From contig JAUYLJ010000016.1 in NCBI GenBank assembly GCA_030699685.1, positions 1 to 58,937 on the forward strand: DNA of 58,937 nucleotides, read 5' to 3'. Numbering within the stretch: the first letter of the stretch is position 1; every line of letters starts with the position of its first letter. The translations under genes were made by a program, and so were the position numbers. The notes beneath the pieces were generated by a model, which was not told the origin of the DNA, made no database searches, and saw only the letters and a list, made by a program, of their open reading frames with translations. The DNA is from a bacterium (GTDB lineage Bacteria; Patescibacteriota; Patescibacteriia; JAHIZJ01). Positions 1-58,937 of the stretch are shown here, piece by piece.

Positions 1-10
1 CGACGTCACC

Positions 11-406
11 ATGTTCAAAAAGGTTAATGCGTTCAGTAGTTTTTCGGTTAACGATCTAGAGCAGGCGAAAAAATTCTATCAAGAAGTACTGGAACTGGAG
101 GTGCAGGAAGAGAAAGGAATGGGATTGAATCTGGATTTACCCGGGGGAGGAAAAGCGTTTCTCTATCCAAAAACGAATCATCAGCCAGCAACATATACGG
201 TGCTGAACTTTGTTGTGGAAGATATTGACGCTGCCGTTGACGGACTGACCGAGCGAGGGGTGCGTTTCGAACACTACGAAGGAGAGTTAGAGACGGATGC
301 GAAAGGAATTACCAGAAGCAAATCTCCGCAAGACGGCCCGAGCATTGCCTGGTTTACAGACCCGTCCGGAAATATCCTTTCCGTTCTGCAGAATGAAAAA
401 AAGTAA
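11..406 (+). CDS. VOC (glyoxalase/bleomycin resistance) family protein
   Basis: 131 aa; [21 protein letters not shown] and [12 protein letters not shown] motifs are typical of the VOC fold. Confidence 0.9.
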
Positions 407-724
407 GAAAGTGAAAAAACCTGCAGCCGCGGGCATGTTTTTTATAAAAACAGCGACTGTCCTGTCTGTCCCCAATGCTGGAGCGGATATTATTGCCAGA
501 AGCGTCAGGGTGGTTTTCCAAACTCACTCTCGGCTCCAGCGCTCCGCGCCTTGTTAAACGCGAAGATTTTTAACCTTTCGCAATTGGCAAAACATTCAGA
601 GCGCGAAATCATTGATCTGCACGGCATGGGGCCAAGTTCTATTCCAATACTTCGTGCGGCATTGAAAAAGAAACAATTATTTTTAAAAAATCATCATGAA
701 AAAGCAATCAGTAGGATATGTTGA
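393..724 (+). pseudogene. Frameshifted small protein: CxxGH/CPxCP Zn-like N-terminus plus RNA polymerase alpha-CTD-like HhH domain
   Basis: The frame at 419-724 reads TCSRGHVFYKNSDCPVCPQC...LSAPALRALLNAKIFNLSQLAKHSEREIIDLHGMGPSSIPILRAAL. The start codons (ATG 393, GTG 411) are one base out of frame across the A6 run at 414-419. Absent from the ORF track. Confidence 0.7.
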
Positions 725-1082
725 CGGGTTTGTCTTCGTGGTTCCAAAAAAGAATTTGGCCGCGTATAAGAAGATGGCCAGCGATGGAGGAAAGGTATGG
801 ATGAAAAATGGCGCGCTGTCCTATAAGGAGTGTATGATTGATGATGCGCATCCGCAGCATGCCATCCTGACATTCCCGAAACTGACAAAGAAAAAACCGA
901 GTGAAACCGTCTGGTTTTCCTACATTGAATACCGATCAAAAAGCCATCGAGATCAGGTAAACGCCAAAGTCATGAAAGACCCGATGATGGATCCGTATAA
1001 CCCGAAGAATAAGGGGATGGCAATGCCGTTTGACGAGAAGCGTATGGCGTATGGCGGGTTTAAGGTAATTGTCAATGCGTAA
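696..1082 (+). CDS. DUF1428 (YbaA-like) protein
   Basis: YVDGFV..VP, HRDQVNAKVMKDP and MPFDEKRMAYGGF motifs. Confidence 0.9.
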   Translation: MKKQSVGYVDGFVFVVPKKNLAAYKKMASDGGKVWMKNGALSYKECMIDDAHPQHAILTFPKLTKKKPSETVWFSYIEYRSKSHRDQVNAKVMKDPMMDPYNPKNKGMAMPFDEKRMAYGGFKVIVNA

Positions 1083-1219
1083 GTGTGCCACAATCAACAA
1101 AATGCAACACACCGAGAAAAATATCTAAAGTCTGCCTGGGGCAAAAGATATATTAAAACACGAATTAAGAATTATTTAGCCAGTGAGGTCAGTTAATTTA
1201 TCATTATCTAAAGAGGTAA

Positions 1220-1672
1220 ATGCAAAAACTTCACTATTCCATAACGATCAACGCTCCAAAAGAAAAAGTTTGGCATACAATGCTGGATGACGCGACGTAC
1301 CGGCAATGGACGGCGGCGTTCAATCCGGGTTCGTATTACAAGGGAAGCTGGGAAGAAGGATCGAAAATTGTGTTTCTCGGTCCGGATCCAAGAACAGGCA
1401 AAGAGGGCGGCATGGTCAGCCGCATTGCCGAGAACCGGCCCTATGATTTTATTTCCATCCAGCATGTCGGGATCATTCAGGATGGTGTTGAGGATACAAG
1501 CAGCGACGAAGCTAAGAAGTGGACGCCGGCATTTGAAAATTACACCTTTAACGAAAAGAACGGCATGACTGAGGTGGCGGTAGATATGGATTCCGCGGAA
1601 AGCATGGCCGATGAGTTCTCACGAATGTGGCCGGAAGCCTTGAAAAGGCTCAAGGAGCTCGCAGAGAAATAG
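1220..1672 (+). CDS. SRPBCC/AHSA1-like domain protein
   Basis: SITINAPKEKVW at the N-terminus and WPEALKRLKELAE C-terminal helix. Confidence 0.9.
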   Translation: MQKLHYSITINAPKEKVWHTMLDDATYRQWTAAFNPGSYYKGSWEEGSKIVFLGPDPRTGKEGGMVSRIAENRPYDFISIQHVGIIQDGVEDTSSDEAKKWTPAFENYTFNEKNGMTEVAVDMDSAESMADEFSRMWPEALKRLKELAEK

Positions 1673-1675
1673 CAA

Positions 1676-1790
1676 CCGCAAAGAACACGTCCAATTCCCG
1701 TACGACAAGCCGCTGCCAAAAGCGCTTACCCAAAGATTGCCGCATATCGTGCAACGGACGCGCGGGAGAATGGCGCTTCGTGGATAGGGC
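1676..1790 (+). pseudogene. Decayed C-terminal fragment of a DUF1801-type gene
   Basis: With two single-base gaps it reads QFPYDKPLPKAL..KIAAYRATDARENGASW, resembling DUF1801 C-termini; no start codon. Confidence 0.55.
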
Positions 1791-1815
1791 AGAAATAATC
1801 ACTAAGCCGATTCCT

Positions 1816-2406
1816 ATGCGAAAAATAATCGTACTCTCCTTCATCACCCTTGATGGCGTTATGCAGGCGCCGGGCGGACCGGAAGAAGACACCTTCGGCG
1901 GTTTCCGGTATGGCGGCTGGACAGTCCCGTACTTTGATGAATTTTCAGGCAAGGTGATGGGTGAGCAGATGAGCAAGACCGCGGCACTGCTTCTTGGGCG
2001 AAAAACGTATGACATTTTCGCTGGGTATTGGCCGGAACACGAAGACTCCTGGCCAGGAATCAATGACGTGCCGAAATACGTCGTTTCCACTACATTGGTA
2101 AATCCTGAATGGGAAAATTCGATAGCCCTCAAAGATATTGAAGATGTGAAAAGGCTCAAACAGAGCAATGGTCCTGATCTGCAAGTACACGGCAGCAGCG
2201 TATTGATCCAGTCCTTGCTCAAAGCTGATGTAGTTGACGAGCTTTGGCTGAAGTTTTTTCCAATCACCTTGGGGGTAGGCAAACGCTTGTTCGGGGAAGG
2301 TGTTATTCCGGTGGCGTTCAAACTGATCGAAAGCCAGGTTGCACCGAGTGGTGTTATTTTTGCCAACTATGCACGGTCAGGCGAGGTAAAGACCGGATCC
2401 TTTTAG
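1816..2406 (+). CDS. Dihydrofolate reductase/RibD C-terminal-like protein
   Basis: [33 protein letters not shown] and LGVGKRLF motifs; start moved to ATG 1816. Confidence 0.9.
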
Positions 2407-2411
2407 TGCCT

Positions 2412-2786
2412 ATGCAAAAAGCCTTAAAAGCTACGACGAAAAAACATCCCATTTACTCCATGGCTTTTGCCAGCGTGTATCCGCATTATATTACAAAAGC
2501 GGAGAAAAAAGGCCGCACGAAAAAAGAAGTAGCCGAAATCATCCGCTGGCTGACCGGATACAGCCAGAAAAAACTGGAAGCCCAACTGAAAAAAGGAACG
2601 GACTTTGCAAGCTTTTTCAAAAACGCCCCGAAGTTGAACCCGTCCCGAAAGTTGATCACCGGCGTGATTTGCGGCGTTCGTGTGGAAAACATTAAAGAGC
2701 CGACGATGCGGGAGATCAGATATTTGGATAAGTTGATTGACGAGCTGGCCAAAGGAAAAGCAATGGAGAAAATTTTGCGGAATTAG
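2412..2786 (+). CDS. DUF2200 family protein
   Basis: [28 protein letters not shown] and [15 protein letters not shown] motifs; ATG 2412. Confidence 0.9.
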
Positions 2787-2798
2787 TATACTTCTTCT

Positions 2799-3110
2799 AT
2801 GTCAAAAAAAATATCAAGAGGCGTTGTTCACGATATTCCCGCTGATTTGCGTGACGCTCTTACTTCCGACGCAAAAGCCCTCGCACTTTGGGAGGATCTT
2901 ACACCGCTTGCACGTAATGAGTGGATTTGCTGGGTTACCTTTGTCAAAAAAGAGGAAACAAGAAACGATCATGTTCGAAGGGTTGTGAGCGAGCTGAAGG
3001 AAGGGATGCGCCGGCCATGTTGCTGGATAGGTTGTATTCACCGGAAGGATAAAGCGGTGAGCCCTTCAGTAAAGGCTCTGGTACTTGATAAACAGCGTAG
3101 GTCAAAATAA
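2799..3110 (+). CDS. YdeI/OmpD-associated family protein
   Basis: PADLRDAL...WEDLTPLARNEWICWV...RRPCCWIGCIHR. Confidence 0.85.
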   Translation: MSKKISRGVVHDIPADLRDALTSDAKALALWEDLTPLARNEWICWVTFVKKEETRNDHVRRVVSELKEGMRRPCCWIGCIHRKDKAVSPSVKALVLDKQRRSK

Positions 3111-3111
3111 C

Positions 3112-3483
3112 ATGAATGTAAAAACCGTTAGCCAATATATAGCGAGCTTCTCTAAAGAACACCAAACAATGATGAAACAGATTCGCTCGGCAATTCGCAG
3201 TGCCGCGCCGAGGGCTGTTGAGAAAATCAGCTACAAGATTCCATTTTACGAGTACAAGAGTCCCGGACGAAAAGGCCGTCTTACCTATTTTGGCGCGTTC
3301 AAAAACCACGTGAGCATCTTCGCCTGGGGTAAAGAAGTCAACAAGTTTCCAGAGCTGAAACAATACCAAACATCAAAAGGGACGCTGAAATTTCCGCTTG
3401 GGACTAAGATTCCAGTCGCGCTCGTAAAAAAGGTGGTGAAAGCGCGGATGAAGGAACTCGACAAAGCTACTAAGCAAGCATAA
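3112..3483 (+). CDS. DUF1801 (YdhG-like) protein
   Basis: TVSQYIA, EKISYKIP, FGAFKNH and KGTLKFPL motifs; ATG 3112. Confidence 0.85.
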   Translation: MNVKTVSQYIASFSKEHQTMMKQIRSAIRSAAPRAVEKISYKIPFYEYKSPGRKGRLTYFGAFKNHVSIFAWGKEVNKFPELKQYQTSKGTLKFPLGTKIPVALVKKVVKARMKELDKATKQA

Positions 3484-3504
3484 TAAACAGTAACATATAC
3501 AAGC

Positions 3505-3918
3505 ATGACTCAACTGAACCCATATCTTACATTCAACGGTAACGCTCGCGAGGCTGTGGAGTTTTACAAAGAATGTTTCGGCGGGGATCTCACAATTCAA
3601 ACGGTGGGTGAGTCGCCAATGGCTGACCAAATGCCCGATATGAAAAACCAAGTGATGCACGCCGATCTCAAAAAAGACGGTCAGACGCTCCTATTTGCGT
3701 CGGACATGGTGGGGGAAAGCAAATTGGTTTCAGGGAACTCTGTCACGCTTTGTATCAATTGCTCCAGTGACGAAGAGATAAAAGGACTTTTTGACAAGCT
3801 TTCGAAGGGAGGAACTGTTTCGCATGAGCTCAAAGAGGAATTCTGGGGCGACACCTACGGTGATTTTACCGACAAATTCGGGGTGCGCTGGATGCTAAAT
3901 TATCACAAGGCCCAATAA
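3505..3918 (+). CDS. VOC family, PhnB/YjdN-like protein
   Basis: LNPYLTFNGNAREAVEFY, VMHADL and FWGDTYGDFTDKFGVRW motifs. Confidence 0.9.
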   Translation: MTQLNPYLTFNGNAREAVEFYKECFGGDLTIQTVGESPMADQMPDMKNQVMHADLKKDGQTLLFASDMVGESKLVSGNSVTLCINCSSDEEIKGLFDKLSKGGTVSHELKEEFWGDTYGDFTDKFGVRWMLNYHKAQ

Positions 3919-4017
3919 CTGAGGCTTTATTTGGATATGAACACGTCTCTCATGGGCGAGGTGCTCGGTTTTATGGTATTGTGATTGTACGATAATATAC
4001 AACAGGGAGAAAGCGCT

Positions 4018-4410
4018 ATGCCAAACAGAGTGGTTCACTTCGAAATTCACGCCAATGATCCGGAGAGGGCGATAAAATTTTATTCCGAGGTATTCGGCTG
4101 GGAATTCCCTGAGTGGATGCCGGGATACTGGGGAGTGATGACCGCGCCGCAGGATAGTAAGGAGGCGGGTATTAATGGCGGATTACTGCCTCGGAAAACC
4201 GATAAACCAAAAGACAGCCAGCTGGTAAATGCCTTTGTCTGCACTGTTGAGGTTAAAAATATAGACGAAACGATCAAGAAGATTGAGGCGGCTGGAGGAG
4301 CGCTCGCCCTGGCCAAACACGCAATTGAAAAAATTGCCTGGCAGGCCTACTACAAGGATACCGAGGGAAATGTCTTCGGCATTCATCAGCCTGACGAAAA
4401 AGCGAAATAG
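4018..4410 (+). CDS. VOC family protein
   Basis: RVVHFEI, GINGGL and AYYKDTEGNVFG motifs; ATG 4018 preceded by GGGAG. Confidence 0.9.
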   Translation: MPNRVVHFEIHANDPERAIKFYSEVFGWEFPEWMPGYWGVMTAPQDSKEAGINGGLLPRKTDKPKDSQLVNAFVCTVEVKNIDETIKKIEAAGGALALAKHAIEKIAWQAYYKDTEGNVFGIHQPDEKAK

Positions 4411-4412
4411 AC

Positions 4413-4808
4413 ATGAATTTGCCAGCTGCCGGAAATTTTCAAGTATCGGTCAAAGGTCTTCACTTCAACGATGAAGGAAGGCTGTTAATGATGCGAGAGA
4501 AAGAAGGGGTTTGGGAGTTGCCGGGCGGCCGGGCGCAAAAGGGCGAAAACCTCATCGAGTGCTTGATTCGCGAATGCCGTGAGGAAACGAGCCTTCATTG
4601 CGAAGTGTTAGAACAACAACCCTCAATCGTGTTTTCAGCCGTTGATCAGAACGGCCGGCCCCGTCTTATGGTGTTTTACGCCATCAACTTCGAGCATCTG
4701 GATTTTACCCCTTCAGACGAATGCGTGGAAATGCGTTTTTTCGACAAGAAGGAAATACGGAAACTCCCTACAAATCCGCAAGTCGCCATGCTGGTTCAAT
4801 TCTTGTAA
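4413..4808 (+). CDS. NUDIX hydrolase
   Basis: Nudix box WELPGGRAQKGENLIECLIRECREETSL. Confidence 0.9.
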   Translation: MNLPAAGNFQVSVKGLHFNDEGRLLMMREKEGVWELPGGRAQKGENLIECLIRECREETSLHCEVLEQQPSIVFSAVDQNGRPRLMVFYAINFEHLDFTPSDECVEMRFFDKKEIRKLPTNPQVAMLVQFL

Positions 4809-4826
4809 ATCTTCCATGGTATTATT

Positions 4827-5330
4827 ATGACCCACTATACTAATAGGTTGATTATTTTGCGAGGAAATTCCGGTTCGGGAAAAAGCACTATCGCGAAAAA
4901 GTTACGAGAACGAAGTACGCGCAAAATTGCCATCGTCGAACAAGACTATCTGCGCCGGTTTATCCTCAAGGAAAAAGAAGTTGATGATGGCGACAATCTT
5001 GAGCTGATACGACAGACAGTGGAGTTTGCGCTTGGCAGGAATTATCATGTTATCCTGGAAGGGATACTCGGCGCCCGAAGATATCGAAAAATGTTGATGG
5101 GCTTGATCAACCAGTGTCCAAAACATTTCGTGTATTATTTTGACGTTTCCTTTAAAGAGTCTCTCAAAAGACACGCCACCAAACTGAACGCGAGCGATTT
5201 TGGCGCGGCGGAAATGAGATCTTGGTATACTAGGCACGACAAACTGGGTTTGAAGGAAGAGCGGATCATCCCTGAGAAAAATACCGTTGCAGATACCGTA
5301 AAAAAAATTCTTCAGGACACGGGTTTATAA
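4827..5330 (+). CDS. P-loop (AAA_33-like) small-molecule kinase
   Basis: Walker A GNSGSGKST followed by QDYLRR and VILEG. Confidence 0.8.
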   Translation: MTHYTNRLIILRGNSGSGKSTIAKKLRERSTRKIAIVEQDYLRRFILKEKEVDDGDNLELIRQTVEFALGRNYHVILEGILGARRYRKMLMGLINQCPKHFVYYFDVSFKESLKRHATKLNASDFGAAEMRSWYTRHDKLGLKEERIIPEKNTVADTVKKILQDTGL

Positions 5331-5528
5331 AACAGTAGTTCGACTGGCGCATCTTTAGACTCGATCATACTATAGCGCCAGCACTTTACTCGACACCGGC
5401 TTTTAGTTGGTACACATTGGACCCTGACAGTACTCCATAGCGAGTTTGAAGAAAACGGGGCGGGTTTTAGTTTAGTAGTATTGTGATGTATACTATAGTA
5501 TTGACAAATTCGTAAACGAAAGGAAATC

Positions 5529-5975
5529 ATGAAAGGATACATCACCAATATTGAAAAGGCCACGGAAGAAAACACGGACTACCGCCGAGTGCTTTTTACC
5601 TCCCACTACAGCCAGCTGGTACTGATGTGCATCAAGCCTGGCGATGAAATTGGTTCAGAGATACACGGTTTGGATCAGTTTATCCGTTTTGAGCAGGGCG
5701 AGGGTAAAGTCGTGCTGGATGGAGAAGAGGCGCCCATCAAGGCTGATGACGCGGTGGTGATTCCAGCGGGTATCAAGCATAACGTAATGAATACTTCCAA
5801 GACGCAGGAGCTGAAGCTCTACTCGATTTATTCGCCGCCCGAGCATGCTCACGGCACAGTGCATGGTACCAAGGCTGAAGAAAAGGAGGAACACTTCGAC
5901 GGTATGACCAGTCCAGGCGCCTCAGGCGGGGGGGCCTTGACAAAACCAAGGGCTAATGATAGTATGGGGCTGTAA
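5529..5975 (+). CDS. Cupin domain protein
   Basis: QLVLM..PG.EIG.E.H..DQF, IPAG..HNV.N and LYSIYSPPEH motifs. Confidence 0.9.
   Translation: MKGYITNIEKATEENTDYRRVLFTSHYSQLVLMCIKPGDEIGSEIHGLDQFIRFEQGEGKVVLDGEEAPIKADDAVVIPAGIKHNVMNTSKTQELKLYSIYSPPEHAHGTVHGTKAEEKEEHFDGMTSPGASGGGALTKPRANDSMGL
5937..5965 (+). promoter_or_regulatory. sigma70-type promoter of the RRM gene
   Basis: TTGACA(5937)-17 nt-TAGTAT(5960). Confidence 0.6.
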
Positions 5976-6060
5976 GTTTCTTGTTTTCCTTACTACGGTA
6001 TGTAAGCCGAAGTGGAAACGAGTCAGACAGGCTTACGTATCTAAGCAGTAAGTAGCACGT

Positions 6061-6330
6061 ATGGCAAAACGATTGTACGTCGGCAACCTGTCGTATAGCA
6101 CGACAGATGACTCGCTCAAAGAAGCGTTTGGTCAAGCCGGCACTGTCGAATCGGCTACGATCATCATGGATAAGATGACCGGCCGGTCCAAGGGTTTTGG
6201 TTTCGTCGAAATGTCGACGGATGAAGAAGCCCAAAAGGCAATCGAAATGTACGACGGCAAGGACCTCGATGGTCGGACGGTGAAGGTGAATGAAGCCCGC
6301 CCGATGGAAGAGAGAGCCCCCCGCGAATAA
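6061..6330 (+). CDS. RRM-domain RNA-binding protein (Rbp-like)
   Basis: RNP2 LYVGNL and RNP1 KGFGFVEM. Confidence 0.95.
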   Translation: MAKRLYVGNLSYSTTDDSLKEAFGQAGTVESATIIMDKMTGRSKGFGFVEMSTDEEAQKAIEMYDGKDLDGRTVKVNEARPMEERAPRE

Positions 6331-6344
6331 CATTCGACGACAAC

Positions 6345-6377
6345 AGAAGAGGTTCCGCTGAAAAGCGGAGCTTCTTT
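6345..6377 (+). terminator. Intrinsic terminator after the RRM gene
   Basis: Hairpin GGTTCCGCT-GAAA-AGCGGAGCT followed by TCTTT. Confidence 0.55.
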
Positions 6378-6393
6378 GTATTCGGAAGAAGTG

Positions 6394-6546
6394 ATACACA
6401 ACAAATCCGCCCAAAGGTGTTAGTATAATTCTCATCCTGAACCTGCCTGCCGGTAGGCAGGCTGGATTCAGGATCCCGTTTGGTTGCGTAACGGGATACC
6501 GGATCAAGTCCGGTATGACAAAAGCGGTGGCGGATTTGTTGTGTAT
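6394..6546. repeat. Nested palindromic element
   Basis: 18-bp perfect inverted repeat (6394-6411/6529-6546) around a branched element (6432-6519). Its first loop holds the 20-nt palindrome CCTGCCTGCCGGTAGGCAGG (6442-6461). Confidence 0.8.
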
Positions 6547-6562
6547 TGTTTCTATGGATGCC

Positions 6563-6587
6563 AAAAAACCGTCTCTAAAGACGGTTT
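6563..6587 (-). terminator. Intrinsic terminator of the 16S transcript
   Basis: Minus-strand stem AAACCGTCT/AGACGGTTT running into a T6 tract, just past the trailer helix. Confidence 0.65.
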
Positions 6588-6700
6588 GTCTTTGACGCTC
6601 GAAAGTGACGAGGAAGGCAGATTCCAGTATTGTCGCAGAAGCGCCAACACTGGACGACCATACGGAATACGTGTGAGCACGCTTCCGTAATACTCCCTAG

Positions 6701-8190
<1,490 letters not shown>

Positions 8191-8609
8191 AATGAGAATC
8201 GATAATCACTTGTGGCAATTACCGACATCCCATTCGACTCAAACAAACGATGTTTGTCTGAGGTTTGAGAATCCATTCGTTAGAATGTCTTCTCGATTTG
8301 TTCTGTAAGCCGATCTGTAGAAAACAGATGCAAGCTCACAGTCTGAATTCACGTTGAGCCTTTCTCGTCACTATTCGAATGTCAAAAAGCTTTTTCTTCT
8401 ACTGGTGAAGCTCTCTCGATGTTGTTCGAGGCCTTCGGGAAGAAAAAACAGTGATCCCCGATAATTCAGAAACCGCTGTTTTTTCTTCTTCGTAAGGAAA
8501 GAACTTTGTTGAAAAGACTGATATGTTGCCGAATCCGTCTCCTCGAAAGGGTTACTTTTTAGCTTGTTTTTTGTATTTTTGGCGTGCACAGCTTGTCCAC
8601 ACCACATGT

Positions 8610-8638
8610 ACTATACGGTATTGCAGAAACAGTGTCAA
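8610..8638 (-). promoter_or_regulatory. rRNA promoter
   Basis: Minus strand TTGACA(8638-8633)-17 nt-TATAGT(8615-8610). Confidence 0.75.
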
Positions 8639-8642
8639 GGGA

Positions 8643-9935
8643 TTATTCCGTTCCCAGGCTATAGCGCTGGTAGAAGACAATACCTCTGGCGGCTGTGATC
8701 AGGATAATGAGTCCTAGTCCGGCGATGATAGCCGAAAAATTGACGTAAGAAGTCAGGAATCCAATCACCAATATTGGTACTAATCCGAGGGAGTTAATGA
8801 TCGTATAGAGCCCGCCAAATACCCGCCCGCGCTCCTCGGCCGGCGTTCGTTCGTGCAAGGCCGTCTGAGCCGAGACAAGTATAAGGGGATCGGCGAATCC
8901 TGAAACGAAGGCCAGTGTGGCGATAAAACCGCGGAGGAAGGTGTCGGGAGAGATATGAAATCCGCCGTTGATCATGGCTGACTGGATATCAGGCCAGAAG
9001 GCGAGACCGAAAAGCGTCAAGCCGTCCAGCAATAGGCCCGCCGTAATCATGATGCTCTTGCTCGTCCTGTGTTTGATGCGGTTAGCGGTAATCACTCCGG
9101 CCATGGCACCGATTCCTAGGGGCAATATCAGAAGCAGGCTGATATCTTCAACATTGATTTTCAAAAAATCCTGGGCGAAGGCGGGAACAAGCGATAAAAA
9201 ACCGCGCTGAATACTGAACACTATAGCGAGTTGTAGAATAATAAAACGAATGATCCGATGAGCAAAAATAAATTTGATTCCGGAGATGAGGCGCTGCCAC
9301 ATGACACGCCAGCTGAATGCCTCCCTGAGTTTCTCCGAGTTTTTCTTCAAATGTTCCTGAAGTGGCGGGAGAAGCATGTTGAGCCCAACCGCCGATAGGT
9401 ACAAAATCATAATCATCACGAATGTCCAAATCGGGTTGGCATTCGCCAGTAGCGGGCCAGCCAAAGTGTAGCCCAGGAGAAACATGGCGTAATTCGTGAC
9501 GGAATACAGGCTGTTGGCCGTGAATAGGTGCTCTTTTGGCACGAGCGTGGGGATCGAGGCTACCTCAGCCGGGCTGAAAAACTGAGCTACCACGGCGATG
9601 GCAAAGGCGATTCCCAGCAGAACATAGGCATTGCTAATAAATAGTATCGCCACGAGGGAAATCAACAGGCGACCCAAATTGGACAAAAGTAATACCGTTT
9701 TACGATTATAGCTGTCGGCGACGACGCCGGCGAAAGCGGATAAAACGATGGGCGGGATACTGATCAGCACGATCAAAATACTGACAAAAGCGCTGGACTC
9801 AGTCAGTTCGTAAATAAGGATGACCAGGCTGAAGTTAAAAAAATTCTCTGCCAGCTTGGAGCTTACTTGCGCTCCCCAAAGCTTGAGGTAGTCGCGGTAT
9901 TGGAACAAAACAAAATATTTTTGCAATCCGGCCAT
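8643..9935 (-). CDS. MFS transporter (MFS_3/DHA3-like)
   Basis: 430 aa with about 12 hydrophobic segments; motif A-like AGVVADSYNRK and ERGRVFG. Confidence 0.9.
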   Translation of the reverse strand: MAGLQKYFVLFQYRDYLKLWGAQVSSKLAENFFNFSLVILIYELTESSAFVSILIVLISIPPIVLSAFAGVVADSYNRKTVLLLSNLGRLLISLVAILFISNAYVLLGIAFAIAVVAQFFSPAEVASIPTLVPKEHLFTANSLYSVTNYAMFLLGYTLAGPLLANANPIWTFVMIMILYLSAVGLNMLLPPLQEHLKKNSEKLREAFSWRVMWQRLISGIKFIFAHRIIRFIILQLAIVFSIQRGFLSLVPAFAQDFLKINVEDISLLLILPLGIGAMAGVITANRIKHRTSKSIMITAGLLLDGLTLFGLAFWPDIQSAMINGGFHISPDTFLRGFIATLAFVSGFADPLILVSAQTALHERTPAEERGRVFGGLYTIINSLGLVPILVIGFLTSYVNFSAIIAGLGLIILITAARGIVFYQRYSLGTE

Positions 9936-9941
9936 AATAGG

Positions 9942-10601
9942 TTATTTTTTGCGGCGATGTTGTTCTCGCCAGCGTTTGATGGCGGCGTGGTCGCCTGAAA
10001 GAAGGACAGAAGGAACTTTTTTACCCCGAAAAATTTCAGGGCGGCTGTAGTGAGGGTACTCGATGTCATCTTCACCCCGGGAAAAAGTTTCGTCGCGATT
10101 CGATTCGGCGTGTCCGAGAACGCCCGGAATAAGGCGGGTGATCGCGTCAATCACGACCAGTGCCGGAAGCTCCCCGCCCGTGAGTACATAATCGCCTATG
10201 GACAACTGTTCGTCAACTATGGAACGCACCCGTTCGTCAAAGCCTTCGTAGCGGCCGGCAATCAAAGTAACGCGCTGGTATTTGACTAGACGTTCGGCAT
10301 GGCGCTGCGTGAATGTTTTGCCTTGCGGTGTCAGCAAGATGACCCGGTGCTTTTGGTTTTTGGCTGGGGGCAAAGCCCGAATTTTTTTTAAAGCCCGATA
10401 CATTGGCTCAATTTTCAACACCATTCCGGCCCCGCCTCCATATGGCCGATCATCTACAGAACGATGAGAATCGTCGGTGTAGTCGCGCAGATCGTGGGTG
10501 ACATAGCTCGCGAGTTTTTTTTGCTGGGCGCGCTTAAGAATGCTTTCGCCGCAATATGACTCTATCAGTTCAGGAAAGATTGTGAGAATATCGAAACGCA
10601 A
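9942..10601 (-). CDS. trmD: tRNA (guanine-N1)-methyltransferase
   Basis: DDRPYGGGAGM, GRYEGFDER, SIGDYVLTGGEL and VPSVLLSGDH motifs; TTG start. Confidence 0.98.
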   Translation of the reverse strand: MRFDILTIFPELIESYCGESILKRAQQKKLASYVTHDLRDYTDDSHRSVDDRPYGGGAGMVLKIEPMYRALKKIRALPPAKNQKHRVILLTPQGKTFTQRHAERLVKYQRVTLIAGRYEGFDERVRSIVDEQLSIGDYVLTGGELPALVVIDAITRLIPGVLGHAESNRDETFSRGEDDIEYPHYSRPEIFRGKKVPSVLLSGDHAAIKRWREQHRRKK

Positions 10602-10603
10602 GA

Positions 10604-10675
10604 GTAATTCAGAATTAAGAAATAAGAATTAACAATTCTTTAACTATTCTGAATTATCAATCCCTAACTCTCAAC
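10604..10675. repeat. Degenerate heptamer tandem repeats in two opposed tracts
   Basis: AATTCAG AATTAAG AAATAAG AATTAAC followed by a complementary-type T/C-rich tract. Confidence 0.6.
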
Positions 10676-10732
10676 ACAACACAAAAACCGCTGGGGGAAT
10701 TATACCATGCCCGAGCGGCTTTTGTCCTCTCG

Positions 10733-10763
10733 CCTTCCTGACTTTTGAGAAAAGTCGGGCAGG
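10733..10763. repeat. CCT..CC/GGCAGG-ended palindrome
   Basis: CCTTCCTGACTTTT-GAG-AAAAGTCGGGCAGG; its ends resemble those of 6442-6461. Confidence 0.55.
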
Positions 10764-10778
10764 TCACGTGAGGAAATG

Positions 10779-11120
10779 TTACAGCTTCAAGTCGTCCATT
10801 CCGGAATCAGCCGAAGCGGCTACCGGTTTGTCGTGCCCGACTTTGCTGCCATGCTCGCCTTTCCGATATCCTTCCGGTTCGTAGATCTTCAGGTTGACTC
10901 GAGCGTGGTGCTTCGCGCCGACTACTCGGAGGAGAGTGCGCAGCGCCTTAGCGGTCTGACCCTGGCGGCCGATTATCTGGCCCAGATCCTGGGGATTGAC
11001 CTTGAGCGTGATTAACACGCCCATTTCGTCGACCTTGCGCTCGGTTGACACGTCTTCCGGACGGTCAACGAGAGTCTTGACGACGTACTCGATAAACTCT
11101 TGATCTTGTTCTTGCGCCAT
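10779..11120 (-). CDS. khpA: KH-domain RNA-binding protein
   Basis: DLGQIIGRQGQTAKALR KH motif; lies between rpsP and trmD. Confidence 0.93.
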   Translation of the reverse strand: MAQEQDQEFIEYVVKTLVDRPEDVSTERKVDEMGVLITLKVNPQDLGQIIGRQGQTAKALRTLLRVVGAKHHARVNLKIYEPEGYRKGEHGSKVGHDKPVAASADSGMDDLKL

Positions 11121-11219
11121 TTCTGATGAACAGTTAATTGTAACGTTCTAGCATAGCCTCTGAAGCTGCGCGACGGTCTTCCTCGTGTAGCGAGGGACAA
11201 CAGCCGGGCTACGATTCAA

Positions 11220-11247
11220 ATTATACAATGGTGGAAAAGGGTGTCAA
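11220..11247 (-). promoter_or_regulatory. khpA promoter
   Basis: TTGACA-16 nt-TATAAT on the minus strand. Confidence 0.7.
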
Positions 11248-11314
11248 GAGAGTCAATTAAGAAATCAGAATTGATAAGTAATAAAAGCGAAAGTGTTTGA
11301 AGCACAAAAATTTC

Positions 11315-11578
11315 TCATTTGCGTGCCCGGAGCCAGAATCGCTTCAATACTCCCAGCCCGGCAGTAGAAAGCACAAAGGCTAGAGCTGGGACGATAGAGT
11401 TCAACCAAGGCTTTGGTAAATTGGCAATGAAGAAAAATAGCACGATCAATGCGTAGGTAATGGACGTGACAGCCAATCGGCGAGCCCAACTAGTCTCCCA
11501 TGCCTTATCTTGTTCAACTCGCCGGTTGCGCTCTTCGATAGCTCGGATTCTTTGTTCTAACTCGTTAATTTCTTGCAT
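11315..11578 (-). CDS. Small membrane protein (coiled coil plus 2 TM segments)
   Basis: IEERNRRVEQDKAWETSWARR followed by two hydrophobic helices. Confidence 0.75.
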   Translation of the reverse strand: MQEINELEQRIRAIEERNRRVEQDKAWETSWARRLAVTSITYALIVLFFFIANLPKPWLNSIVPALAFVLSTAGLGVLKRFWLRARK

Positions 11579-11636
11579 TGCGGCAATGCAATTTCCTCAC
11601 ACCTTTTTATTCAAAGGCAAAATATGTACAGTGAGG

Positions 11637-12155
11637 CTATCCTTGTTTCTCTTCCGGCTTCTCTTCGGTTTTTTTCTCTGGTTTCGCTTCGTCCTTTGGC
11701 ATTTCCGGTTTAGCCTCGGTTGCTGGTTTTACTTCTTCAGCCTTCACCTCTTTCTTTTCTTCGGACTGCGCCTCTACCTCTACCGCTTGAGTTTCTTGCT
11801 TTTCTTCCTTCTTGGGAGCGACTTGTTCTTCTGCTTTCGGAGCTGTTTCGGTCGATGTGGCACCGGCATCCTCACCCTTCTTGACTTTTGGTTTCCAGCT
11901 CATCACTTTTTCACCGGTGATGATTTTTTGGTCAATCAAAAGATTATGAACAGTAGGTGATGGCTGAGCCCCCTTTTCTATCCAGTATTTGATTCGGTCA
12001 GATTTGAGACTGGCTTCCGGCGGTGTCGGATGCGGATTGTAGCTGCCAAGAAGTTCCACGTAGCGTCCGTAGACGTCTTGGGACTTTTCGGAGACAATTA
12101 CCCGGAAGGTTTTTTGCCCTCTTTTTCCCACCGGTTGCAGGCGTATCATTAGCAT
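11637..12155 (-). CDS. rpsP: 30S ribosomal protein S16 with a long E/K-rich tail
   Basis: MLMIRL..VGK, ELLGSYNP and YWIEKGAQPSPTVHNLL motifs. Confidence 0.97.
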   Translation of the reverse strand: MLMIRLQPVGKRGQKTFRVIVSEKSQDVYGRYVELLGSYNPHPTPPEASLKSDRIKYWIEKGAQPSPTVHNLLIDQKIITGEKVMSWKPKVKKGEDAGATSTETAPKAEEQVAPKKEEKQETQAVEVEAQSEEKKEVKAEEVKPATEAKPEMPKDEAKPEKKTEEKPEEKQG

Positions 12156-12379
12156 AGTATTGCGAGCTGTTACGAGTTATGCATTCTTTGTAGAATGCCG
12201 AGCATTTTGATGATCATACTGATGGTAGCGAAAAGCTGCGTATTCGTCAAGCAGCGCCTCATATTGTTTCTCTGAAGTATTATCCTTCCCACTTCACGCC
12301 CTTGGTATAGAGCGAAGAAACGCTGGAACAAGCCTTCCAGCCCGGATAGACCACCCCATCTCCCAGTAGCAGCCAAATT

Positions 12380-12646
12380 CTAAGAGGCTGATTGTAATTG
12401 ATAATACGTTCGGACCGGCAAATCCCCTTGGTTTAATGAAACCGGTACCCATTGCGACAGCCATTGAAGCGCTGGCTGACACAGGCGGCTATACCGTACC
12501 CAGTGGGTTGTTCCACCGAACCCCATAGTCTCGGTCACTATGCCTTCTCTCCAAGTTACGTACGCGCCCGGCGTCGGGTTGCCACGGGAATCTGGCAATT
12601 GTATTTTCGTAACATTCTCAATCAGTGAATTACCGCATCCATGCAT
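12380..12646 (-). CDS. Hypothetical protein
   Basis: 88-aa ORF with SD TAAGGAG upstream; no recognisable motif. Confidence 0.45.
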   Translation of the reverse strand: MHGCGNSLIENVTKIQLPDSRGNPTPGAYVTWREGIVTETMGFGGTTHWVRYSRLCQPALQWLSQWVPVSLNQGDLPVRTYYQLQSAS

Positions 12647-12776
12647 TGAGTTGTTCTCCTTATTTTTCTACGGGTAGATTGACTGTGCACAAAAAAAGAA
12701 CCCCCTAACCTTATGGCACTGGGGTTCTTCGATAAGATATTTCTACACAACTATGTATTGAACGTCTGTTTTTTTG

Positions 12777-15461
12777 TTATTTACAGTTGCATTTCCAGCG
12801 GGCCGTTTCATCTCCGACAATCTCTGCTTTCTGAGCGCACTTATATTGATTACCACCGGTGCCGTTGAGGCTGTTGCATTCATCCGCTGAGCTGAATACT
12901 TCAACCGCCCAATTTTCATAATCCCGGCTGGTTATGCCAAGATTGTTGCAGGTCTTATTAATTGATTGACAGTATTCTATACAATTATTAAATTCGGCCA
13001 GATTAATGCATCCGGACCAGGTTCCGTCTCGGACTATTTCACCCGGACCAAGCGGATTGTAGCCGCTTGTTATTTCGGTATAATCATCATAGCCGTCACT
13101 GTCCGTGTCAGCTTTTGTCTTGTCAGTACCATAATACTGCTCATCTATGTCGTTTATTCGATCTCCATCAGTATCCTCGTTTGCTACAACAGCTTCATCG
13201 AGTAATGAATCAATTATCTTTTTCATTTGTGCAAACTCAATAGTGCCACCATGAAACACGCCGTTAATATAAAAACTCGGCGTTCCGCTAATCCCTAATT
13301 CACCACCTGCCAGAAAAGCATCCTCTACAACCGTTTTATATTTTTCTGAAGATAAGCATTCATCGAATGTATCGATGTCTAATTCAATATTCTGAGCAAT
13401 GGTTGTCAAATATGTTTCCGTAAGATCTGGCTGATTTTCATAAACCATATCAACATACTCCCAGAATTTATCCTGGTCGTTGGCACATTCTGATGCTTCA
13501 GCGGCCTTCAGGGCTAATGGGTGAATAGTATCAACTGGAAAATGTCTGAACACCCATCTGACATCATCCGAATATTCTTCTACAACTTGTTTCATAGTGT
13601 CATGAAAAGTCGCGCAATATGGACACTGCAGATCAGCATACTCAACTATAGTTACCGCACTGTCCGAAACCCCAATAACATGATCATCACCGTTTACAAC
13701 CATGATATTCTCTGTGCTTGGATTAGCTACTGTTGTATTCGTGTTTGAGTTGGTATTGGTATTAGTGTTTGTATTAAAGTTCAACGGCTTATAGCTATAA
13801 CCTTCTCCCTCCAGAGACACATCAGTTTTGGTTGCTGTGTTTGTCCCTTCAGCATATTCATCCGCATAATAGCTGCTGGCGTCTTCCGGAATTTCCATCT
13901 CGTATTTTAGTTCATAGTCGTCATCCTTTGCCATATAATCATACTTATCTTCCGTATATATATCGATAATAGAGACAGTACTGTTATAATCGTAGCAGGA
14001 CACGAAGTTGCTGTCATAGTCTATGTTGCCGCTCTCGTTCAAGGCTTTATCCCGTCGTTCCTCAGCCTCTTTCTTTTTTTGCTCACACTCTTCTTTGAGA
14101 ATAGGCACTTCATCCTCCAACGCGCTTAACGTCTCCGGGAACTTGTTACGATCGTCATTATAGTTATCAAGCGCTGTGCGAATATCATTAACCCTAGTTC
14201 TTTGCCGATCAAAATTCTGTTCTTCCAAAGATTTTCCTGTTATCAATCGTTCAGCTTCATTGTAGTCAATCGTGGTACTGGGCACGTCAACTTTAACCTT
14301 CTCGTTTATTTTATCCAAGGTCGTGACTAGACTGAGGTTAAGCTGTTTACCTTTCAGGCTTTCTATTTTTTCAGGTGGCACCAAGATAAACTCTATTTTT
14401 GCCTGGCGTATGAAACCGTTTGTTTTATCCAGCCAGACTTCAATATTGGTATTAGCAACTATTTTTTTCACTATTTCGGCATTGGTTTCGTCTTCGTAAT
14501 ATTTGTTGAATTGCTCCAGCGAGCTTTCAATATTTTTTACGTCATCACCGCGCTCTTTCATTTTGTCAATCAGCTTGCCAAATGCCCCAGCAATGGCATC
14601 GGGATTTATTTCCACTGTATAATGCTCGGACTTTACTCCCGTAATGACTTCAGATGCTTTTTTACCGCTGAGTTTAAACAACTCGGCGTCAAAAGCGGCC
14701 TGCAACGCATCAGTCATCTTTTGTACCGCTTCTTCATACTTGAAGCTGGAATAGCCGGACTTAATGCTTTCTCCAAATCCGTCTTCCGGCGTCATTATTA
14801 CCCACTTCTCTTTAATACTAGATACGTCAAAAAAGAACAAGCTGGGAAACTTCCTGATAATACCGTAAAAATTTTCGGCCACTTTTCTAATTTCTAAATC
14901 CGCTTCAACTGTCAAATCTCCACCGGAGTAACTACCGCCTATTTGCCATAGAAAATCTGCATCCTTAGGGTCAACATCAGTTTCGAAGTAGATAGTGGTA
15001 CCGACCGTAAGATCGAGTTCGCCCGGAAACACCCCAAACAAATCGTCAATATCATTGTAGCCAATACCCATTGGCGCCAGAGAGTCTAAAGTATCAAGCG
15101 CATCCTCAGCTTTTTCCTCCTCTTCCTTAGTTTTATAGATTGAAGTGTATTTTGAATCGTGTTCCTCGGTTTTGGCTCTGAATGTTAGTTCATACTTGGC
15201 GTTATCAATATTCGAAAATGAATTAATGAATTTTTCTACCAATTCATCACTGCTGGGAGTCAAATAAGGAATGCTGATATAGCCATGGCTGTAAGCCCAA
15301 TAACCGAATCCGCCTAGCAGTCCGACAATTAAAACAACCGCAATAACCTTAATTATTAGCGGGTTGGCAGGTGGTGACTTTTTTTCCGGTTCTGGGCTTT
15401 CGTTTTCGCTTTGACGTGCAGCTCCTTCAATAGGCGGAGGGATGATTATTTTTTCCTCCAT
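12777..15461 (-). CDS. Membrane-anchored multidomain protein with a DsbA/thioredoxin-like domain
   Basis: N-terminal TM; EYADLQCPYC, FRHFP and GISGTPSFYING (DsbA family); DTDGD/DTDSDG Ca-binding-type repeats; Cys-rich C-terminus. Confidence 0.85.
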   Translation of the reverse strand: MEEKIIIPPPIEGAARQSENESPEPEKKSPPANPLIIKVIAVVLIVGLLGGFGYWAYSHGYISIPYLTPSSDELVEKFINSFSNIDNAKYELTFRAKTEEHDSKYTSIYKTKEEEEKAEDALDTLDSLAPMGIGYNDIDDLFGVFPGELDLTVGTTIYFETDVDPKDADFLWQIGGSYSGGDLTVEADLEIRKVAENFYGIIRKFPSLFFFDVSSIKEKWVIMTPEDGFGESIKSGYSSFKYEEAVQKMTDALQAAFDAELFKLSGKKASEVITGVKSEHYTVEINPDAIAGAFGKLIDKMKERGDDVKNIESSLEQFNKYYEDETNAEIVKKIVANTNIEVWLDKTNGFIRQAKIEFILVPPEKIESLKGKQLNLSLVTTLDKINEKVKVDVPSTTIDYNEAERLITGKSLEEQNFDRQRTRVNDIRTALDNYNDDRNKFPETLSALEDEVPILKEECEQKKKEAEERRDKALNESGNIDYDSNFVSCYDYNSTVSIIDIYTEDKYDYMAKDDDYELKYEMEIPEDASSYYADEYAEGTNTATKTDVSLEGEGYSYKPLNFNTNTNTNTNSNTNTTVANPSTENIMVVNGDDHVIGVSDSAVTIVEYADLQCPYCATFHDTMKQVVEEYSDDVRWVFRHFPVDTIHPLALKAAEASECANDQDKFWEYVDMVYENQPDLTETYLTTIAQNIELDIDTFDECLSSEKYKTVVEDAFLAGGELGISGTPSFYINGVFHGGTIEFAQMKKIIDSLLDEAVVANEDTDGDRINDIDEQYYGTDKTKADTDSDGYDDYTEITSGYNPLGPGEIVRDGTWSGCINLAEFNNCIEYCQSINKTCNNLGITSRDYENWAVEVFSSADECNSLNGTGGNQYKCAQKAEIVGDETARWKCNCK

Positions 15462-15712
15462 ATTGGTGTTTTTATTTTTAGCTATTCTTTATTATAGCAT
15501 ATTTTCAAAAAAAATCAAGCCTATTCTGGACTTTAGAGAAGCAAAGATTGACAGCAAAATAAAGAAATGTGTAACTTCCCTGAAGGTGTTTGTATTCGGG
15601 GTAGCTTGAATAAGGGGGTGGTTCCGTGCCGAGCAGTCGCGCTTTTTATTTTCACGACAAGCGATCCCCAAAACAAGCTTGGTGCTGTGCGCGTCAAGAA
15701 TGTTGCTTGCAG

Positions 15713-17071
15713 CTACTCTATTGCTGAATAAATATGAGAGTAGATTGTGTTTCGGTAATTATCCAGTTCAGTGACCTCATTGGTTTCAAGATTCCACACC
15801 GCCATGGGCGCAGGATAATTGAAATCAGTTTCCGGTACTTCATCAGGCACATGGTCTGGTGATATAGACAGTATTAGCAGCACCAGATGATTGCCAATCC
15901 AGTAAGCTTCGTTCGCTTCTACGTTTTCTGGCGTGGAATAATCCACCATGGTGGTTCCGTCAGCCGGCATTTTTCTCAGGACATCGTCAAAGGGATCAAA
16001 ATGATAGAGATCGCCAGTGGCGTTGTCCCAGGAAGCTGCAAGGGCATTCAATGGACGCGTCAGGTTTGTGATCTGACGAAATTTAGCTTCGGCCGGCGCA
16101 TACTCCCAGAACCAGGTCCAAGAATCCAAAATATCAGACTGAAAAACCTGCTCCAACACGACGAGCCGTGAACCGTCGGGTGAAAGCGCGCTTTGGTAAC
16201 TCGAATGCTCGCCGCTTAAAAGTAGCGTCCGGGTGTCGGAGGCGGTGTCCAGTAACTCCACTTTGCCGGGCCAGATCAGGACCAACTGGCTATCGCCGAC
16301 TCGATGCGCCTCACTTGGAAGCCACAGCTCGCTGGTCTGGGCAAAGTCTCCGCTAGACGCTTCCGGTTCAATGCTGCTCAATAATTGACCTTCTCCACTA
16401 CCGAGGTCGAACTCCCAAATTTCAGCCCGGGAATTGTCGTTGGCGTAAATTGCTCCCGGATCCGCGTAGACGCATACCTGTTTCACGACAAGAATCTTTT
16501 GATTCTCGGAATCGGCGGAAAAGCTTGGGATAATGTCGTAACAGTTTTCTTCATAATACGTCACGCCTTCCGACTCAGTCACCGTGCTCTCACTGGTGCT
16601 CCGATGCAGCTCAATCGGTTCTTGCCAGGTCCGAGTCACGGAATCAAATATTTCTAGCCAGTGTATGGTTTCATCTTCGCTGTCTTCGGTATTGAACATT
16701 GCCAGAAGAGTACCGCCGATCGGTGTAATATTTCCGGAGCGATAGAAGTTCATCGGTAGCCAGGATTGATTCACATCCAGCACCTCTGCCTGGGCAGGCG
16801 ATTCGGAACGCAGCAGAGGGTCAATTGAAGATAAGACAATAAAGGACTGCCCATTGATTGTGAGGCTAGTCAGCGCTCCTTCGTTTCCATCGTCGAGTGA
16901 ATTTGGCAAAGTGCCGGAATCGAGATCGTTATCCACCCTCTCATTATTAAGCGTCTGCGTGTTAGTATTGTTGCTATTATCCGGAAGATAGGCCAAAACC
17001 GCAATCAATCCGATAGCGATTACTAGAAGAACGACAACTAGGATAAGCCTCGAACTACCTTTTTGGGTCAT
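15713..17071 (-). CDS. Membrane-anchored acidic hypothetical protein, possible beta-propeller
   Basis: N-terminal TM, N/T-rich linker and LSPDGSRL blade-like motif. Confidence 0.7.
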   Translation of the reverse strand: MTQKGSSRLILVVVLLVIAIGLIAVLAYLPDNSNNTNTQTLNNERVDNDLDSGTLPNSLDDGNEGALTSLTINGQSFIVLSSIDPLLRSESPAQAEVLDVNQSWLPMNFYRSGNITPIGGTLLAMFNTEDSEDETIHWLEIFDSVTRTWQEPIELHRSTSESTVTESEGVTYYEENCYDIIPSFSADSENQKILVVKQVCVYADPGAIYANDNSRAEIWEFDLGSGEGQLLSSIEPEASSGDFAQTSELWLPSEAHRVGDSQLVLIWPGKVELLDTASDTRTLLLSGEHSSYQSALSPDGSRLVVLEQVFQSDILDSWTWFWEYAPAEAKFRQITNLTRPLNALAASWDNATGDLYHFDPFDDVLRKMPADGTTMVDYSTPENVEANEAYWIGNHLVLLILSISPDHVPDEVPETDFNYPAPMAVWNLETNEVTELDNYRNTIYSHIYSAIE

Positions 17072-17201
17072 TGTATTTATTATAAAGTTCTTATGAACAG
17101 TATATCATGTTCATGCGAAGGAGGAAGTCAGGGAAGAAAAAACGCCACAATACCAAACAACTTTGTCCACGCGTGAAACTGGTTTGGTGTTTGGGCGAGT
17201 C

Positions 17202-19865
17202 CTATCTGTTCCCGTGCCGCGCGATCACGTCCTCGGCTTCTTCCATCTTGACCGAGAGAATCTTCGACACGCCGTCGCTTTGCATGGTCACGCCGTAGAG
17301 CAGATTGGCTTTCTGCATGGTGGCGCGATTGTGGGTGATGGAGATGAACTGAGTGGAGTGGGCCAGCTCGTCGAGAATATTGGCCAGCTTGAGAGAGTTG
17401 GCTTCATCGAGGGCGGCGTCTACCTCGTCCAGGACGACGAAGGGCGATGGATTGTTGGCAATGATGGCGCAGATCAGCGCGATGGACGTCAGTGCTTTTT
17501 CTCCGCCGGATAGCATGTTGATGCTGGAAATGCGTTTTCCAGGCGGGACGGCGTGGATATCAATACCACTAATGGCTTTGCCGATCACCTTTGGTTGGCG
17601 TGGTGACTTTTCCTCTTCGCTATTTTCCTCCTCGTCATCCTCTTCTTCGTCGTAGTCGTCTTGTTCAGCCAGGATATCAGACTTTTGTAATACGAGCTTG
17701 GCTGAACCCCCTTTGAACAACATCTTGAAATAGCGGCCGAACTCGGCGCTGATTTTCTGGAAAGCGCGATCGAACTGCTGCTTAATGGTTTCATCAAGCT
17801 CCCCGATAGCTTTTTCGAGCGAGGCCAAGGCAGCCAGAAGATCCTCAGATTGCCCTTTTAGGAATTCGTGACGTTCGTTTGTTTGTTCAAATTCATCCGT
17901 TACCCCTTCGTCAATTCCGCCGATTAGCTCAAGCTGGCGTTTCAATTGATGGATTGAGTCAAGAAGAGAAGCGGCAGTTTGTTCGCCGAGGAATTGTTTC
18001 GGATCTTTGGCAATGTCGTCCACTGTCGGCTCAGGCAGCTCCTCTCGCATTTCCCGATTGAGGTCATCACGACGCGTCTCCAGCCGTGCTTGTTGCACTC
18101 GATGCTCGTTCAATGTCTGGGTGACGGCGTTGAGCTCGTTTTGATGATCGCGGAATTGCTTTTGCAGACGGAACAAATAATCTTTTTTCTCCTGCTCTTG
18201 CTGATTGAAACTGGTAATTTTTTCTCGGGCTGTTTTGAGTTCCTGATCAAGTTTCTCAATTTTTGCCGTCAGATGCTTGTGTTCGGTATCTTCAGCGTTG
18301 GCGTCCTTATCTTTGCCTTCAAGTTGTCTCAGTTCTTTATCCGCTCGTTCGAGCTCGCTTTCCACTTCACTTTGTTTATCGTGGAGAACGAGATCTTTTT
18401 CTTCCAGAGTGCGGACTGTTACGACCAGATCGTTTATTTCGTTGACCAAGTTGTCTTTTGACTTCAAGAAGTTTGACAGCTCGCTTTGGAGCCGCAGCAC
18501 TTCTTCGGTGGTGGTGGTTGGAGCCGAGCGGGCAATCTCCTTGGTATATTTATCCAGGCTGTGGTGGATATCCTGGGCTTGGCGCTTAAGTCGAGTGATG
18601 TCGTCAGCCGATTCGGCAGTATTCAGTTTTTTTAAGAATTCGGCATATCGAGTTTCGATAGTCCGTAGATGGTCGGCAATTTCCGGAATGGGCAAGGGTT
18701 TGTTGGCAGTCAGCCGTTCGCGAGCTACCAGCAGCGTTTGTTCCAGATCTTCAAACTGACTGACGACCTTGGCCTGATCCTTGCGTTTCCGCTCTAACTC
18801 GCTGCGGGCGCTTTGAAGCTTCTTCTTCAGCGGTTCCATATCGTCGCTCAATTCTTGCTGGGTGCGGACTAGCAACTCACGGCGTTTCGTCAGCCATACT
18901 TTATTGACCTCACCCGCCTGCATGGATTCCATTTCCCAGCGGCCTTTCAGCGAAGCCTGCTCTTGCAGCAAAGTGTTTTTCTCATCAAGTACGCGGTTGT
19001 ACTCTTTTTGCAGCTGGCGGAAACTCTCTTCCCGAGACGTCTCCCGTTCTATTTTCTCAAGTTCATTTTGTACCTTGCGCAATTTGGCTGCCGCCTCATT
19101 TTTCACTTTTTCAGTATCGTTTTGCTGGGTGCTGACGACGTCGAGTTCGTTTTTCAGCTCCTGCCAGAGACCGCTGTAATATTGCTTTTGCACTTCCCGC
19201 AGCTCGGCTTCCACGGTTTCGCGTTTTTCCAAGCGCCGTACCTGGCGGGTGAGCGTACGCAGGCGGGGTTCGATTTCTTGCAATAGGAGCTCGGCTTGAC
19301 GCAAATTATCCTTGGTTCGATCAAGCTTCTGTTCGGCCTGCTCTTTCTTGATCTGGTATTGGCGGACGCCGGCCGCTTCGTCAAAAAACTCCTTCCGTTC
19401 CTGCGACGAAGAATTCAAAATTGAATCAATCATGCCCTGGCCGATGACGGAGTAGCTGCGCTGGCCGAAGTTGGATTTAGCCAGGAGAAGGACGATGTCT
19501 TGAAGCCGCACCTTGTTCTTATTGAGCAGGTATTCACCTTCGCCTGAGCGGTGCATGCGGCGGGTGATGACTACTTCCGGGTAATCAATCGCCATCGCCC
19601 CATCCTCATTATTAATATGCAAAGAAACTTCAGCCATGCCCAGCCTGGCTTTTTTGTCGGAACCGGAAAAAATCACATCTTCGGACTTCTTTCCTCGCAA
19701 AAGCTTGAGGCTCTGTTCGCCCATCACCCAGCGGATAGCATCGGCCACGTTGGATTTGCCAGAACCATTCGGCCCGACGATGGCGGCGATACCCCGGTTG
19801 AATTCCATCACGGTTTTGTTCGCGAAGGACTTGAAGCCCTGTATTTCGATTTTTTGGAGATGCAT
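17202..19865 (-). CDS. smc: SMC-family chromosome segregation ATPase (short form)
   Basis: GFKSF, Walker A GPNGSGKSN, signature LSGGEK, Walker B VVLDEVDAALD and long coiled coils; 887 aa. Confidence 0.93.
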   Translation of the reverse strand: MHLQKIEIQGFKSFANKTVMEFNRGIAAIVGPNGSGKSNVADAIRWVMGEQSLKLLRGKKSEDVIFSGSDKKARLGMAEVSLHINNEDGAMAIDYPEVVITRRMHRSGEGEYLLNKNKVRLQDIVLLLAKSNFGQRSYSVIGQGMIDSILNSSSQERKEFFDEAAGVRQYQIKKEQAEQKLDRTKDNLRQAELLLQEIEPRLRTLTRQVRRLEKRETVEAELREVQKQYYSGLWQELKNELDVVSTQQNDTEKVKNEAAAKLRKVQNELEKIERETSREESFRQLQKEYNRVLDEKNTLLQEQASLKGRWEMESMQAGEVNKVWLTKRRELLVRTQQELSDDMEPLKKKLQSARSELERKRKDQAKVVSQFEDLEQTLLVARERLTANKPLPIPEIADHLRTIETRYAEFLKKLNTAESADDITRLKRQAQDIHHSLDKYTKEIARSAPTTTTEEVLRLQSELSNFLKSKDNLVNEINDLVVTVRTLEEKDLVLHDKQSEVESELERADKELRQLEGKDKDANAEDTEHKHLTAKIEKLDQELKTAREKITSFNQQEQEKKDYLFRLQKQFRDHQNELNAVTQTLNEHRVQQARLETRRDDLNREMREELPEPTVDDIAKDPKQFLGEQTAASLLDSIHQLKRQLELIGGIDEGVTDEFEQTNERHEFLKGQSEDLLAALASLEKAIGELDETIKQQFDRAFQKISAEFGRYFKMLFKGGSAKLVLQKSDILAEQDDYDEEEDDEEENSEEEKSPRQPKVIGKAISGIDIHAVPPGKRISSINMLSGGEKALTSIALICAIIANNPSPFVVLDEVDAALDEANSLKLANILDELAHSTQFISITHNRATMQKANLLYGVTMQSDGVSKILSVKMEEAEDVIARHGNR

Positions 19866-20155
19866 GAAGGGAGAAAGAAAATGACTGTCATTTTCGAACA
19901 GACTCTGAATGAAAGTATATGGGTTTTAGGGAAGGAAAGCAAGGGGTTTAGAAGAATTTTAAGCTACAAATTATTAATTATGAAACAGGTGCTTATGTCC
20001 ATTCCATGTAGCGTTAGTAGTAATTTGTCACTAGTAACGGGGCAATACTTGCAAATGACAAATTACAAAGCGCTAATGGCTTTTTTGTAGTTTATCCTTG
20101 TTTTTTGCTATAGTGCATGATAGTAGGACGAAAGAAACATTGTCGGGGCAAGCAT

Positions 20156-21307
20156 ATGAAAAAATTAGCAATCATAATAGGACTCGTTATTCTTGGAACA
20201 GCGGTTTTCTTGATTCTGCGGAATAACCCAACCCTGGAAGTTGAGAATGAAAATACGAATGGGCTTGAGATCAATGGGGGTGATGGCAACAGTTCCCTCA
20301 ACAGCAATGATGCGTTACGGCAGGAGCTTGAAGAATCAGCCGCTCAACCCGAAATTAAAACGATATTAGCTTCTGAAGTCTCCAATGTTGACAGCGGTTT
20401 CACATTTTCCGCCGTGGTACCAGTTGCTTGGGAGCTTGAGGCAGTACCAGCACTCGAATCAATAAATATTTTTGACCCGGCGGCTGCTAATGAATCGTCG
20501 TTGGAACAATCCCAGATTTTTATCCGGCAATTTATGGCCAATGACTTTCTGACACTATCAACGGTAACAATTCACTCTCGCGAAGAACTGACGATCAATG
20601 GCCGGCCAGCCGTTCGCTATGACATAGAGAAAAAGGCGGGAGTAGCTGATTTCCCTGATCAACCCTCTTGGCGTAACGAGCGGCACGTCGTGACCGATAT
20701 CAAGGTAATGGATCAGAACCCCTCGGTGTTTTACGTCATTGCCCGGCGGCCGGGGCTTGATGACGCAATTTATCAAGATTTTCTGGATAGTCTGAACCTA
20801 GATTATAAACCTGAGGCCGGGCTGGTGGAACCGGTGGAAGAATTCCGGGAGCGAATTACGCTGAAGCGCTTTGGTACCTATATCACGCCGGAGACTTCTC
20901 CAGTCCAGCCAGAGCGCTTTACCGGCTATCACACCGGAGTGGACGTGGAGTTTGCGGATGTCGATACGGAAATTCAGGTCCGCGCTATCGCCGAAGGAGA
21001 AGTGATAGAGGCTCAGACGGTGTCGGGGTATGGCGGTGTGGTGGTGATACGCCATACTATCAATGACGGACCATTATTGGCTCTCTATGGCCACCTTGAC
21101 GCGCAAACTATTCCAGCCAAGGGCTCGGCGGTGAGCGCGGGTGAAGCAATCGGCGTGTTAGGCGAAGGAGAAACGCTAGAAACAGACTTTGAAAGAAAAC
21201 ATCTGCATTTTGCTATGTTGAAAGGCTCGTCAGTGAATTTTCGCGGATATGTCCTTTCTGAAAATGAGTTAGGCGGATGGCATGACCCGCTGGAATTTTG
21301 GAGCTGA
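20156..21307 (+). CDS. M23 family metallopeptidase, membrane anchored
   Basis: HTGVD, YGHL and HLHF motifs; N-terminal TM; ATG 20156. Confidence 0.9.
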   Translation: MKKLAIIIGLVILGTAVFLILRNNPTLEVENENTNGLEINGGDGNSSLNSNDALRQELEESAAQPEIKTILASEVSNVDSGFTFSAVVPVAWELEAVPALESINIFDPAAANESSLEQSQIFIRQFMANDFLTLSTVTIHSREELTINGRPAVRYDIEKKAGVADFPDQPSWRNERHVVTDIKVMDQNPSVFYVIARRPGLDDAIYQDFLDSLNLDYKPEAGLVEPVEEFRERITLKRFGTYITPETSPVQPERFTGYHTGVDVEFADVDTEIQVRAIAEGEVIEAQTVSGYGGVVVIRHTINDGPLLALYGHLDAQTIPAKGSAVSAGEAIGVLGEGETLETDFERKHLHFAMLKGSSVNFRGYVLSENELGGWHDPLEFWS

Positions 21308-21363
21308 GGGGAATGTGTGGCCAAGCTGAGGCTTGGACTACCGAATACCATCGTATCGCAACC

Positions 21364-21396
21364 AAAAAACCGCCCAGACAATCTAGACGGTTTTTT
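21364..21396. terminator. Bidirectional terminator
   Basis: AAAAAACCG...CGGTTTTTT between convergent genes. Confidence 0.7.
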
Positions 21397-21401
21397 GAAA
21401 C

Positions 21402-21617
21402 CTAACCTTGACCTTTGCCGTTGCAGCGCTGGATGCAGGCCTGGACGTCGCCGCCGCCCTCACGATAGCAGGCTTTGATACAGCCCCAGCTTGAGTCCTC
21501 ATACTCCATCGGCGCGGCTTCGGCGGATTGGGTCGAGCTTAGCAGGACCGCGTATCCGCCGATGGCGATGCCGACGACGAGGCAGGCGACGATGACGCCT
21601 TTGAGGATATTGCTCAT
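21402..21617 (-). CDS. Small secreted Cys-rich peptide (CX3C-X10-CX3C)
   Basis: Hydrophobic signal/anchor, AEA-A cleavage-like site, then CIKAC-YREGGGDVQA-CIQRC. Confidence 0.7.
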   Translation of the reverse strand: MSNILKGVIVACLVVGIAIGGYAVLLSSTQSAEAAPMEYEDSSWGCIKACYREGGGDVQACIQRCNGKGQG

Positions 21618-21744
21618 CGGGTTGTTCGTTAATTATTATATACAACCCTCAATAAAGGGTCCTTGGGACGACCACCAGTACAGACCATGTAGGTACAGTA
21701 CTCGTGGCGTCCAAGGACACTCGGGTTGAAGGTACGAGGCCGGC

Positions 21745-24531
21745 CTATTTGAGGTAGACCAGCTTCTGACTGACGGAGCTCGTGCTTGTCGTGAGACGCA
21801 CGAAGTACACGCCAGCGGCCAGAGAACGGTCGCGCCAGGAGACGCGGTAGTCACCGGGATCCTGGATCTCGTTGTCAACCAGTGTGGCGATTCTCCGGCC
21901 CTGGGGGTCGAAGACACCGAGATCGACACGGGACAGGCCCGGCAGCGTGTAGCTGATGGTTGTCCCACTGGTCGTAGCCGGATTTGGACCGAGCGACATC
22001 CGCAAGACCGCACGTGCCGCGGTTTCCGGGGCCGAGGAAGGATGAAGCATGTCGGGCAGCCAGACAGGCAGCCCGTAGGTCATCGCCCTCGAGAGGAAAT
22101 CGCGCATCGACGGTTGGGTGTGCCACAGGCGCCGAATGACGCGAAGGTAGATGTCGCCAACCAGCGACAAGTCTTCTGCCATCAGGCGCTCCTGAAAGTA
22201 CTCACGGGCGAATTCGAGGTAGAGCGCCTCTGGTCCGCCGCGGGAGTTTCCAAGAAGCAAGACGACTGAGGCTCCCTCGTCCGGATCAGCCACCGTCACC
22301 ATCTTGGCGAGGCCTGGGTAATAGCTGGGGTTGTTTCTATCCCCATCGCCCAGGCCGCATCCCACAAACTCGGCTACGATCCGCTTCTTCACGGGCAGGT
22401 AGCTCATGTCAAAGATAGGATCATACACCCGCTGGACGATGTAGCCGGGCCAAATGTTGCGGTTGGTGGTTCGGCCGGTACCGATCCACTCCTGGCGGTA
22501 GGCGTTGGCCACGAAGGCATCGAGCCGCTCACCGTATGAGTTGCAGTCGTCGAAGTCGCTGTCACGAATCGGCAGGTAGGAGATACCCGCGTCCTCGAAC
22601 CAGCCGCCGATCTCGTTGAAGGTCAGCCGCGGTTCGTCGGTAATGTTGCACAAGCTGCCGCGATCGCCGACCAGCGCCAGCACGCCCGGGTTGGGGATGT
22701 TGACGCCGTTGTAGTACTCCATCGCAGACTGGACCGCGTTCTCGACCTCGAAGAGCTGATAGGCAGCGACTCGATACGGCAGAACTTCCGGGCCGTCACC
22801 ATAGAAGTCGGTGATGGCCAGATCGCTGGCGCAGGATGACCAGTAGCAGTCGTCATACTCATTGTCGGGATGATAGGTCGTCCCGACCTTGTTCTTCTCT
22901 GGTTCGAGGCCCTCGTTGGCTTCACCAACGATGACGAGCAAGGGCCGCCGCCGCCAATCCGCGTTGACGCAAGATTCGAAGACCCCGCGCATGACATTGC
23001 GACATTCGTAGGGGTCTTCTGAGCCGAGGATCTTTTTGCACACCCAACCCTGATCTTCCCACCATTGGATGACGGGATCGCATGCGTCGAGGAAGTCGCC
23101 TCGCGAGGAGTAGAACACGATGTCGGCCGGCGAATAAGGTCCGCCGCCGCCTTGCGCGTTCGGATCCTGCATGACAGGCAAGGGTCTTGGGAGGGTATTG
23201 GTTGTTCGTAGAAGTTCTAGGTTGGCGGGTGGCACAGAACTCCGGTTGAAGGGTCGCGTTGAGTACTCTGTGTCGGGATCATCATCGGTCTCGACCACCT
23301 CGTACGCATCCGCTCCGACCGGGTCGACTACCTCGTAGTAGTGCGGCCAGTCGGGACCTCCTTCAGCGGGGACGACACCGACGACACGATCCCGGCTCTT
23401 GCCGGCGTAGACCGTGAAGTACTGCGACCCCAGCTCCGGGTCGGTGCTCCAGCAGACGTGGGTGCCGTTGACCTCCTCCCAGGCCCAGGCTCCTTCGAAG
23501 CCGCAAGCCGTATTTGGGTCGTCCGGCACGTCCGCGTAGACGGAAAACTCGTACTCTCCGCCGTTCGGCCCGATACCGTCGGCGTCGAAAGGCTTCCCGC
23601 CTCGTGAGAGCGCTTCGTCGGTCACCATGATCGTGACATCTCCTGGGTCGTAGGGGTGGATGATGAACTCTATCTCATCCCCACGAACGTCGATGTCACG
23701 AAGCACTGCCCGGCCGTTCGCCACGACCGGCGCCCGGTCAGTCAGGTCATCTAACATGTCACTATCGAAACGCACCCAGCCCGGCGTGTCTTCGTAGATG
23801 ACGCCGCCGTTTTGCGGCTCCACCTCGAGAAGTACCGGCGACAGAACCGTCTCGCCGTTCTTGAACTGCGCTAGGTTTGGAGCGAGAATGATGGCGTTAC
23901 CAACCTGCCGATTGTCAATACCGTTACGTCCATCAAGCGCTCCGAAGAGCGTCTCGAAGTCCGAGACGGTGCAGCAAGTGTCGACGCAGGCCACCAGACA
24001 TCTGGCGTCCTGGTACCCGCTCTCCAGCCAAAACTGGCTCCAGCAAGCACGGTAGACGACGAGTTCCTCATTCCCGCCGTCGAAAAGGTAGTTGACGGTT
24101 TCAGGGTTGACGGCGATACCGTAGCCACCCGCCGACTGGGACTTCCAGATCTGGTATTCGTTCCATCCGTTGTCGAGATGGAACTCATACGCGTTGTCCC
24201 GATCGGTTTCGTTTGTGTATGCCTCATAGGTTGAGGCATATTCGGAACCGTGGGTCTCGACGAAGAAGATGGCCCGATGGTACTGCCACTCCAAGTAGAA
24301 CTTGAACTTGGCCAGACCACAGTCCGGAATCGATCCGCTGCCGGAGTCATTGCTAAAGGGAACATAGGCGTAGCCATGGTTGCGAATCACCTCTGGCATG
24401 ACCGAGTATCCTGTGTTCAGGTGGAAGTTGTACGGCTTCAACACCGTAGCGCTGTCGTAGAAGGGATCCCTCGCCGCCCCCATGTTCATGAGGAGCAGGA
24501 GAGTGACAGCAAGAAGCGTGAGCTTGTTCAT
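21745..24531 (-). CDS. Large secreted protein with a divergent C25 (gingipain-like) domain and a C-terminal T9SS/FlgD-type domain
   Basis: Signal peptide; C25-like motif order; C-terminus PNP...TISYTLP...VFDPQGRRIATL...AAGVYFVRL...QKLV. Confidence 0.8.
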   Translation of the reverse strand: MNKLTLLAVTLLLLMNMGAARDPFYDSATVLKPYNFHLNTGYSVMPEVIRNHGYAYVPFSNDSGSGSIPDCGLAKFKFYLEWQYHRAIFFVETHGSEYASTYEAYTNETDRDNAYEFHLDNGWNEYQIWKSQSAGGYGIAVNPETVNYLFDGGNEELVVYRACWSQFWLESGYQDARCLVACVDTCCTVSDFETLFGALDGRNGIDNRQVGNAIILAPNLAQFKNGETVLSPVLLEVEPQNGGVIYEDTPGWVRFDSDMLDDLTDRAPVVANGRAVLRDIDVRGDEIEFIIHPYDPGDVTIMVTDEALSRGGKPFDADGIGPNGGEYEFSVYADVPDDPNTACGFEGAWAWEEVNGTHVCWSTDPELGSQYFTVYAGKSRDRVVGVVPAEGGPDWPHYYEVVDPVGADAYEVVETDDDPDTEYSTRPFNRSSVPPANLELLRTTNTLPRPLPVMQDPNAQGGGGPYSPADIVFYSSRGDFLDACDPVIQWWEDQGWVCKKILGSEDPYECRNVMRGVFESCVNADWRRRPLLVIVGEANEGLEPEKNKVGTTYHPDNEYDDCYWSSCASDLAITDFYGDGPEVLPYRVAAYQLFEVENAVQSAMEYYNGVNIPNPGVLALVGDRGSLCNITDEPRLTFNEIGGWFEDAGISYLPIRDSDFDDCNSYGERLDAFVANAYRQEWIGTGRTTNRNIWPGYIVQRVYDPIFDMSYLPVKKRIVAEFVGCGLGDGDRNNPSYYPGLAKMVTVADPDEGASVVLLLGNSRGGPEALYLEFAREYFQERLMAEDLSLVGDIYLRVIRRLWHTQPSMRDFLSRAMTYGLPVWLPDMLHPSSAPETAARAVLRMSLGPNPATTSGTTISYTLPGLSRVDLGVFDPQGRRIATLVDNEIQDPGDYRVSWRDRSLAAGVYFVRLTTSTSSVSQKLVYLK

Positions 24532-24534
24532 GCG

Positions 24535-25227
24535 TCATTCCCCCACATAGCTCAGAGGCTTGGGTTGAAGGAAGACTGGCTGTGCTTCAGCCGGAATCCT
24601 CAGGTCCTGCGGGGTCCCACCTTCCTGCGCCTGCTCGATGATTCCGAGTAAGCGTGGACGGTCTTTCTGGTCGTAGATACCAACCAGTCTACCGTCCTGG
24701 AAGATGAAGATGTCGCCGTTATCCAGCATGCGCTGATAGGATGCCGCAACCTCGTGAAAAGTTGCGGACTGGAACAGCACATTGGATGTGTAGAGCTCTT
24801 CGATGTTTCCGTCATGGTATCGAACCCAGATGGCGCTTCCGCGCTTGGACGGAACAGCTTCAGCTACCACATCCGCGTGTTCACGGAGCACTTGGGCTCC
24901 TGCCGCTGCGATCTCGGGATAGCTTCCGCCTCGTTGGGCGGCTCTCATCATCACCTCGAAGGCTTCCCTGTCCGCGCGGCCTTTCGCCGTGTCGGAGTAG
25001 GCCTTGGGCACGGACTTGACCATGACCTCAGCCACAAAACCATTGATGGCGATGACGCTGTCTCCGTCGACGAAGCGCACTGAGACCAGGTTCGAGTCGG
25101 GGGTCGGAGTGACGGGGTTGCCGTCAATGATCACTTGCGTCTGGTTCCAGACTTCGGGCAGCTTGGCCTGCGCGGCCATACTGCAAAGAAGTCCGGTCAC
25201 AACCAGAACCAGAGTCATGAGTTTCAT
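24535..25227 (-). CDS. Secreted hypothetical protein
   Basis: Signal peptide ending AQA; SD AGGAGG; stop codon 3 nt before the next gene. Confidence 0.75.
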   Translation of the reverse strand: MKLMTLVLVVTGLLCSMAAQAKLPEVWNQTQVIIDGNPVTPTPDSNLVSVRFVDGDSVIAINGFVAEVMVKSVPKAYSDTAKGRADREAFEVMMRAAQRGGSYPEIAAAGAQVLREHADVVAEAVPSKRGSAIWVRYHDGNIEELYTSNVLFQSATFHEVAASYQRMLDNGDIFIFQDGRLVGIYDQKDRPRLLGIIEQAQEGGTPQDLRIPAEAQPVFLQPKPLSYVGE

Positions 25228-25897
25228 AGAGAACCTCCTCGCGTTTCCGCGATTTTTGGTATTCAGTTGTCAAGGATCGTTCCTTGACGTGCTTCTGCCG
25301 GCCACGCTGGCCTGGTTGCATCAGATCCTCTGGTGCACGCTGGGCGTCTATCCATCATATAGATGGGCGACCAGCAGCCTCGGGGAAGAGATAGCACAAT
25401 GAACACCTGGGATGTGAGGCGGTGGTATGTTTGGATGAATTGTTGTGGCGGTTTCGCTACTGGCTCCCCGCTGCTCAGCTCCCGTTTTTTGGCGGAAATA
25501 AGCGACCAATTTGAGTCAGCGGATCATTACCTCACATCTCTTGCCAGCTTATACCCTTAAGGAAATTTTTGTCAAGAAGGAAGATGAGGGGTAACGGGAA
25601 ATTAAATAATCGTTTTTGTGAGCTTACCTGTGGAAAATTTAGGTAGTTTTTTGGACAATTCAAGCACGATCTTCCTCCCTGCTTACTTCATCCAAAGAAA
25701 TGGATATCGGTTTGAACCACGTTACTATTCATTCGGGATGTTCATCGAAGCTTTGGCGGATTATTCGCATTGGCTAAAGGAGTTAACATAACACCTAAAT
25801 TTATTACCGCTCCGTAAGCCTAGCTCTATGCGAATAAAAAAACCCGGAGGGCTTGATAACCCACCGGGTATGTTTGAGTTTTGGTCCTGACCTGGTA

Positions 25898-26656
25898 TTA
25901 GGAACCAGTAGTCAGTCCCGGAGAGAGCGGCTTCCCGTATCTGGCCAGCTCTACCCAATGCTCTTTCGGGCGAATACGCTTCGACCCTGCTTGGCAGAGT
26001 GGGCAAACATCTGGACCGCTCCAGGTTTGGATGTCGTAGTGTGCGTAAGCTGTCACCGGTCTGTCTTCGAACACCGTCACATCCGACCGGTGAATGAGCA
26101 CTCCAACAACCGGTGCGAACCGGACTGGATGAGGATTGCCATCCCGGATTCCCTGACGGACTGCCTTCAGGGTGCTTGCAGTCGTCATGAGCTCTTCGAC
26201 CTGAAGGACAACCTCGTCGGGAGCAATGGTCAGCCGCTTCCACTGCTGGGTTTTTTCAGGACCCTTTACCGTGAAATCATGCTGAGCATTAGCTCCGATA
26301 GCCACGCTGTGAGAAAGATCGGCTCCAGCGTGGTCAGAGCCGATTACCCAATCAATCGCCCCGTTGTAGCGCTCCCGGATCTTTTCCAGGAGCTTGACGC
26401 CGAAGAGCTGGCAAAGGTTGGTGTATCTCAGAACGCGCAAAGTATCGATAAAGCCGTCACTGCAACCTCCGGCAGTGAGCTCGGCATGCGGATGTTCCGG
26501 ATTGCCGGAATGAAACCACATCGCTTCGCACAGGCCGAAGATATGGCCGATCTCAGCTTCTGAAAGATGGCGTCCGGCAAAGTGTTCGGATTCGAGCTGT
26601 CGGAGCTCGCCCACACTTGTCATTGCGAAGACGTCTTCGGAATTGAGAACTCCCAT
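25898..26656 (-). CDS. pyrE: Orotate phosphoribosyltransferase-like type I PRTase
   Basis: HAELTAG..SDGF, PRPP-loop variant VLQVEELMTTAST, C-terminal CPLC; directly downstream of pyrF. Confidence 0.75.
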   Translation of the reverse strand: MGVLNSEDVFAMTSVGELRQLESEHFAGRHLSEAEIGHIFGLCEAMWFHSGNPEHPHAELTAGGCSDGFIDTLRVLRYTNLCQLFGVKLLEKIRERYNGAIDWVIGSDHAGADLSHSVAIGANAQHDFTVKGPEKTQQWKRLTIAPDEVVLQVEELMTTASTLKAVRQGIRDGNPHPVRFAPVVGVLIHRSDVTVFEDRPVTAYAHYDIQTWSGPDVCPLCQAGSKRIRPKEHWVELARYGKPLSPGLTTGS

Positions 26657-26667
26657 TGCGTGTCATC

Positions 26668-27573
26668 CTATCCCTGCGACCCGACGCCCGGAGTAAGTAT
26701 CCGGTAACGGTTGATCTGGTTGTTGAGTTCTTCGGCCTTCAAGCCGGCGGCCTCGGCGAAGTCCTCTCCGTCAGAGGCGAAGATGATTCCGCGAGACGAG
26801 TTGATGATCATCCCGGTTCCATCCTCAGTTTGTCCGGCTTCTACCGCTAGCTGGACTGGGTCACCCTGAACTTCACCGTGATCCGCCTGTTGCTTCCCGA
26901 GGCCGGGATTGAGCAGGTAGACACGGTTTCCGATCGCCTCGCGCATCTGACGCAGCTCGCCGGGATAGGTGGCGCCCATGACGAGGCCGATGTTGCTGTT
27001 GGCGTTCCACTTGGCGGCGATCCGTCTGCCTGACCAGAGCCAATAAGGCTCAGTCAGAGGTTCACCATCCCTCACCCCGGTTAACACCGGCGCGTCTTGC
27101 ATCTCCTGGGCGCCGGGATTGCTGGTCCGGCAGACGAAGATGGCGCCGCGATCCGGACGCTCGAAGAAGGGCGCCATAGACTGGCTGCCCGGGTAGGATC
27201 CCAGCGTGACCGCGTCGGCGCCATAGACGTCGAAGCAGGTGCGGGCGTAGGCCTGGGCCGTGTTCAGGACGTCGAATCTCTTCGCGTCCAGGATAACGAC
27301 GTGATGATGATGCGTTCGGCGGAGTTCCTGGATGGCTTCGATCATCGCGCCCAGCATCCGCGCTTCTTCGTAGAAGGCAATCTGGAACTTGAAGAAGGCG
27401 CAGTGCGGCGCGCACTTCTCGGCGACAGCCAGAACGAACTCAACGATCGCGTCGTGCTGCGGCCGCTTTCGCAGATGGGCGGGTAGCTGACTGACGTCCA
27501 CGTCCATCCCGACGCAGACGAGGCTGTTGGTAAACTTCCAGGCCCGTTCAAGCCGTTCTCTGAAGGTGTCCAT
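26668..27573 (-). CDS. pyrF: Orotidine-5'-phosphate decarboxylase
   Basis: LVCVGMD, FKFQIAFYE, LDAKRFDV, CRTSNPG, VMGAT and INSSRGI motifs; ATG 27573 with SD GGAGG. Confidence 0.92.
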   Translation of the reverse strand: MDTFRERLERAWKFTNSLVCVGMDVDVSQLPAHLRKRPQHDAIVEFVLAVAEKCAPHCAFFKFQIAFYEEARMLGAMIEAIQELRRTHHHHVVILDAKRFDVLNTAQAYARTCFDVYGADAVTLGSYPGSQSMAPFFERPDRGAIFVCRTSNPGAQEMQDAPVLTGVRDGEPLTEPYWLWSGRRIAAKWNANSNIGLVMGATYPGELRQMREAIGNRVYLLNPGLGKQQADHGEVQGDPVQLAVEAGQTEDGTGMIINSSRGIIFASDGEDFAEAAGLKAEELNNQINRYRILTPGVGSQG

Positions 27574-27944
27574 GAGAAATCTTCCTCCCCGGTGGGTTGT
27601 TACCAGACTATGAAGGTGGTTCCGTACAGGTGGAGGACGAATCCTCCCCCCGGAGTCGGACAGCTGTCCGCGGGATAGCGGGATTCTGCACCCATTTCTC
27701 GGACGCTGAGCAAGCGTCCTTCGTCGCTCAGGCCGCAAGTAGCGGCTCCAGGTTCAGTCTTGTGACTGCTTGGAACCACCGCAGCCAAAAACGCGAAGCC
27801 GCGCAGTAGCATCGGTAGTATTCTCATCGTGCCCTCATGTGACGTGGTATTTTGTTGTCAGGGAGCAGTGCTCCCCTCCGTGAGCGCCACTATCGTATCA
27901 CGCGTCAATACGCCGGTCAAACAAAATAAAAAGTGAATGGATAA

Positions 27945-28090
27945 TTAACAACGGGTAACTTGTAACTGGGACTGGGAAATGAGGATTAGTAATAGTGATG
28001 AATAACCAGTAATCAGATATGGGTACAGTTGAGAGTTACGGGTGACGAGTGACTGGTTAATTAGTTGATTGGATAATTAGTTAATTAGAA
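27945..28090. repeat. Degenerate 7-mer/8-mer tandem repeat tract
   Basis: For example GTGACTGG TTAATTAG TTGATTGG ATAATTAG TTAATTAG (28049-28088). Confidence 0.6.
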
Positions 28091-28263
28091 ATACTACACC
28101 GCTTTGCATAATTTCACACTACGGTGATCTGCCGTAGGCACGACATAATGTATCATTCACTCTAAAAAACAAGTCGGTTGAAGGAAAGAATCCGACTGCG
28201 GGGCTTATTGAGGATTAGTGGTAAAGCTGAAGCTTTATAATCCTCCCGGGCGCGCGGGGTTGC

Positions 28264-28755
28264 CTAGAGCGTTTTCCAGAGGAAAAGGCCGATGATCATG
28301 ATGCCGACCGCTACTTTCACGATTGTGCCGCCGACAAAACCGACCAGGTGGTAGTTTTCCGTCTCAATCTTGTAGATAGCATCGCGGCCGGAAACGAGCT
28401 CACCAATGACCGCGCCGACAATCGGGAGAATCACCAGTACGGCGGGAGTATTAAAACCCGCTCCGATAATTCCTCCGGCCAGCGCTCCTGCCACGCCCCA
28501 GAAGCTGATTTCAAGCTTCCGAGTACCGCGGAGACTGGCGATGAGATCAAGTAAAAACACCAGGATGATCAAGAGTGTGGTCAGGATAAGGAAATTCGCG
28601 TCAATCTTCTCGAACTCGGTGGTAATCCCGTAAATGACCACCACACTCCAGAGTAGGGGTAAGCCAGGGAGGGACGGAAAAATAGTTCCTAAAAACCCGA
28701 TCACCATCAGCAAAGCGGTGACAACGACGAGAAGGGAATTGACTGTTTCAAACAT
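28264..28755 (-). CDS. DUF456 family membrane protein
   Basis: GTIFPSLPGLPLLW, GALAGGIIG and PIVGAVIGEL motifs; ATG 28755. Confidence 0.8.
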   Translation of the reverse strand: MFETVNSLLVVVTALLMVIGFLGTIFPSLPGLPLLWSVVVIYGITTEFEKIDANFLILTTLLIILVFLLDLIASLRGTRKLEISFWGVAGALAGGIIGAGFNTPAVLVILPIVGAVIGELVSGRDAIYKIETENYHLVGFVGGTIVKVAVGIMIIGLFLWKTL

Positions 28756-28765
28756 GATTTTATGA

Positions 28766-29458
28766 TTACCAATCCTTGGCTTGGATCGCGGCTCGGGCGG
28801 CGTTTTCTTCCGCCTCGTGTTTGGAGGCACCGCGACCGCGGGCGATTTCGGTGTTATCGAGGTAGACGCCGATGACGAATTCTTTGGCGTGATCCGGGCC
28901 CGATTCTTCCATCACCTGGTAGCGCGGAGTGATGGATTCGATTTCCTGAGCTTTTTCCTGGAAGCGGCTTTTCGGGTCGAGATACAGCTTGTGTTCGAGG
29001 ATTTCTTCCAGCTTGGGCAGGAGTGTTCGGTGGATGAAATCCTTGGCTTGGTCGTAATCCTGATCCATATAGATCGCGCCGATCACCGCTTCATAAGCGT
29101 TGGCAATGATGTACCGCCGGGCTTTTTCGTTCGTGTCCCGGGCTTCACCGCGGCTCAGGTGAAGTGAATCATAGAGGTTGAGGGCTTCGGCAGCGTCGGC
29201 CAAGGTCTGGCTTTTGACGAGCGAGGCTCTCCAGTTGGTCAGCTCGCCCTCAGGTTTGTCAGGAAAAGCGTCAAAGAGGTGACGGGTCACGACCAGTTCG
29301 AGCACGGCGTCACCCAGGAACTCCAGACGTTCATTGTGGCCCAGGGCGAAACCCGGATGCTCGTTTAAGTATGACCGGTGAACCAACGCTTGGGTTAAGA
29401 GGTCTTGGTCGCGAAACTTCACGCCAATATTTTTTTCTACTTCGGAATGATCTTTCAT
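28766..29458 (-). CDS. rnc: Ribonuclease III
   Basis: NERLEFLGDAVL signature and dsRBD DPKSRFQE...GPDHAKEF; ATG 29458. Confidence 0.97.
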   Translation of the reverse strand: MKDHSEVEKNIGVKFRDQDLLTQALVHRSYLNEHPGFALGHNERLEFLGDAVLELVVTRHLFDAFPDKPEGELTNWRASLVKSQTLADAAEALNLYDSLHLSRGEARDTNEKARRYIIANAYEAVIGAIYMDQDYDQAKDFIHRTLLPKLEEILEHKLYLDPKSRFQEKAQEIESITPRYQVMEESGPDHAKEFVIGVYLDNTEIARGRGASKHEAEENAARAAIQAKDW

Positions 29459-29532
29459 GGTGGCTCCTGGCCGCCCCAGCAAAGGGAACCGGGAATCAAG
29501 TGATGCCGCGCTTCCTGCGCCGATGCGTTTAT

Positions 29533-29982
29533 TTATTGTTTAGGTTGAGATGGTTCACTGATTGTCTGCTCCATGTCTTTATAGATGGCCCCGAGCACGC
29601 CGTTGACAAACTTTCCGGATGACTCGCCGCCAAAGGACTTGGCGAGCTCAATCGCTTCGTTGATCGCCACTTTCGGGGGAATGTCATCGTCAAAGCGCAG
29701 TTCAAAAACTCCGATCCGGAGTATATTCCGATCGACGACGGTAATCTGCGCCAGCGGCCATTCGGGAGCGTATTTCGTGATAAGCTCATCGATCTTCGGC
29801 TGATGCTGCAGCACCCCTTCGACGATATGAAGAGTGAATTTCGGATCGTCAAACCCGGGGGCGAATTTGTCTATATTCTTCTTGGCGGTGTCAGTGATGC
29901 GTCCAGTCGTTTTTTGACCATTGAAATCCCACTCATAGAGGGTTTGCATGGCGACGGTGCGTCCGAGATGACGATTGGACAT
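29533..29982 (-). CDS. nusB: Transcription antitermination factor NusB
   Basis: [21 protein letters not shown] and FVNGVLG motifs. Confidence 0.97.
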
Positions 29983-29993
29983 GGAAACTTCGC

Positions 29994-30269
29994 TTAGGTG
30001 ACGATGTTTTTTTCGGAAGCCTCTTCCGCGGCTTTTTGTTCCTGTTTGGCCCGTTCTTTTCTCTCTTGTTTGGCTTTCTCCTTGTTGCGAGAGAAAGTGA
30101 TATCAATCACTTCGCGGCCGCGATAGGTGCCGCAAAACCCGCAGGCTCTGTGAGGCAAAACCGGCTTCTTGCATTTTGGACACGTCAACAGGGCTCTGGG
30201 CTGGCTGTGAATATGGGAGCGCCGGTTGCCGCGTCGTGATTTCGTTCCTTTTTTTGTTGGGAGAGCCAT
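29994..30269 (-). CDS. rpmF: 50S ribosomal protein L32
   Basis: MALP..K..KSRR..RRSH, CPKC and [14 protein letters not shown] motifs. Confidence 0.96.
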
Positions 30270-30460
30270 ACGATGGTATAAGTATACTTAATATTTCATT
30301 ATTCCGCAAGCTTTCGCGGTGGATTTCGGTGGAAATTCAAAACATTCTTACCATAGGATTGAGGCTTTGGCAAGAGAAAAAAGCGGAAAAACGATGCGGT
30401 TCCCCGGATATCGATTGTCTGGAGTTTTGGGTTTTCCAAGAGACGCCATTTTACTCAGGC

Positions 30461-31204
30461 TTAGCATCTGTTATGAAGCTTCCATTGTTCCTCATGTCCG
30501 ATATTTTTTGCCCAATCAGGCACGATACAATTTTCATCAACAACTGACGATTGGTTATCATTAATCATTTGCGCGTTCGCGGCTGTCCGTGTTTGTTTGG
30601 CAAAAATGCCGGAGACGCCGAGGCTTACCACCAACACTATAAACATCGCGGCTATGCTCGCGTGAAGGAGAGATACATTTTGTATTTTTTCCGGTTTAAA
30701 CTCTTCACACGTGCCGCCGGGGCATATTTGCGCTTTGTCTTTTTTGAAGAAATTATAGAGAGAGCAACCGATGCAGATCCCAAGCGCTGATTCAAAGAAC
30801 AGGAGCGTTAGGCAAATCAGGCATAGTAAAAGATTGACCGGTCCAACGATGTTATTTACCACCAACACGATGAACATCGTTGCCGCCAGCCCCAATCCCA
30901 GACCCCACGCAAAACGTTTTTGCGCTACGCCCGTGTACTCCACGTTTTGCCTGCGCACAAGCAAGCGGCCGATGATCAATGTCGGCGCGTACCGGGGATT
31001 GACGACCACCCTGATCACGAAGTCTATCAGAAACGAGGTGATAAAAATTTTCATTAATATAAAATCACCCGTATACCCGGCGCTCATAAACGAGGCGAAC
31101 GCGGCGAGAAGCAATATCCCCGCGGCGGTGCGAACTTCACGTTCATTCAGGACGGGTACCACATAACCTTCAATTTGTTCGCCAAAGTGTATTATCTTGC
31201 TCAT
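30461..31204 (-). CDS. DUF4395 family membrane protein
   Basis: NEREVR.AAG, QKRFAW and ESALGICIGC motifs. Confidence 0.8.
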   Translation of the reverse strand: MSKIIHFGEQIEGYVVPVLNEREVRTAAGILLLAAFASFMSAGYTGDFILMKIFITSFLIDFVIRVVVNPRYAPTLIIGRLLVRRQNVEYTGVAQKRFAWGLGLGLAATMFIVLVVNNIVGPVNLLLCLICLTLLFFESALGICIGCSLYNFFKKDKAQICPGGTCEEFKPEKIQNVSLLHASIAAMFIVLVVSLGVSGIFAKQTRTAANAQMINDNQSSVVDENCIVPDWAKNIGHEEQWKLHNRC

Positions 31205-31205
31205 T

Positions 31206-31478
31206 TTATTTTTTATGAAGGGTAAGTATTCGTGTCAGCTTTTTCGTTTTCGCCGACGATACTTTCCTATCCCCCAGCAATTCATTCAGGATAAACCCTT
31301 CCAGCGTTCTCGCGCGCAGAGAGTCAAAAGATTTGGCAATGGAGGTAGTCAGCTGGGCGACATCGGCGCAATCTTTATCTTCTGCCATGTATTTTCTCAG
31401 CGTCTTGATTTGCCCTTGAATCCGATTGAGATGGTCGATGCTTTGTTTTCTGCGCGCATGTGCGTGACGCGTGGTCAT
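31206..31478 (-). CDS. CsoR/RcnR-family transcriptional repressor
   Basis: LNRIQGQI..L..Y...DKDCADVAQ pattern. Confidence 0.85.
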   Translation of the reverse strand: MTTRHAHARRKQSIDHLNRIQGQIKTLRKYMAEDKDCADVAQLTTSIAKSFDSLRARTLEGFILNELLGDRKVSSAKTKKLTRILTLHKK

Positions 31479-31496
31479 AATGCCAATGTGTTGAAT

Positions 31497-31525
31497 ATTA
31501 TATACCCCTCCCCCTATAGTATCAA
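31497..31525 (-). promoter_or_regulatory. Promoter with an embedded CsoR-type operator
   Basis: TTGATA-17 nt-TATAAT; ATAC-(C-tract)-GTAT at 31502-31522 spans the spacer. Confidence 0.75.
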
Positions 31526-31615
31526 GTTTTTCAACACCTGTACAGCGGTGCCCTGCTCAGGAATCCCTTGGCAGGATTTGATCGGGTATCGAAAGAGCGA
31601 CGAAACAGTCAGCAT
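31514..31615 (-). pseudogene. Truncated MOSC N-terminal domain gene
   Basis: SD AGGAGG, then MLTVSSLFRYPIKSCQG (MOSC_N start motif); stops after 33 codons. Confidence 0.65.
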
Positions 31616-31793
31616 GAAGTTCCTCCTCAGTCAACGGTGTGCGGAGAAAATATCATGAGTGAATGTTTAGCGCAAGTGTAATTATGAGAGTAGGATCTTT
31701 TTGGAAAAAGATAGGTAGGGATCATTCCAAATTACAACACTGGTTAAAAAAACAGAGAACATGGGTAGTTCTCTGTTGACTGATCCCGTCAGC

Positions 31794-32204
31794 CTAGGAC
31801 TTGATGACGGCATACCCGCCGTTTGAGATGACAACCGCACGATTCCCTTGATTCATGTAGAGAATGGTAGCGCGATCATCCTTCTCGTGAGGCGTTGAGT
31901 TGAGTTGCTCTGGAACGACGAGAGAGTAGGCCTTATCAGGGTAGCACCTGGCGAGCAAAACTCTCAGACTTGCGATATCTTCCGGGCTGCTGGGCAGCCG
32001 GTCATATTGTCTCTTGAAGATCAGGACAGCTACTCTGCCGTCCATAGCGGCCCGAGAATTGTTTAGCCGCTGGGTGGCCAGCGTCTCAGGGCCTAGTCCG
32101 ATGCCTTCACGGATTGCGGTAGGCACGATGGTGCCGAAAGCGAAGAGGCAAAGGGTGCAGAAAAGCAGAAAAAGCAGAAACGGTGTAGTGGGGACGGAAC
32201 GCAT
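31794..32204 (-). CDS. Membrane-anchored hypothetical protein
   Basis: SD GGAGGT, N-terminal hydrophobic helix and its own terminator (31744-31776). Confidence 0.65.
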   Translation of the reverse strand: MRSVPTTPFLLFLLFCTLCLFAFGTIVPTAIREGIGLGPETLATQRLNNSRAAMDGRVAVLIFKRQYDRLPSSPEDIASLRVLLARCYPDKAYSLVVPEQLNSTPHEKDDRATILYMNQGNRAVVISNGGYAVIKS

Positions 32205-32443
32205 AAGGGTAGACCTCCGACCGTTGGTTGATGCGAAAGGAGCGAGACTATATCAAAGGGACCTTCATTGGTAGCACGTTGAAGCAGCTGTGTCAATACT
32301 GACGATTTTTGTCGCCGTTCTCAGTGTTATATAATCTCGTTTTGGATACGGCTGGGTCTTTTTGCAGTTCTGCCGAGAAAATTTTACTTAACGAAACGGA
32401 AGGAGTAGAATTAATAAAACCGAAACTGTTGAAGGGGGTGAAT

Positions 32444-33016
32444 ATGCGAGCAACTGTCAGAACCGTGGCGTTCTTTACATTGTGCTGTCTGTCGATCACC
32501 TTTGTGCTATCCGCATGCAAAGAGACAACCGAACCGGCAGGTCCTGACTGTTCGGTGATCACGCCACAGTCAGACGTGTACCTAGAGGGCGGAAGGTTTG
32601 GTATTGGTGGCGTGGATATCAAAGGGATGTACCAGCAGGATGGAATCAAGTTGGGGGAAGAGTGTGAGAATTTCACAGTGCTCTCGTATGGTGGAGTGGG
32701 TAGAACATGCGACGTGGTCGGTACCGACCGATGGGTGCACCTGACCTGGATGGGTCTCAGTCTTCTAGGCATCACTATCTCTGAAGGCTGGGTAGGGGAA
32801 ACAGATAGAGGAGTGGCTCTCGGCGATACTTATGAAGATGTAGAACGAGTTTACCCCGAAGCCTTCCCTTGCCGGTACTCAAATTACCACCCGATCTATC
32901 TTGTGTTCGAAATTCGTTTTGAAGACGCAACGTATCGACGGGCTATCTTTAAATTCGATCAAGATGACCGCCTCGTCGAAGTCGGACTTGGTTACGGGCC
33001 ATCCAATTGCAGATAG
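32444..33016 (+). CDS. Putative lipoprotein
   Basis: ATG 32444 after GGGGGTG; signal peptide with lipobox LSAC; terminator at about 33054-33083. Confidence 0.7.
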   Translation: MRATVRTVAFFTLCCLSITFVLSACKETTEPAGPDCSVITPQSDVYLEGGRFGIGGVDIKGMYQQDGIKLGEECENFTVLSYGGVGRTCDVVGTDRWVHLTWMGLSLLGITISEGWVGETDRGVALGDTYEDVERVYPEAFPCRYSNYHPIYLVFEIRFEDATYRRAIFKFDQDDRLVEVGLGYGPSNCR

Positions 33017-33178
33017 TTCTCGTGGAAGCAGCGCTCATTCAATCACCAGCACTCCCCGAACATGAGTCCGGGGATCTTTTTTTAACAAAAACAGAGAACT
33101 TGGGGGTTCTCTGTGGGGGGTGGCTGTGAAACCTGAATCGTTTCGGGGATTTTGGTAGGTGAAATCGTGGACGCAGAC

Positions 33179-33751
33179 TCATACACGCTTCTCGCAGTCT
33201 TGCACTATCTCATCCGCATCGTAAAATTCCTTTTTGTAGTACTCCAAGGCTTGAGACAGGATAGAGAGGTCTTTGATCGGGACTGGGTTGGCAACGTAGT
33301 GCTTGATCCAGGTTGCCGCTTCTTGAATGTTTCCTACTAGTGAATCACAAACCGTTGCCACGAAGGGATCGGTGTAGTTCTCAAACACGCGACCGCGGAT
33401 TTCTTTCTTGGCTTTACGGAATTTTCCCTCTTGACGCGCAATGCCGATCAGGGGTTTGTGATAGTGTTTGGTGACCAGCATTTCTATTGAGCCGCCTACG
33501 CTGATATCATCAGTCAGATTGACAATGACAAGATCAGCCGAACGGATCATATAGCAGTCGCGCCCGAATACGAGTTTTGAATCGTTTTCATTCAGACCGA
33601 AATCACCCCTTCCTTTAATCGGATCGAGGTTGATAATTTCAAACCCTGTCATTCTGGTAAGTTCGGCGCAGAATTCATCCCGCCAGTCGTGACGTCCAAA
33701 AACAGAGTCTGGCGATACTTTACCAGCTACGTATGTCAGCAGTTTCTTCAT
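33179..33751 (-). CDS. Nucleoside 2-deoxyribosyltransferase-like protein
   Basis: YVAG, RDCYMIRSADLVIV and SVGGSIEM pattern; directly after gyrA. Confidence 0.6.
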   Translation of the reverse strand: MKKLLTYVAGKVSPDSVFGRHDWRDEFCAELTRMTGFEIINLDPIKGRGDFGLNENDSKLVFGRDCYMIRSADLVIVNLTDDISVGGSIEMLVTKHYHKPLIGIARQEGKFRKAKKEIRGRVFENYTDPFVATVCDSLVGNIQEAATWIKHYVANPVPIKDLSILSQALEYYKKEFYDADEIVQDCEKRV

Positions 33752-33756
33752 GCGTG

Positions 33757-36204
<2,448 letters not shown>

Positions 36205-36219
36205 GCGAGTGAATGAAGT

Positions 36220-36678
36220 TTAACGATAGAATTCAGGAAACACTTCCCGATCAAGAGCCTCAGCTTCGGTGCCCGGAGCCGGAAAGTTGCCGGGCGCGTT
36301 TTGCCGGCGGATCTCGGGAATTTCCGAGAGGCTATTGGTAATCTGATGCAAGACGGCGTCAGCTGAAGGATTCGAGAGTTGCGGGGGATTGACGCGCAGC
36401 AGGGTTACCCAGACTCCCATCACGATGACAAAGCTGACTATCGCGCCGCCGATGGCCAGTTGGCGCTTACGCGTCTCGGTATTTGTCGAAAACTGAATTG
36501 GCGTTTTGGGCGTGGAAACAGGAGTATTTTTTTGCTTGGAGGCAATTTCGGGTTGAACCGCTGTGGTGGAAACAACAGACTTGGCCGGAGCCGAACGCTT
36601 CGTTTTTCTGGCTACGACTTTCACTGCCACAGATTGGGCTTTTTTGTTCGTCTTGGTGCTGCGTTTGGTCGTTGGCAT
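36220..36678 (-). CDS. Single-TM hypothetical protein with a basic N-terminus
   Basis: K/T-rich N-terminus and one TM; tightly packed with neighbouring genes. Confidence 0.7.
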   Translation of the reverse strand: MPTTKRSTKTNKKAQSVAVKVVARKTKRSAPAKSVVSTTAVQPEIASKQKNTPVSTPKTPIQFSTNTETRKRQLAIGGAIVSFVIVMGVWVTLLRVNPPQLSNPSADAVLHQITNSLSEIPEIRRQNAPGNFPAPGTEAEALDREVFPEFYR

Positions 36679-36682
36679 GCTG

Positions 36683-37318
36683 TTATGCTTTGAGGACGAT
36701 AATCTTCGTGTCTTCCTGAGGGAGGTCTTTTTTCAAGAGGCGGAGCTTGTCCGTGGTCTCAGGATCTTTTGCGCCCATGGTTTTGAGAAAAGCGTCAATA
36801 TTGCCGAGCTTGAGCTTCAGGCCGCTGGACGCGTAAAACATCGGGATGATCACTCGAGGCTCGATTTGGCTAATGACGGCCGAGGCTTTTTCCGGGTCGA
36901 GTGATGAAATGCCGCCGACGGGAATAAGCAACACATCGACTCCTTCGAACACCTCCAGAGCCTTAGTGGAGATTTGGTGGTTCAGCAGTCCCAGGTGGGC
37001 AATCGAGATCTTATCTACTTCGAAATAGTATTGGGTTGAGAAACCCGGCTGAACAGGCTGGCCGTTGACTTGGTCGACCACGCCGCGGATAAACACCTGC
37101 GATGCTTCGTATTCACCGGGGCCGCTGACGATATAGGGTTCGCCCCCGATCTTTTCGATATTGTTGACCATTGCCTCGTCAGGGTTGGAAACGGTGACAA
37201 TGTTCGCCTGAAGACGCGGCAAATTCAGTCCCGTACTGGAGTCATAAGGATCAGTGATCAGCGTCGTGTCGTTGGTGGTGATTTTGAAGCAGTTAAGCCC
37301 CAGCCACTGAAGATACAT
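36683..37318 (-). CDS. MBL-fold (Lactamase_B_3-like) protein with degenerate metal ligands
   Basis: LITDPY, GPGEYE, DVLLIPVGG and IEPRVIIPM scaffold. Confidence 0.8.
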   Translation of the reverse strand: MYLQWLGLNCFKITTNDTTLITDPYDSSTGLNLPRLQANIVTVSNPDEAMVNNIEKIGGEPYIVSGPGEYEASQVFIRGVVDQVNGQPVQPGFSTQYYFEVDKISIAHLGLLNHQISTKALEVFEGVDVLLIPVGGISSLDPEKASAVISQIEPRVIIPMFYASSGLKLKLGNIDAFLKTMGAKDPETTDKLRLLKKDLPQEDTKIIVLKA

Positions 37319-37440
37319 ACAAAAATGAGGTTTTTAGCGATAGAATTGGTACTGTTTTTGCTTTGGGATAATACCATGTTTTTTGCCCAGGGTAAAGGGT
37401 AAAAACAGGCAAAACACCCAGCATTTTTCCTTGCCTGGTA

Positions 37441-37469
37441 TTGACAAAATACGACGTTACCCTTAGGCT
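37441..37469 (+). promoter_or_regulatory. csrA promoter
   Basis: TTGACA-17 nt-TAGGCT. Confidence 0.6.
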
Positions 37470-37551
37470 CCGTATGCTGCCTTTCTTACAAGCATTATCT
37501 GTTGTGGCGGCACGCGTTGCATTCATGCTCTTTAGGGAAAGGATTCACGAA

Positions 37552-37803
37552 GTGCTAATCCTGACACGGAAGCTCGGGGAGAACATCCGGATCGGAGACC
37601 GGATAAAAGTCATTATCCTGGACATCAAAGGTGGCCAGGTCAAACTGGGGATCGACGCGCCACCGAATGTGGCGGTCCACAGAGAAGAGATCTACGAACG
37701 GATACGTGACGAGAATCGGCGGGCTGCCGGTATCAGTAGCAAGACGCTAAAGGAAGTAGCGCAGATCTTCAACAAGGGCAAACGTCGCGCTGGCGAAGCC
37801 TGA
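37552..37803 (+). CDS. csrA: Carbon storage regulator CsrA
   Basis: GTG start; [14 protein letters not shown]...VKLGIDAP...VHREEIY plus a C-terminal ENRRAA extension. Confidence 0.95.
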
Positions 37804-37825
37804 TCGGCACGCATCTTACCCCCGC

Positions 37826-37850
37826 GGGTTCACAAGTGTGAACCCTTTTT
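37826..37850 (+). terminator. csrA terminator
   Basis: GGGTTCAC-AAGT-GTGAACCC followed by TTTTT. Confidence 0.85.
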
Positions 37851-37907
37851 ATTTGCATCGAACCAACAAAAGTAATTTGAATAAGCTATGAATATTATAG
37901 CCACATT

Positions 37908-38300
37908 GTACCGAAGCCACCGCAAATAATCCGCCATAGCGCCAATGTGCATCCCGGCTTCATTTTGCATTGAGAGAACCATTACTAAACATCTTTGGTG
38001 ATAAGTAAGAAGCGGAGGCGTATCTGGTTACGTACCGAAGCCACTGCAAATTCCGCCAAAGGCGGATCCGCCTCTTGAGCTAAAGGCTCATCTGCCTATG
38101 GCACGAGGGCGGAAACCCCGCTGAAGCCAGTACTCATCCAATACCAGTACTCTTGTGTGCGAATAGCAGGATTTTACTACTCCAGAACCCTGGTTCGCTT
38201 TGGAGATGCCGGATCACCCGGAGATTGTTTGCTTAAGATTCTGTTTCAGGGATCTTCATCGTGCAGAAACAAAAACATCTGCCTGGTGTCCGGCATGACA
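37908..38300. repeat. Cluster of nested palindromic and direct repeats
   Basis: Direct repeat GTACCGAAGCCACYGCAAAT..TCCGCCA (37908, 38032); TCCGCCAAAGGCGGATCCGCC...GGCGGA; GATGCCGGATCA...GTCCGGCATGACA (38205-38300). Confidence 0.7.
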
Positions 38301-38515
38301 ATTGAGGCGTTTAAATGGAATCATCCCATAATAATCTCAACTCATCGTTGTAAGGGATTTCAGGCCCGCACGGGCGGCAGTGCCACATCACGTGCCTGAG
38401 AAAAACTTACTAAGGAAAGAAGTGATGTGCTTAAGCAAGTCACAGTCGGAACCAAAAAACCGTGAGCAGATGGCTGCTTGTCTGCTTTAAGTTCCCCCTT
38501 TTTTTGTCTACCAAG

Positions 38516-40816
38516 CTATTTTGCCGGATCTACTCTGATAATACGAATTGCTTCGCTGCCTTGGACCGCGTAGGGATAATTTCGGGCAGTCAGCGCGAAT
38601 TTATTGTAGTAGAGGCCGGGCTTGGGCGTGTCGAGGCGAACCGTAAAAGTGCCGATTTCTCCCGGACGAACGCTGTTTTCATTGAGCCTGATTTTGCCGT
38701 TGTTGGCTGACCAACTGGAGTCGCGGAAACGACTGACGCCGTTACCTAAGTCAAAGAGATCAAGCTGGACGTTTTGGTTCCAAGTCGTGACGCCGGTGTT
38801 TTTAAATTTAAACGTGACGGTGGGTCGCCAGTTGTCCAGCATGGCTAATGGCATGTTTGTTTCGACTAAACGGGCCTTAAACATCGAGTCTACCCTCGTC
38901 ACCCGTGAGACTTCGGAATTGATCACGTCGGTCTCGTTTTTTTTCAATTTGAAGATCTGCCGATAGTATCCGGGGCTAGTTGGGCTGGTTTCGGTAAATT
39001 CAAATGTCCCGGTTTCACCTGGTTTGACGCTGGACTCTTTCAGCTGGGCGGCCCCTACTCCATACCGGCTGGCGGCGTACCCTAAGTCATAGGCGTGCAG
39101 GCGGACGCTGTCCCGCGTCCAGGTTTCAGTGCCGGCATTTTCGAAACTGACCGACGTTGGCAGCCGCGCGCCCAGAAAACTGGCTTCATGGACCGATGTA
39201 TCGCTGGGGCGGGCAGCCCACGAGAGTCCGGTCACGTTTACTCGGATGCTGAAACGCGTGTCAGCCAGTGGGATGCCGTTTGAAGCCAGATAAAATTCTT
39301 CAGTGATATCAAGCGCGTCGCTGGGGGCAGTAATAGTGAATTCAAAGCGGCCGTCGCTTCCCGGTCTCACCCTGGGGGTGATGAGTGTGGCGGCCGTGTT
39401 GCCAGACAGCCAAGAATCGTTACCCAGCGTCGAAGGTGAGCTGGCGCTTTGGAGACTCAAGCGGGTGGGCGAGTCACTGGAGATCCAGTCGGTTGAGCCT
39501 GTGTTTTCAAAATCAGCTTTCACCGCGATGCTTTCACCGGCGTCCAGCACTAGCTCAGTGCTGGTAACGCCCTCGAGACGTCCTTGGGCGATCGGTTCGA
39601 TACTGTCGAGACCTTCGTAAATACCCTGGCTGGTTAATCGAACCCTCTCTAAATCATTCGAAAGATGCTCGCCGGGACAGGCGGTGCAGTCGACGTCGCC
39701 ATGCCCGATAATGTTCGGCAGATTGACCATGTCGCGGAAATTTGAGGAATTGTTCGGCGGGATTTCAAACAAAGCCGCTTTCTCGGCTATGAGATAGGAT
39801 AATGGCGCGAACGCGTCTTCAGGAACGGAATTCTCTTCGTAGTTTCCCAAAATTGCTATGCCGATAGTGCCGCGGTTGAAATCAACCCCACCTTCTTTGC
39901 CAAAGCGTTGTTCGTTGCAGGTTGAGTTGCGGAATGTGTGAGCGCCAATGGCACCGTCTCCGCCTTTACGCCCTTCATAGACCCGGCCCCGGCCGTCGAT
40001 CAAATAGTTGTAACCGATATCGCCCCAGCCGTTGACTACCGCATGCCAATAGTGAATTGCCCGGACAGTGGCTTCAGGGTCGTTGCCTCCGTCCGAACCG
40101 GCCGTGTGATGGATGATAATCTTTTCAGGTTCAGTATATTCCGGCTCCCAATAGGTGACATCTTCGTCAGCTCCCCATTGCTCCCGAGTAATCACAACCA
40201 CGTCAGCTTTCGCCCTTGGTATAAGTTTACTCAATGTCCGGCCAATGAAAGAAAGCGGCCGTGACGGGGTTTTCGTGGATATGGTAATAGTCTCCACGTT
40301 CTCGAGCGTCTCGACGGATCGATACGAGTATTGAAATGTCTTGATTGGCTCAATAAAAAACAAGTCGGTTGACTGAAGCTCGCCATCTGTATTTTTTATA
40401 TCAACTTTGGGCGGGACTACCATCCAGCCGGACCAATCCTGCCCTTGTTTGAATCGCACTTGGAAGTCGGCGTCGCGGCTGCCGTTCCACGTGAAACCAA
40501 TGGCGTTGAATTCACGTTCGGCGGTGATTTCGTTCGAGACGATTTTCGTGCCGGTATGCGTTTCGAGCGGCAGAGTTGTTTGAGCGAATGTTTGGGTGCT
40601 GGTGAGAGGCTTGAGTTCGGCGTTGACTTCTACTCCGGCAATGACCAGCAGCGCCACGGCAGCCAGTCCGGCCGCCACCGCCTTGAGTCGAAGGGGCTTA
40701 TGGAGTTTCCGTCTAGCCGTGAACACGAAGACTCCCAGCATGGGAGAGAGGCTGGTTAGGAAAGGGAGAATATGAGATGAATTTTTTCCGGGCGCTTGCC
40801 CGCAGACGAAACACAT
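38516..40816 (-). CDS. N-acetylmuramoyl-L-alanine amidase (Amidase_2/PGRP-like) with NBR1-Ig-like repeats
   Basis: IIIHHTA, GWGDIGYN, GAHT and GHGDVDCTACPG motifs; three F.N.G...W...V.PG..G.F.F repeats; start uncertain. Confidence 0.88.
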   Translation of the reverse strand: MCFVCGQAPGKNSSHILPFLTSLSPMLGVFVFTARRKLHKPLRLKAVAAGLAAVALLVIAGVEVNAELKPLTSTQTFAQTTLPLETHTGTKIVSNEITAEREFNAIGFTWNGSRDADFQVRFKQGQDWSGWMVVPPKVDIKNTDGELQSTDLFFIEPIKTFQYSYRSVETLENVETITISTKTPSRPLSFIGRTLSKLIPRAKADVVVITREQWGADEDVTYWEPEYTEPEKIIIHHTAGSDGGNDPEATVRAIHYWHAVVNGWGDIGYNYLIDGRGRVYEGRKGGDGAIGAHTFRNSTCNEQRFGKEGGVDFNRGTIGIAILGNYEENSVPEDAFAPLSYLIAEKAALFEIPPNNSSNFRDMVNLPNIIGHGDVDCTACPGEHLSNDLERVRLTSQGIYEGLDSIEPIAQGRLEGVTSTELVLDAGESIAVKADFENTGSTDWISSDSPTRLSLQSASSPSTLGNDSWLSGNTAATLITPRVRPGSDGRFEFTITAPSDALDITEEFYLASNGIPLADTRFSIRVNVTGLSWAARPSDTSVHEASFLGARLPTSVSFENAGTETWTRDSVRLHAYDLGYAASRYGVGAAQLKESSVKPGETGTFEFTETSPTSPGYYRQIFKLKKNETDVINSEVSRVTRVDSMFKARLVETNMPLAMLDNWRPTVTFKFKNTGVTTWNQNVQLDLFDLGNGVSRFRDSSWSANNGKIRLNENSVRPGEIGTFTVRLDTPKPGLYYNKFALTARNYPYAVQGSEAIRIIRVDPAK

Positions 40817-41108
40817 ATTTTTCTAGTGACGAAAATAACGAGAAAAGTGCGCTAATCTCGTCTGGCTTTACCCTCCAAGCTTGTTGTTGTGTTTTTGTTT
40901 TTGCGCTTTCACTCTGCCCTAATTATAGCGGATTTTGAAGGATTTGTCCAGGATGAATTAAGAAATAAGAAATAATAATTAAAAACAAAACTCCTCATCA
41001 AAAATTCTTCAGAAGAAGCTTCAAGCAAATTCGCCTCCCTTCATTCGACGGGCAGGCAAGTTTCCCCAGCTGACGGCGTTACGGCATTCTATTACAAGCT
41101 TCTAGCGC

Positions 41109-42395
41109 TTACCTCACCGAATGTTTCCGCAACCTCTGAATATCCTCGTGCGTTAAACTTCTGCCTGAGCCCTCGTCCATCTGGGCGATGGCGGCCATCA
41201 GGCCAAAGAGGATCCAGAACTGGGCGGAGAGGTCGTTTTTGAAATACGGCGCCTCAACCAGGCCGTAAAAAACAAGCGCGGTCATGGCGGTGAGCAGGCC
41301 AAAGGCCAACACAGAATCGGGTTTGCGTCTCGCGGCCGCGCCATGGTAGAAGAACCAGGCAAGAAGAATAACGATAGCCAGCAGGCCAAGTAAGCCCGTC
41401 TCGGTCCAGAAATTGAGGAAAATATTGTGCGGGTAGAGTAAAAGCTCAGTGTGCTTGGCCTGGCGGTATTCATCATAGACGGTAGGGAATCCGGCCAAGC
41501 CTGAACCGAGGAAAGGACGGGCTTTGAGTAAATCCCAGGTCCCTTGCCAGAGCACCAGGCGCACGTCGGTTGACGTGTCTTCCCCGACGGCGATGTCGCG
41601 CGCTTGGTTGCGAATACCAGGTGTCAGCAAGATTGTCGCGGTAAGCAACACCACCATCAACCAAACCCAACGCCGGCGCTGGCTAAAAACGGCCAAAAAT
41701 ATCAACGCGGCGATGAGGCCAATAGCGGCGCCGCGGGTGACTGACGCGAAGAGGGACCAGAGGCCGGTAATCAGTACAAGTATTGAAAACCAGTGCGGCC
41801 AGGCGCGTTGTTTCAGCGCCAGGAGGCCAAGAAAAAGGCCGATGATCGGGGTAACAAAGAGCCCGACCGCGTTCGGATACCCGAAGATGGACGTGACGCG
41901 TTTGGGTGACTCACTGATCCAGGGTTCTGGGCTCGTCCACCAACCAAGGTATTGCCCCGCCGCGTAGCAGCCGATGACGATGACGGATAGCCCGAGCGCG
42001 TAGACAAGGCCGCGGCGCACTGAGGTACTGCGGGCTTCGTTGGCGATGACCAGGTACAGGAGAATGGGTTCGACGAAGTATGCTTTCCAGATGCCCCAAG
42101 CCGCCCGGGTTTCCGGAGAAACGAAAACAGCAAGGGTGGCGGCGATGGCGAATACGCCAATCAGCCAGATGCCGGGAAAGCGCACACTTCGCCACTTGTT
42201 CGTCAGCGTCAGGCGTATTGCCCAAGCCAGGACGACGGCCAGGATAAAGCCTTCCAGCAAGGTGAATGGCCAGCCGAAGACTTCAAAACGAATCAGATAG
42301 GCAGGGAGAGCAAAGGCCGTCAGCCAAAGCGCCCAATAAAGGCGGTAGATGGCGAGGGCGAAGAAGAGAAATAAAGTTGTGGTTATGAGAATCAT
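41109..42395 (-). CDS. O-antigen ligase/Wzy_C-like membrane protein
   Basis: Multi-TM; YPN..G, TRGA, R..LW, G.GL.GF and PHNIFL motifs. Confidence 0.88.
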   Translation of the reverse strand: MILITTTLFLFFALAIYRLYWALWLTAFALPAYLIRFEVFGWPFTLLEGFILAVVLAWAIRLTLTNKWRSVRFPGIWLIGVFAIAATLAVFVSPETRAAWGIWKAYFVEPILLYLVIANEARSTSVRRGLVYALGLSVIVIGCYAAGQYLGWWTSPEPWISESPKRVTSIFGYPNAVGLFVTPIIGLFLGLLALKQRAWPHWFSILVLITGLWSLFASVTRGAAIGLIAALIFLAVFSQRRRWVWLMVVLLTATILLTPGIRNQARDIAVGEDTSTDVRLVLWQGTWDLLKARPFLGSGLAGFPTVYDEYRQAKHTELLLYPHNIFLNFWTETGLLGLLAIVILLAWFFYHGAAARRKPDSVLAFGLLTAMTALVFYGLVEAPYFKNDLSAQFWILFGLMAAIAQMDEGSGRSLTHEDIQRLRKHSVR

Positions 42396-42527
42396 GAAAG
42401 GTGTTTGGATTGCGCGGCGAAAGTAAGAGCGACGTATTGCTGGGGACTAGGAAAGTGAAAAATTACGAATTATGAGTAGCAAATTACAAATAATGGTTTG
42501 CCAATACTGAGTTTCGATAGATGATTG

Positions 42528-44033
42528 TCATTCGACTTTTCGCGTAAGAATAATATTCTGCGCGGCCACTGTCAGGCCAACCAGAAACCAGACGTGCATG
42601 ATATAGAGTATGGAAAAAGTCTGATATTGGGCGATTACACCAAGAAGAGCTGCCAGAAGAGCGATCATCACGGCGCGGAGAAAAGGATCACTAGCGCCCA
42701 GAACGGCTTTGATGGAACGGGCAATCAGCATGCTTAATATAGTAACGAAGGCGATAAGACCGAGAATGCCCGTCTCCGCTAGCAACTCGATAAATTCGTT
42801 GTTGACGATTTTCCAGCCTTCTTCAGGCACGACATAGGGATGAACCGAAACGTAGGGACCGTATTGTCCGGGACCGATGCCAATCCAGGGCGAATCCATC
42901 CAGGCGCGTCGCGCTCCTTCAAAAGTTTCAATCCGCTCTATGTAAGCGGGACCGGAAAAAACATTGCTGACGTGACCGGTGAAAGTGTCGAGGTTATTCT
43001 GAAACACGTCGCCGAAGCCCAGCGCGTAGACGGCCAGAAACCAAATTGCTATCAGAGCCACCCCCACCGGCAAGATGAACTTCCAGTGGAAAAAACGCCG
43101 AAAGTAGAACAGAGAGATGACGGCGATTAGAAGAGCCGTGCCGAGATAACCGCCGCGCGAAACCGTCAGTACCATGTTCAGGCCAACCAGGATAAGAAGC
43201 GGGAAGAGCCAGCGTCGCGGGATTCCATGATTCCTCGCCTGTGGCTGGTCGCTGGGAATGTCGCCCAGGGTTTTGGAAATCTGTTCTTTCGGCTCCATCT
43301 TGCTCATCCGGCTGATAAAGAATGCGTAAATCAGGGAGATGGGCAGAAGCAGAAAGTTAGCGAAGTATAGAGGCTCGAGTGCCGTGGACTGGACACGGGG
43401 GAATCCGAAGACCGCCTTGGTATAGTGCTCGCGCAGGCCGGTGATTTCAGTGGGCAGCCCGATCAGGTCGCCGAAGAACTGCCACAGACCAAAAAGCGAT
43501 ACCAGGCCGGCGGTGAGAAGGAGGACGTTGATGATTTTTCTGAGCCTTGTCTCGTCCGTCACGAGCTGAGGGATCATCCAGCCGAAGAAAATGGTGAACA
43601 CAGTGAATCCGAAGACCAGCAGCGATCGTTCAAGGTTGGCCGCCTGGGTGATGGAGATAAGATTGATAATGAGAAATATAAGAAATGGAATAGTCAGGGG
43701 GTTTTTATGGAAGTGAAGATCGCGGTTGATAATACCTCTGGCGAACCAGGCGGCGATCAGCAGGATAGCCAGTACTTGGCTAACGCGCACCGTGATTCCG
43801 GCCACGTCATAAGAACCGATGCGTTCAAAGGGCAGGAAGAACGTGATGGCGAGCAGTGCCAGCCAGGGCGATTTGTACACGCCGAGCACGATAAGCACAA
43901 GCATAAAGGCCGCTAGGACGATCAATGGACCAGTCCACTGCATAGCCCAGCTTGTGGCGAACCCGAGTCCCAGCAAGGCAATGAAAATCAGGCTGCCAAG
44001 AAGACGGTTTGGTTGTGAGAAGATGGCGATCAC
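42528..44033 (-). CDS. O-antigen ligase/Wzy_C-like membrane protein
   Basis: Multi-TM; R..ST..EP..FA, TVSRGG, GIGPGQY and E.G..G motifs. Confidence 0.85.
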   Translation of the reverse strand: MIAIFSQPNRLLGSLIFIALLGLGFATSWAMQWTGPLIVLAAFMLVLIVLGVYKSPWLALLAITFFLPFERIGSYDVAGITVRVSQVLAILLIAAWFARGIINRDLHFHKNPLTIPFLIFLIINLISITQAANLERSLLVFGFTVFTIFFGWMIPQLVTDETRLRKIINVLLLTAGLVSLFGLWQFFGDLIGLPTEITGLREHYTKAVFGFPRVQSTALEPLYFANFLLLPISLIYAFFISRMSKMEPKEQISKTLGDIPSDQPQARNHGIPRRWLFPLLILVGLNMVLTVSRGGYLGTALLIAVISLFYFRRFFHWKFILPVGVALIAIWFLAVYALGFGDVFQNNLDTFTGHVSNVFSGPAYIERIETFEGARRAWMDSPWIGIGPGQYGPYVSVHPYVVPEEGWKIVNNEFIELLAETGILGLIAFVTILSMLIARSIKAVLGASDPFLRAVMIALLAALLGVIAQYQTFSILYIMHVWFLVGLTVAAQNIILTRKVE

Positions 44034-45151
44034 AAAATGTGGCTGAATTGATCAATCATTTTTTCTACCGGAAAACTCTCTTCCGCGAAGAGGCGGCCAT
44101 TTCGCGCCAGTTGCCGGGCCAGCTGAGGATCCTGATACAGCGTAATCAAGGCTTGCGCTATTTCATCCGATCGGCCGGGCGTGGTCAAGAGGCCAGTCTG
44201 GCCATCATGCACGATTTCGGGGATGCCTTCAAGCCGGGAGGCGATGACGGGACGCTCAATGGCCAGGGCTTCGATCAGCACGGCGCCGAAAGACTCGCGG
44301 CGGATGGACGGCAGAACCAGCACGTCAAAGTCTTTCATCCATTCGCGCGGGTTCGACTGATAGCCGACAAACTGGGTGATATCGTGCACCCCTTGGTTTT
44401 TGGCCAGCCACTCCAGCCGTTTGCGATCGCTTCCCTCACCGACCAGACGCAAGGTGAGGTTTGGGATCATGGGCCGGACTTTGGCCAGCGCGATAATCAA
44501 ATACTCCAGCCCTTTCTCTTGCTCCAGCCGGCAGACGCTGCCCACGACGTATTGCACTCGGTGCAGAGGCGGAGCCGGTTTATCACCCAGACCGATTTCC
44601 CCAAAATCAAACCCATAATATATGACCGAGATTCTGTTTTCCGGGAGGCCAAGTTCACGCAGCTGCTTTTTTAACGCCTCGGAAATAACCACGATCTTTG
44701 CCAGTCCGGACCACCAGCGATAAAGGAAACGCAGCGGACTCCGCGTGAGCCAGGGGTGGAAGCCGACATGCTCCATCCAAACCACGCGCATATTCAAGAG
44801 GCGGGCGATCGGAGTTATCAGGATCTTTTCAGTCAGTGAAAGGCAATACACGGTTTTCACGCCCCGGCCAAAGCGATAGCGGAATAGTACAAGCGTCAGC
44901 CAGAACCAGCCCGGGATGAACAGCCAGGGAAAAAGAAACAGCGACCACTTGGACGTGGGTTCAGGAGGTGACCAGGTTTTTTGAGATGGCCACCGGCGCT
45001 CATGGAATTTTTCCAGAAGCACGCGGCATGATGATGCCAGGTAAAAAACGTAGCCTCTTTTTGACAAATGTTCGACCAACCTCAGCGTGTGGCGTTCGCC
45101 GCCGCCAAAGGTCGATTCAAGCGGAAAGAATAATATCAACACGTTTTTCAT
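44030..45151 (-). CDS. GT4 family glycosyltransferase
   Basis: GGGE at the N-terminus, RL..EKG and ESFGAVLIEA (EX7E). Confidence 0.92.
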   Translation of the reverse strand: MKNVLILFFPLESTFGGGERHTLRLVEHLSKRGYVFYLASSCRVLLEKFHERRWPSQKTWSPPEPTSKWSLFLFPWLFIPGWFWLTLVLFRYRFGRGVKTVYCLSLTEKILITPIARLLNMRVVWMEHVGFHPWLTRSPLRFLYRWWSGLAKIVVISEALKKQLRELGLPENRISVIYYGFDFGEIGLGDKPAPPLHRVQYVVGSVCRLEQEKGLEYLIIALAKVRPMIPNLTLRLVGEGSDRKRLEWLAKNQGVHDITQFVGYQSNPREWMKDFDVLVLPSIRRESFGAVLIEALAIERPVIASRLEGIPEIVHDGQTGLLTTPGRSDEIAQALITLYQDPQLARQLARNGRLFAEESFPVEKMIDQFSHIL

Positions 45152-46578
45152 GAAGATCGCAGTGAAATCACTTCTTTAACGTCGCGGGTGGAGATGCCCT
45201 TGATGGCGTAGAGGACGATGAAGTATATCACCGTGCCCGATATGGCCAGGAAATACCATGACCAGTCGCGAAGCAGCCACAAACCAGCGGCCATGACTGC
45301 CGTCGCCAGCGCCGCCCGCCAAACGATAGTGTACTTTAATCGCAGACTGATTGTCCGATGAATCATGAAGTAGGCTCCAATCATAATCAGAAACTCTGAA
45401 ACAACGGTCATCCAGGCCGCGCCATAATAGGAGTAAGTTGGTATGAATAGATAATACCCAAGCAGAGAGACGGCGGCGGCGGCGGCGTACATCCAGATCA
45501 TCGGCTTTTGTTTGTTGACGGAAACGACGGAATTGCCAAATAGCGCTCCAACGAAAATAATGCCGGTAGCAATGATTAATATACGCAGGACGCCGCCAGA
45601 GGCGGTAAACTCTTCTCCGGCCACCAGGATCATCAGCGGTTCGGCGATAAACTGTGTCCCGACGATCAGCGGCAATGCCAGGATAGCGAGAAAATTGATT
45701 GACCGTTGGATGATCTGACGAAAACGCTCCCTGTCTCCCGTGACATACGCGGCCGTTAATAATGGCATGACCAGTCCCGCGAACATCGCCGGTAGCGTGA
45801 TCAATATTTCCAGCACTTTATAGGTGGCGCCATAGATGCCCACGTCAGCTGCCGGATGATACAGTGACAATATGATGGCATCAGCTTTGAAATAAATAAG
45901 ATTTAGTGCCACCGAAATCCCAATCGGCCAGGCATCGCGAAGCACGGCCAGCCAGACGGGCCAGTTGAACCGCAGACGTATGTCGACGAGCCGTCGCGCG
46001 GAAATAAACACGTAGAGAAAGTTGGCAAAACTTCCGAGTACCACGGCAAACAGCACCGCCATGAGTTGCCACTCAAGCCAAAGTACTACGGCGGTAGCCC
46101 CCAAGAGAACGATTCGTCCGAACACTTCGGCGAGGGCTACTTTTCCCATCCTTAGTTCTTTCTGGAAAAGACCGGTCAAGACCTGATTCAGTGAAATAAA
46201 AAGATAGGAAAGCGTGGTGAGGGCGATGCCGGCTTTGACTATTCCGGGATAGGGAAAGGCCAAAACGACGATCGGCGCGATTCCTAAAAACACTATGGCT
46301 GACAAAATCCGGAGAGTGAAGACGTTGGAAACAAGCGCTTCCATATCGGCGCCGGGTTCCGAAAGCTTTTTGATCAAAATAATATATAAGCCAAGATCCA
46401 GCAGAACAGCGAAGAGCTGGAGAAAAACGATGACAATCGTGTATTGGCCGTAGCCCTCAGCCCCAAGATAGCGGGCCAGCATGGCGACGACAACGATACC
46501 GATAGCGGTGCTGAATAATTTACCGATAATCTGGTAAAGCGTATTGTGGGCGATCTTTCGAGTCAGGGACATGATCAT
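45148..46578 (-). CDS. Wzx-type flippase (MOP superfamily)
   Basis: ARYLGAEGYGQY, DLGL, VGIYG and many TM segments. Confidence 0.9.
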   Translation of the reverse strand: MIMSLTRKIAHNTLYQIIGKLFSTAIGIVVVAMLARYLGAEGYGQYTIVIVFLQLFAVLLDLGLYIILIKKLSEPGADMEALVSNVFTLRILSAIVFLGIAPIVVLAFPYPGIVKAGIALTTLSYLFISLNQVLTGLFQKELRMGKVALAEVFGRIVLLGATAVVLWLEWQLMAVLFAVVLGSFANFLYVFISARRLVDIRLRFNWPVWLAVLRDAWPIGISVALNLIYFKADAIILSLYHPAADVGIYGATYKVLEILITLPAMFAGLVMPLLTAAYVTGDRERFRQIIQRSINFLAILALPLIVGTQFIAEPLMILVAGEEFTASGGVLRILIIATGIIFVGALFGNSVVSVNKQKPMIWMYAAAAAVSLLGYYLFIPTYSYYGAAWMTVVSEFLIMIGAYFMIHRTISLRLKYTIVWRAALATAVMAAGLWLLRDWSWYFLAISGTVIYFIVLYAIKGISTRDVKEVISLRSS

Positions 46579-46914
46579 GGGTTAATGACGATATCAGAAT
46601 ATCACTAACGGCATAGGTTGAGCAATAATCCAGTAGCCCATGCAAGCGCGAGGACATGAACAATTTTAGTGTTCAAGGTCGTTTTGGGAGTAGGGTATAG
46701 ATTGACCGGGAGTGAAAAATATGATACAATGAAGGTGTCGGTTGGAATCGGTGTCGCGGCAAACTACCGCCACCGATCCACAAAACAAAAACAAAATTCA
46801 AGCACGAAGGTGAAAAAACAAAAACAAAACCGCATTTGGGATATTTGCTATTCCCGAGGCGTGGTCGGACATTCAGACGGGCCGTATTATTCCCGTCACC
46901 AATCAGGCGTCACC

Positions 46915-48861
46915 GTGACGGAAAAAGCGTTGCGGGTTTTCGGGTTCATGATTGCGGCGTTTCTGTCGGCACAGATTCTCAACGGTGCGCAGAATTATCT
47001 GCTGCAGGATCGAGGCGTGCTGGCCTATTTTGAATCCAACATTGTTCGAGAACGCATCAGTCTGGGCTATGTGGGCAGCTATTTTCCGCCAAACCCCGAT
47101 GGCCAGATTGGTGAATATCCCGAAACGGCGGAAGGAGACGATGCTTCGACCGTATTGTCCGCCAATACTCATCGTGCCCGAATAGCCGCGGCGGCTGAAG
47201 GCCTGGCGGCCAGCGTAACCGTGCCTGATTATCGTGCAGAGCTGGTCAGTCAGAATTACAAAACGATAAATATCGCGCCAGGCCGAGCTTTCACATTTGA
47301 AGCTCGTTTTCGTAATACCGGCCGGGCGGATTGGACGAAGCAGGGCCCTCATTATATCGGCGTCAATGTGACTGATCCCGCGGGACGTCACTCGCCTTTT
47401 TGGCATCCGTTTTGGAGCGAATATTACTATCGGTCCGGCAGACTGGTCGAAACCAAAGTAGCTCCGGGCGAGGTGGGCACTTTCCGTTTTGCCCTCCAAG
47501 CGCCGGCAAAAGAAGGCAGCTATCGTGAAAGTTTTCACCTAGTCGCGGAGCATCTGACTTGGATCAGCGGCGGGAAAATGTCTCTAGAAATCCAGGTTTT
47601 GCCTCGTTACCAGGCTGAGATCATCAGCCAAACGGACTCCCTGACAGTAAGCCCGGGGGCAGTGGCGAAAGTGACCGTTGAGGCTCGCAATACGGGTGCT
47701 GAAGCGTGGAGTAATAGCGGTGAGAATTTTATCGCCTTAAACGTAACGGCGCCGACTGGCCGCCACTCAAAATTTCAGCATGCCAGCTGGGATGAATATT
47801 ACTATCGCCCTACCCGGCTCGAGACCAGCCGCGTTTCCTCCGGCCAGACGGGAGCGTTTGAGTTCACTATCCAGGCCCCGCTGCAATCTGGCAGCTATAC
47901 TGAGAGTTTTGGCATCGTGGCTGAAAACGCCGCCTGGCTTCCTGGCGGAAACGTAACCATTCCAATCACCGTTACGCAGACAGACGCCAGTGTCCGTGCC
48001 GGCGAACCGAGCGTTCGGGTGGGTTTGTATCAGGCTGAAAGCCAGGTTCAACTGACCGGTTTGGACAATTTTCGACTTATTGACGGCGGAGGTGAAATCG
48101 TGGCTGAGTATGCTTCGGGGGTTCCAGTCACGATTTCGTTTTCCGCAACCTCGTTTGAGGTTAACGCTGATGGCGTGCGGCAGAGCTTGACCGGGCCGAT
48201 CCGGTTCGAAGCGATCGACGACGCGACGGTGTTTGAACTTTTGAATTATGAAAACCGTCCAGAGTGGAATCTGGCGCTGAACGATAATATGTTTCGCGGC
48301 GTTATCGAGATTCGCCAGGTTGACGATTCGGATCAGGTCTGGGTGATCAATGAGCTGCCGCTGGAACAATATTTGTTGGGGGTGGCAGAATCGTCCAATG
48401 AAAATCCAACCGAATTTCTGAAAGCGCTCGCCGTGGCGGAACGAAGCTATGTTTTGTACCACCTGGCCAATGGCGGGAAACATCAGGACGAGGGCTTCAC
48501 CGTGGACGCGAAGTACGATCAAGTGTATCGCGGATACAACTTCGAGCTTCGAGCTCCCGCGGTGGGGAAAAATGTATTAACCACGGCGGGGCAAGCGGTA
48601 GCGTATGAGGATGAGGTGGTGGTTACACCATATTTTTCCCATTCCGATGGCCGAACCCGATCCTGGGAAGAGGTATGGTCAGGCGGTCCTTATCCGTGGC
48701 TCGAAACCGTGGCCGATCCGGCCAGTGCCGGCAAGCAGATGAGCGGCCATGGCGTCGGGATGAGCGCGCTCGGCGCAAGAAGCATGGCTGAAGACGGAGC
48801 TTTATACGAAGACATTCTCGCGTATTATTATTCGGGAACCGTTTTGTTGGCCGTCTATTAA
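46915..48861 (+). CDS. SpoIID/LytB domain protein with two NBR1-Ig-like repeats
   Basis: INELPLEQYLLGV.E, KALAVA.RSY, DQVY.G and GHGVGMS..GA motifs; start uncertain (ORF is open from 46669). Confidence 0.85.
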   Translation: MTEKALRVFGFMIAAFLSAQILNGAQNYLLQDRGVLAYFESNIVRERISLGYVGSYFPPNPDGQIGEYPETAEGDDASTVLSANTHRARIAAAAEGLAASVTVPDYRAELVSQNYKTINIAPGRAFTFEARFRNTGRADWTKQGPHYIGVNVTDPAGRHSPFWHPFWSEYYYRSGRLVETKVAPGEVGTFRFALQAPAKEGSYRESFHLVAEHLTWISGGKMSLEIQVLPRYQAEIISQTDSLTVSPGAVAKVTVEARNTGAEAWSNSGENFIALNVTAPTGRHSKFQHASWDEYYYRPTRLETSRVSSGQTGAFEFTIQAPLQSGSYTESFGIVAENAAWLPGGNVTIPITVTQTDASVRAGEPSVRVGLYQAESQVQLTGLDNFRLIDGGGEIVAEYASGVPVTISFSATSFEVNADGVRQSLTGPIRFEAIDDATVFELLNYENRPEWNLALNDNMFRGVIEIRQVDDSDQVWVINELPLEQYLLGVAESSNENPTEFLKALAVAERSYVLYHLANGGKHQDEGFTVDAKYDQVYRGYNFELRAPAVGKNVLTTAGQAVAYEDEVVVTPYFSHSDGRTRSWEEVWSGGPYPWLETVADPASAGKQMSGHGVGMSALGARSMAEDGALYEDILAYYYSGTVLLAVY

Positions 48862-48884
48862 ATCGGTTCCAGGGGGGAAAACGA

Positions 48885-49181
48885 ATGCTTTCGTTACTAA
48901 TAAAAAAAGATTACGAAAAAAATGAGTGGCGGCATTTTCTTATGCAGCAAGGATTTTTTCAGGATGAACTCAGTATTCCTCGGCCGGGGTCGAGAGAATT
49001 GCAAAATCTGTTGTCCTGTGCCAGAAACTATGTCAGTCAGAAAGAAATGTCCCGCAACCCTCTAGTCTATCTGGAGGCAATCAGTTATTGCGTTCTGCGA
49101 AAATCGTACGATGCTTTAGAAGCGTCACAACAACGGGCGGTTGCAAGTTTCGCGGAGCACATTGGGCATAGATCCGCATAA
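48885..49181 (+). CDS. Hypothetical protein
   Basis: 98-aa ORF co-oriented with and tightly spaced between neighbours. Confidence 0.55.
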   Translation: MLSLLIKKDYEKNEWRHFLMQQGFFQDELSIPRPGSRELQNLLSCARNYVSQKEMSRNPLVYLEAISYCVLRKSYDALEASQQRAVASFAEHIGHRSA

Positions 49182-49197
49182 ATCAATACTAATCAAA

Positions 49198-50082
49198 ATG
49201 AATAAATCAATAAATAGCATACTTGCGATTATCGTGCTCGCCATCCCGGCGGCGTTGATTGTCATATACGGATTTTACAAAGACAACTCTTATGACCTGC
49301 AGCCGAATTATATCAGCAGGAATTCTTCCTCAGAAGTACGGGCATCGTTTTCAGACCTTCAATCAGTTTGTGACATTTTGACATCAAAACGATGGACGTA
49401 CACCAGGCAGAATTCATCTTTACTGGCTAATGAAATAGCCTCGTGGAGCTTTGACGCTGAAGGCGGGGTGGAGTATAGATTCTTTTCCGACTACGAAGAT
49501 ACTGACGTGGGCAGATGGTATCCTCTGCGAATTGTAACCAACCTGGAAGCCGAGGTGCTCCTGCTGATGGATCCGATCGACGCGGTACAGGCTACCGGGG
49601 TCTATTCCGTGAAGCTGGATGAGAACGGGCTGAACATTGATGGCGCTCCTTTTCTTGGCGATGAGCGTTCGATTGTCGATATGGAGGGCTGTGATTTTTT
49701 CCGGAGTCAAACGTCGGAAGACGATTATGCCGCTTACGAAGCGCTGACCTCGCAGGAATGGGGCAATGATGAATTTACCTTTGCGTTTTCTGACCAAGCT
49801 ACCTATGTTCAAGATCAGTCCAACGCGAATTTCGAAGGGAAATGGAATATCACCGAAGTGAAGGAAGGTGAGGGCACGCTCACGCTTGACGGTTGGTTTG
49901 AATTCGATAGAAATGGCAATGCGATTGACCAAGTGGACAGGAGAAACGGTTGGGCGCGATATCGTTTCAACCTCTCGGAAACCAGTCTTAGCCTGGAACT
50001 TATTGAGTATAAAGATAATTTAGTTGACACGCTCCCGCTGGTGGATCAGCTTGGTGAGGCTATCGTTTTAACTCCTCAATAA
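49198..50082 (+). CDS. Membrane-anchored protein with two lipocalin-like beta repeats
   Basis: N-terminal TM; LTS..W....F....G.W pattern occurs twice; ATG 49198. Confidence 0.65.
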   Translation: MNKSINSILAIIVLAIPAALIVIYGFYKDNSYDLQPNYISRNSSSEVRASFSDLQSVCDILTSKRWTYTRQNSSLLANEIASWSFDAEGGVEYRFFSDYEDTDVGRWYPLRIVTNLEAEVLLLMDPIDAVQATGVYSVKLDENGLNIDGAPFLGDERSIVDMEGCDFFRSQTSEDDYAAYEALTSQEWGNDEFTFAFSDQATYVQDQSNANFEGKWNITEVKEGEGTLTLDGWFEFDRNGNAIDQVDRRNGWARYRFNLSETSLSLELIEYKDNLVDTLPLVDQLGEAIVLTPQ

Positions 50083-50289
50083 AGAGCTAGTTGTTGCATG
50101 GATATTGCTCAATGGGGAACCCTTTTGTTTTTCTCATTTCGAGTTGTGTTACTATAGCTTGGCAAGATCCTCTGTACCCAAGGGTCGTAGGAGAGGGAAG
50201 AACGCTTCTTTATCAAAGGGGTATGCCAACGATCTCTCTTTTACTTTTTTAAAAACAAAAACCGGACTCAGGGTCCGGGGAAAGAATGT

Positions 50290-51720
50290 TCAAACGAAGG
50301 TGGTTGCTTCTTCAGTCTCGGTTGCCTTCGGCGGGCTGAAGTGAGAATCAGCCTTTTGAGGTTTCTGGCGAAGAAGAAAGGTCAGCACCAAGGGCGGAAT
50401 CAGCGTAGTCAGTACCACCATGATGATGACTACTGAGAAGACCGTATCCGGCACCACTCCCAATGCCTGCCCGATAGTGATAAAGATCAGACCCACTTCT
50501 CCGCGCGGTACCATGCCCCAGCCTACCACCAGCCTGTTGCCCTTTCCCGCAGCCAGGCCAGCCACTAGCTTACCGATGAAAGCGGCTAGGGTGATGCCAA
50601 GCGCCATGAGCATGACCGCAGGATCGGCAAAGGTAGTCAGCTCCACCCCCATCGAAGTCCGTACGAAGAAAACCGGAACAAAGACATAGGCCAGGGGTTG
50701 AATCAGATCCTCAACATGCGAGTGATTGGCTTGATGGACCAGGGTGGCAAGCGACGTCCGTTGCTCTCTGCTCATTCCTTGAGTGGCGCTTTCGATGTCG
50801 CGACAGATCTTTGGAGAATCGAAGCTCCTGAAGTCGACGGGATCCAGGACAAGCCCAGCCGCGAAGGCTCCGACGATCGGTGCCAGACCGGCCACGCCCG
50901 CCACGTAAGAGGTGATCAGCCCGAAGCTTAGGGCGAAACAGAGCTTCATGCCGGGTCCAGTGTCAAGACGCGAGAAGAAGCGACTGATGTGGCCCGCGAA
51001 GAGCATTCCGAAAAGGATTGCTCCGGCCAGGAAGAGAAAGGCTTTGAAGAAGATGACACCTACGACCAACAAGCTGACTGATCCGGCCGTAACGATTGAT
51101 CTGACCACGGTGAGAAACAACAAACCGAATACGTCGTCAATCACCGCCGCCCCAGATACCAACTTGGCCGCGATCGATGATATTTGACCCAGATCTTCAA
51201 AGACGCGAGCGGTAATGCCGACGGAAGTGGCCGTCAATGTCGCGCCCAGGAACAGGTAGGTGTGAGCTTCGTATCCCGGCATGACCAGCGGGCCAACGAC
51301 TTTCCAACCCAGAACAAAGGGGACAATGACACCGATGATGGCGATCATAAGCGCCCGAAGGCCCACTGCCCGCATCTCCCGCAAGTTGGACTCCAGGCCT
51401 ATCTTGAAAAGCAGGAGCATTACCCCGAATTCCGACAGGAACCCGATAACCGCGTCGGTTTTCATGGGCTCCAGATAGTGGAACCCGATCAGGCCAAGGT
51501 TGCCCAGAAGTATTCCGACGAAGAGTTCGCCCAGAACTTCCGGTTGACGAAAGCGCTTGACGGCCGCTCCCGCAATCTTGGCTGACAGGATAATCAGCGC
51601 CAGCCAAAGCAGGGTAATTGCGGAGTGAGAGCCTATTTCCCCGTCCGAGGCTTGGGCGGGGGTATGGACGCCACATAGAAGAATAGCGGTGATAGAGAGC
51701 CAGAATTTCAGCCTGATCAT
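50290..51720 (-). CDS. Cation:proton antiporter (Na+/H+ exchanger, CPA2-like)
   Basis: P.VLGEL..G, GLES, ATSVGIT, AAVIDD and GMVPRGEVG motifs; ATG 51720 after AAAGGA. Confidence 0.93.
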   Translation of the reverse strand: MIRLKFWLSITAILLCGVHTPAQASDGEIGSHSAITLLWLALIILSAKIAGAAVKRFRQPEVLGELFVGILLGNLGLIGFHYLEPMKTDAVIGFLSEFGVMLLLFKIGLESNLREMRAVGLRALMIAIIGVIVPFVLGWKVVGPLVMPGYEAHTYLFLGATLTATSVGITARVFEDLGQISSIAAKLVSGAAVIDDVFGLLFLTVVRSIVTAGSVSLLVVGVIFFKAFLFLAGAILFGMLFAGHISRFFSRLDTGPGMKLCFALSFGLITSYVAGVAGLAPIVGAFAAGLVLDPVDFRSFDSPKICRDIESATQGMSREQRTSLATLVHQANHSHVEDLIQPLAYVFVPVFFVRTSMGVELTTFADPAVMLMALGITLAAFIGKLVAGLAAGKGNRLVVGWGMVPRGEVGLIFITIGQALGVVPDTVFSVVIIMVVLTTLIPPLVLTFLLRQKPQKADSHFSPPKATETEEATTFV

Positions 51721-51971
51721 AGATTCCTTTCCAGGGGCTGTACCGAAAGTGAAAGAACATGCAGCTAACTTCCAGCGATAGTATACAGAATTTAGCCTAC
51801 TAGGCAAGCCTGGCAAAATCCGGATCAGTGGATAACCGGATAAAAAAGAACCCCGGGCGGTATTTTAATGGAGATAAATGGCTTTGTGGTCAAAGTAGAT
51901 GTCAGACGAAATGCTACTCCCGTATACAAACACGACTAGATGCATGATAACGGTTGTTTTTATGCAACGAA

Positions 51972-52494
51972 CATCGCGTCGCCAAAAGAAGCGGTCAGTA
52001 TCATTGAAAAACAAAAAGGCCCTCGAATTAGCGAGCGGCCAGTCTTTCTACTTCTGTGCGTGAGCTGGACTCAGTGACTCCGAGACGACGCATAAGCTTC
52101 GCCTGCTCTTGTCTTTTCGTCTCGGTACACTCCGTGCAGCACTGTTTTCTAACAACGAGTGCCTGGGCGAGGCGCAGTACCACTCGAGAAGCGGTAACCG
52201 AACCAAGCGAAAAAGATCTTCCTTCTCCAGAAATTCTTCGGACGATCAGTTCGTGTTCGGCGACTGGGTTTTCTCCCTTCTGCTTACAGTAGTAGCACCT
52301 GGATCGAGACGGTCGTTCGTACACCTCAGCGCTGACTGAGAAGTTCCAACCTAAGTAAATGAGCTGGTATCTGTGCACGTTTCCTCCTCATTCAGTCTAT
52401 TCTGAAACGCTTATCCAGAACCCGACACAATAACCAACATTCTATCACATGTCAAGTGTCGTGTTTATGTAATCAGCATCGCGTCGCCAAAAGA
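51972..52494 (-). mobile_element. 505-bp insertion at the queA 3' end, bounded by 18-bp direct repeats
   Basis: CATCGCGTCGCCAAAAGA at 51972-51989 and 52477-52494; the distal copy continues as an alternative queA end, SFGDAMFVA*. Confidence 0.75.
52028..52378 (-). CDS. Small basic protein with two CxxC motifs (putative Zn finger)
   Basis: SD AGGAGG and GTG start; CYYC and CTEC; promoter TTGACA-17-TATTGT (52455-52427). Confidence 0.7.
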   Translation of the reverse strand: MHRYQLIYLGWNFSVSAEVYERPSRSRCYYCKQKGENPVAEHELIVRRISGEGRSFSLGSVTASRVVLRLAQALVVRKQCCTECTETKRQEQAKLMRRLGVTESSSRTEVERLAAR

Positions 52495-53490
52495 GTAGAA
52501 ACGATAGTGTTTTTTAATTGCTGTTTCGTAGGCTTTGAGGACTTTCGTCCGTCCAGCAAAGGCGGACACGAGTATGAACAAAGTTGATTTTGGCAAATGA
52601 AAGTTGGTGATCATGGCGTCAGTCATTTTGAATTTGTAGCCGGGTATGATGAAGATATTAGTTGACTGGCTGATTTGTTGATTCGTTAATTGGCGAGGCA
52701 GGCTTTCGAGCGTGCGAACGGTGGTGGTGCCGACAGCGATGATGCGCCGCCCCTCTCTTTTAGCTTTGACCAGCCGTTGATAAACCGCCTTTGACATCTC
52801 TAGATGTTCAGGATGCATTCGGTGACGTTCGATGGTCGTTTCTTTGACCGGCTGGAAGGTTCCGTAGCCGACGTGCAGCGTGACATATTCGATCTGGACG
52901 CCCAGCGTTCGTATGCGGTTCATGAGTCGATTCGTGAAATGAAAACCGGCAGTTGGCGCGGCCACTGATCCGGATTTTTTTGCGAACACTGTTTGATATT
53001 CTTTGAGATTGGAAAGGCGTTTAACGTACGGGGGCGTAGGAGCGGTACCGAGCCGATGGATAGCGGCTCGGAGTTTCGCGCCGGACCGGTTGAAACGAAT
53101 ATGCCAAGTGCCGTTGGTGAGGTGTTTGATAACAACTCCTTTCAGACCGCCAAACCTTTGTTTTTCCATGCTGATTTCAAGACCGACCCGCCGCCCTTTC
53201 CCGCCCAAGAGGCACTCCCAGGTATTCGCGCTGACAGGCTTGAGCAAAAACACTTCTATTTTTCCTCCACTTTCTTTTCGGGCATTGAGACGGGCCGGAA
53301 AGACTTTTGTATTATTCAAAACGAGTACGTCGCCTGATTTGAGATATTCAGTAATTTCAAAAAAATGCCGGTGACTGATCGCTCCGGTTTTTCGGTTGAG
53401 CACCAAAAGACGTGATTGATCGCGCGGCCGGACCGGTTTCTGGGCGATTCGATCAGGAGGAAGGTGAAAATCAAAAAGTGACAGTTTCAT
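52465..53490 (-). CDS. queA: S-adenosylmethionine:tRNA ribosyltransferase-isomerase
   Basis: IAQ.P, GSVAAPTAG.HF, TLHVG.GTF, TNFHLPKSTL and YRFYSFGDAM motifs. Confidence 0.98.
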   Translation of the reverse strand: MKLSLFDFHLPPDRIAQKPVRPRDQSRLLVLNRKTGAISHRHFFEITEYLKSGDVLVLNNTKVFPARLNARKESGGKIEVFLLKPVSANTWECLLGGKGRRVGLEISMEKQRFGGLKGVVIKHLTNGTWHIRFNRSGAKLRAAIHRLGTAPTPPYVKRLSNLKEYQTVFAKKSGSVAAPTAGFHFTNRLMNRIRTLGVQIEYVTLHVGYGTFQPVKETTIERHRMHPEHLEMSKAVYQRLVKAKREGRRIIAVGTTTVRTLESLPRQLTNQQISQSTNIFIIPGYKFKMTDAMITNFHLPKSTLFILVSAFAGRTKVLKAYETAIKKHYRFYSFGDAMLIT

Positions 53491-53569
53491 GAAAGTCAGG
53501 ATACAATGCCTTTACTGAAAACAAAAGGCCCACTCAGCGTTGAGTAGGCAATTTTCCGGCTTGTTTCTA

Positions 53570-54403
53570 CTAAATGGGGTAGGGAGTGTCCCGCCGAACG
53601 AGCCAGATTCGATCGGCCTCTCCGGAAAGGTGTTCCCAGCCGTAGAGCGGCTCTGGTCGGGCTGGATCGGTCAAGGTGCGCACACGAGATGAATGGTCGC
53701 CGACAGTCATGACGGAATCAATTTGGACGACCTCAATGCCAGGCTGAATCGGCTTGTTGTGCCAGTAGAGCTTATCGCCTGGTCTCAAAGTGAGAAAACG
53801 ACCTTCAGTCAGCGCATACTCGTCATAGTTTCCGTCGCGCGTGACGCGATGGGAGACCGAAGTGATTGGTATGCGCATGATACGGAGCGGAAGCTCTACC
53901 TGCACCCGCTGTGAAGTCAGCAGTCTGGCTGTTGAGTTTAACCTGTGGGGATCAGGTGCGTCTGTCTTCATCACCTCCTGAAGCCCGAAGAGGACCTCGT
54001 CGGTGATCTCAAATCGATACGTCATGAAAAGACATTGACCCATGTGGCGGTTGTAGGCCAACAGAAGCTTGCCACGACATTGGGGGCCGTAGGGGCCCCA
54101 GGCGTAGTATAGCTGGAACATCGTCGAAGAGTCATCGAGTATCACCCAGCAAGAGTCGCAGTCTTGCCAAACCGCGAAGTTTGTCATGAATTCGTCAGGA
54201 GGATCCTGTACCATGTTACGAACAAGGACCACGGGGTAACGCCCCGTATCGAGGTGCTCCCTTGGGTATCGCACGAAGTCTCGGCTAGCCACGAGGTTGG
54301 CTTCGTTGATCTCATCATCGAGATGGTTCTGGCCGCAGCCTGACGTAGCAATGGCTATTTCAAGCAACGACATAAACACAATAAGGAACGACCAGCTTCT
54401 CAT
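53570..54403 (-). CDS. Putative lipoprotein (probable paralog of 57313-58062)
   Basis: SD GGAGGT; signal peptide with TSGC lipobox-like site. Confidence 0.7.
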   Translation of the reverse strand: MRSWSFLIVFMSLLEIAIATSGCGQNHLDDEINEANLVASRDFVRYPREHLDTGRYPVVLVRNMVQDPPDEFMTNFAVWQDCDSCWVILDDSSTMFQLYYAWGPYGPQCRGKLLLAYNRHMGQCLFMTYRFEITDEVLFGLQEVMKTDAPDPHRLNSTARLLTSQRVQVELPLRIMRIPITSVSHRVTRDGNYDEYALTEGRFLTLRPGDKLYWHNKPIQPGIEVVQIDSVMTVGDHSSRVRTLTDPARPEPLYGWEHLSGEADRIWLVRRDTPYPI

Positions 54404-54534
54404 GATTTCGATACCTCCCTTGATTCAGCGGAATTCTATCGTTTCATCTGGTGCAATCGACTTGTTACAATAACACGAAATATTTAGCTGTCAATGACAA
54501 TGGACTCTTTGTCAAAAAATGGTATAATATCGCA

Positions 54535-56421
54535 ATGAAAGTTCGACGTGGCATAAAAATTTCCGGGCTCATCTTTCTGTTATTGATCGTTGGCGCGGGT
54601 ATTGGAGTGTTTATATTGCTTTGGTCACCGGAAGTGTCGGCTTTTGTCGTAACACAGTACGAAGATAAAGCCGACTTGGAGACTACCGCACTGATTCAAT
54701 TCAATAAGCCGGTCAATCGTCGCGCTTTGGTACCGAACATAGAGCCGTATGTCGACGGCTACTGGGAGTACGAGGAATCGTGGCTGGGAAAGCATTTTTT
54801 CTCGGCCCTTCGTTTCGTGCCGGCGCACACACTGGATCCCGCAACCACTTATCAGATCACGCTACAAGGGATAACTGATGCCTTGACTTGGTCTGACCCA
54901 AAGAACTACACCGCGGATTTCTCCACCCGATCTTTGCCGAACGTGGAGAGCGTTATTCCAGCTGATTCCATGGAAGATATCGCCCCCGACGAAGCGATTC
55001 TTGTCCGTTTGTCTGAACCGGCCGGGAATTATGTCCAGCTTTATGCCCGAGTCACTCCCGCCGCTGATTTTACTCTTTCACAAAACGGTGAGCTTGACGA
55101 GTTCGTTATTACGCCAAACGAAGGATGGCAGCAGGGGGTGGAATATCATCTCGTCCTGGATCGGGTGTTTACGTCGTACGACAGGGAGTCGGGTTCACTG
55201 ATGAAGCAAAGCGACGCGGTTGCGGTCTATGTTGGCACGTTTTCGGTGCTGCCGCCGCCCGAAGTCGAGGCATTCGCTCCAACCGGCGACCATGTCTCAG
55301 TGGGCGCTTCGTCGATTGTCACTTTTTCGGAAGCCATGGATGAGGCGAGCGTACAAGAAAATTTCAGCGTTAGCCCGGATCTGCCAGGCAATCTGACGCT
55401 AGAGGCTGAGGGCAAAGAACTGCGCTTTACCCCTGACGAAGCGTGGCCGTTTGAAACGGAGATCGCCATTATGGTCGCGGCTGGTACAAAAACGGCGGCC
55501 GGCGGGTTTTTGCCCGAAGACATTCAGCATAGTTTCAAAACAATCGGACCGGTTCACGTGCTGTATACGACACCTGGAGACGGAGCCAGCCGGATCGTGA
55601 CGAGTGCGAGTATCCGGATTGTCTTTGATCAGGCGGCGGACCATCAGTCTGCTCAGGCGGCCTTTACCATCCAGCCGGCTATGGAAGGGGACTTCAGCTG
55701 GGAAGACAACACGATGATTTTTACGCCTCGCTCTGATCTAGCCTACGACTCTGCGTATCTAGTGAATATTGCTGCAGGGATCATCAGTGTCGATGGGCAG
55801 GATTCCCAGGCAGAATATAATTTTGCTTTTTCAACCGCCCCCACCACTTTCATTTTAAACGTCGCTTCGGATCTTCAGGATCGCCCCTTGTCCTGCGAAG
55901 CGGCCGCCCTGAAGATGGCTTTAGCGAACAAAGGCGTGGCGGTGACGGAGAGTCAGATCATGGAACACGTCGGATATACGGAACCTTCGCAGAGGTCGAA
56001 CGGCGTCTGGGGAAATCCGCACATTGGATTTGTTGGTAACATTGACGGGACGCAAAACACGACCGGCTACGGCGTCTACTGGGAGCCGATCGCCCGTGCC
56101 GGTAACAATTGGCGGCCAAGTGAGGCATTCACCGGGTGGAATGTGACGCAATTAGCTCAGGAAGTTGAGGCGGGGAACGCCGTGGTGGTGTGGGGCGTGT
56201 ATGGTTCGGGATACCAAGATTCCTGGACGACGCCTGATGGAGGTAGTGTCTATGCCTGGAAGGGTGAACACACCCGCACGGTGATTGGTTTCGTCGGCTC
56301 CGTCGAAAACCCCGAACGCATTATTCTGAACGATCCATATGCCGGTCAGGTTTCTTGGACTCGCGCGCAGTTTGAACAGAACTGGGGCATCTTTGGTAAC
56401 GCGGGAGTAGTGGTGCGCTAA
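54535..56421 (+). CDS. C39-like cysteine peptidase with Big_5 Ig-like repeats, membrane anchored
   Basis: N-terminal TM; P......F.E.MD-type Ig repeats; Q...LSCEAA, EH..TVIG and NDP catalytic pattern; TATAAT ends 6 nt before ATG 54535 (likely leaderless). Confidence 0.85.
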   Translation: MKVRRGIKISGLIFLLLIVGAGIGVFILLWSPEVSAFVVTQYEDKADLETTALIQFNKPVNRRALVPNIEPYVDGYWEYEESWLGKHFFSALRFVPAHTLDPATTYQITLQGITDALTWSDPKNYTADFSTRSLPNVESVIPADSMEDIAPDEAILVRLSEPAGNYVQLYARVTPAADFTLSQNGELDEFVITPNEGWQQGVEYHLVLDRVFTSYDRESGSLMKQSDAVAVYVGTFSVLPPPEVEAFAPTGDHVSVGASSIVTFSEAMDEASVQENFSVSPDLPGNLTLEAEGKELRFTPDEAWPFETEIAIMVAAGTKTAAGGFLPEDIQHSFKTIGPVHVLYTTPGDGASRIVTSASIRIVFDQAADHQSAQAAFTIQPAMEGDFSWEDNTMIFTPRSDLAYDSAYLVNIAAGIISVDGQDSQAEYNFAFSTAPTTFILNVASDLQDRPLSCEAAALKMALANKGVAVTESQIMEHVGYTEPSQRSNGVWGNPHIGFVGNIDGTQNTTGYGVYWEPIARAGNNWRPSEAFTGWNVTQLAQEVEAGNAVVVWGVYGSGYQDSWTTPDGGSVYAWKGEHTRTVIGFVGSVENPERIILNDPYAGQVSWTRAQFEQNWGIFGNAGVVVR

Positions 56422-57221
56422 AGGACTTGTTTCGCAGCGGAGCGTCTTTTTGCTATGACAAAAATAATTAGTACAACAGGCACGACAAACACAGTATACG
56501 GATAGATAACGTGGCTTTCAACAGCAGAGAGCCACTGGATGAATAATAACGGCAATGGGATCCAGACCGCGCAAAGCCAGGCAATTGACCGTGAAAAAAA
56601 GTGCCGCCCGGCGCCTACCAAAAGGTACCCCAGCAGAAAATCACCGACTCCCAATATTTGCCCGTCAAAACCAACTAAGCCGTTCAGCAAAGGGCTGGGA
56701 TCCGATTCGAAGGTCAATTCAGGCAGTACCCAGATGTTGACCGCGTCGTACGCCGTGAAGGCGATAGCTAGAAGAATGAAGATTCGCAATGAAAGCTTGA
56801 TACGGCGAAACAGTATTGGTCCCACCCAAAGAATTGACCCGGCTGTAACAATATTGAAATAGTGCTGACTGGGAAACCACAGGGCGACAAGGACAATGCC
56901 CGTCGCGCCCAGGAGGCTGAAGCTGAGCCGCGCCGGTAGACGCGATAGGGGGAGGAGATAAAAAATATTTGCCGCCCAGGAAACGAGCAGTAGGAGGATA
57001 ATAAAAGTTGAATAAGTATTCTCCTCCGCGTGTCGAAGCGCAAAAGTGGCGGCTGCCACCGCCAATATCCCTATGATGACGACGGTTAGCCAAGTGAGCG
57101 GCTGTCGTAACGCAGCGGATTTTTTGATGCTAAGAAAGACAAAGCTATATTTGTCATACAACAGAATGCTGAGTGACAGCATGATGAAGAGAAACACGGC
57201 GAGCATGATTGTTGCTTCCAT
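56418..57221 (-). CDS. GxGD-type (presenilin/SPP-like) intramembrane aspartyl protease candidate
   Basis: Multi-TM; AYD within a TM, LGVGDF in the next TM and a C-terminal PYT resembling the PAL motif. Confidence 0.65.
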   Translation of the reverse strand: MEATIMLAVFLFIMLSLSILLYDKYSFVFLSIKKSAALRQPLTWLTVVIIGILAVAAATFALRHAEENTYSTFIILLLLVSWAANIFYLLPLSRLPARLSFSLLGATGIVLVALWFPSQHYFNIVTAGSILWVGPILFRRIKLSLRIFILLAIAFTAYDAVNIWVLPELTFESDPSPLLNGLVGFDGQILGVGDFLLGYLLVGAGRHFFSRSIAWLCAVWIPLPLLFIQWLSAVESHVIYPYTVFVVPVVLIIFVIAKRRSAAKQVL

Positions 57222-57312
57222 GAAAGACAATTCAAGTGATAACGTCAGGTATTGTACCCTAACTTGGCCAAAAGAAAAACCGCCATAGTGTCACCATGAC
57301 GGCGCTCGATGC

Positions 57313-58062
57313 CTAAGGGGCATCTTCGCTAATGGGCGGGTTTTCCCAAAGGGTATTTGCCCCCCTCGGAAGGACGACGGCGTCCTCTGCTGCCTCGGCC
57401 ACTTCTGGCCAGGTGATCCAGCGTGGATCACCGTAGTATTCATCGATCGATTGGACAAGGATGCGGTTACCCTCTCGGTCCAGAACCCGATCGACGCTTG
57501 CGGGGTGGCTTGCTTCCTCGTACCACTCTATGATGTCGCCGGGTACGAGCATGTCGAAGTGTGGCGGCGTGGCAAGAACCGGACGTTGATTTCCCGAGGC
57601 CGAGATGGATGCGTGACTATGAGAGTCTATGCGGATTATCTCGAGCCGGGTGAGGAATTGCCTGGCGTCTCGGAACTTGAGATCAGTGCGTATCGGCAGT
57701 GAAAACATGTAACCGAGATGCCGGTTCTGTAGTGGTGAGAGTCGGCAGTTTTCACCGATGATCTCCAGGGCTTGGTTGCCCGGAGAGTAGACCAGTATCA
57801 GATTGATCTCCGGTAAGCCACCCTCAGGTTGGGGCAGTCCGCCGAAGCGCTGATAGACGAGATCATTGCCACGCAGGGTGGACCCGATCTTGTCTGGCGG
57901 ATGCCCAGACTCGGCGACGCCATGGGCCAACAGCTTCTGGTCATAATTCAGCCCGGGGATAGTCACTGCCTCCTGGCGTGTTTCCTCGGACTGCTGAGAG
58001 CAGCCGGCGAAGAAAACCAGATGGGCCAGTATGGTCAGGGAAAAGATCATGCAGCGGTTCAT
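57313..58062 (-). CDS. Putative lipoprotein (probable paralog of 53570-54403)
   Basis: ATG 58062 after AAGGA; lipobox FAGC; promoter TTGACG-17-TAGAGT near 58140-58168. Confidence 0.7.
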   Translation of the reverse strand: MNRCMIFSLTILAHLVFFAGCSQQSEETRQEAVTIPGLNYDQKLLAHGVAESGHPPDKIGSTLRGNDLVYQRFGGLPQPEGGLPEINLILVYSPGNQALEIIGENCRLSPLQNRHLGYMFSLPIRTDLKFRDARQFLTRLEIIRIDSHSHASISASGNQRPVLATPPHFDMLVPGDIIEWYEEASHPASVDRVLDREGNRILVQSIDEYYGDPRWITWPEVAEAAEDAVVLPRGANTLWENPPISEDAP

Positions 58063-58209
58063 AACTCTTTCCTTCCAGGTTCGAGGATTGGCACTTCCAG
58101 GCGGGAAATTGTGAGAGGACATTTGATCTAGACCTACGACTCTACCCGAAAAGTGCTGACGCGTCAATACGCCGGAAATTGACAAGAGGCAGGAATACAT
58201 TATTATTCC

Positions 58210-58355
58210 TCCTAGTAACTTCAGGCTGCCGTCTCAATGGCGTTCCGGTAGAGACGGCAGCGTAGTGCTAGCCGGAACGTCAACCAGAGTTCTGCGCTTG
58301 GCTGGCGCAGCGCCCCGTTTCATAAGTCTCTGAGGCTGAAAAGGCGGGGTTTTTT
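58210..58355 (+). ncRNA. Candidate pseudoknotted small RNA of unknown family
   Basis: Upstream TTGACA(58179)-16 nt-TATTAT; 11-bp stem plus 12-bp loop pairing; downstream hairpin; intrinsic terminator. Confidence 0.55.
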
Positions 58356-58501
58356 ATTCATCCACTTTGAGTTGGCCGGCAGTCCAGAAGGAGGATTGAC
58401 AGAAACAGTTTTCTCGTGTACAAACACTTGCAGCCAACATCATGTGAGCAATCGATCCTTGAAAATTAAATCAAGCGTTTACTCAGGAAAGGGGCTTTAC
58501 C

Positions 58502-58937
58502 GTGTTTAATCGGCAAATGCTTGAAAAGCAGCTGACTTGGACGGGCTGGCCGTCCTTTGCCGTCATGTTTATCGCGGGCAGCGCCGCGATTTTGTCTGCG
58601 CTCATCCCCGATCTGCACACGCTGACCTTTGAGCTGAATTTTCCGAAGCGGATCGTCTGCCATCGTCACGCGGCGGACACTGAATTCGTGCTTGGCTGTG
58701 CCGTCGAAGAGTTGCGGAAAATTGTTCCGACGCCGGTGGAGTATTTCATCATTGAAGAAGGTTGGACGCTGAATGACTACGTGGCCAGGACCCGGCATCT
58801 TTGGGAAACATACCGGAGAGGAGAGATTCCCGCGCTTCCGGAGGTGAATCCTGACAAACTGGAGAGGATCGAACTCACCTGGTTCCAGGGACAGGGGTTA
58901 GTCATCGGCTATGCGTACAGCGACATGCTCAATTCAG
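58502..58937 (+). CDS. Hypothetical membrane-anchored protein, truncated by the window end
   Basis: GTG 58502 after AGGAAAGGGG; frame open to the window end (VFNRQMLEKQLTWTGWPSFAVMFIAG...); promoter TTGACA(58396)-17-TACAAA. Confidence 0.7.
   Translation, partial: MFNRQMLEKQLTWTGWPSFAVMFIAGSAAILSALIPDLHTLTFELNFPKRIVCHRHAADTEFVLGCAVEELRKIVPTPVEYFIIEEGWTLNDYVARTRHLWETYRRGEIPALPEVNPDKLERIELTWFQGQGLVIGYAYSDMLNS

Follow-up and report, generated by a model that had tools for sequence, protein, structure and literature searches.

We found that the genes of a 1.15-Mb Patescibacteria genome from groundwater (G000) fall into two classes by start signal. A classical Shine-Dalgarno (SD) sequence is absent from about nine in ten genes, and a strong one precedes about 5-11%. 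We consider it reasonably likely (probability roughly 0.6) that the genome uses two modes of initiation, and that the SD is heritable gene by gene and tied to GC- and GC3-rich composition rather than to position, marking an accessory pool plus a few native genes. The analysis covers the whole genome and, within a stretch of 58,937 nucleotides (the window), positions 21400-58937.

We scored predicted pairing to ACCUCCUUU over positions -20 to -3 and called an SD strong at -8 kcal/mol or below (all scores are in kcal/mol). Our own gene calls gave 1131 genes. Starts were called by our own heuristic, and choosing starts with the SD in mind raises SD counts (128 of 1119 genes), so the SD-blind figure (8.5% of 1117 genes at -8 or below) is safer. 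In control windows, about 2.5% scored -8 or below and about 15-23% scored -4.4 or below. Relative to controls, scores of -12 or below were 8 to 30 times as frequent at starts, and bins from -7 to -2 were depleted (0.4-0.96 of control frequency). That is, the distribution has two classes, as a preliminary description of the window had anticipated. GGAG, GAGG and AGGA peak at -14 to -8, and the strong SDs of the minority lie 5-9 nt upstream of the start. SD-led genes tend to come first in their transcription units, and their upstream spacers are longer (median 105 vs 55 nt). SD-less starts are A/T-rich, G-poor and weakly folded, and a few percent look leaderless. The 16S rRNA retains an intact anti-SD, also as described, since its 3' end reads ...GGAUCACCUCCUUUCU:

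6701..8190, minus strand: 16S rRNA (Rfam RF00177, 1474 bits; 3' end GGAUCACCUCCUUUCU)

It is extremely improbable that the pattern is an artefact, whether of wrong starts, of G-rich stretches that happen to precede GC-rich genes or of chimeric contigs. We made the gene calls with our own procedure, and some starts were miscalled (csrA, rpmF, rpsU and infC; the true start of rpmF is 30269). However, SD-blind starts gave the same pattern, the motif peak is at the right distance from the start, and controls at -70 to -52 and within genes showed no dependence on GC. In addition, the same orthologues are SD-led in separate assemblies. Junctions between core and SD-led genes were bridged at even depth by unitigs of two runs (one of which may be the source), which rules out assembly chimeras as the origin of the SD-led cassettes.

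The window features are as follows, with SD scores in parentheses.

21745..24531, minus strand: 928-aa secreted protein; SD GGGGGA (-8.4); GC 0.598; Por_Secre_tail-like C-terminal match below cut-off
24535..25227, minus strand: SD-led gene; GAGGAGG (-12.3); 230 aa, signal peptide, no Pfam family, GC 0.58
25437..25543, minus strand: c-di-GMP-II-GAG type riboswitch aptamer (RF03169, 40.4 bits, cut-off 40), leader of gene 25227
25898..26656, minus strand: 252-aa gene, family not assigned; weak SD (-5.5)
26668..27573, minus strand: pyrF (OMP decarboxylase, Pfam PF00215); SD GGGGAGGA (-10.8); GC 0.616
28264..30269, minus strand: core block DUF456 - rnc - nusB - rpmF; SD-less save weak rnc (-6.6) and DUF456 (-5.2)
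30461..33751: variable island, rpmF to gyrA, not at this place in four relatives
31514..31615, minus strand: MOSC N-terminal domain remnant, 33 aa; GAGGAGGA (-11.5); PF03476, E 7.5e-5, 23 bits, cut-off 25
31794..32204, minus strand: SD-led gene; GGAGGT (-10.2); 136 aa, N-terminal hydrophobic segment, no family; terminator-like hairpin 3' of it
32444..33016, plus strand: SD-led lipoprotein-like gene; AAGGGGGTGA (-12.5; -16.9 with the 15-nt tail); 190 aa, no family
33757..36204, minus strand: gyrA, SD-less core gene (+1.5)
37552..37803, plus strand: csrA (Pfam PF02599); GTG start; weak SD GGAAAGGA (-5.7); terminator after it
48885..49181, plus strand: conserved 98-aa gene; SD GGGGGGA (-10.0); low GC, 0.446
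49198..52378: variable island before queA (SD-less 294-aa gene, antiporter, gene 52378), not at this place in four relatives
50290..51720, minus strand: Na+/H+ exchanger family antiporter (Pfam PF00999); weak SD GGAAAGGA (-5.9); GC 0.562
52028..52378, minus strand: SD-led ORF; GAGGAGGA (-11.5); GTG start; 116 aa, no family; not picked by our gene caller; promoter-like site at 52455-52427
52465..53490, minus strand: queA, SD-less core gene (-1.5), 65-69% identity in four relatives
53570..54403, minus strand: SD-led lipoprotein-like gene; AGGGAGGT (-12.8); 277 aa, no family; promoter-like and terminator-like sites
57313..58062, minus strand: lipoprotein-like gene; weak SD GGAAGGAAAG (-6.3); 249 aa, no family
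58502..58936, plus strand: ORF truncated at the contig end; weak SD GGAAAGGGG (-7.3) before a GTG start

Eleven starts in this region had been singled out as SD-led. All 11 have an SD-like site. The site is strong in seven (25227, 27573, 31615, 32204, 32444, 52378 and 54403) and weak in four (37552, 51720, 58062 and 58502); the weak ones are not significant singly because such values are common in control windows. Two further SD-led genes start at 24531 and 48885. Among about 37 genes in the region, eight genes and one fragment scored -8 or below, compared to about one expected from the control rate of about 2.5%. The fragment, MOSC_N at 31615, is a decayed SD-led gene. The core genes are SD-less, as had been reported: rpsP, khpA, trmD, an MFS gene, smc, rpmF, nusB, gyrA, queA and four glycan genes scored from +2.0 to -1.5. 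Two of the exceptions given earlier also hold, with an SD-like site at rnc and none at 21617 (0.1). Most of the 11 genes were said to have their own promoter and terminator; consensus scans bore this out only in part, placing a promoter-like site within 150 nt upstream of five and a terminator-like hairpin after about six. As to the proposed T9SS sorting domain, the Por_Secre_tail match in the 928-aa protein fell under the Pfam cut-off (20.5 vs 27 bits), and a Pfam search found no Peptidase_C25 match for the supposed C25-like protein.

SD-led genes differ in composition from the rest. Their GC content is 0.535, compared to 0.498 for other genes (p = 2e-15), and they score lower with the native coding model. 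In the top GC quintile 30.8% of genes are SD-led (20.3% with SD-blind starts), compared to 3-7% in the other quintiles; control windows were flat across quintiles (0.6-4.7%). Thirteen of the 15 genes with GC of at least 0.60 (0.60-0.64) are SD-led. GC3 of SD-led genes is higher by 5-16 points in G000, G005, G003, G006 and G002. These genes are also less often conserved at a syntenic place in at least two other genera (12/61 vs 89/201 SD-less genes; odds ratio 0.31, p = 5e-4, with kin not independent). More of them lack a Pfam family (24/45 vs 16/55 sampled SD-less genes), and more encode a signal-peptide-like sequence (25/122 vs 106/822) or a lipobox (4/122 vs 1/822). Together with their over-representation in non-syntenic islands and the rarity of csrA in the class (above cut-off in only 15 of 201 genomes), these properties bear out the earlier view of scattered, foreign-looking genes. 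Nonetheless, 89 GC-rich genes lack an SD, and 112 non-conserved genes are SD-less at native GC. Therefore neither GC nor accessory status is sufficient for an SD. Among GC-rich genes, folding of the start region differed little between the classes (-7.62 vs -6.94, p = 0.18), so these data lend little support to the notion that the SD compensates for structure.

The SD state, and its link to GC, are conserved across genera and the class. Comparing G000 to three genera, orthologue pairs were none-none in 43 cases, SD-SD in 5, SD-mid in 1, SD-none in 2 and none-mid in 3; the single none-SD pair was a miscalled csrA start. Four family relatives have 15-21 SD-led genes per 80 kb, with GC of 0.555-0.614 vs 0.474-0.512. 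In other families of the class, SD-blind frequencies were 10% (G018), 16% (G019), 12% (G025) and 8% (G020), with controls at or below 4.5%. In the window, gyrA is 77-79% identical in four relatives and SD-less in all, and DUF456, rnc and nusB are 65-78% identical in 4/4. The riboswitch operon (25227 and 24531, with 25227 its first gene) is at the same place in four genera. Orthologues of gene 25227 in G005 and G002 are also SD-led, and G005, G006 and G002 each have a riboswitch counterpart ahead of the corresponding SD-led gene. The 928-aa protein has orthologues in G005 (42% identity, SD -11.2) and G002 (37%). The pyrF block and csrA are common to other genera with their SDs kept: G005 has pyrF at 56% identity (-12.2), a strong SD (-11.6) on the orthologue of gene 26656 and csrA at 92% identity (-11.6), and csrA loci in the class have a strong SD in 9/12 cases. 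The 98-aa gene at 48885 is present in 4/4 relatives, with the SD retained in G005 only. The island at 30461..33751 mixes SD-less genes (DUF4395 at 31204, a CsoR-like gene at 31478 and 33751) with SD-led ones, and G005 has other SD-led genes at this spot.

This conservation bears on the suggestion that the SD-led genes are directed at, or derived from, a host; that is, recent captures from an SD-using host, or genes expressed or acting there like phage auxiliary genes. The genes are GC-rich and scattered, and their products are often secreted. In addition, the riboswitch class would sense c-di-GMP, although no GGDEF domain was found in the genome, and an outside signal is therefore conceivable. 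However, key cassettes are at the same place across genera of the family, at 34-56% identity. The conservation of the riboswitch operon, pyrF block and csrA within the family speaks against serial recent capture from one donor or host. A shared donor lineage was not found either: the PyrF tree placed the family in an old clade of its own, and none of 120 homologues emerged as a donor, while named homologues of the antiporter at 51720 are from CPR or DPANN (51-58% identity). One GC-rich hydrolase on another contig is nearest to Variovorax/Xenophilus (Comamonadaceae), at only 39-45% identity. This is the only clear non-CPR affinity, with no foreign origin shown for any window gene; the donors thus differ. 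Many SD-led proteins have a signal peptide or lipobox, so they are presumably translated and exported by the cell's own machinery. Native genes (HU, type IV pilin-like, T4SS pilin, serS, rpsB and rpsU) have the same type of SD, many island genes are SD-less at native GC, and we saw no transfer apparatus or mobile-element context. Based on these results, a host set is very unlikely.

We favor instead the reading with two initiation modes. The default mode would not need an SD and would serve about 90% of genes, among them almost all of the conserved core. The minority mode (about 5-11%) would use strong canonical pairing with the anti-SD kept by 16S rRNA. Its genes would be of two kinds. One would be a long-standing accessory pool of mixed and probably foreign origin, whose members often occupy islands flanked by syntenic core genes and often encode secreted or lipoprotein-like products or proteins without a known function (pyrF, pyrD, csrA and the riboswitch-controlled operon belong here). 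The other would be a small native set whose short products are abundant or regulate themselves (HU, pilins and bS21). Weighing against this reading, orthologues at only 34-56% identity still have high GC, which would not be expected of a plain donor relic. The SD may be maintained by selection, giving initiation that GC-richer leaders could not get independently of it. It may also be a regulatory handle, for the riboswitch and possibly for CsrA.

It is rather unlikely that the SD reflects expression tuning only, marking genes whose translation has to be very high, burst-like or controlled post-transcriptionally, with the GC link a side effect. The strongest and longest SDs do precede HU, type IV pilin-like, T4SS pilin, small membrane protein, serS, gmk-like and rpsU genes, which have native GC, a riboswitch precedes one SD-led operon, and SD-led genes tend to lead transcription units. 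But genes for ribosomal proteins, aminoacyl-tRNA synthetases, NusA, trigger factor and SecG are SD-less, and tuning accounts for neither a GC3 difference that reaches 16 points nor the surplus of non-conserved genes of unknown function.

The SD of rpsU (bS21) raises a different possibility. It has 11 bp (AAGGGAGGUGA, -17.6 with the 15-nt tail) before a GTG start, and 18 other ribosomal-protein genes are far weaker (+0.9 to -9.4). The extended SD is present in 7/7 family genomes (-17.2 to -17.7). Among other class genomes with a bS21 match, 11/19 score -15.9 or below at rpsU, including G016 and G028, which have almost no other SD-led genes in the sampled DNA. McNutt 2023 (PMC9976891) applies two criteria in Bacteroidota, that rpsU scores below -13 kcal/mol and that it ranks first among ribosomal-protein genes. 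It could be that, as in Bacteroidia, most ribosomes hide or ignore the anti-SD, and ribosomes lacking bS21 autoregulate rpsU and mainly translate SD-led genes, so that accessory genes would be gated by ribosome composition. The depletion of mid-strength SD-like sequences at starts fits this. However, rpsU ranks only 13th genome-wide, and the 25 genes at -15 or below (vs 5 in mock windows) include HU and pilins, which should be abundant. The bS21 here is nearer to E. coli-type chains (31 bits) than to F. johnsoniae 7jil_z (15.6 bits) and has a strongly basic C-terminal part (pI 10.3), unlike the Bacteroidetes tail called 'less basic' in PMC7797042. A bS21 match is lacking in 5/31 class genomes, and SD use is not higher where the match is missing; three of these genomes use almost no SD (G007 3%, G009 3%, G011 0/24), and G007 and G011 retain the canonical anti-SD despite this. 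SDs conserved across genera also suggest a routine function. We regard such specialized ribosomes as doubtful here.

The two-mode pattern resembles that of SD-poor Bacteroidia, some Cyanobacteria and GeneMarkS-2 'group X', in which most genes are SD-less while 16S rRNA keeps CCUCC. As in these lineages, starts are A-rich and weakly folded, and mid-strength SD-like sites are rarer than in mock windows. In contrast to them, there is a strong-SD minority of about 5-11%, linked both to the GC of the gene and to its accessory status. PMC9976891 describes rpsU as the one gene that typically stands out in Flavobacteriales. (The word 'Patescibacteria' was not found in PMC9976891, PMC13000453 or PMC10783764.) The extended SD of rpsU, which the family and much of the class share and which is far above those of other ribosomal-protein genes, recalls rpsU autoregulation in Bacteroidota (McNutt 2023; Jha 2021); hiding of the anti-SD would be hypothetical here, bS21 is E. 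coli-like with a basic tail, and many other genes have equally long SDs. Like the atypical (horizontally acquired) genes of GeneMarkS-2, the SD-led genes are a minority deviant in GC and GC3 and enriched in variable regions. Atypical genes are frequently lower in GC (PMC6028130), whereas the deviation here is upward, is coupled to a different start signal, and persists in diverged orthologues. Finally, some Parcubacteria have lost the anti-SD and bS21 (Tsurumaki 2022, PMC9297842). The setting is likewise CPR, with the SD mechanism being given up, but in G000 and its family both the anti-SD and bS21 are retained, along with an SD minority that looks functional.

We found two classes of translation start in this genome (1.15 Mb in 70 contigs, 97% complete, GC about 0.50; the window is the entire contig C55). 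We called 1131 genes (coding density 85%) with our own finder, based on dicodon log-odds from a training set of 513 long ORFs. Starts were set first without Shine-Dalgarno (SD) information (SD-blind) and then with learned start weights (SD-aware). Pfam alignments were used to correct the starts of csrA (37552), rpmF (30269) and rpsU. A gene caller that assumes a single start model will place starts wrongly in genomes of this kind, as ours did for these three genes. As the measure of SD strength we took the ViennaRNA duplex energy of ACCUCCUUU against positions -20 to -3, and the controls are the same energy at -70 to -52 and within genes. Genes with pairing at or below -8 kcal/mol are called SD-led.

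The 3' end of the 16S rRNA (6701-8190, minus strand) reads GGAUCACCUCCUUUCU and carries CCUCC; thus the anti-SD is intact, as the preliminary description had stated. That description had also flagged 11 starts as SD-led "cassettes" among SD-less core genes. All 11 have an SD-like site. Seven are strong, at -10.2 to -12.8 kcal/mol (25227, 27573, 31615, 32204, 32444, 52378 and 54403), and four are weak, at -5.7 to -7.3 and singly no better than chance (37552, 51720, 58062 and 58502). The core genes that it had listed as SD-less do lack an SD, with scores of +2.0 to -1.5. Genome-wide, 8.5% of genes with SD-blind starts and 128 of 1119 (11%) with SD-aware starts were SD-led, compared to about 2.5% of control windows, and SD tetramers peaked at -14 to -8 from the start. 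The bimodality that had been anticipated was found: pairing bins below -12 were enriched 8-30 fold over control, and bins from -7 to -2 were down to 0.4-0.96 of the control frequency. Because middling SDs are depleted, the two classes are real.

A TATAAT-like hexamer peaked exactly at -12 from start codons of first genes (24 versus about 4 per position; for example rpmF, 30269 in the window), indicating that a few percent of mRNAs look leaderless. At only a few percent of genes, leaderless mRNAs do not account for the main default mode.

The intermixing of the two classes does not come from a chimeric assembly in the part of the contig that we checked. Over 21400-41399 the unitigs of two runs form a tiling of even depth (about 8-10), and those from 21400 to 28816 and from 36075 to 41399 each span core and SD-led genes; one of the two runs is possibly the source assembly. 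The runs containing window DNA came from groundwater metagenomes. No RNA run containing 24001-34000 was among the runs listed.

SD-led genes differ from the rest in composition. Their GC was 0.535, compared to 0.498 for SD-less genes (p = 2e-15). In the top GC quintile 30.8% of genes were SD-led (20.3% SD-blind), compared to 3-7% in the other quintiles, and 13 of 15 genes with a GC of 0.60-0.64 were SD-led. Control windows had no GC trend. The gap was greatest at third codon positions (GC3 of 0.608 versus 0.559 here, and up to 0.745 versus 0.586 in the relative G003); the atypical composition extends to synonymous sites. SD-led proteins were enriched in Cys and Trp and depleted in Lys, and their genes were shorter with longer upstream spacers. 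Signal-peptide-like sequences (25/122 SD-led, 106/822 SD-less), lipoboxes (4/122, 1/822) and proteins with no Pfam family (24/45 SD-led, 16/55 of the SD-less genes sampled) were more frequent among them. SD-led genes were scattered: there were 15 adjacent pairs with both genes SD-led, compared to 13.6 expected, so we dropped the idea that they cluster into cassette arrays. Folding energies at the starts differed (-7.32 versus -6.05 kcal/mol), a difference mostly gone once gene GC was controlled. That SDs compensate for folded starts, being needed because GC-rich leaders fold, is a weakly supported notion that we keep only as an inference.

Not all of the SD-led class is accessory: HU, a type IV pilin-like protein, a T4SS pilin, DUF1761 and DUF378 membrane proteins, serS and rpsU have the longest SDs, and rpsB, fmt and pyrD are also SD-led. 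The two pyrimidine genes that we identified, pyrF (27573) and pyrD, thus both belong to this class. At the pyrD locus we noted:

G000:C63:21300-23017 (-), pyrD, a DHO dehydrogenase with a Fer4 domain, strongly SD-led
Beside it, a P-loop gene, guanylate-kinase-like by eye, strongly SD-led

We compared the window with the syntenic 80 kb of four relatives, each from another genus of the family. The core genes are collinear across these relatives (gyrA, 77-79% identical; rnc, nusB, queA, smc and the glycan genes), and most of the flagged genes are missing from the syntenic place. The flagged genes lie in islands (30461-33751, 49198-52378 and beyond 53570) that contain SD-less genes too. The gap between rpmF and gyrA is a hot spot, and its SD-led genes differ in G005. 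With the four genera pooled, and kin not being independent, 12 of 61 SD-led genes showed conservation in two or more other genera, compared to 89 of 201 SD-less genes (odds ratio 0.31). GC followed SD class and not conservation (SD-led variable 0.574, SD-led conserved 0.565, SD-less variable 0.495, SD-less conserved 0.507). Both classes were present in every relative, with a GC of 0.555-0.614 for SD-led genes and 0.474-0.512 for SD-less genes. The SD state is inherited: orthologue pairs were none-none in 43 cases, SD-SD in 5, SD-mid in 1 and SD-none in 2. High GC3 persists even in old orthologues. Three further features of the window are:

11-6330 (+), 12 small same-strand genes adjoining the 16S, mostly SD-less and absent from the syntenic regions of the four relatives (three glyoxalase/Ble-like, DUF1428, AHSA1, RibD_C, DUF2200, DUF1801, NUDIX, AAA_33 kinase, cupin and RRM)
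31514-31615 (-), 33 aa left of a MOSC N-terminal domain, with its strong SD still present; some acquired SD-led genes thus decay
54451-56421 (+), a 656-aa protein with Big_5 and peptidase C39-like domains, a GTG start and no SD, absent from the relatives' syntenic regions

Some of the cassettes are long established in the family. Upstream of 25227 and 24531 lies a c-di-GMP-II / c-di-GMP-II-GAG riboswitch, and the same arrangement, riboswitch, SD-led secreted protein (230-250 aa) and one or more large proteins, is present in G005, G006 and G002. The riboswitches, from four genera of the family, are at:

Window 25437-25543 (-)
Fetched locus L011, 14225-14339
Fetched locus L019, 12911-13021
Fetched locus L023, 7919-8043

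A search of the genome (97% complete) for a GGDEF domain (PF00990) was negative despite the c-di-GMP-type riboswitch; the riboswitch may bind another ligand, or one supplied from outside the cell. T9SS sorting domains had been named in the preliminary description, but the match of the large protein here (24531, 928 aa) to Por_Secre_tail (20.5 bits, E 6e-4) falls below the cut-off of 27. Nor could we recover the C25-like protein: Peptidase_C25 was not found in any of 38 translated ORFs scanned from 20156 to 58936.

The pyrF block is common to G005 (34-56% identity) with all SDs kept, and csrA is in the same place there (92% identical), with a weaker match at that place in G002. Among 201 genomes of the class, csrA passed the cut-off in 15, in a patchy distribution, and it was SD-led at 9 of 12 loci (L128-L139). 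Its GC is about 0.53-0.59, above that of its surroundings even where the surrounding DNA is 0.385 (csrA is at 0.53-0.55 in such loci), which suggests exchange between families. The spacer 3' of csrA (37846-38510) consists of 660 nt of non-coding repeat modules that recur about 8 times elsewhere in the genome, and a core of 24-30 nt (around 38051-38080) has exact matches in several other families. No tRNA was found in the spacer, and Rfam gave nothing at E <= 1 for 37400-38600.

The preliminary description had offered two readings of the cassettes: serial captures from an SD-using donor, plausibly the host, or a maintained set built to be expressed or act in the host. Neither is supported by these results. 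Recent capture is weakened by the riboswitch operon, the pyrF block and csrA, which are shared across genera of the family. A common donor lineage is not what the affinities indicate. In a quick IQ-TREE run with 120 homologues, PyrF of the family formed a lone long-branched clade with no sister group, and thus no donor could be named. The named relatives of the antiporter (51720) are CPR and one DPANN archaeon (51-58% identity), and those of an SD-led hydrolase on contig C8 (GC 0.613) are Variovorax and Xenophilus (39-45%). The SD-led genes are "foreign-looking" in composition (GC3) and patchiness. No mobile-element genes were seen beside the cassettes. The host-directed reading is without support: the genes have export signals of the cell itself and promoter matches that are sigma-70-like, they are long established in the family, and their affinities are unrelated.

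The two-class trait belongs to the class and not to this genome alone. We determined SD-blind shares in sampled DNA from other families, where controls were 0-4.5%.

Table. Share of starts at or below -8 kcal/mol in genomes of other families
G019: 16%
G025: 12%
G018: 10%
G020: 8%
G028: 6%
G007: 3%
G009: 3%
G022: 3%
G016: 2%
G011: 0/24
G008: 2/16

Where they were numerous enough, SD-led genes were again GC-richer (G019, p = 2e-7; G025, p = 0.0015; G020, p = 0.009). In two of these families the 16S 3' ends (L162 from G019 and L165 from G009) have a variant anti-SD, CAUCUCCUUU / UAUCUCCUUU in place of CACCUCCUUU. G007 and G011 keep the canonical anti-SD and use about no SDs. We considered whether the presence of bS21 switches SD use. 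Three of the four sampled genomes with no bS21 match (G007, G009 and G011) have about no SD-led genes, but the fourth, G025, has 12%, and the bS21-bearing G016, G022 and G028 are also SD-poor (2-6%). With these counterexamples there is no clean link between bS21 and SD use, and we dropped the idea.

The best-supported reading is that two initiation modes operate in one cell. SD-independent initiation would be the default. SD-dependent initiation would persist, by selection, in a pool of genes that is distinct in composition and partly acquired, as well as in a few native genes whose products are abundant or regulated. A strong SD combined with high GC3 offers a marker, readable from sequence alone, of the flexible or acquired genes of these uncultured bacteria. 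The case also yields a testable idea: genes of foreign origin may go on using their own mode of initiation once transferred into an SD-independent host.

The question why bacteria keep the anti-SD while hardly using SDs has, to our knowledge, been studied almost only in Bacteroidia. The CPR provide a second, unrelated lineage for it, one in which SD use is neither general nor down to one gene: the SD-bearing genes make up a tenth of the genome that is distinct in composition and partly accessory, and their SD state is inherited across genera. Judged by its listings, the full-text literature on Shine-Dalgarno and Candidate Phyla Radiation or Patescibacteria has no description of this pattern. 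The comparisons that follow draw on PMC6028130, PMC9976891, PMC7797042, PMC13000453 and PMC10783764.

This genome resembles other SD-poor genomes with a retained anti-SD in having CCUCC at the 16S end and a small, above-chance share of SDs. In Bacteroidota, the 16S tail is bound by bS18 (Phe50, Asn56, Gln58, K/R37) and the C-terminal helix of bS6 (Trp100, Arg103; PMC7797042), bS21 has a less basic C-terminal part (PMC7797042) and a signature Tyr54, and rpsU, encoding bS21, is recognized by an SD below -13 kcal/mol that is the top one among ribosomal-protein genes (PMC9976891). Some Parcubacteria are reported to have lost the anti-SD and bS21 (PMC9297842). The rpsU gene here is at:

G000:C36:8746-9009 (+), locus L046, rpsU (bS21), GTG start, 11-bp SD AAGGGAGGTGA, -17.6 kcal/mol with the 15-nt tail

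This SD is kept in all 7 family genomes (-17.2 to -17.7 in the 6 relatives), and it recurs in many other families of the class: of 19 further genomes with a bS21 match, 11 have it at or below -15.9, among them the nearly SD-free G016 and G028 (rpsU loci L047-L071). It was the strongest among the ribosomal-protein genes scored, with 18 others on contig C3 at +0.9 to -9.4 and, with a 9-nt probe, rpsB at -8.4, rpsP at +0.6 and rpmF at +0.5. Thus rpsU has both sequence features of the Bacteroidota autoregulation, being below -13 and the top ribosomal-protein gene, with the caveat that our energies are from ViennaRNA duplexfold and the -13 threshold was set with its authors' own, different program. 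The extended rpsU SD across the class suggests that the bS21 feedback of Bacteroidota may be older or wider than thought.

It is possible, by analogy, that ribosomes of the class are largely SD-blind as in Bacteroidia, that the rpsU SD would close a bS21 loop via bS21-free ribosomes, and that the SD-led accessory genes would be the regulon of those ribosomes. If true, in this family 60-120 accessory genes that are GC-rich and SD-led (secreted proteins, pyrF/pyrD, csrA and the riboswitch operon) would be translated mainly when bS21-free ribosomes are present, and ribosome composition would gate the expression of acquired genes. We consider this improbable, roughly a one-in-eight chance in our judgment, and three differences argue that it is not the best reading. 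In the Bacteroidia case rpsU is nearly the sole gene with a very strong SD; here it ranks only 13th genome-wide, and 25 genes are at or below -15, compared to 5 in mock windows. The bS21 of Bacteroidia has a less basic tail, whereas this one looks E. coli-like (31 bits to E. coli-type chains, compared to a weak 15.6 bits to 7jil_z from F. johnsoniae) and its C-terminal part is basic (pI 10.3, net charge about +10). Finally, class genomes with no bS21 match make no greater use of SDs.

Follow-up and report, generated by a model that had tools for sequence, protein, structure and literature searches.

The gingipains RgpB and Kgp of Porphyromonas gingivalis (MEROPS C25, clan CD) combine a two-subdomain catalytic fold with attached Ig-like domains, a Sec signal peptide, a pro-domain, and a C-terminal domain of the T9SS type-A kind. 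The C25-type T9SS sortase PorU (PDB 6za2) has a clan CD fold, bears a type-A tail of its own and belongs to a context of PorV, PorZ, and A-LPS. Cargo of the T9SS is recognised in the periplasm, a compartment that a protein secreted by an epibiont does not normally reach. Type-A domains (TIGR04183/PF18962) and the FlgD Ig-like domain (PF13860) are β-sandwiches of about 85 residues with PNP, GxY, and a terminal K. Related clan CD folds occur in the cytosolic CHAT and caspase proteases (C14, CHAT), such as SAVED-CHAT (8tl0) and caspase-7. At the RNA level, c-di-GMP-II riboswitches (RF01786, RF03169) control adhesins, pili, and proteases in Clostridia; our literature search found no paper joining c-di-GMP, riboswitch, and Candidate Phyla Radiation. 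Here we describe a locus in which elements of all these systems meet: an ultra-small bacterium that lacks a T9SS encodes a protease-like, two-headed protein with a T9SS-style tail behind a c-di-GMP-type switch.

Results and discussion

Genomic context and spread of the cassette

The window, that is, the whole stretch of DNA analysed (58,937 nucleotides; JAUYLJ010000016.1 of GCA_030699685.1), belongs to a genome of 1.15 Mb that is 97% complete and has an estimated contamination of 0.8%. Its 16S rRNA shares 88.7% identity with the 16S rRNA of a MAG named 'Patescibacteria group bacterium', which is assigned to the same family by the group codes, and all of the sampled relatives (60/60) have genome sizes of 0.7-1.4 Mb. 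The preliminary description of this DNA had assumed a CPR genome, and the host is indeed a small-genome organism of the Patescibacteria type.

The locus comprises two ORFs on the minus strand. P0001 (21745-24531, 928 aa) is an exported-type protein, and P0002 (24535-25227, 230 aa) lies 3 nt upstream of it. Both N-termini read as Sec-type signal peptides and are thus predicted to direct export; in P0001, this segment covers residues 1-20 (24472-24531, minus strand), with a helix at residues 2-14 in the structure model. P0002 is accordingly the secreted ORF that had been noticed directly upstream of the large gene. It has neither a Pfam or NCBIfam family match nor a recognisable fold (model pLDDT 77.3; best PDB Z 5.5), and a Shine-Dalgarno-like GAGGAGG (25234-25240, minus strand), read from the sequence, precedes its ATG by 6 nt. 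A partner gene of 230-294 aa is found immediately 5' of the large gene at all loci examined, in small as well as in large genomes, and the partner genes are tied to each other by a chain of similarity in phmmer searches. The large gene and its small exported partner form a cassette. Since a terminator-like hairpin followed by a T-run (AAGCCCTCCGGGTTT then TTTTATTCGC; 25840-25854, minus strand) closes the upstream gene (25898-26656), this cassette appears to be a transcription unit of its own. A promoter-like sequence (TTGACA, 16 nt, TATAAG; 25548-25575, minus strand) was read about 5 nt before the riboswitch aptamer described below; the consensus scan accepts only a T as the sixth base of the -10 box and for this reason listed no promoter here.

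The cassette was detected in 7 of 301 genomes of the class and in 5 of 201 genomes of another phylum. Its carriers comprise T9SS-rich bacteria as well as several lineages of Patescibacteria, and the sequences of the two interleave on the tree. The large-genome carriers possess a full T9SS and hundreds of T9SS-type tails. Two of the carrier MAGs have Gammaproteobacteria record titles, one of which is coded as a member of the class to which this genome belongs. As noticed before, the region is GC-richer than its surroundings (0.594 for the operon vs 0.509 for the window); the large gene ranks at the 98th GC percentile among the 455 ORFs of at least 300 aa in the genome (mean 0.513, sd 0.033), and the neighbouring pyrF region is GC-rich as well (0.57-0.585). 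The patchy spread, the interleaved tree, and the raised GC content fit horizontal sharing, which these sequence comparisons support. To this extent the earlier claim of acquisition, for which an FCB-group host had been named as the presumed donor, is supported. The presence of the gene is not, however, a recent and isolated event. Two further genera of this family also have the cassette beside smc: the arrangement is shared by this genome (G000), G010, and G009, which represent three genera of one family, and in G000 and G010 the 16S rRNA gene is located nearby on the same contig.

We also considered that the cassette might be a binning or assembly artefact originating from a T9SS-bearing bacterium. 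Its GC content lies above that of the genome, and the genomes of its nearest relatives outside the Patescibacteria have a GC content of about 62%, which would agree with such an origin. Yet the 58.9-kb contig (C55) that holds the cassette also encodes 16S rRNA and smc, the smc-adjacent arrangement is repeated in two further genera, in one of them on a contig of 344 kb with 16S rRNA nearby, the type of riboswitch in front of it is found again in the class, and contamination is low. A chimeric region, one of the findings that had been named as able to overturn the original reading, is therefore largely refuted, and we regard an artefact as hardly credible.

Domain architecture of the large protein

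The AlphaFold model of P0001 (pLDDT 86.9) resolves into a clan CD-like N-terminal domain, two Ig-like domains, a gingipain-like domain, and a C-terminal β-sandwich. All motifs listed in the preliminary description were recovered in the protein, namely LLVIVGEANEG, CASDLAITDFYGDGPEVLPYRVAAY, LALVGDRG, WIGTGRTTNRNIW, EFVGCGLGDGD, LLGNSRGG, TYGLPVWLP, the internal FEGAWAWEEVNGTHVCWSTDPELGSQYFTVYAG, and the C-terminal PNP...GVYFVRL. Of these, the F.GA...V.W module corresponds, as a correction, to the second of the two Ig-like β-sandwiches (residues 234-334 and 339-434; 23230-23832, minus strand), which are all-β in the model and match Ig-like domains at Z of about 8. The Pfam FlgD_ig signal sits in the C-terminal tail rather than in this module (8 of the 9 proteins tabulated; 27 of 30 family members match).

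Ahead of the Ig-like domains lies a caspase/CHAT-like domain (residues 22-233; 23833-24468, minus strand). In structure comparisons of the region of residues 16-233, SAVED-CHAT (8tl0_C) was matched at Z 15.6 over 163 aligned residues at 2.7 Å (VIA-align), and caspase-7 entries at Z 10.2-11.1. Moreover, CHAT clusters make up 6 of the 10 closest structure rows from the ESM Atlas (TM by query 0.59-0.66). By all three comparisons, the domain has the caspase-hemoglobinase fold; the Pfam scan of P0001 yielded no CHAT or C14 match for it. Two motifs, FFVETHG (strand 86-92) and VVYRAC (strand 157-161), place His94 and Cys163 each just past a strand. These residues are present in 23 and 26, respectively, of 29 filled alignment rows, and a few members lack one of them. 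Their putative assignment to the caspase catalytic positions follows from strand-end topology and motif pattern.

Residues 467-840 (22012-23133, minus strand) superpose on RgpB and Kgp (4ief_D, 1cvr, 6i9a_A, 4rbm) with Z 33.5-35 and an rmsd of 2.5-3.1 Å over 319-325 residues, and Foldseek returned E 3.7e-13. Pfam Peptidase_C25 (PF01364) did not match P0001 at E≤0.1, nor did any Pfam peptidase model reach it. The same model matches 16 of the 30 aligned family members at E≤0.01 (best E 1.1e-23), among them P0010, the ortholog from a sister genus, with 33.4 bits (cut-off 23). The relationship of P0001 to C25 is remote but real. Cys725 is invariant in the family (30/30), while the position equivalent to the His of the GHG motif, G-x-G position 685, is Thr in P0001 and His in 0/30 members. 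The presumed equivalence of Thr685 follows from strand-end topology and motif pattern, not from residue-level geometry. The His-then-Cys dyad of C25 thus appears to be broken in P0001, and the earlier proposal of a C25 fold that retained its Cys and lost its canonical His was borne out. The loss extends beyond the Patescibacteria, because it is seen in all 30 members, T9SS-bearing bacteria included; judging from the alignment, it is not a Patescibacteria event. However, the designation of the protein as a pseudo-protease holds for at most one domain, because the second clan CD-like domain keeps a conserved His/Cys pair.

Two further positions of the gingipain-like domain differ between P0001 and its relatives, namely 762 (Asn; His in 18/30) and 771 (Tyr; His in 25/30). 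As both His are absent, the P0001 copy may be under relaxed constraint. These positions also bear on another explanation, according to which the gingipain-like domain would be a working enzyme with a rewired site made up of Cys725 together with His762/His771, Arg764, and Asp729/Asp731, and would have peptidase or PorU-like transpeptidase activity, with the N-terminal domain as a regulatory or pro-domain. The invariance of Cys725 would suit such a site, as would the conservation of the GDxDR that follows it, of Arg764 (28/30), and of the two His. Among the structural neighbours is also PorU (Z 17.2), itself a tail-bearing sortase of the C25 type. On the other hand, Asn762 and Tyr771 would render this very copy inactive, the PorU model NF033707 matches only tails in small genomes, and the gingipain match is far above that to PorU. 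We therefore consider a rewired active site unlikely and favour a pseudo-enzyme as the reading of this domain.

The C-terminal tail and the missing T9SS

The C-terminal β-sandwich (residues 841-928; 21748-22011, minus strand) was identified as a T9SS type-A sorting-domain or FlgD-Ig-like tail by TIGR04183 and the family profile. TIGR04183 matches residues 849-925 with 32.3 bits (cut-off 23) and 37.4 bits in a six-frame search, in agreement with the type-A tail reported earlier; on Pfam PF18962 the tail scores 20.5 bits, under the gathering score of 27. No other NCBIfam model matched P0001, and thus no full-length match to NF033707 was obtained.

Profile searches of G000 (97.35% complete) did not detect SprA, PorV, a full PorU, or Omp85, consistent with the earlier statement that CPR are not known to have this FCB outer-membrane system. 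NF033707 matched other ORFs of G000 only at its tail (positions 934-1079, 20-23 bits). SprA was found in 0/18 small genomes, 17 of which belong to this class, compared to 6/6 large carriers. The large carriers G004 and G005 gave matches in the searches that were negative in G000. Searches for Omp85 gave no match, while 7 of 14 control genomes were positive. The tails themselves are not restricted to the cassette: of 151 class genomes, 47 have between 1 and 5 TIGR04183 matches that pass the cut-off, which makes T9SS-type tails a class-wide habit. These 47 include the members G042 and G117, whose assembly as a single contig speaks against an artefact. Given that SprA is found in 0/17 class genomes searched, the tail cannot be a T9SS signal in the class.

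One explanation for such tails, raised in the preliminary description as possible use or jamming of the host secretion pathway, would be mimicry of host machinery, in which T9SS attachment or shuttle proteins of the PorV/PorU type on the surface of a host recognise the tail and thereby anchor the protein or become blocked in the processing of host cargo. The presence of tails throughout a class that has no T9SS does call for some explanation, and the type-A motifs are under apparent constraint (PNP in 27-29/30, G907 and Y909 in 30/30). T9SS-rich bacteria that hold the same cassette and interleave with Patescibacteria on the tree would be plausible neighbours and donors. However, the sandwich fold itself has these conserved positions in its core, and a better fit to the family profile is obtained for the FlgD Ig-like domain (7eh9, 3.9e-8) than for the tail of PorU (8.4e-5). 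In addition, periplasmic recognition would normally put the T9SS out of reach for the protein of an epibiont, and the few tails per genome on unrelated proteins resemble a general building block more than a targeted decoy. Mimicry thus seems quite improbable to us, and a plain surface or binding sandwich is the reading that we prefer.

A c-di-GMP-II-type riboswitch

A c-di-GMP-II-type riboswitch aptamer (25437-25543, minus strand) precedes the cassette. It scores 40.4 bits on RF03169 (gathering 40) and 44.9 bits on RF01786 (E 1.6e-8; gathering 53.5), and is the only such match in the genome. The riboswitch occurs in 11 of 151 class genomes and is located immediately 5' of the cassette in G000, G010, G007, G001, G154, G041, G026, and G008, all of which are small genomes and six of which were shown to belong to the class; upstream of the cassettes of G009 and G107, it was not found. 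Aptamers in front of orthologous cassettes reach 45.2 bits on RF03169 in G010 and 53.5-65.5 bits on RF01786. In an alignment of 17 copies, 96.0% of cells were paired compared to 74.7% after shuffling and 30-47% after sliding, 13 of 16 pairs showed compensatory change on both sides, and the pseudoknot pair alternated between AU (8), UA (7), and GC (2). The core nucleotides are invariant in 17/17 copies. Many copies contain an extra hairpin of 25-40 nt.

Located 3' of the aptamer, a weak terminator-like hairpin (25404-25421, minus strand) is a candidate expression platform, the 5' arm of which (GCCUCA) complements the invariant UGAGG of the aptamer. Matching hairpins with stems of 6-8 bp followed by runs of 5-7 U are present in G010, G007, and G001, and the 5' arms of the terminator hairpins are complementary to the invariant 5' strand of the aptamer. 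In the window copy, both the P1 stem and the terminator are weak.

We then compared the riboswitch with the distribution of cyclic dinucleotide enzymes. GGDEF was found in 0/11 riboswitch-bearing class genomes and in 0/3 further small carriers, as opposed to 2/2 large carriers and 34 of 151 class genomes overall; statistically, the contrast within the class (0/11 vs 34/140) does not convince, and related genomes do not count as independent observations. DAC and EAL were each found in 0/12 genomes and SMODS in 1/12. This absence of synthases refers to three Pfam families in a six-frame search and leaves room for other cyclases or another ligand.

The RNA might bind something else, such as another dinucleotide, cyclic or linear, whose enzyme escaped recognition, or might be a relic that no longer switches. 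In addition to the lack of GGDEF, DAC, and EAL and the rarity of SMODS, this is suggested by the copies of the window and of G010, which pass only the 'GAG' variant model RF03169. An engineered c-di-GMP-II variant is reported to bind cGAMP isomers (PMC13715770). In contrast, several copies reach the canonical gathering score (53.5-69 bits), the invariant core and covarying helices argue against decay, and the GGDEF genes elsewhere in the class show c-di-GMP to be a native signal of the wider group. Another ligand or a relic is a possibility to be taken seriously, although we judge it the less probable reading compared to a functional c-di-GMP-II-type switch.

Proposed role of the cassette

Taken together, we propose that the two genes make up a self-contained surface cassette under riboswitch control, which is old and horizontally shared and encodes a Sec-exported multidomain protein, a model to which we would give an even chance. 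A single transcript would start at the promoter just 5' of the aptamer and encode the partner protein, followed by the 928-aa protein with its CHAT-like head, two Ig-like spacers, His-less gingipain fold, and sandwich tail. The module occurs both in bacteria with a full T9SS and in several Patescibacteria lineages that show neither a T9SS nor an outer membrane, and the protein most likely leaves the Patescibacteria cell by Sec alone. At the cell surface, it could act as a protease and/or adhesin towards envelope proteins of a host or prey, with the N-terminal domain as the likely active head, the gingipain-like domain as a pseudo-enzyme for substrate binding or scaffolding, and the tail as a surface or binding module instead of a secretion signal. 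Binding of the ligand to the aptamer would lead to transcription termination and thus switch expression off. As the cells show no gene for making it, the cyclic dinucleotide is probably supplied externally, a host cell being one conceivable source.

Comparison with known systems

P0001 shares with the gingipains the two-subdomain fold, the Cys after the equivalent strand, the attached Ig-like domains, a predicted Sec signal peptide, and the type-A C-terminal domain. It differs from them in that none of the 30 members of its family has a His where the GHG motif would place it, in the missing Pfam C25 match, in an extra caspase/CHAT-like domain in place of the gingipain pro-domain, in its dedicated upstream partner gene, and in a host that lacks a T9SS. 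PorU has in common with P0001 the clan CD fold and a type-A tail; its distance from P0001 far exceeds that of the gingipains, with NF033707 limited to tails in small genomes, and the genome of P0001 does not provide the PorV, PorZ, and A-LPS context. The N-terminal domain has the fold of CHAT and caspase proteases and bears H-G and A-C motifs past hydrophobic strands, at putative active-site positions; unlike these proteases, it is extracytoplasmic, as predicted from the signal peptide, is fused to a second clan CD domain, and escapes the Pfam CHAT and C14 models. The tail corresponds to T9SS type-A and FlgD Ig-like domains in size, sandwich fold, PNP, GxY, and terminal K, and is set apart by its occurrence in 47 of 151 genomes of a class in which none of the 17 genomes searched has SprA. 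Finally, the riboswitch departs from known c-di-GMP-II elements by its occurrence in Patescibacteria genomes without detected GGDEF or EAL and by the extra hairpin of many copies, whereas it shares with them the aptamer core, pseudoknot, helices, and covariation, the position upstream of secreted surface proteins, and the terminator-type expression platform that follows.

The gene pair and its genomic context

A conserved two-gene cassette encodes a two-headed clan CD protein with a T9SS-type tail. In the window, the gene for this protein, the 928-aa gingipain-like P0001 (21745-24531, minus strand), starts 3 nt after the ORF of its small exported partner P0002 (24535-25227, minus strand, 230 aa), and both products have a signal-peptide-like start as read from the sequence. 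This agrees with the preliminary description, which had placed another secreted ORF before P0001; all C25-like motifs listed there were recovered within P0001, and the region is indeed GC-richer than its surroundings (59.4% for the operon versus 50.9% for the window). The P0001 gene lies at the 98th GC percentile of the 455 genome ORFs of at least 300 aa (mean 51.3%, sd 3.3), and its GC3 is 0.748 compared to a mean of 0.577 for the genome ORFs. The adjoining pyrF region, directly upstream of the cassette (25898-27738, minus strand), is GC-rich too and comprises pyrF, encoding OMP decarboxylase (Pfam E 1.1e-22), as well as a gene with weak resemblance to phosphoribosyltransferases. The GC fraction of pyrF (0.613) is among the highest values of the genome; in reduced genomes of this kind, pyrimidine synthesis genes are not to be taken for granted.

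On the other side, a gene for a membrane-anchored M23 peptidase (20117-21307, plus strand; Pfam E 3e-15) is convergent to the cassette and separates it from smc (17202-19865), and the same contig carries the 16S rRNA gene (6701-8190). The genome comprises 1,154,700 bases in 70 contigs and is 97.35% complete, and all 60 sampled relatives have sizes of 0.7-1.4 Mb. The cassette also adjoins smc in two other small genomes, G009 and G010 (Patescibacteria group bacterium isolate STA_36, locus L002), and the 16S rRNA gene is again nearby in G010, which has the same family code as the window's genome, G000, and a 16S sequence 88.7% identical to that of the window. The position beside smc in the three genomes argues against a chimera and for a residence of the cassette predating the split of these genera. 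Bin contamination, estimated at 0.8%, was rejected as the source of the cassette, as the smc and 16S context is shared across genera. The carriers of two further loci, L001 and L003 (0.6 and 1.0 Mb), are labelled as uncultured Gammaproteobacteria bacterium; one of them, G057, has the same class code as G000, and both labels are probably wrong.

At every locus examined, in small and large genomes, the large gene is directly preceded by one coding for 230-294 aa, whose product has a signal-peptide-like start. A chain of weak similarity joins the partners of G000, G010, G007, G001, G376 and the loci L006 and L007, with that of G009 linked via G001 and G007. The partners found in G154 and G107 showed no match to any other partner and are linked by position only, and that of the 800-aa variants (G005, L032) seems not to be related to the others. 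P0002 itself matched no family in Pfam or NCBIfam; a word-based homolog search returned P0002 itself only, a profile search four proteins, and an ESM Atlas search nothing usable. Its model (pLDDT 77.3) has no recognisable fold, the best PDB Z of 5.5 being within noise.

Distribution and exchange of the cassette

A tail-less P0001 query matched 7 of 301 genomes in the class of G000 (four in family f1, one in f47, two in f35) and 5 of 201 genomes in the phylum of G005, one of the large, T9SS-rich carriers. More distant versions of the cassette occur in G041, G026 and G008, and a metagenome scan yielded four loci. The large gene is split into ORFs of 492 and 481 aa in G008 (L056, G008:C3:133300-137600) and carries one interrupting TGA in G154 (L023, G154:C90) and in G004 (L025, G004:C83).

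The cassette is present both in T9SS-rich bacteria and in Patescibacteria that lack a T9SS. In a maximum-likelihood tree of 43 rows, in which 13 tips are labelled and the remaining 30 rows are of unassigned source, eight Patescibacteria and five T9SS-labelled tips interleave; the free tree needs three or more changes of label among these tips, but the starred branches force only one. The cassette was probably exchanged between the two groups. The loci of its large-genome relatives have about 62% GC, in keeping with the raised GC content of the cassette in G000, and base composition suggests a transfer from T9SS-rich bacteria to Patescibacteria. Patescibacteria live attached to other cells, and a cassette that they have in common with T9SS-rich bacteria could point to their hosts or neighbours.

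T9SS-type tails in genomes without a detectable T9SS

SprA was detected in none of 18 small genomes including G000, compared to all six large carriers (G004, G005, G376, G388, G425 and G505; 2.6-5.3 Mb). No PorV-like protein was found in G000, G002 or G003, and the large carriers gave weak matches below the cut-off. Small genomes matched full-length PorU at the level of the tail only, while G004 and G005 reached about 403 bits. Omp85 was not found in G000 by the same search that was positive in 7 of 14 control genomes. The earlier premise that this genome has no T9SS of its own therefore held, with SprA and PorV not found in G000 and PorU matched there by the tail only.

TIGR04183 tails number 1-4 per small genome compared to 135 and at least 150 in large carriers. 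G000 carries four, on unrelated proteins, and among 151 sampled genomes of the class, matches above the cut-off occur in 47 (1-5 each), single-contig assemblies included. Since the tails are common in a class without T9SS, their annotation as T9SS cargo is misleading there, and the domain probably has a second role that is independent of T9SS. The other tail-bearing ORFs of G000 are located at C9:855-2999(+), C33:36-2087(+), C33:3394-3717(-) and C3:16501-17121(+), several of them on short GC-rich contigs. Their products include a protein of 714 aa in which GD..DG.D.. (FG-GAP-like) units recur, one of 683 aa with two internal repeats and poly-Pro between them, and one of 206 aa.

We infer that the cassette protein would be exported by Sec alone and might act at the surface as a protease and/or adhesin. 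The preliminary description had instead suggested that the protein was acquired possibly to use or jam the secretion pathway of an FCB-group host, as a kind of decoy. The T9SS-type tail and the occurrence of the cassette in T9SS-rich bacteria are what this candidate draws on; given how common such tails are in the class, we consider it unlikely. Two papers name both the Candidate Phyla Radiation and T9SS and, as far as titles and abstract openings tell, deal with predation.

A riboswitch in front of the cassette

A c-di-GMP-II-type aptamer lies upstream of the gene pair (25437-25543, minus strand), with 40.4 bits for RF03169 (gathering 40) and 44.9 bits for RF01786 (gathering 53.5, E 1.6e-8); G000 has no other such Rfam match. 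Aptamers also precede the cassette in seven other genomes, namely G010 (RF03169 45.2 bits, RF01786 52.4), G007 together with a near-identical metagenome contig (53.5 bits), G001 (a tandem pair, 63.4 and 65.5 bits), G154 (weak, 34.5 bits), G041 (69 bits), G026 (55.5 bits) and G008 (47.1 bits). Nine cassette loci were scanned at Rfam gathering thresholds, which weak copies may escape. No aptamer was found upstream of the cassette in G009 or G107 at E<=0.001, nor in the four loci L005, L006, L007 and L032 of large genomes, where the upstream sequence spans 3 kb or more. Within the class, the riboswitch was matched in 11 of 151 genomes (six above gathering), and in seven of the 11 one copy precedes the cassette. 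Further copies lie before genes for small secreted proteins or for CheY-like receivers. In related small genomes, receiver-gene aptamers are located at L001:1489-2158, G010:C2:59151-59261 and G008:C1:295294-295409; in L001, the receiver gene is flanked by two tandem aptamers and lies upstream of the cassette.

In an alignment of 17 aptamer copies, 96.0% of the cells are paired, compared to 74.7% for shuffled and 30-47% for slid controls. Changes on both sides occur in 13 of 16 pairs, and one pseudoknot pair is AU in eight copies, UA in seven and GC in two. Judged by this compensatory pattern, the element before the cassette in Patescibacteria is a genuine riboswitch of a cyclic-dinucleotide class. 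Ten of the 17 aptamers, including that of the window, have an extra hairpin, about 25-40 nt in length, inserted after the conserved GCUU (alignment A6, columns 49-88), which lowers the score on the standard Rfam model.

A terminator-like site ends the gene upstream of the cassette, and by sequence reading a putative TTGACA-16-TATAAG promoter lies just before the aptamer; a stricter consensus scan listed none. Hairpins of 6-8 bp followed by U-runs are located downstream of the aptamers of G010, G007 and G001, and the hairpin in the window is weaker. The 5' arm GCCUCA is complementary to the invariant UGAGG of the aptamer in three of four hairpins (G010, G007 and the first of G001). This complementarity suggests an OFF switch: ligand binding would, somewhat more probably than the reverse, favour termination.

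GGDEF was found in none of the 11 riboswitch-bearing genomes of the class and in none of three further small carriers (G001, G009 and G107), compared to two of two large carriers, 8 of 14 controls and 34 of 151 class genomes, none of them riboswitch-bearing; the contrast of 0/11 with 34/140 is of limited statistical strength, and related genomes do not count as independent. Among 12 genomes, neither DAC nor EAL was detected, and SMODS occurred in one (G007). In the Patescibacteria with riboswitch and cassette, neither a T9SS nor an outer-membrane assembly factor nor a c-di-GMP synthase was detected, and the ligand is probably supplied from outside the cell. Diguanylate cyclase genes have been reported in some ultra-small MAGs (PMC9938205), and an engineered c-di-GMP-II variant that binds cGAMP isomers is described in PMC13715770. 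A review of Patescibacteria names riboswitches, in the sections considered, merely as possible tools (PMC11665869). Our literature search found no paper joining c-di-GMP, riboswitch and Candidate Phyla Radiation, and none combining a riboswitch class with Patescibacteria biology.

With a structurally sound riboswitch and no synthase detected, these genomes suggest the possibility that an epibiont senses a signal produced by another cell. In its most far-reaching form, Patescibacteria that do not make c-di-GMP would read the host messenger by the riboswitch after cytoplasmic contact or uptake and switch off an acquired, T9SS-cargo-like protease/adhesin cassette, whose tail would dock on the surface attachment machinery of a T9SS host. 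Such a host-sensing and host-mimicking attachment device we regard as very improbable. To our knowledge, the surface proteins that mediate contact in Patescibacteria, and the timing of their expression, have hardly been described. The locus offers three testable handles in this respect: a shared surface cassette, T9SS-type tails in a class without T9SS, and a riboswitch without a detected synthase.

Two clan CD heads and their relation to known proteins

The sole Pfam match of P0001 is a sub-threshold one to Por_Secre_tail (20.5 bits, gathering score 27). The T9SS-type sorting domain noticed earlier was borne out by TIGR04183, for which the tail scores 32.3 bits (NCBIfam cut-off 23). An exhaustive search of cluster representatives returned 43 relatives at E<=1e-30, mostly of 930-990 aa, and a 30-sequence family alignment contains matches to Peptidase_C25 (16, best E 1.1e-23), FlgD_ig (27) and Por_Secre_tail (19). 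Searches of PDB sequences with the family profile and two single members reached FlgD and the PorU tail only and no gingipain, so the link to C25 rests on the Pfam matches of the relatives and on structure. The AlphaFold model of P0001 built on the 30-sequence alignment is confident (pLDDT 86.9, pTM 0.76). In this model, residues 467-840 superimpose on the gingipains RgpB and Kgp at Z 33.5-35, with an rmsd of 2.5-3.1 A over 319-325 residues; this substantiates the proposed C25 fold. The model further contains Ig-like domains at residues 232-334 and 339-434 and a C-terminal beta-sandwich at residues 841-928.

In the gingipain-like head, Cys725 is invariant (30/30 family members). The G-x-G position after the preceding strand is Thr685 in P0001 and is His in none of the 30 members; His762 is present in 18 and His771 in 25 of 30 relatives, and P0001 has Asn762 and Tyr771. 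The N-terminal domain has a clan CD pattern, with FFVETHG following strand 86-92 and VVYRAC following strand 157-161, and of the 29 filled alignment rows, 23 keep His94 and 26 keep Cys163. The catalytic residues of both heads are putative assignments by topology in the model and by motif, in comparison with the residue numbers of RgpB and caspase. The preliminary description had read P0001 as a probable pseudo-protease by replacement of His with Thr. The retained Cys stands and the replacement is consistent with the data; however, the loss of His is family-wide, and the second, N-terminal head looks intact and is the likely enzyme.

The P0001 family is an undescribed clan CD architecture that joins a caspase/CHAT-like head to a gingipain-like head without His. 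Residues 16-233 match the CHAT protease 8tl0_C with Z 15.6 (163 residues, 2.7 A) and caspase-7 with Z about 11, and in the ESM Atlas structure search with residues 20-235, CHAT clusters make up 6 of 10 rows. An identity as PorU-like sortase was rejected, as the PorU model is matched by the tail only. The gingipain-like domain matches PorU with Z 17.2 and separases with Z about 17, and the family profile finds the Ig-like domains of FlgD at a better E value (3.9e-8) than the tail of PorU (8.4e-5).

What the first reader, a model, noticed from the sequence alone, without database searches (positions are those of the whole stretch)
51960..52494. 505-bp integrase-less mini-island that replaced the 3' end of queA
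Seen: an exact 18-bp direct repeat encoding SFGDAM. queA now ends SFGDAMLIT*, while the distal copy reads SFGDAMFVA* with the stop at the same distance. Between them lie only a promoter, SD, one CxxC-CxxC gene and a terminator. Knowledge: this is the attL/attR signature of elements that integrate into a gene's 3' end and restore it. Inference: a minimal cassette mobilised in trans, or the residue of a larger island; it may reveal how the SD-led cassettes arrive.
Basis: partly seen in the sequence, partly recalled or inferred. Interest (0 to 1): 0.7.

Follow-up and report, generated by a model that had tools for sequence, protein, structure and literature searches.

The report
Displaced queA gene tail beside orphan gene
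A second copy of the last few codons of the housekeeping gene queA lies 505 bases downstream, behind one small orphan gene, and it looks like the scar of gene gain by recombination at a spot that often changes in these tiny-genome bacteria, not the border of a working mobile element.

Summary
An exact 18-nt repeat encoding SFGDAM occurs twice, 505 nt apart. It extends to 47 nt at 79% identity. Between the copies lie a promoter-like site, an SD, a 116-aa Cys-rich ORF and a terminator. The ORF is a real gene: one 114-aa homologue (60% identity) turned up among 1.84 billion representatives.

The insert lies in a variable slot. All six relatives examined keep queA convergent with SpoIID, with a gap of about 50 to 1,690 nt. 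Here the gap is 3,603 nt and holds three genes not found around queA in any of them.

A second queA tail within 3 kb recurs in 7 of 267 motif-bearing Patescibacteria genomes (777 searched; about 0.05 expected by chance). Repeat length and cargo vary, and no recombinase family matched the 10 flanked ORFs I scanned. In the six other pairs, 33 of 40 differences fall at third codon positions, so those tails evolved as working gene ends in different lineages.

I read the repeat as a displaced gene tail left by recombinational gene gain, with homology on one side and illegitimate joining on the other. A mini-island moved by an integrase in trans is not supported, but it is not excluded. No empty site or circular junction could be tested. 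Earlier notes of this scan report the same scar at queA in two other genomes.

The parts
52465..53490 (-). queA (S-adenosylmethionine:tRNA ribosyltransferase-isomerase), 341 aa, ends YSFGDAMLIT*
   Evidence: PF02547 E 2.3e-126, full length. About 70% identical to QueA of six family relatives, whose visible tails end MLI[ILSV]* (5 of 5 seen).
52448..52494 (-). Proximal copy of the 47-nt repeat: last 9 codons of queA, stop, and 17 nt after it. The exact 18-nt core is 52477-52494.
52427..52455 (-). Promoter-like site TTGACA-17-TATTGT. Its -35 lies inside the repeated 3' UTR segment. An alternative TAAACA-17-TAGAAT with TG lies at 52467-52439.
   Evidence: Consensus scan, 10 of 12 matches. Function not shown. 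No terminator lies between queA and the ORF, so co-transcription with queA is equally possible.
52383..52389 (-). Shine-Dalgarno GAGGAGG, 4 nt before the GTG start
   Evidence: Read from the sequence
52028..52378 (-). Cargo gene: 116-aa basic protein (pI 9.8) with Cys 28/31 and 80/81/84. Orphan family of two known members.
   Evidence: One true homologue, P0001 (114 aa, 60% identity over residues 4-116, E 2.5e-34, all five Cys conserved). No Pfam, NCBIfam or significant PHROG match. AF2 model unusable, pLDDT 43.8.
52007..52040 (-). Intrinsic terminator: 8-bp G+C stem with one bulge, stop codon in the loop, then UUUUUGUUUUU
   Evidence: Fold -16.9 kcal/mol, z -2.0; sequence
51943..51989 (-). 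Distal, non-coding copy of the queA end: SFGDAMFVA*, stop at 51960-51962, plus 17 nt. The exact core is 51972-51989.
   Evidence: 'FVA' was seen in none of 107 other queA tails, but F (30/107), V (4/107) and a final A all occur.
51815..51831 (+). 17-nt perfect inverted copy of an internal queA segment (partner at 52962-52978, codons for KSGSV). It lies 111 nt beyond the 47-nt distal copy (140 nt beyond its exact core), just upstream of the exchanger's promoter-like site. Unexplained.
   Evidence: One of only 8 exact inverted repeats of 17 nt or more (spacing 30-3000) in the 1.15-Mb genome.
50290..51720 (-). Na+/H+ exchanger gene directly behind the distal tail. Also lineage-specific content of the slot.
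   Evidence: PF00999 E 2e-53. Not found in 5 of 5 family relatives searched. Best relatives 49-56% identical, labelled as many phyla and archaea.
49141..50082 (+). 313-aa hypothetical gene, third lineage-specific gene of the slot
   Evidence: No Pfam family. No match in the 17-kb queA regions of six relatives.
46669..48861 (+). SpoIID-domain gene, convergent with queA. Conserved right border of the variable slot.
   Evidence: PF08486. queA, then convergent SpoIID, flippase, glycosyltransferase and Wzy are kept in order in all six relatives examined.

Best explanation
The second queA end is a displaced gene tail. It is the scar of a recombinational gene gain in a lineage-variable slot between queA and the convergent SpoIID gene.

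Proposed course of events: DNA from a fairly close relative, carrying its own queA end, was joined in by homology on one side and an illegitimate join on the other. This is homology-facilitated illegitimate recombination, also described as 3'-end displacement or insertion with long target duplication. One queA end stays in frame and keeps the gene whole. The other is left downstream as non-coding DNA.

The unit between the tails is one real small gene with its own SD and terminator. It encodes a basic protein that probably binds zinc through four cysteines; its role is unknown. It is read either from its own promoter-like site or by read-through from queA.

Shown: the repeat, the anatomy, the variable slot, the recurrence of such tails at queA, the lack of a linked recombinase, and the coding-type divergence of the tails in the six other cases.

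Inferred: the recombination route, and that this case arose in the same way. Which side came in is open. Either queA end plus cargo was imported, or the distal tail came with the exchanger block.
For: 1. Variable slot. In 6 of 6 relatives examined, queA is followed by convergent SpoIID, flippase, GT and Wzy. The queA-SpoIID gap is about 50, 390, 390, 1,150, 1,690 and 1,690 nt. Here it is 3,603 nt, with three genes that have no match in those regions.

2. Recurrence. The SFGDAM-coding motif occurs twice on one strand within 3 kb in 7 of 267 motif-bearing genomes (777 Patescibacteria searched). About 0.05 is expected by chance. Spacings are 87, 98, 326, 505, 1,620, 1,980 and 2,880 nt.

3. No recombinase. 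Across the four of those loci that I scanned with Pfam, no recombinase family matched any of the 15 ORFs (10 of them lie between the tails). Flanked ORFs with a match: RidA/L-PSP plus a P-loop protein in one genome and NUDIX in another; 7 of the 10 matched nothing. In three cases only 60-230 nt lie between the tails; one of these, G463, was not scanned, only listed, with no ORF of 70 aa or more.

4. Both tails once coded. In the six other pairs the differences fall at codon positions 1/2/3 as 7/0/33, with 28 synonymous and 9 non-synonymous codons (chi-square p = 1.4e-10). The stop sits at the same offset in 7 of 7. Similarity ends at or just after the stop, as expected for orthologous gene ends from different lineages.

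5. No common core. Copied-tail lengths vary, and two pairs share no exact run over 5 nt. Those tails cannot have been joined by a crossover inside the tail.

6. Turnover. Two species of one genus share the distal-tail flank but hold different cargo. A third kept the cargo and lost the tail.

7. Here, the differences are 0/18 in the core against 10/29 outside it (Fisher p = 0.008). This argues against a once-identical duplicate that drifted evenly.

8. The mechanism is known. Passages of PMC5361080 describe one-sided homology plus illegitimate joining and displaced 3' ends. The abstract of PMC3240628 describes the same route. Passages of PMC2853133 describe integrase-less inserts flanked by 46-47-bp repeats that overlap a gene's 3' end.
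Against: - No genome with the empty site, and no donor, was found. The closest QueA is 70% identical in the species-representative genomes and at most 48% in the metagenome contigs scanned. The route is therefore inferred by analogy.
- In this pair the coding-divergence test has no power. It shows 0 synonymous and 3 non-synonymous codon differences in 9 codons.
- The 11/17 similarity after the stop, at or above the top of what the six other pairs show over 20 nt (4-7 of 20), fits a local duplication or a very close donor.
- The 17-nt inverted queA fragment nearby is not predicted by this model.
- An element-borne replacement tail of a site-specific integrative element would also diverge mainly at third positions. 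Point 4 therefore does not separate this reading from rival 1.
- Kin are not independent: two of the seven cases are from one genus.
Confidence: 0.55

Rival explanations
1. A minimal integrative cassette, or the residue of a larger island, inserted by a site-specific recombinase acting in trans. attB is the conserved queA end and the 18-nt identity is the crossover core. The proximal LIT* tail was brought by the element.
For: - Exact 18-nt identity with a sharp left edge, a replacement tail that keeps queA whole, and the stop at the same offset.
- Such tails recur at queA, and all seven pairs include the last 9 codons.
- The genome holds two Xer/integron-integrase-like tyrosine recombinases.
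- Earlier notes of this scan (not checked here) describe integron-like cassette sites elsewhere in this genome.
- Element-borne tails would also show third-position divergence.
Against: - No recombinase lies in the insert, in the slot, or among the 15 ORFs scanned in four of the six other loci. No serine recombinase was found in the genome.
- The cassette has no second copy and the cargo gene no paralogue in the genome. It was not found in 400 class genomes, the species-representative genomes, IMG/VR or the JGI contigs.
- Logan contigs show no excision or empty-site joint.
- Copied-tail lengths vary, and two pairs lack any shared run over 5 nt.
- No attC-like palindrome lies in the 505 nt, only the terminator.
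Confidence: 0.2
2. A local event inside this genome. A repair or replication template switch (FoSTeS/MMBIR-like), or an insertion with true target duplication, copied the resident 47 nt. The copies then diverged.
For: - The two copies resemble each other after the stop (11/17). No family relative's 3' UTR looked alignable by eye.
- There are no synonymous differences in the core.
- A 17-nt perfect inverted copy of an internal queA segment lies 111 nt beyond the distal copy. It is one of 8 such repeats in the genome. Short templated patches from nearby DNA are typical of template switching; that statement rests on my own knowledge.
Against: - 0/18 against 10/29 differences (p = 0.008). If the distal copy drifted neutrally, about 3 changes would be expected in the core.
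- The 17-mer is perfect while the tail copy is 21% diverged, so they are unlikely to be the same age.
- It does not explain where the cargo gene, which has a 60%-identical homologue elsewhere, came from.
- The six other queA pairs are clearly not local duplicates.
Confidence: 0.17
3. Chance resemblance or assembly artefact. An unrelated stretch happens to read SFGDAM, or two strains were joined wrongly.
For: Only about 5 of the 18 core positions are free under coding constraint. 1 of 107 unrelated queA tails has the identical 18-mer. No single Logan contig bridges both copies.
Against: - 0 of 100 shuffles gave two matches.
- The similarity runs on through the stop and 17 nt beyond it, at the same offset.
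- The repeat is shorter than the word size I assume for the contigs, 31 nt (my assumption, not stated by any tool). Error-free contigs from two samples cover each junction with unique flanks.
Confidence: 0.03

Closest known systems
C-terminal (3'-end) displacement by homology-facilitated illegitimate recombination: rhs/CDI toxin tips and the T6SS effector-immunity arrays of Vibrio cholerae (Kirchberger et al. 2017, PMC5361080, passages read; it cites de Vries & Wackernagel 2002, Prudhomme et al. 2002 and Jackson et al. 2009, which I did not read)
   Same: The conserved part of a gene serves as the homology anchor. Incoming DNA supplies a new 3' end plus new gene(s). The old 3' end is pushed downstream and remains as an orphan. 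No integrase is involved, and arrays and turnover result.
   Different: There the displaced ends are variable toxin domains with immunity genes under strong diversifying selection. Here the gene is a housekeeping tRNA-modification enzyme, the displaced piece is only 9 codons, and the cargo is unrelated to queA. No donor or intermediate form was found here.
Insertion with long target duplication (Nobusato et al. 2000, recalled and not read; Furuta, Abe & Kobayashi 2010, PMC2853133, passages read)
   Same: Genes inserted without any mobility gene, flanked by direct repeats of tens to hundreds of bp. Examples include 46-47 bp repeats, some overlapping the 3' end of a gene.
   Different: Those repeats are nearly identical to each other and to the empty target in a sister strain (for example 44/46), and the cargo is restriction-modification genes. 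Here the copies are 37/47 identical, no empty-site genome exists, and in the six other queA cases the two tails come from different lineages rather than from one duplicated target.
Integrative elements that enter the 3' end of a protein gene and carry a replacement end
   Same: The two-tail anatomy: an intact gene with a substitute end, and the old end left as a pseudo-tail at the far border.
   Different: Those elements encode their integrase, are kilobases long, and are found with empty sites and excised circles. None of that was found here.
Integron gene cassettes and integrase-less cassette arrays (CALIN; recalled, and named in earlier notes on this genome)
   Same: A single promoter-poor or SD-led ORF as the unit, with no integrase in view.
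   Different: There is no attC-like imperfect palindrome at the cassette end, and the repeat is a gene tail rather than a recombination hairpin.

Membership tests
Site-specific integrative element at a gene 3' end (e14/icd type) | Direct repeats flank the insert, and one of them completes the target gene | tested here: met
   47-nt repeat; queA stays whole with LIT*; distal SFGDAMFVA*
Site-specific integrative element at a gene 3' end (e14/icd type) | A tyrosine or serine recombinase is encoded in or next to the element | tested here: not met
   No recombinase family among the genes at 38.5-58.8 kb of the window. Genome-wide, two Xer-like tyrosine recombinases on contigs C22 and C63 and 0 Resolvase matches.
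Site-specific integrative element at a gene 3' end (e14/icd type) | An empty site in strains or relatives, or an excised circle | tested here: inconclusive
   No joint across the 505 nt in the contigs of 4 runs, but contigs drop rare forms. No close relative was available.
Site-specific integrative element at a gene 3' end (e14/icd type) | The same element is found again, at the same site in other genomes or as further copies | tested here: not met
   The cargo was found only in this genome among 401 class genomes, and not in the species-representative genomes, IMG/VR or the JGI contigs. The one homologue, P0001, lies on a 1,786-nt contig that I could not fetch.
Site-specific integrative element at a gene 3' end (e14/icd type) | The two sites share an identical crossover core | tested here: inconclusive
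   Met here (18 nt). Among the six other queA pairs the longest shared run is 26, 21, 17, 10, 5 and 5 nt.
Insertion with long target duplication (Furuta et al. 2010) | Insert under 20 kb, no mobility gene, flanking direct repeat over 30 bp | tested here: met
   505-nt spacing, 47-nt repeat, no mobility gene. Criteria as given in PMC2853133. Only 18 nt are exact.
Insertion with long target duplication (Furuta et al. 2010) | The repeat occurs once in a genome without the insert, and both copies match it closely | not testable with these tools
   No empty-site genome was found. The copies match each other only 37/47.
3'-end displacement by homology-facilitated illegitimate recombination | Intact gene with a new end plus new gene(s), followed by the orphaned old end | tested here: met
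   The slot content is lineage-specific.
3'-end displacement by homology-facilitated illegitimate recombination | The two ends come from different lineages, shown by coding-type divergence | tested here: inconclusive
   This pair: differences at codon positions 3/0/1, with 0 synonymous and 3 non-synonymous codons in 9. The six other queA pairs: 7/0/33, p = 1.4e-10.
3'-end displacement by homology-facilitated illegitimate recombination | A donor arrangement exists in another lineage (the same gene end followed by the same cargo) | tested here: not met
   0 of 80 exchanger loci carry a queA-tail motif. One has a queA about 3 kb downstream of the exchanger, which is not the arrangement seen here. 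The cargo homologue's context is unavailable.
Integron cassette | An attC imperfect palindrome at the 3' end of the cassette | tested here: not met
   The only hairpin in the 505 nt is the G+C terminator stem. No Rfam match.

The most novel reading that the evidence does not exclude
The conserved last 9 codons of queA are a true attachment site in Patescibacteria. On this reading, a chromosomal Xer/integron-integrase-like recombinase acting in trans shuttles integrase-less units of one to a few genes, each carrying its own queA end, between lineages. The 505-bp unit would then be the smallest complete example, and the bare tail pairs of 87-326 nt in other genomes would be emptied sites.
Probability: 0.12. 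Interest if true: 0.75.

Novelty: new member of a known kind. Interest (0 to 1): 0.35.

Why it matters
These ultra-small bacteria are uncultivated and have few recognisable mobile elements, so how they gain genes is poorly known. This locus, with six parallel cases, suggests one route. The highly conserved end of a housekeeping gene may serve as the foothold for joining in foreign DNA, leaving a displaced gene tail as a datable scar. Such scars could be counted across genomes to map gene-gain hotspots and donor lineages. The single case is ordinary. The recurrence at queA (about 2.6% of genomes that carry the motif) is the more useful result. Earlier notes of this scan had already seen it in two other genomes.

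Tried and rejected
- Cargo function. There was no Pfam, NCBIfam or significant PHROG match. The ESM Atlas gave only unnamed clusters at 0.90. The AF2 model had pLDDT 43.8, so no fold search was run. A profile search of the PDB gave the phage PP7 coat protein at E = 1 for the monomer; the E = 0.002 hit is the tandem dimer counted twice. hhalign against the PP7 coat gave probability 8.6% over 33 residues, and tblastn against 50,697 phage records found nothing. I rejected this as chance. An HNH-like reading of CxxC...CxxC was considered by eye and dropped, because the expected His/Asn positions are absent.\n- Other hits of the exhaustive search (P0002-P0006) are long repetitive proteins. I judged them spurious from the three sequences I read, P0001-P0003.\n- Looking for the cargo homologue's locus. 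It was not in the species-representative genomes, IMG/VR or the JGI metagenome contigs. The tool that looks up encoding contigs is closed.\n- Looking for close relatives or an empty site. The QueA scan of metagenome contigs gave at most 48% identity, and the first scan of genome contigs gave 3 distant loci.\n- Is the exchanger normally next to queA? 0 of 80 loci carry a tail motif.\n- Composition. The cargo has GC 0.53 and a CAI-like value of 0.71, against 0.77 +/- 0.025 for long ORFs. The exchanger has GC 0.56. Neither is decisive.\n- Rfam found nothing at 48.8-53.7 kb, and no tRNA lies at 45-58.9 kb.\n- Logan contigs. Runs X3 and X4 hold only conserved queA pieces of other organisms. The contig break at 52412-52440 in X1 is unexplained, and no loose end there appears among the rows shown.\n- Other direct repeats in the genome. 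The C6 repeats are five tandem paralogues that share a PEP-utilizers mobile domain, not a tail scar.\n- One Dehalococcoidia locus (L167) has a queA tail repeated with a tandemly duplicated downstream gene. It belongs to a different phylum and is not counted among the seven.\n- Literature. A search for queA with 'integration site' and 'genomic island' gave 1 paper, and the island there is in tRNA-Leu next to queA, not in queA. A search for Patescibacteria with 'genomic island', 'direct repeats' and 'integrase' gave 2 versions of a groundwater virus paper, seen in the listing only and not pursued. These two searches are the only basis for my finding no published report of a queA-tail insertion site.
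Full report
**What is there.**

The window is contig C55 of a 1.15-Mb, 70-contig genome that is 97% complete. Earlier notes of this scan call it Patescibacteria. It recurs in groundwater metagenome runs.

On the minus strand, queA (52465-53490; PF02547, E 2e-126) ends YSFGDAMLIT*. The 18 nt that encode SFGDAM recur exactly 505 nt downstream (51972-51989), followed by FVA and a stop at the same offset. None of 100 shuffles gave two matches.

The similarity runs without gaps over 47 nt, 37 of them identical:
- 18/18 in the core;
- 5/9 in the last three codons;
- 3/3 in the stop;
- 11/17 after the stop (P = 6e-4).

The left edge is sharp. The 15 nt upstream of the core match at chance level (read by eye).

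Between the copies lie a promoter-like site whose -35 sits in the repeated UTR, GAGGAGG four bases before a GTG, a 116-aa ORF, and a good intrinsic terminator. There is no terminator between queA and the ORF.

Error-free Logan contigs of two samples from one study cover each junction with unique flanks. None bridges both copies, and none shows a joint that skips the insert.

**The cargo is a real gene of unknown role.**

An exhaustive search of 1.84 billion representatives gave one true relative, P0001. It is 114 aa, 60% identical from end to end (E 2.5e-34), has the same start region and keeps all five cysteines. A profile of the two found nothing more among 5.8 billion clusters.

The protein is basic (pI 9.8). 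Its CxxC and CCxxC motifs suggest one zinc site; this is inference. No family library, atlas or structure search gave a usable lead.

P0001 sits on a single 1,786-nt contig that none of the open collections holds. Whether it too follows a queA end is unknown.

**The surroundings: a variable slot.**

Five family relatives (QueA about 70% identical) and one class relative all keep the same order: queA, convergent SpoIID, flippase, glycosyltransferase, Wzy.

The gap between the queA stop and the SpoIID stop is about 50 nt in one relative, about 390 nt in two, about 1,150 nt in one and about 1,690 nt in two. Here it is 3,603 nt. It holds the cargo, a Na+/H+ exchanger and a 313-aa hypothetical gene, and none of them has a match in those 17-kb regions.

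The exchanger was not found in 5 of 5 family relatives searched. Its best relatives are 49-56% identical and are labelled as many different phyla and archaea. So all three genes of the slot are lineage-specific gains.

The five family relatives whose queA end could be read all end MLI[ILSV]*. The working LIT* tail therefore looks native to the family. FVA* was seen in none of 107 other tails, although each of its residues does occur at that position.

**Is this a one-off?**

Within this genome, yes. Of 849 gene tails tested, queA's alone has a downstream copy that is not explained by paralogy, internal repeats or an A+T-rich run.

Across genomes, no. I searched the degenerate motif for SFGDAM in 401 genomes of the class and 376 further genomes of the phylum (777 in all, this genome included). 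267 carry it.

I located every genome that had two or more matches on one strand. Seven have two matches on the same contig and strand within 3 kb: this one, G132, G208, G021, G357, G291 and G463. Chance would give about 0.05. Two of the seven belong to one genus, so they are not independent.

The count is a lower bound. A fourth genome of that genus has a second tail too diverged for the motif. G099 has a second match at the very start of another contig.

Among 16 other queA loci checked earlier within 1.5 kb, none had a copy. Among 86 mostly non-Patescibacteria loci, one Dehalococcoidia locus had the tail repeated together with a tandemly duplicated downstream gene.

Earlier notes of this scan describe two more queA-tail repeats in other genomes: 47 bp around purL, and 415 bp around an NhaP antiporter. 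I did not check them. They gave me the lead to run the wider scan.

**What the seven cases share, and what varies.**

Shared:
- The distal copy keeps the stop at the same offset in 7 of 7.
- Similarity ends at or just after the stop.
- No recombinase family matched any of the 15 ORFs scanned with Pfam in four of the six other loci; 10 of them lie between the tails. G357 has no ORF of 70 aa or more between its tails, and G463 was only listed, not scanned.

Variable:
- Spacing runs from 87 to 2,880 nt.
- The copied tail runs from about 27-30 nt (here, G291, G357) through about 50 nt (G021, G208) and about 80-97 nt (G463) to over 100 nt (G132).
- The content differs. G208 has RidA plus a P-loop protein, G021 has NUDIX, and G132 has a 661-aa hypothetical protein. 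G291 has only a terminator hairpin, and G357 and G463 have only 60-230 nt of non-coding DNA.

In genus g21, two species share the flank of the distal tail but hold different cargo. A third kept the NUDIX cargo and lost the tail. This is an old scar with turnover around it.

**The key test.**

If a tail were duplicated in place and one copy then decayed, the differences should spread evenly over codon positions.

In the six other pairs they fall 7/0/33 over positions 1/2/3, with 28 synonymous and 9 non-synonymous codons (p = 1.4e-10). Both tails therefore evolved as working gene ends. They come from different lineages and were brought together by gene transfer.

Two pairs (G291, G357) share no exact run longer than 5 nt. 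There the tails cannot have been joined by a crossover inside the tail, and the join must lie at the left edge of the distal copy.

One-sided homology plus an illegitimate join gives exactly this outcome. It is documented for naturally transformable bacteria, and it has been proposed for displaced 3' ends of rhs and T6SS loci (PMC5361080, passages; PMC3240628, abstract).

Integrase-less inserts flanked by 46-47-bp repeats that overlap a gene's 3' end are also in print as 'insertion with long target duplication' (PMC2853133, passages).

**This case.**

The pair here differs at positions 3/0/1, with 0 synonymous and 3 non-synonymous codons in 9. The test has no power.

The exact 18-mer is less telling than it seems. 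If both copies once coded SFGDAM, only about 5 positions are free, and the chance of no difference at the divergence seen outside the core is about 0.12. 1 of 107 unrelated tails has the same 18-mer.

The contrast of 0/18 with 10/29 differences (p = 0.008) still argues against an evenly drifting local duplicate. The 11/17 match after the stop says the two tails are much closer to each other than to any family relative. If there was a donor, it was a near relative.

Which DNA came in is open.
- (a) Imported queA end (LIT*) plus cargo, joined just before the resident SFGDAMFVA* tail. In that case the exchanger was already there.
- (b) The resident queA with the cargo stayed. A block beginning with a relative's FVA* tail and carrying the exchanger was joined in behind the cargo's terminator.

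The family-typical LIT* and the foreign look of the exchanger lean slightly towards (b). In that case the '505-bp island' is not the imported piece at all.

**What does not fit.**

A perfect 17-nt inverted copy of an internal queA segment lies 111 nt beyond the distal copy, directly upstream of the exchanger's promoter-like site. Its arms are at 51815-51831 and 52962-52978. It is one of only 8 such repeats in the genome.

It could be a templated patch from a repair event, which would favour the local-rearrangement rival. It could also be an operator or an RNA-pairing site. I cannot tell which.

**Site-specific mobility.**

The two-tail anatomy is also what an integrative element with a replacement end leaves, and such tails would also diverge at third positions. 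So this rival is not excluded.

Against it:
- No recombinase is linked here or among the ORFs scanned in four of the six other loci.
- The genome has only two Xer-like tyrosine recombinases and no serine recombinase.
- The cassette has no second copy and was not found in any other genome searched.
- No empty-site or circle joint was seen in contigs.
- No core is shared by all cases.

I put this rival at about 0.2, and the bolder form (queA's end as a true att site served in trans) at about 0.12.

**Verdict.**

The best reading is a displaced gene tail that marks recombinational gene gain in a variable slot (confidence 0.55). This is a new member of a known kind. The scan had already met the same scar at queA on other DNA. 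The interest lies less in this 505-bp unit than in the measured recurrence of such scars at queA.

Noticed in passing
window 51815-51831 and 52962-52978: Perfect 17-nt inverted repeat. One arm lies inside queA (codons for KSGSV). The other lies in the spacer just upstream of the Na+/H+ exchanger's promoter-like site and contains the palindrome ATCCGGAT. It is one of only 8 exact inverted repeats of 17 nt or more (spacing 30-3000) in the genome. It could be a templated repair patch, an operator or a long-range RNA pairing site.
   Followed up: partly
window 48862-52464: The gap between queA and the convergent SpoIID gene is a lineage-variable slot, about 50 nt to 3.6 kb among seven genomes. The genes upstream of queA here (277-aa and 656-aa C39-peptidase-like proteins) also have no match within 8 kb of queA in six relatives, so queA sits at a synteny break on both sides.
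   Followed up: partly
genome contig C6 about 12270-19450 (locus L222 1771-8953): Five tandem genes of 356-519 aa, followed by a sixth, unscanned ORF that carries the fourth repeat copy. Each of the five ends in a PEP-utilising-enzyme mobile domain, with a 241-nt repeat at four of the gene junctions (62-100% identity). This is an unusual paralogue array for a 1.15-Mb genome.
   Followed up: partly
genome contig C18 56285-56884 (locus L223): One intact tRNA-Leu(UAA) at C18:56404-56489. An extra exact copy of its 5' half lies 118 nt upstream and an extra copy of its 3' half lies 394 nt downstream. Each extra copy adjoins a 48-nt repeat. This could be a second tRNA-Leu gene that is interrupted (by an intron or an insertion), or an integration scar.
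   Followed up: no
loci L218 (G291) and L217 (G357): Two other Patescibacteria have two queA ends only 87 and 98 nt apart, with nothing but a hairpin or short spacer between them. The tails differ almost only at synonymous positions.
   Followed up: partly
locus L167 (a Dehalococcoidia MAG): The last roughly 25 nt of queA, together with a convergent 200-aa gene, are tandemly duplicated. The unit is about 650 nt; the first 84 nt are identical and the rest about 81% identical.
   Followed up: partly
window 52412-52440: Logan contigs of run X1 break and overlap by 29 nt inside the cargo's promoter region, while run X2 reads through. This may reflect strain variation at this spot.
   Followed up: no

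Follow-up and report, generated by a model that had tools for sequence, protein, structure and literature searches.

The intergenic stretch 58179-58355 of the window (the whole 58,937-nt piece of DNA analysed here) carries on its + strand what we read as a lineage-specific transcription unit for a free-standing structured small RNA of about 142 nt. This reading is our first choice, and we give it a probability of roughly 45%. A near-consensus sigma-70 promoter at 58179-58206 would fire at about 58213-58215, and RNA polymerase would make some 142 nt without a translatable frame before it stops at a strong terminator at 58312-58355. The product would be a stable small RNA of four parts: a 12-nt single-stranded 5' end, a very stable hairpin of 11 bp, a middle domain and the hairpin of the terminator. 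Of these, the middle domain would adopt a nested hairpin (58265-58308) or, less likely, pair through its segment 58271-58282 with the first hairpin's loop. Our best guess is that the RNA acts as such bacterial RNAs usually do, as a free regulator that pairs with a partner or titrates it.

The window is the whole of contig C55 in a genome of 1.15 Mb (97% complete, 70 contigs), and the listed relatives of this genome all have sizes of 0.7-1.4 Mb. According to crude ORF calls about 88% of the genome is coding and about 12% is intergenic. Among the sequencing runs listed as containing the DNA of the window there are two groundwater metagenome DNA runs of one study and no RNA run, and the contigs of both DNA runs are identical to it wherever they overlap, which means zero strain variation. 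The candidate unit sits in a gap of 439 bp between a lipoprotein-like gene on the - strand and a + strand gene with its start codon, GTG, at 58502. The nearest + strand gene upstream of the unit ends at 56421, and two - strand genes lie in between. Further upstream a Pfam domain search revealed unremarkable chromosomal genes with envelope and housekeeping functions (an O-antigen ligase domain, a GT4 glycosyltransferase, a flippase, a SpoIID domain, a Na/H exchanger, QueA, and Big_5 plus a C39-like peptidase). The Pfam domains of the neighbouring proteins gave no sign of a phage or mobile element in the neighbourhood of the unit. A mobile element, a phage, a DGR, a retron, ToxI, an IS110 bridge RNA and a guide RNA were also considered and rejected, because the unit is present as a single copy in the genome, has no tandem repeats and has no neighbour with a fitting Pfam family.

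Promoter and terminator signals

The predicted sigma-70-type promoter (58179-58206, + strand) comprises a -35 box TTGACA at 58179-58184, a 16-nt spacer and a -10 box TATTAT at 58201-58206, and agrees with the consensus at 11 of 12 positions. When the same matching rule was applied to the whole genome with the crude ORF calls, 34 of the 11/12 matches were intergenic and 26 coding, which corresponds to a 9.5-fold higher intergenic density. For the 12/12 matches the numbers are 7 and 1 (50.7-fold higher). In this census the site at 58179 itself was counted as coding, solely due to an over-long frame of the upstream gene that reaches 58200 and is probably an artefact. The sigma-70 consensus appears to be used by this genome, and its intergenic enrichment indicates that strong matches outside genes probably work as promoters. 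Near-consensus hexamers, a spacer within the range of 16-18 nt and a genome with the consensus in use are all found for this site. We take the signals in the sequence and their genome-wide use as shown, and infer transcription itself, the ends of the RNA and any function.

The predicted intrinsic terminator (58312-58355, + strand) consists of a bulged stem-loop at 58312-58350 with the core CCCCG/CGGGG, followed by T6 at 58350-58355. It was calculated at -17.6 kcal/mol (our own genome scan gave -17.5) and is found in both the MFE and the centroid structure. It therefore has the features of an intrinsic terminator, namely a G+C-rich stable stem-loop directly before a U-tract on the predicted transcribed strand, and it is strand-specific, as no T-run follows the stem-loop on the - strand. 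The stock scan did not call it because the loop limit of that scan is 8 nt. The distance from the end of the promoter to the end of the terminator is 151 nt on the same strand. The first-pass annotation had described a unit bounded by a promoter and a terminator, and both of these signals were recovered on the + strand (the 11/12 match; the -17.6 kcal/mol stem-loop with T6).

No + strand protein gene ends nearby, so that the terminator closes no protein gene. It should consequently be either the end of a short transcript from 58179 or an attenuator before 58502. Between the terminator and GTG 58502 there is a weak second promoter-like site (58396-58424, + strand; TTGACA-17-TACAAA). The next gene had been credited with its own promoter at 58396; the two boxes are indeed present, but the final T of the -10 box is missing and for this reason the site was not called by the promoter scan.

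The predicted fold and the proposed second helix

The predicted transcript extends over about 142 nt (58213-58355, + strand), its start being placed 7-9 nt past the -10 box and its end in the T-tract. Its minimum free energy is -63.1 kcal/mol (z = -3.18), and none of 200 shuffled sequences folds as well on the + strand. The energetics of the fold are in this respect demonstrated. The first hairpin (58225-58261, + strand) has a perfect 11-bp stem (58225-58235/58251-58261) and a 15-nt loop, AAUGGCGUUCCGGUA. This stem, already pointed out in the first-pass annotation, was found again as 100% complementary arms in the repeat search; it contributes -23.2 kcal/mol alone and all of its pairs have a probability of 1.0. 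Perfect hairpins of at least 11 bp occur 76 times in the genome if nested versions are included (about 40 are distinct), compared to about 5 calculated for random sequence. This genome-wide excess indicates that the first hairpin is probably no accident.

Between promoter and terminator the + strand contains no ORF of 30 aa or more, in agreement with the earlier statement that no meaningful ORF is present. Two small + strand frames were noted in the unit, one of 28 aa beginning with a TTG in the -35 box and one of 22 aa beginning with GTG (58265-58333), and by eye neither is preceded by a Shine-Dalgarno sequence. The least probable of all readings considered here takes the unit either for a small-protein gene, based on the 22-aa frame, or for a protein-binding palindrome that acts at the DNA level on divergent promoters. 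As DNA, the arms of the first hairpin do form a perfect palindrome, located 12 nt past the predicted start site. However, the centres of its half-sites lie 26 bp apart, an unusual spacing for a dimeric regulator, and no further copy of the palindrome was found in the genome. The small-protein version was rejected since the 22-aa frame lacks a Shine-Dalgarno sequence and has its start within the structure and its stop in the terminator loop.

The loop of the first hairpin includes a segment (58238-58249) that can form 12 consecutive pairs with 58271-58282 on the + strand. This complementarity had been reported before and is confirmed in the sequence: an 8-bp Watson-Crick core is accompanied by two further Watson-Crick pairs and by two G-U pairs, which exist on the + strand alone. 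The energy of the duplex is -20.4 kcal/mol. The first-pass annotation had taken the two segments for the second helix of a functional pseudoknotted or two-state RNA and had named a ribozyme, a nuclease-resistant RNA, a switch and an antitoxin as possible identities. Given the hairpin, a run of at least 12 pairs within 100 nt on either side was found in 139 of 20,000 dinucleotide shuffles (P = 0.007; G-U pairs allowed, either 100-nt flank counted). A comparison was also made with 232 hairpins of this genome, counted strand-specifically, with stems of at least 8 bp and loops of 13-17 nt. Among them the longest run is 9 pairs in 21 cases, 10 in 9, 11 in 4 and 12 in 1, and the helix proposed here ranks first of the 232. 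The tail of 21, 9 and 4 is smooth, though, and predicts about one run of 12, so that genome-wide the helix looks ordinary.

The 3' strand of the proposed helix is shared with the 5' arm of the nested hairpin (58265-58308, + strand), which has a 9-bp outer stem (58265-58273/58300-58308) and an inner stem GAAC/GUUC, and the two structures are therefore mutually exclusive. The nested hairpin belongs to the MFE structure with pair probabilities of 0.94-0.99 for the outer and 0.64 for the inner stem, and the bases of 58271-58282 pair within it at probabilities of 0.64-0.98. Two additional elements had been proposed to complete the pseudoknot, a closing helix AACTT/GAGTT (58217-58221/58287-58291) and a hairpin CTGCGC/GCGCAG (58292-58297/58305-58310), both on the + strand. 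The complementary sequences exist, but in the nested ensemble both elements have a probability of 0.0, because the nested hairpin dominates (0.94-0.99).

The energies nevertheless permit the second helix, as the nested fold of -63.1 kcal/mol has to be compared with -49.0 for the alternative plus -20.4 for the duplex, before any pseudoknot penalty. According to the nascent folds the 3' strand of the helix is transcribed ahead of the 3' arm of the nested hairpin, and the helix could accordingly form first. A two-state RNA is thus energetically possible, but it is not indicated. H-type pseudoknot RNAs such as the preQ1, SAM-II and fluoride riboswitches and the pistol ribozyme have a second helix of about 3-7 bp, adequate loops and conserved nucleotides. 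The proposed fold has the H-type topology in common with them (5' arm of stem 1, 5' strand of stem 2, 3' arm of stem 1, linker, 3' strand of stem 2). It differs from them in a second helix of 12 bp, which would have to be spanned by linkers of 2 nt and 1 nt from a 15-nt loop closed by the 11-bp stem, and their Rfam models are unmatched at E <= 10. Judged from H-type geometry rather than computed, the full helix would be strained or topologically hindered, and no more than some of its pairs could form alongside an intact 11-bp stem.

With a complementarity that looks no better than chance genome-wide, a nested rival hairpin at 0.98 and such short linkers, the pseudoknot is not supported. Moreover, no homologue could be found that would provide covariation, neither a ribozyme nor a riboswitch family matched, the repeat search returned no tandem repeats, and the downstream protein was matched by no Pfam family, be it of a toxin or of any other kind. 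Altogether we regard a functional pseudoknotted or two-state RNA as very unlikely.

We also looked for pairings that compete with the terminator. Nascent and constrained folds revealed no antiterminator and no strong partner for either terminator arm; also with the 3' arm blocked, the 5' arm gains no strong partner upstream. The mutually exclusive terminator and antiterminator pairings that characterize an attenuating riboswitch are absent from these folds, which speaks for constitutive termination rather than a classic riboswitch attenuator. For the suggested two-state switch this means that the energies allow it, while neither of its states touches the terminator. A more far-reaching version, to which we assign an even smaller chance than to the pseudoknot model as such, would be a genuine two-state regulator private to one ultra-small groundwater lineage. 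The loop of the first hairpin would capture 58271-58282 cotranscriptionally in an unusually long pseudoknot, and this state would later resolve to the nested hairpin or be locked by a ligand or protein. The switch would alter the stability of the RNA or the availability of a seed through which the orphan envelope genes next to it are controlled.

Searches for families, homologues and targets

A search of 2.9 kb with the 4227 models of Rfam 15, with lax filters and E <= 10, gave four matches in all and no relevant family. Two of the four overlap the unit, mir-885 on the - strand (16.9 bits versus 66) and poplar-1 (13.4 versus 110.5). At gathering scores, only 16S rRNA and the c-di-GMP-II-GAG riboswitch were identified in the whole window, both of them elsewhere; the riboswitch aptamer (RF03169, 25437-25543, - strand) scores 40.4 bits, just over the gathering score of 40. 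The view of the first-pass annotation that the RNA belongs to no recognised family was thereby strengthened.

The search for homologues that had been proposed as a check was carried out by BLAST, with a covariance model and by pattern scans, and found none. BLAST against 60 relatives and the own genome (E <= 0.1) gave matches in 6 of the 61 genomes, the own one included. Each of the five foreign matches covers a fragment of only 17-28 query positions (E 0.0013-0.093), and we regard them as chance. The covariance model was built from the single sequence (100 nt, with the first hairpin plus the CTGCGC hairpin) and recovered itself alone, both in 151 genomes of the class and, at E <= 1, in 7 genomes of the family, the own genome being included in each set. 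The phage and plasmid collections yielded no match with blastn in distant mode.

A scan for the two strands of the proposed second helix gave at least 119 stretches in the genome_contigs collection, for which 80 loci were fetched, and 25 loci in metagenome_contigs. These matches are scattered and mostly G+C-rich chance matches. The covariance model matched three of the 80 and three of the 25 loci at E <= 1, all with 15 bits or less, and one of these matches (L043) lies inside a 432-aa ORF and was read as chance. None of the 105 fetched loci reproduces the interleaved 11-bp stem. The best flanking stem has 10 pairs, versus 11 in the window, and belongs to L142 (74% G+C, 9.6 bits); stems of 8 pairs flank the pattern in three loci, the identical sequences L135 and L154 as well as L037. 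As no homologue was found in the collections searched, there is neither support from covariation nor a sign of purifying selection.

The predicted RNA was also compared with 1040 translation-start regions for base-pairing targets. The best duplex (-59.1) falls within the best values of 15 shuffled RNAs (-50.2 to -60.6), and no target stands above this background. One apparent target at -54.8 was discarded, since it is the RNA's own antisense, resulting from the mis-called start of the upstream ORF.

Free-standing bacterial sRNAs are transcribed from their own sigma-70 promoter, have a length of 50-300 nt and end in an intrinsic terminator that serves as 3' hairpin. The unit resembles them in its promoter, its ORF-free structured body of about 142 nt, the terminator hairpin with U-tract and its intergenic position between divergent or tandem genes. 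In contrast to them it has no conserved seed, no target above background and no homologue in the collections searched, and its host is a groundwater bacterium with a reduced genome of 1.15 Mb.

Antitoxins of the ToxI type (type III) are composed of tandem direct repeats, and the gene downstream of them encodes an endoribonuclease of the ToxN/AbiQ type. As in ToxI loci, the unit combines a promoter-proximal non-coding RNA with a terminator, behind which a same-strand protein gene follows. Unlike those loci it contains no tandem repeats, and the downstream protein, which has no Pfam family, shows a membrane-like stretch in its N-terminal part. Neither of the features of a type III toxin-antitoxin system, tandem repeats and a ToxN/AbiQ protein, is found at this locus. 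A ribozyme, a nuclease-resistant RNA or an antitoxin, as put forward in the first-pass annotation, thus finds no counterpart in Rfam at E <= 10, in tandem repeats or in the Pfam families of the downstream protein.

SRP RNA and 6S RNA were rejected as well, as RF00169, RF01854 and RF00013 have no match anywhere in the genome. SRP and 6S RNAs each fold as one long hairpin, whereas the unit is predicted to form three separate hairpins. It was observed in this connection that the signal recognition particle pathway was not found in the genome: there is no SRP RNA (RF00169/RF01854), no Ffh M domain (PF02978), no SRP54 GTPase (PF00448) and no ffh (TIGR00959), so that no SRP RNA is to be expected. 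For ftsY there are matches at the level of the P-loop only (best 18.8 bits versus a cut-off of 260.7), and SecY is present with 347.8 bits. RF00169, RF01854 and PF02978 are each absent from 21 genomes, the own one and 20 relatives of the class, and PF02978 from all of 201 genomes sampled across the phylum. The controls for these searches matched 12/14, 9/14 and 14/14 model genomes. An excerpt of PMC10768705 names SRP genes with the prefix APY09_, and their organism is ambiguous in that excerpt.

Flanking genes and comparable modules in the genome

The - strand gene upstream of the unit encodes a lipoprotein-like protein of 249 aa. Its probable start is ATG 58062, which is preceded by the Shine-Dalgarno sequence GGAAGGAAAGAG and followed by a signal-peptide-like N-terminus with a cysteine (MNRCMIFSLTILAHLVFFAGC). 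Among 620 scored candidates from a library of 5.8 billion proteins this protein matched itself alone. A promoter for the gene is predicted on the - strand (TTGACG-17-TAGAGT, 58167-58139). A 14-nt inverted repeat with 86% complementarity connects its -10 region (58137-58150) with the loop and 3' arm of the first hairpin (58243-58256), which is probably due to chance.

The + strand gene downstream starts at GTG 58502, 147 nt past the T-tract, and is truncated by the end of the contig. The remaining fragment (58502-58936, + strand; 145 aa) found itself and three weak repeat matches among 1.84 billion representatives. It contains a hydrophobic stretch near the N-terminus that by eye looks like a membrane segment, and its residues 94-142 bear a weak resemblance to a unit that giant proteins of 2693-3100 aa contain in 6-7 copies (E 5.5e-06 and 9.9e-04). 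The fragment could be the first part of a large surface protein that is cut at the contig end. The contig of one of the metagenome runs extends 248 nt past the end of the window. Neither flanking gene could be found in 40 relatives, and neither protein contains a Pfam family.

These two orphan neighbours, not found in the 40 relatives examined, and an RNA that is unconserved in every collection searched would also fit a locus with no dedicated function. The signals would then lie in fast-evolving, recently acquired or decaying intergenic DNA and would lead at most to neutral pervasive transcription. We consider this unlikely, as an intergenic 11/12 promoter, a terminator of -17.6 kcal/mol 151 nt away from it and a perfect 11-bp stem come together here, each of which is enriched over chance in this compact genome.

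Including the unit, the genome contains nine ORF-poor promoter-terminator modules. The module C18:65188-65473 (+; positions 226-343 of locus L155) comprises a SAM (S-box, RF00162) aptamer, with 41.8 bits compared to a gathering score of 44.4 (E = 2e-7). No Rfam match at E <= 0.1 was obtained for C50:51515-51671 (-), C50:3617-3761 (+), C62:9207-9349 (-), C68:13971-14066 (-), C8:23208-23398 (+) and C9:3091-3236 (+). Four of these, the modules at C8:23208, C62:9207, C68:13971 and C50:3617, end no more than 62 nt before a start codon on the same strand, and the first three directly precede genes of 1434, 1149 and 2812 aa, respectively. The module C50:51515-51671 (-) is flanked by + strand genes according to the crude calls; with no nearby downstream gene on its own strand, it looks like a further free-standing small RNA. 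A repeated perfect palindrome with the core GCAGGCGAGGAT-4 nt-ATCCTCGCCTGC was observed at four sites at least (C8:2765-2794, C8:8285-8312, C21:3765-3800 and C63:65521-65552). The copy on C21 differs by one compensated base pair in each arm. The palindrome may represent a dispersed element of the REP type or a terminator common to several sites.

Most of the other modules lie directly ahead of genes, and the gene downstream of the unit shares its strand and is preceded by no more than a weak promoter, so that the RNA may be a terminated leader. According to this second, somewhat less likely reading, 58179 would be the main promoter of the membrane or surface protein gene at 58502, most transcripts would stop at the terminator, some signal (a protein, a ligand or an RNA) would permit read-through, and the RNA would be the by-product of attenuation. 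It is consistent with the same-strand position of the gene 147 nt after the T-tract, with the missing last T in the -10 box of its own, uncalled promoter-like site, and with the eight other modules, among which there are one SAM riboswitch leader and four more within 62 nt of a same-strand start. Like the SAM leader at C18:65188-65473, the unit has a promoter, a structured ORF-free RNA and a terminator before a same-strand gene. Unlike it, the unit has no aptamer family, no antiterminator and a gap of 147 nt with a second promoter-like site. Against this reading, no alternative pairing rivals the terminator in folds of the full-length or the nascent RNA, the distance to the start codon is larger than in the other modules, and no riboswitch or leader family was matched at E <= 10. 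As the downstream protein is an orphan without Pfam family, no ligand can be guessed.

The first-pass annotation had spoken of an independent structured RNA of about 140 nt. The structured RNA is in line with the ORF-free, signal-bounded unit and its z of -3.18, while its independence is qualified by the possible role as a leader. A free small RNA nevertheless remains the preferred reading. It is favoured by the 11/12 promoter, by a + strand terminator that ends no protein gene, by the absence of an ORF of 30 aa or more, by the fold (z = -3.18) without antiterminator, and by the 147-nt gap to the start codon with its second promoter-like site. The apparently free-standing module C50:51515-51671 (-) offers a precedent in the same genome. 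These points have to be weighed against the lack of a homologue in the collections searched and of a target above the shuffled background in the 1040 start regions.

Being a single unconserved locus with no inferable target, the unit adds to the annotation but no new principle. A useful by-product is that a simple scan for a consensus promoter followed by a terminator isolates a handful of ORF-free modules in this genome, a SAM riboswitch included. RNA regulation in bacteria of the candidate-phyla-radiation type is almost unstudied. If it is transcribed, the RNA would join a very small number of candidate small RNAs described for such reduced genomes.
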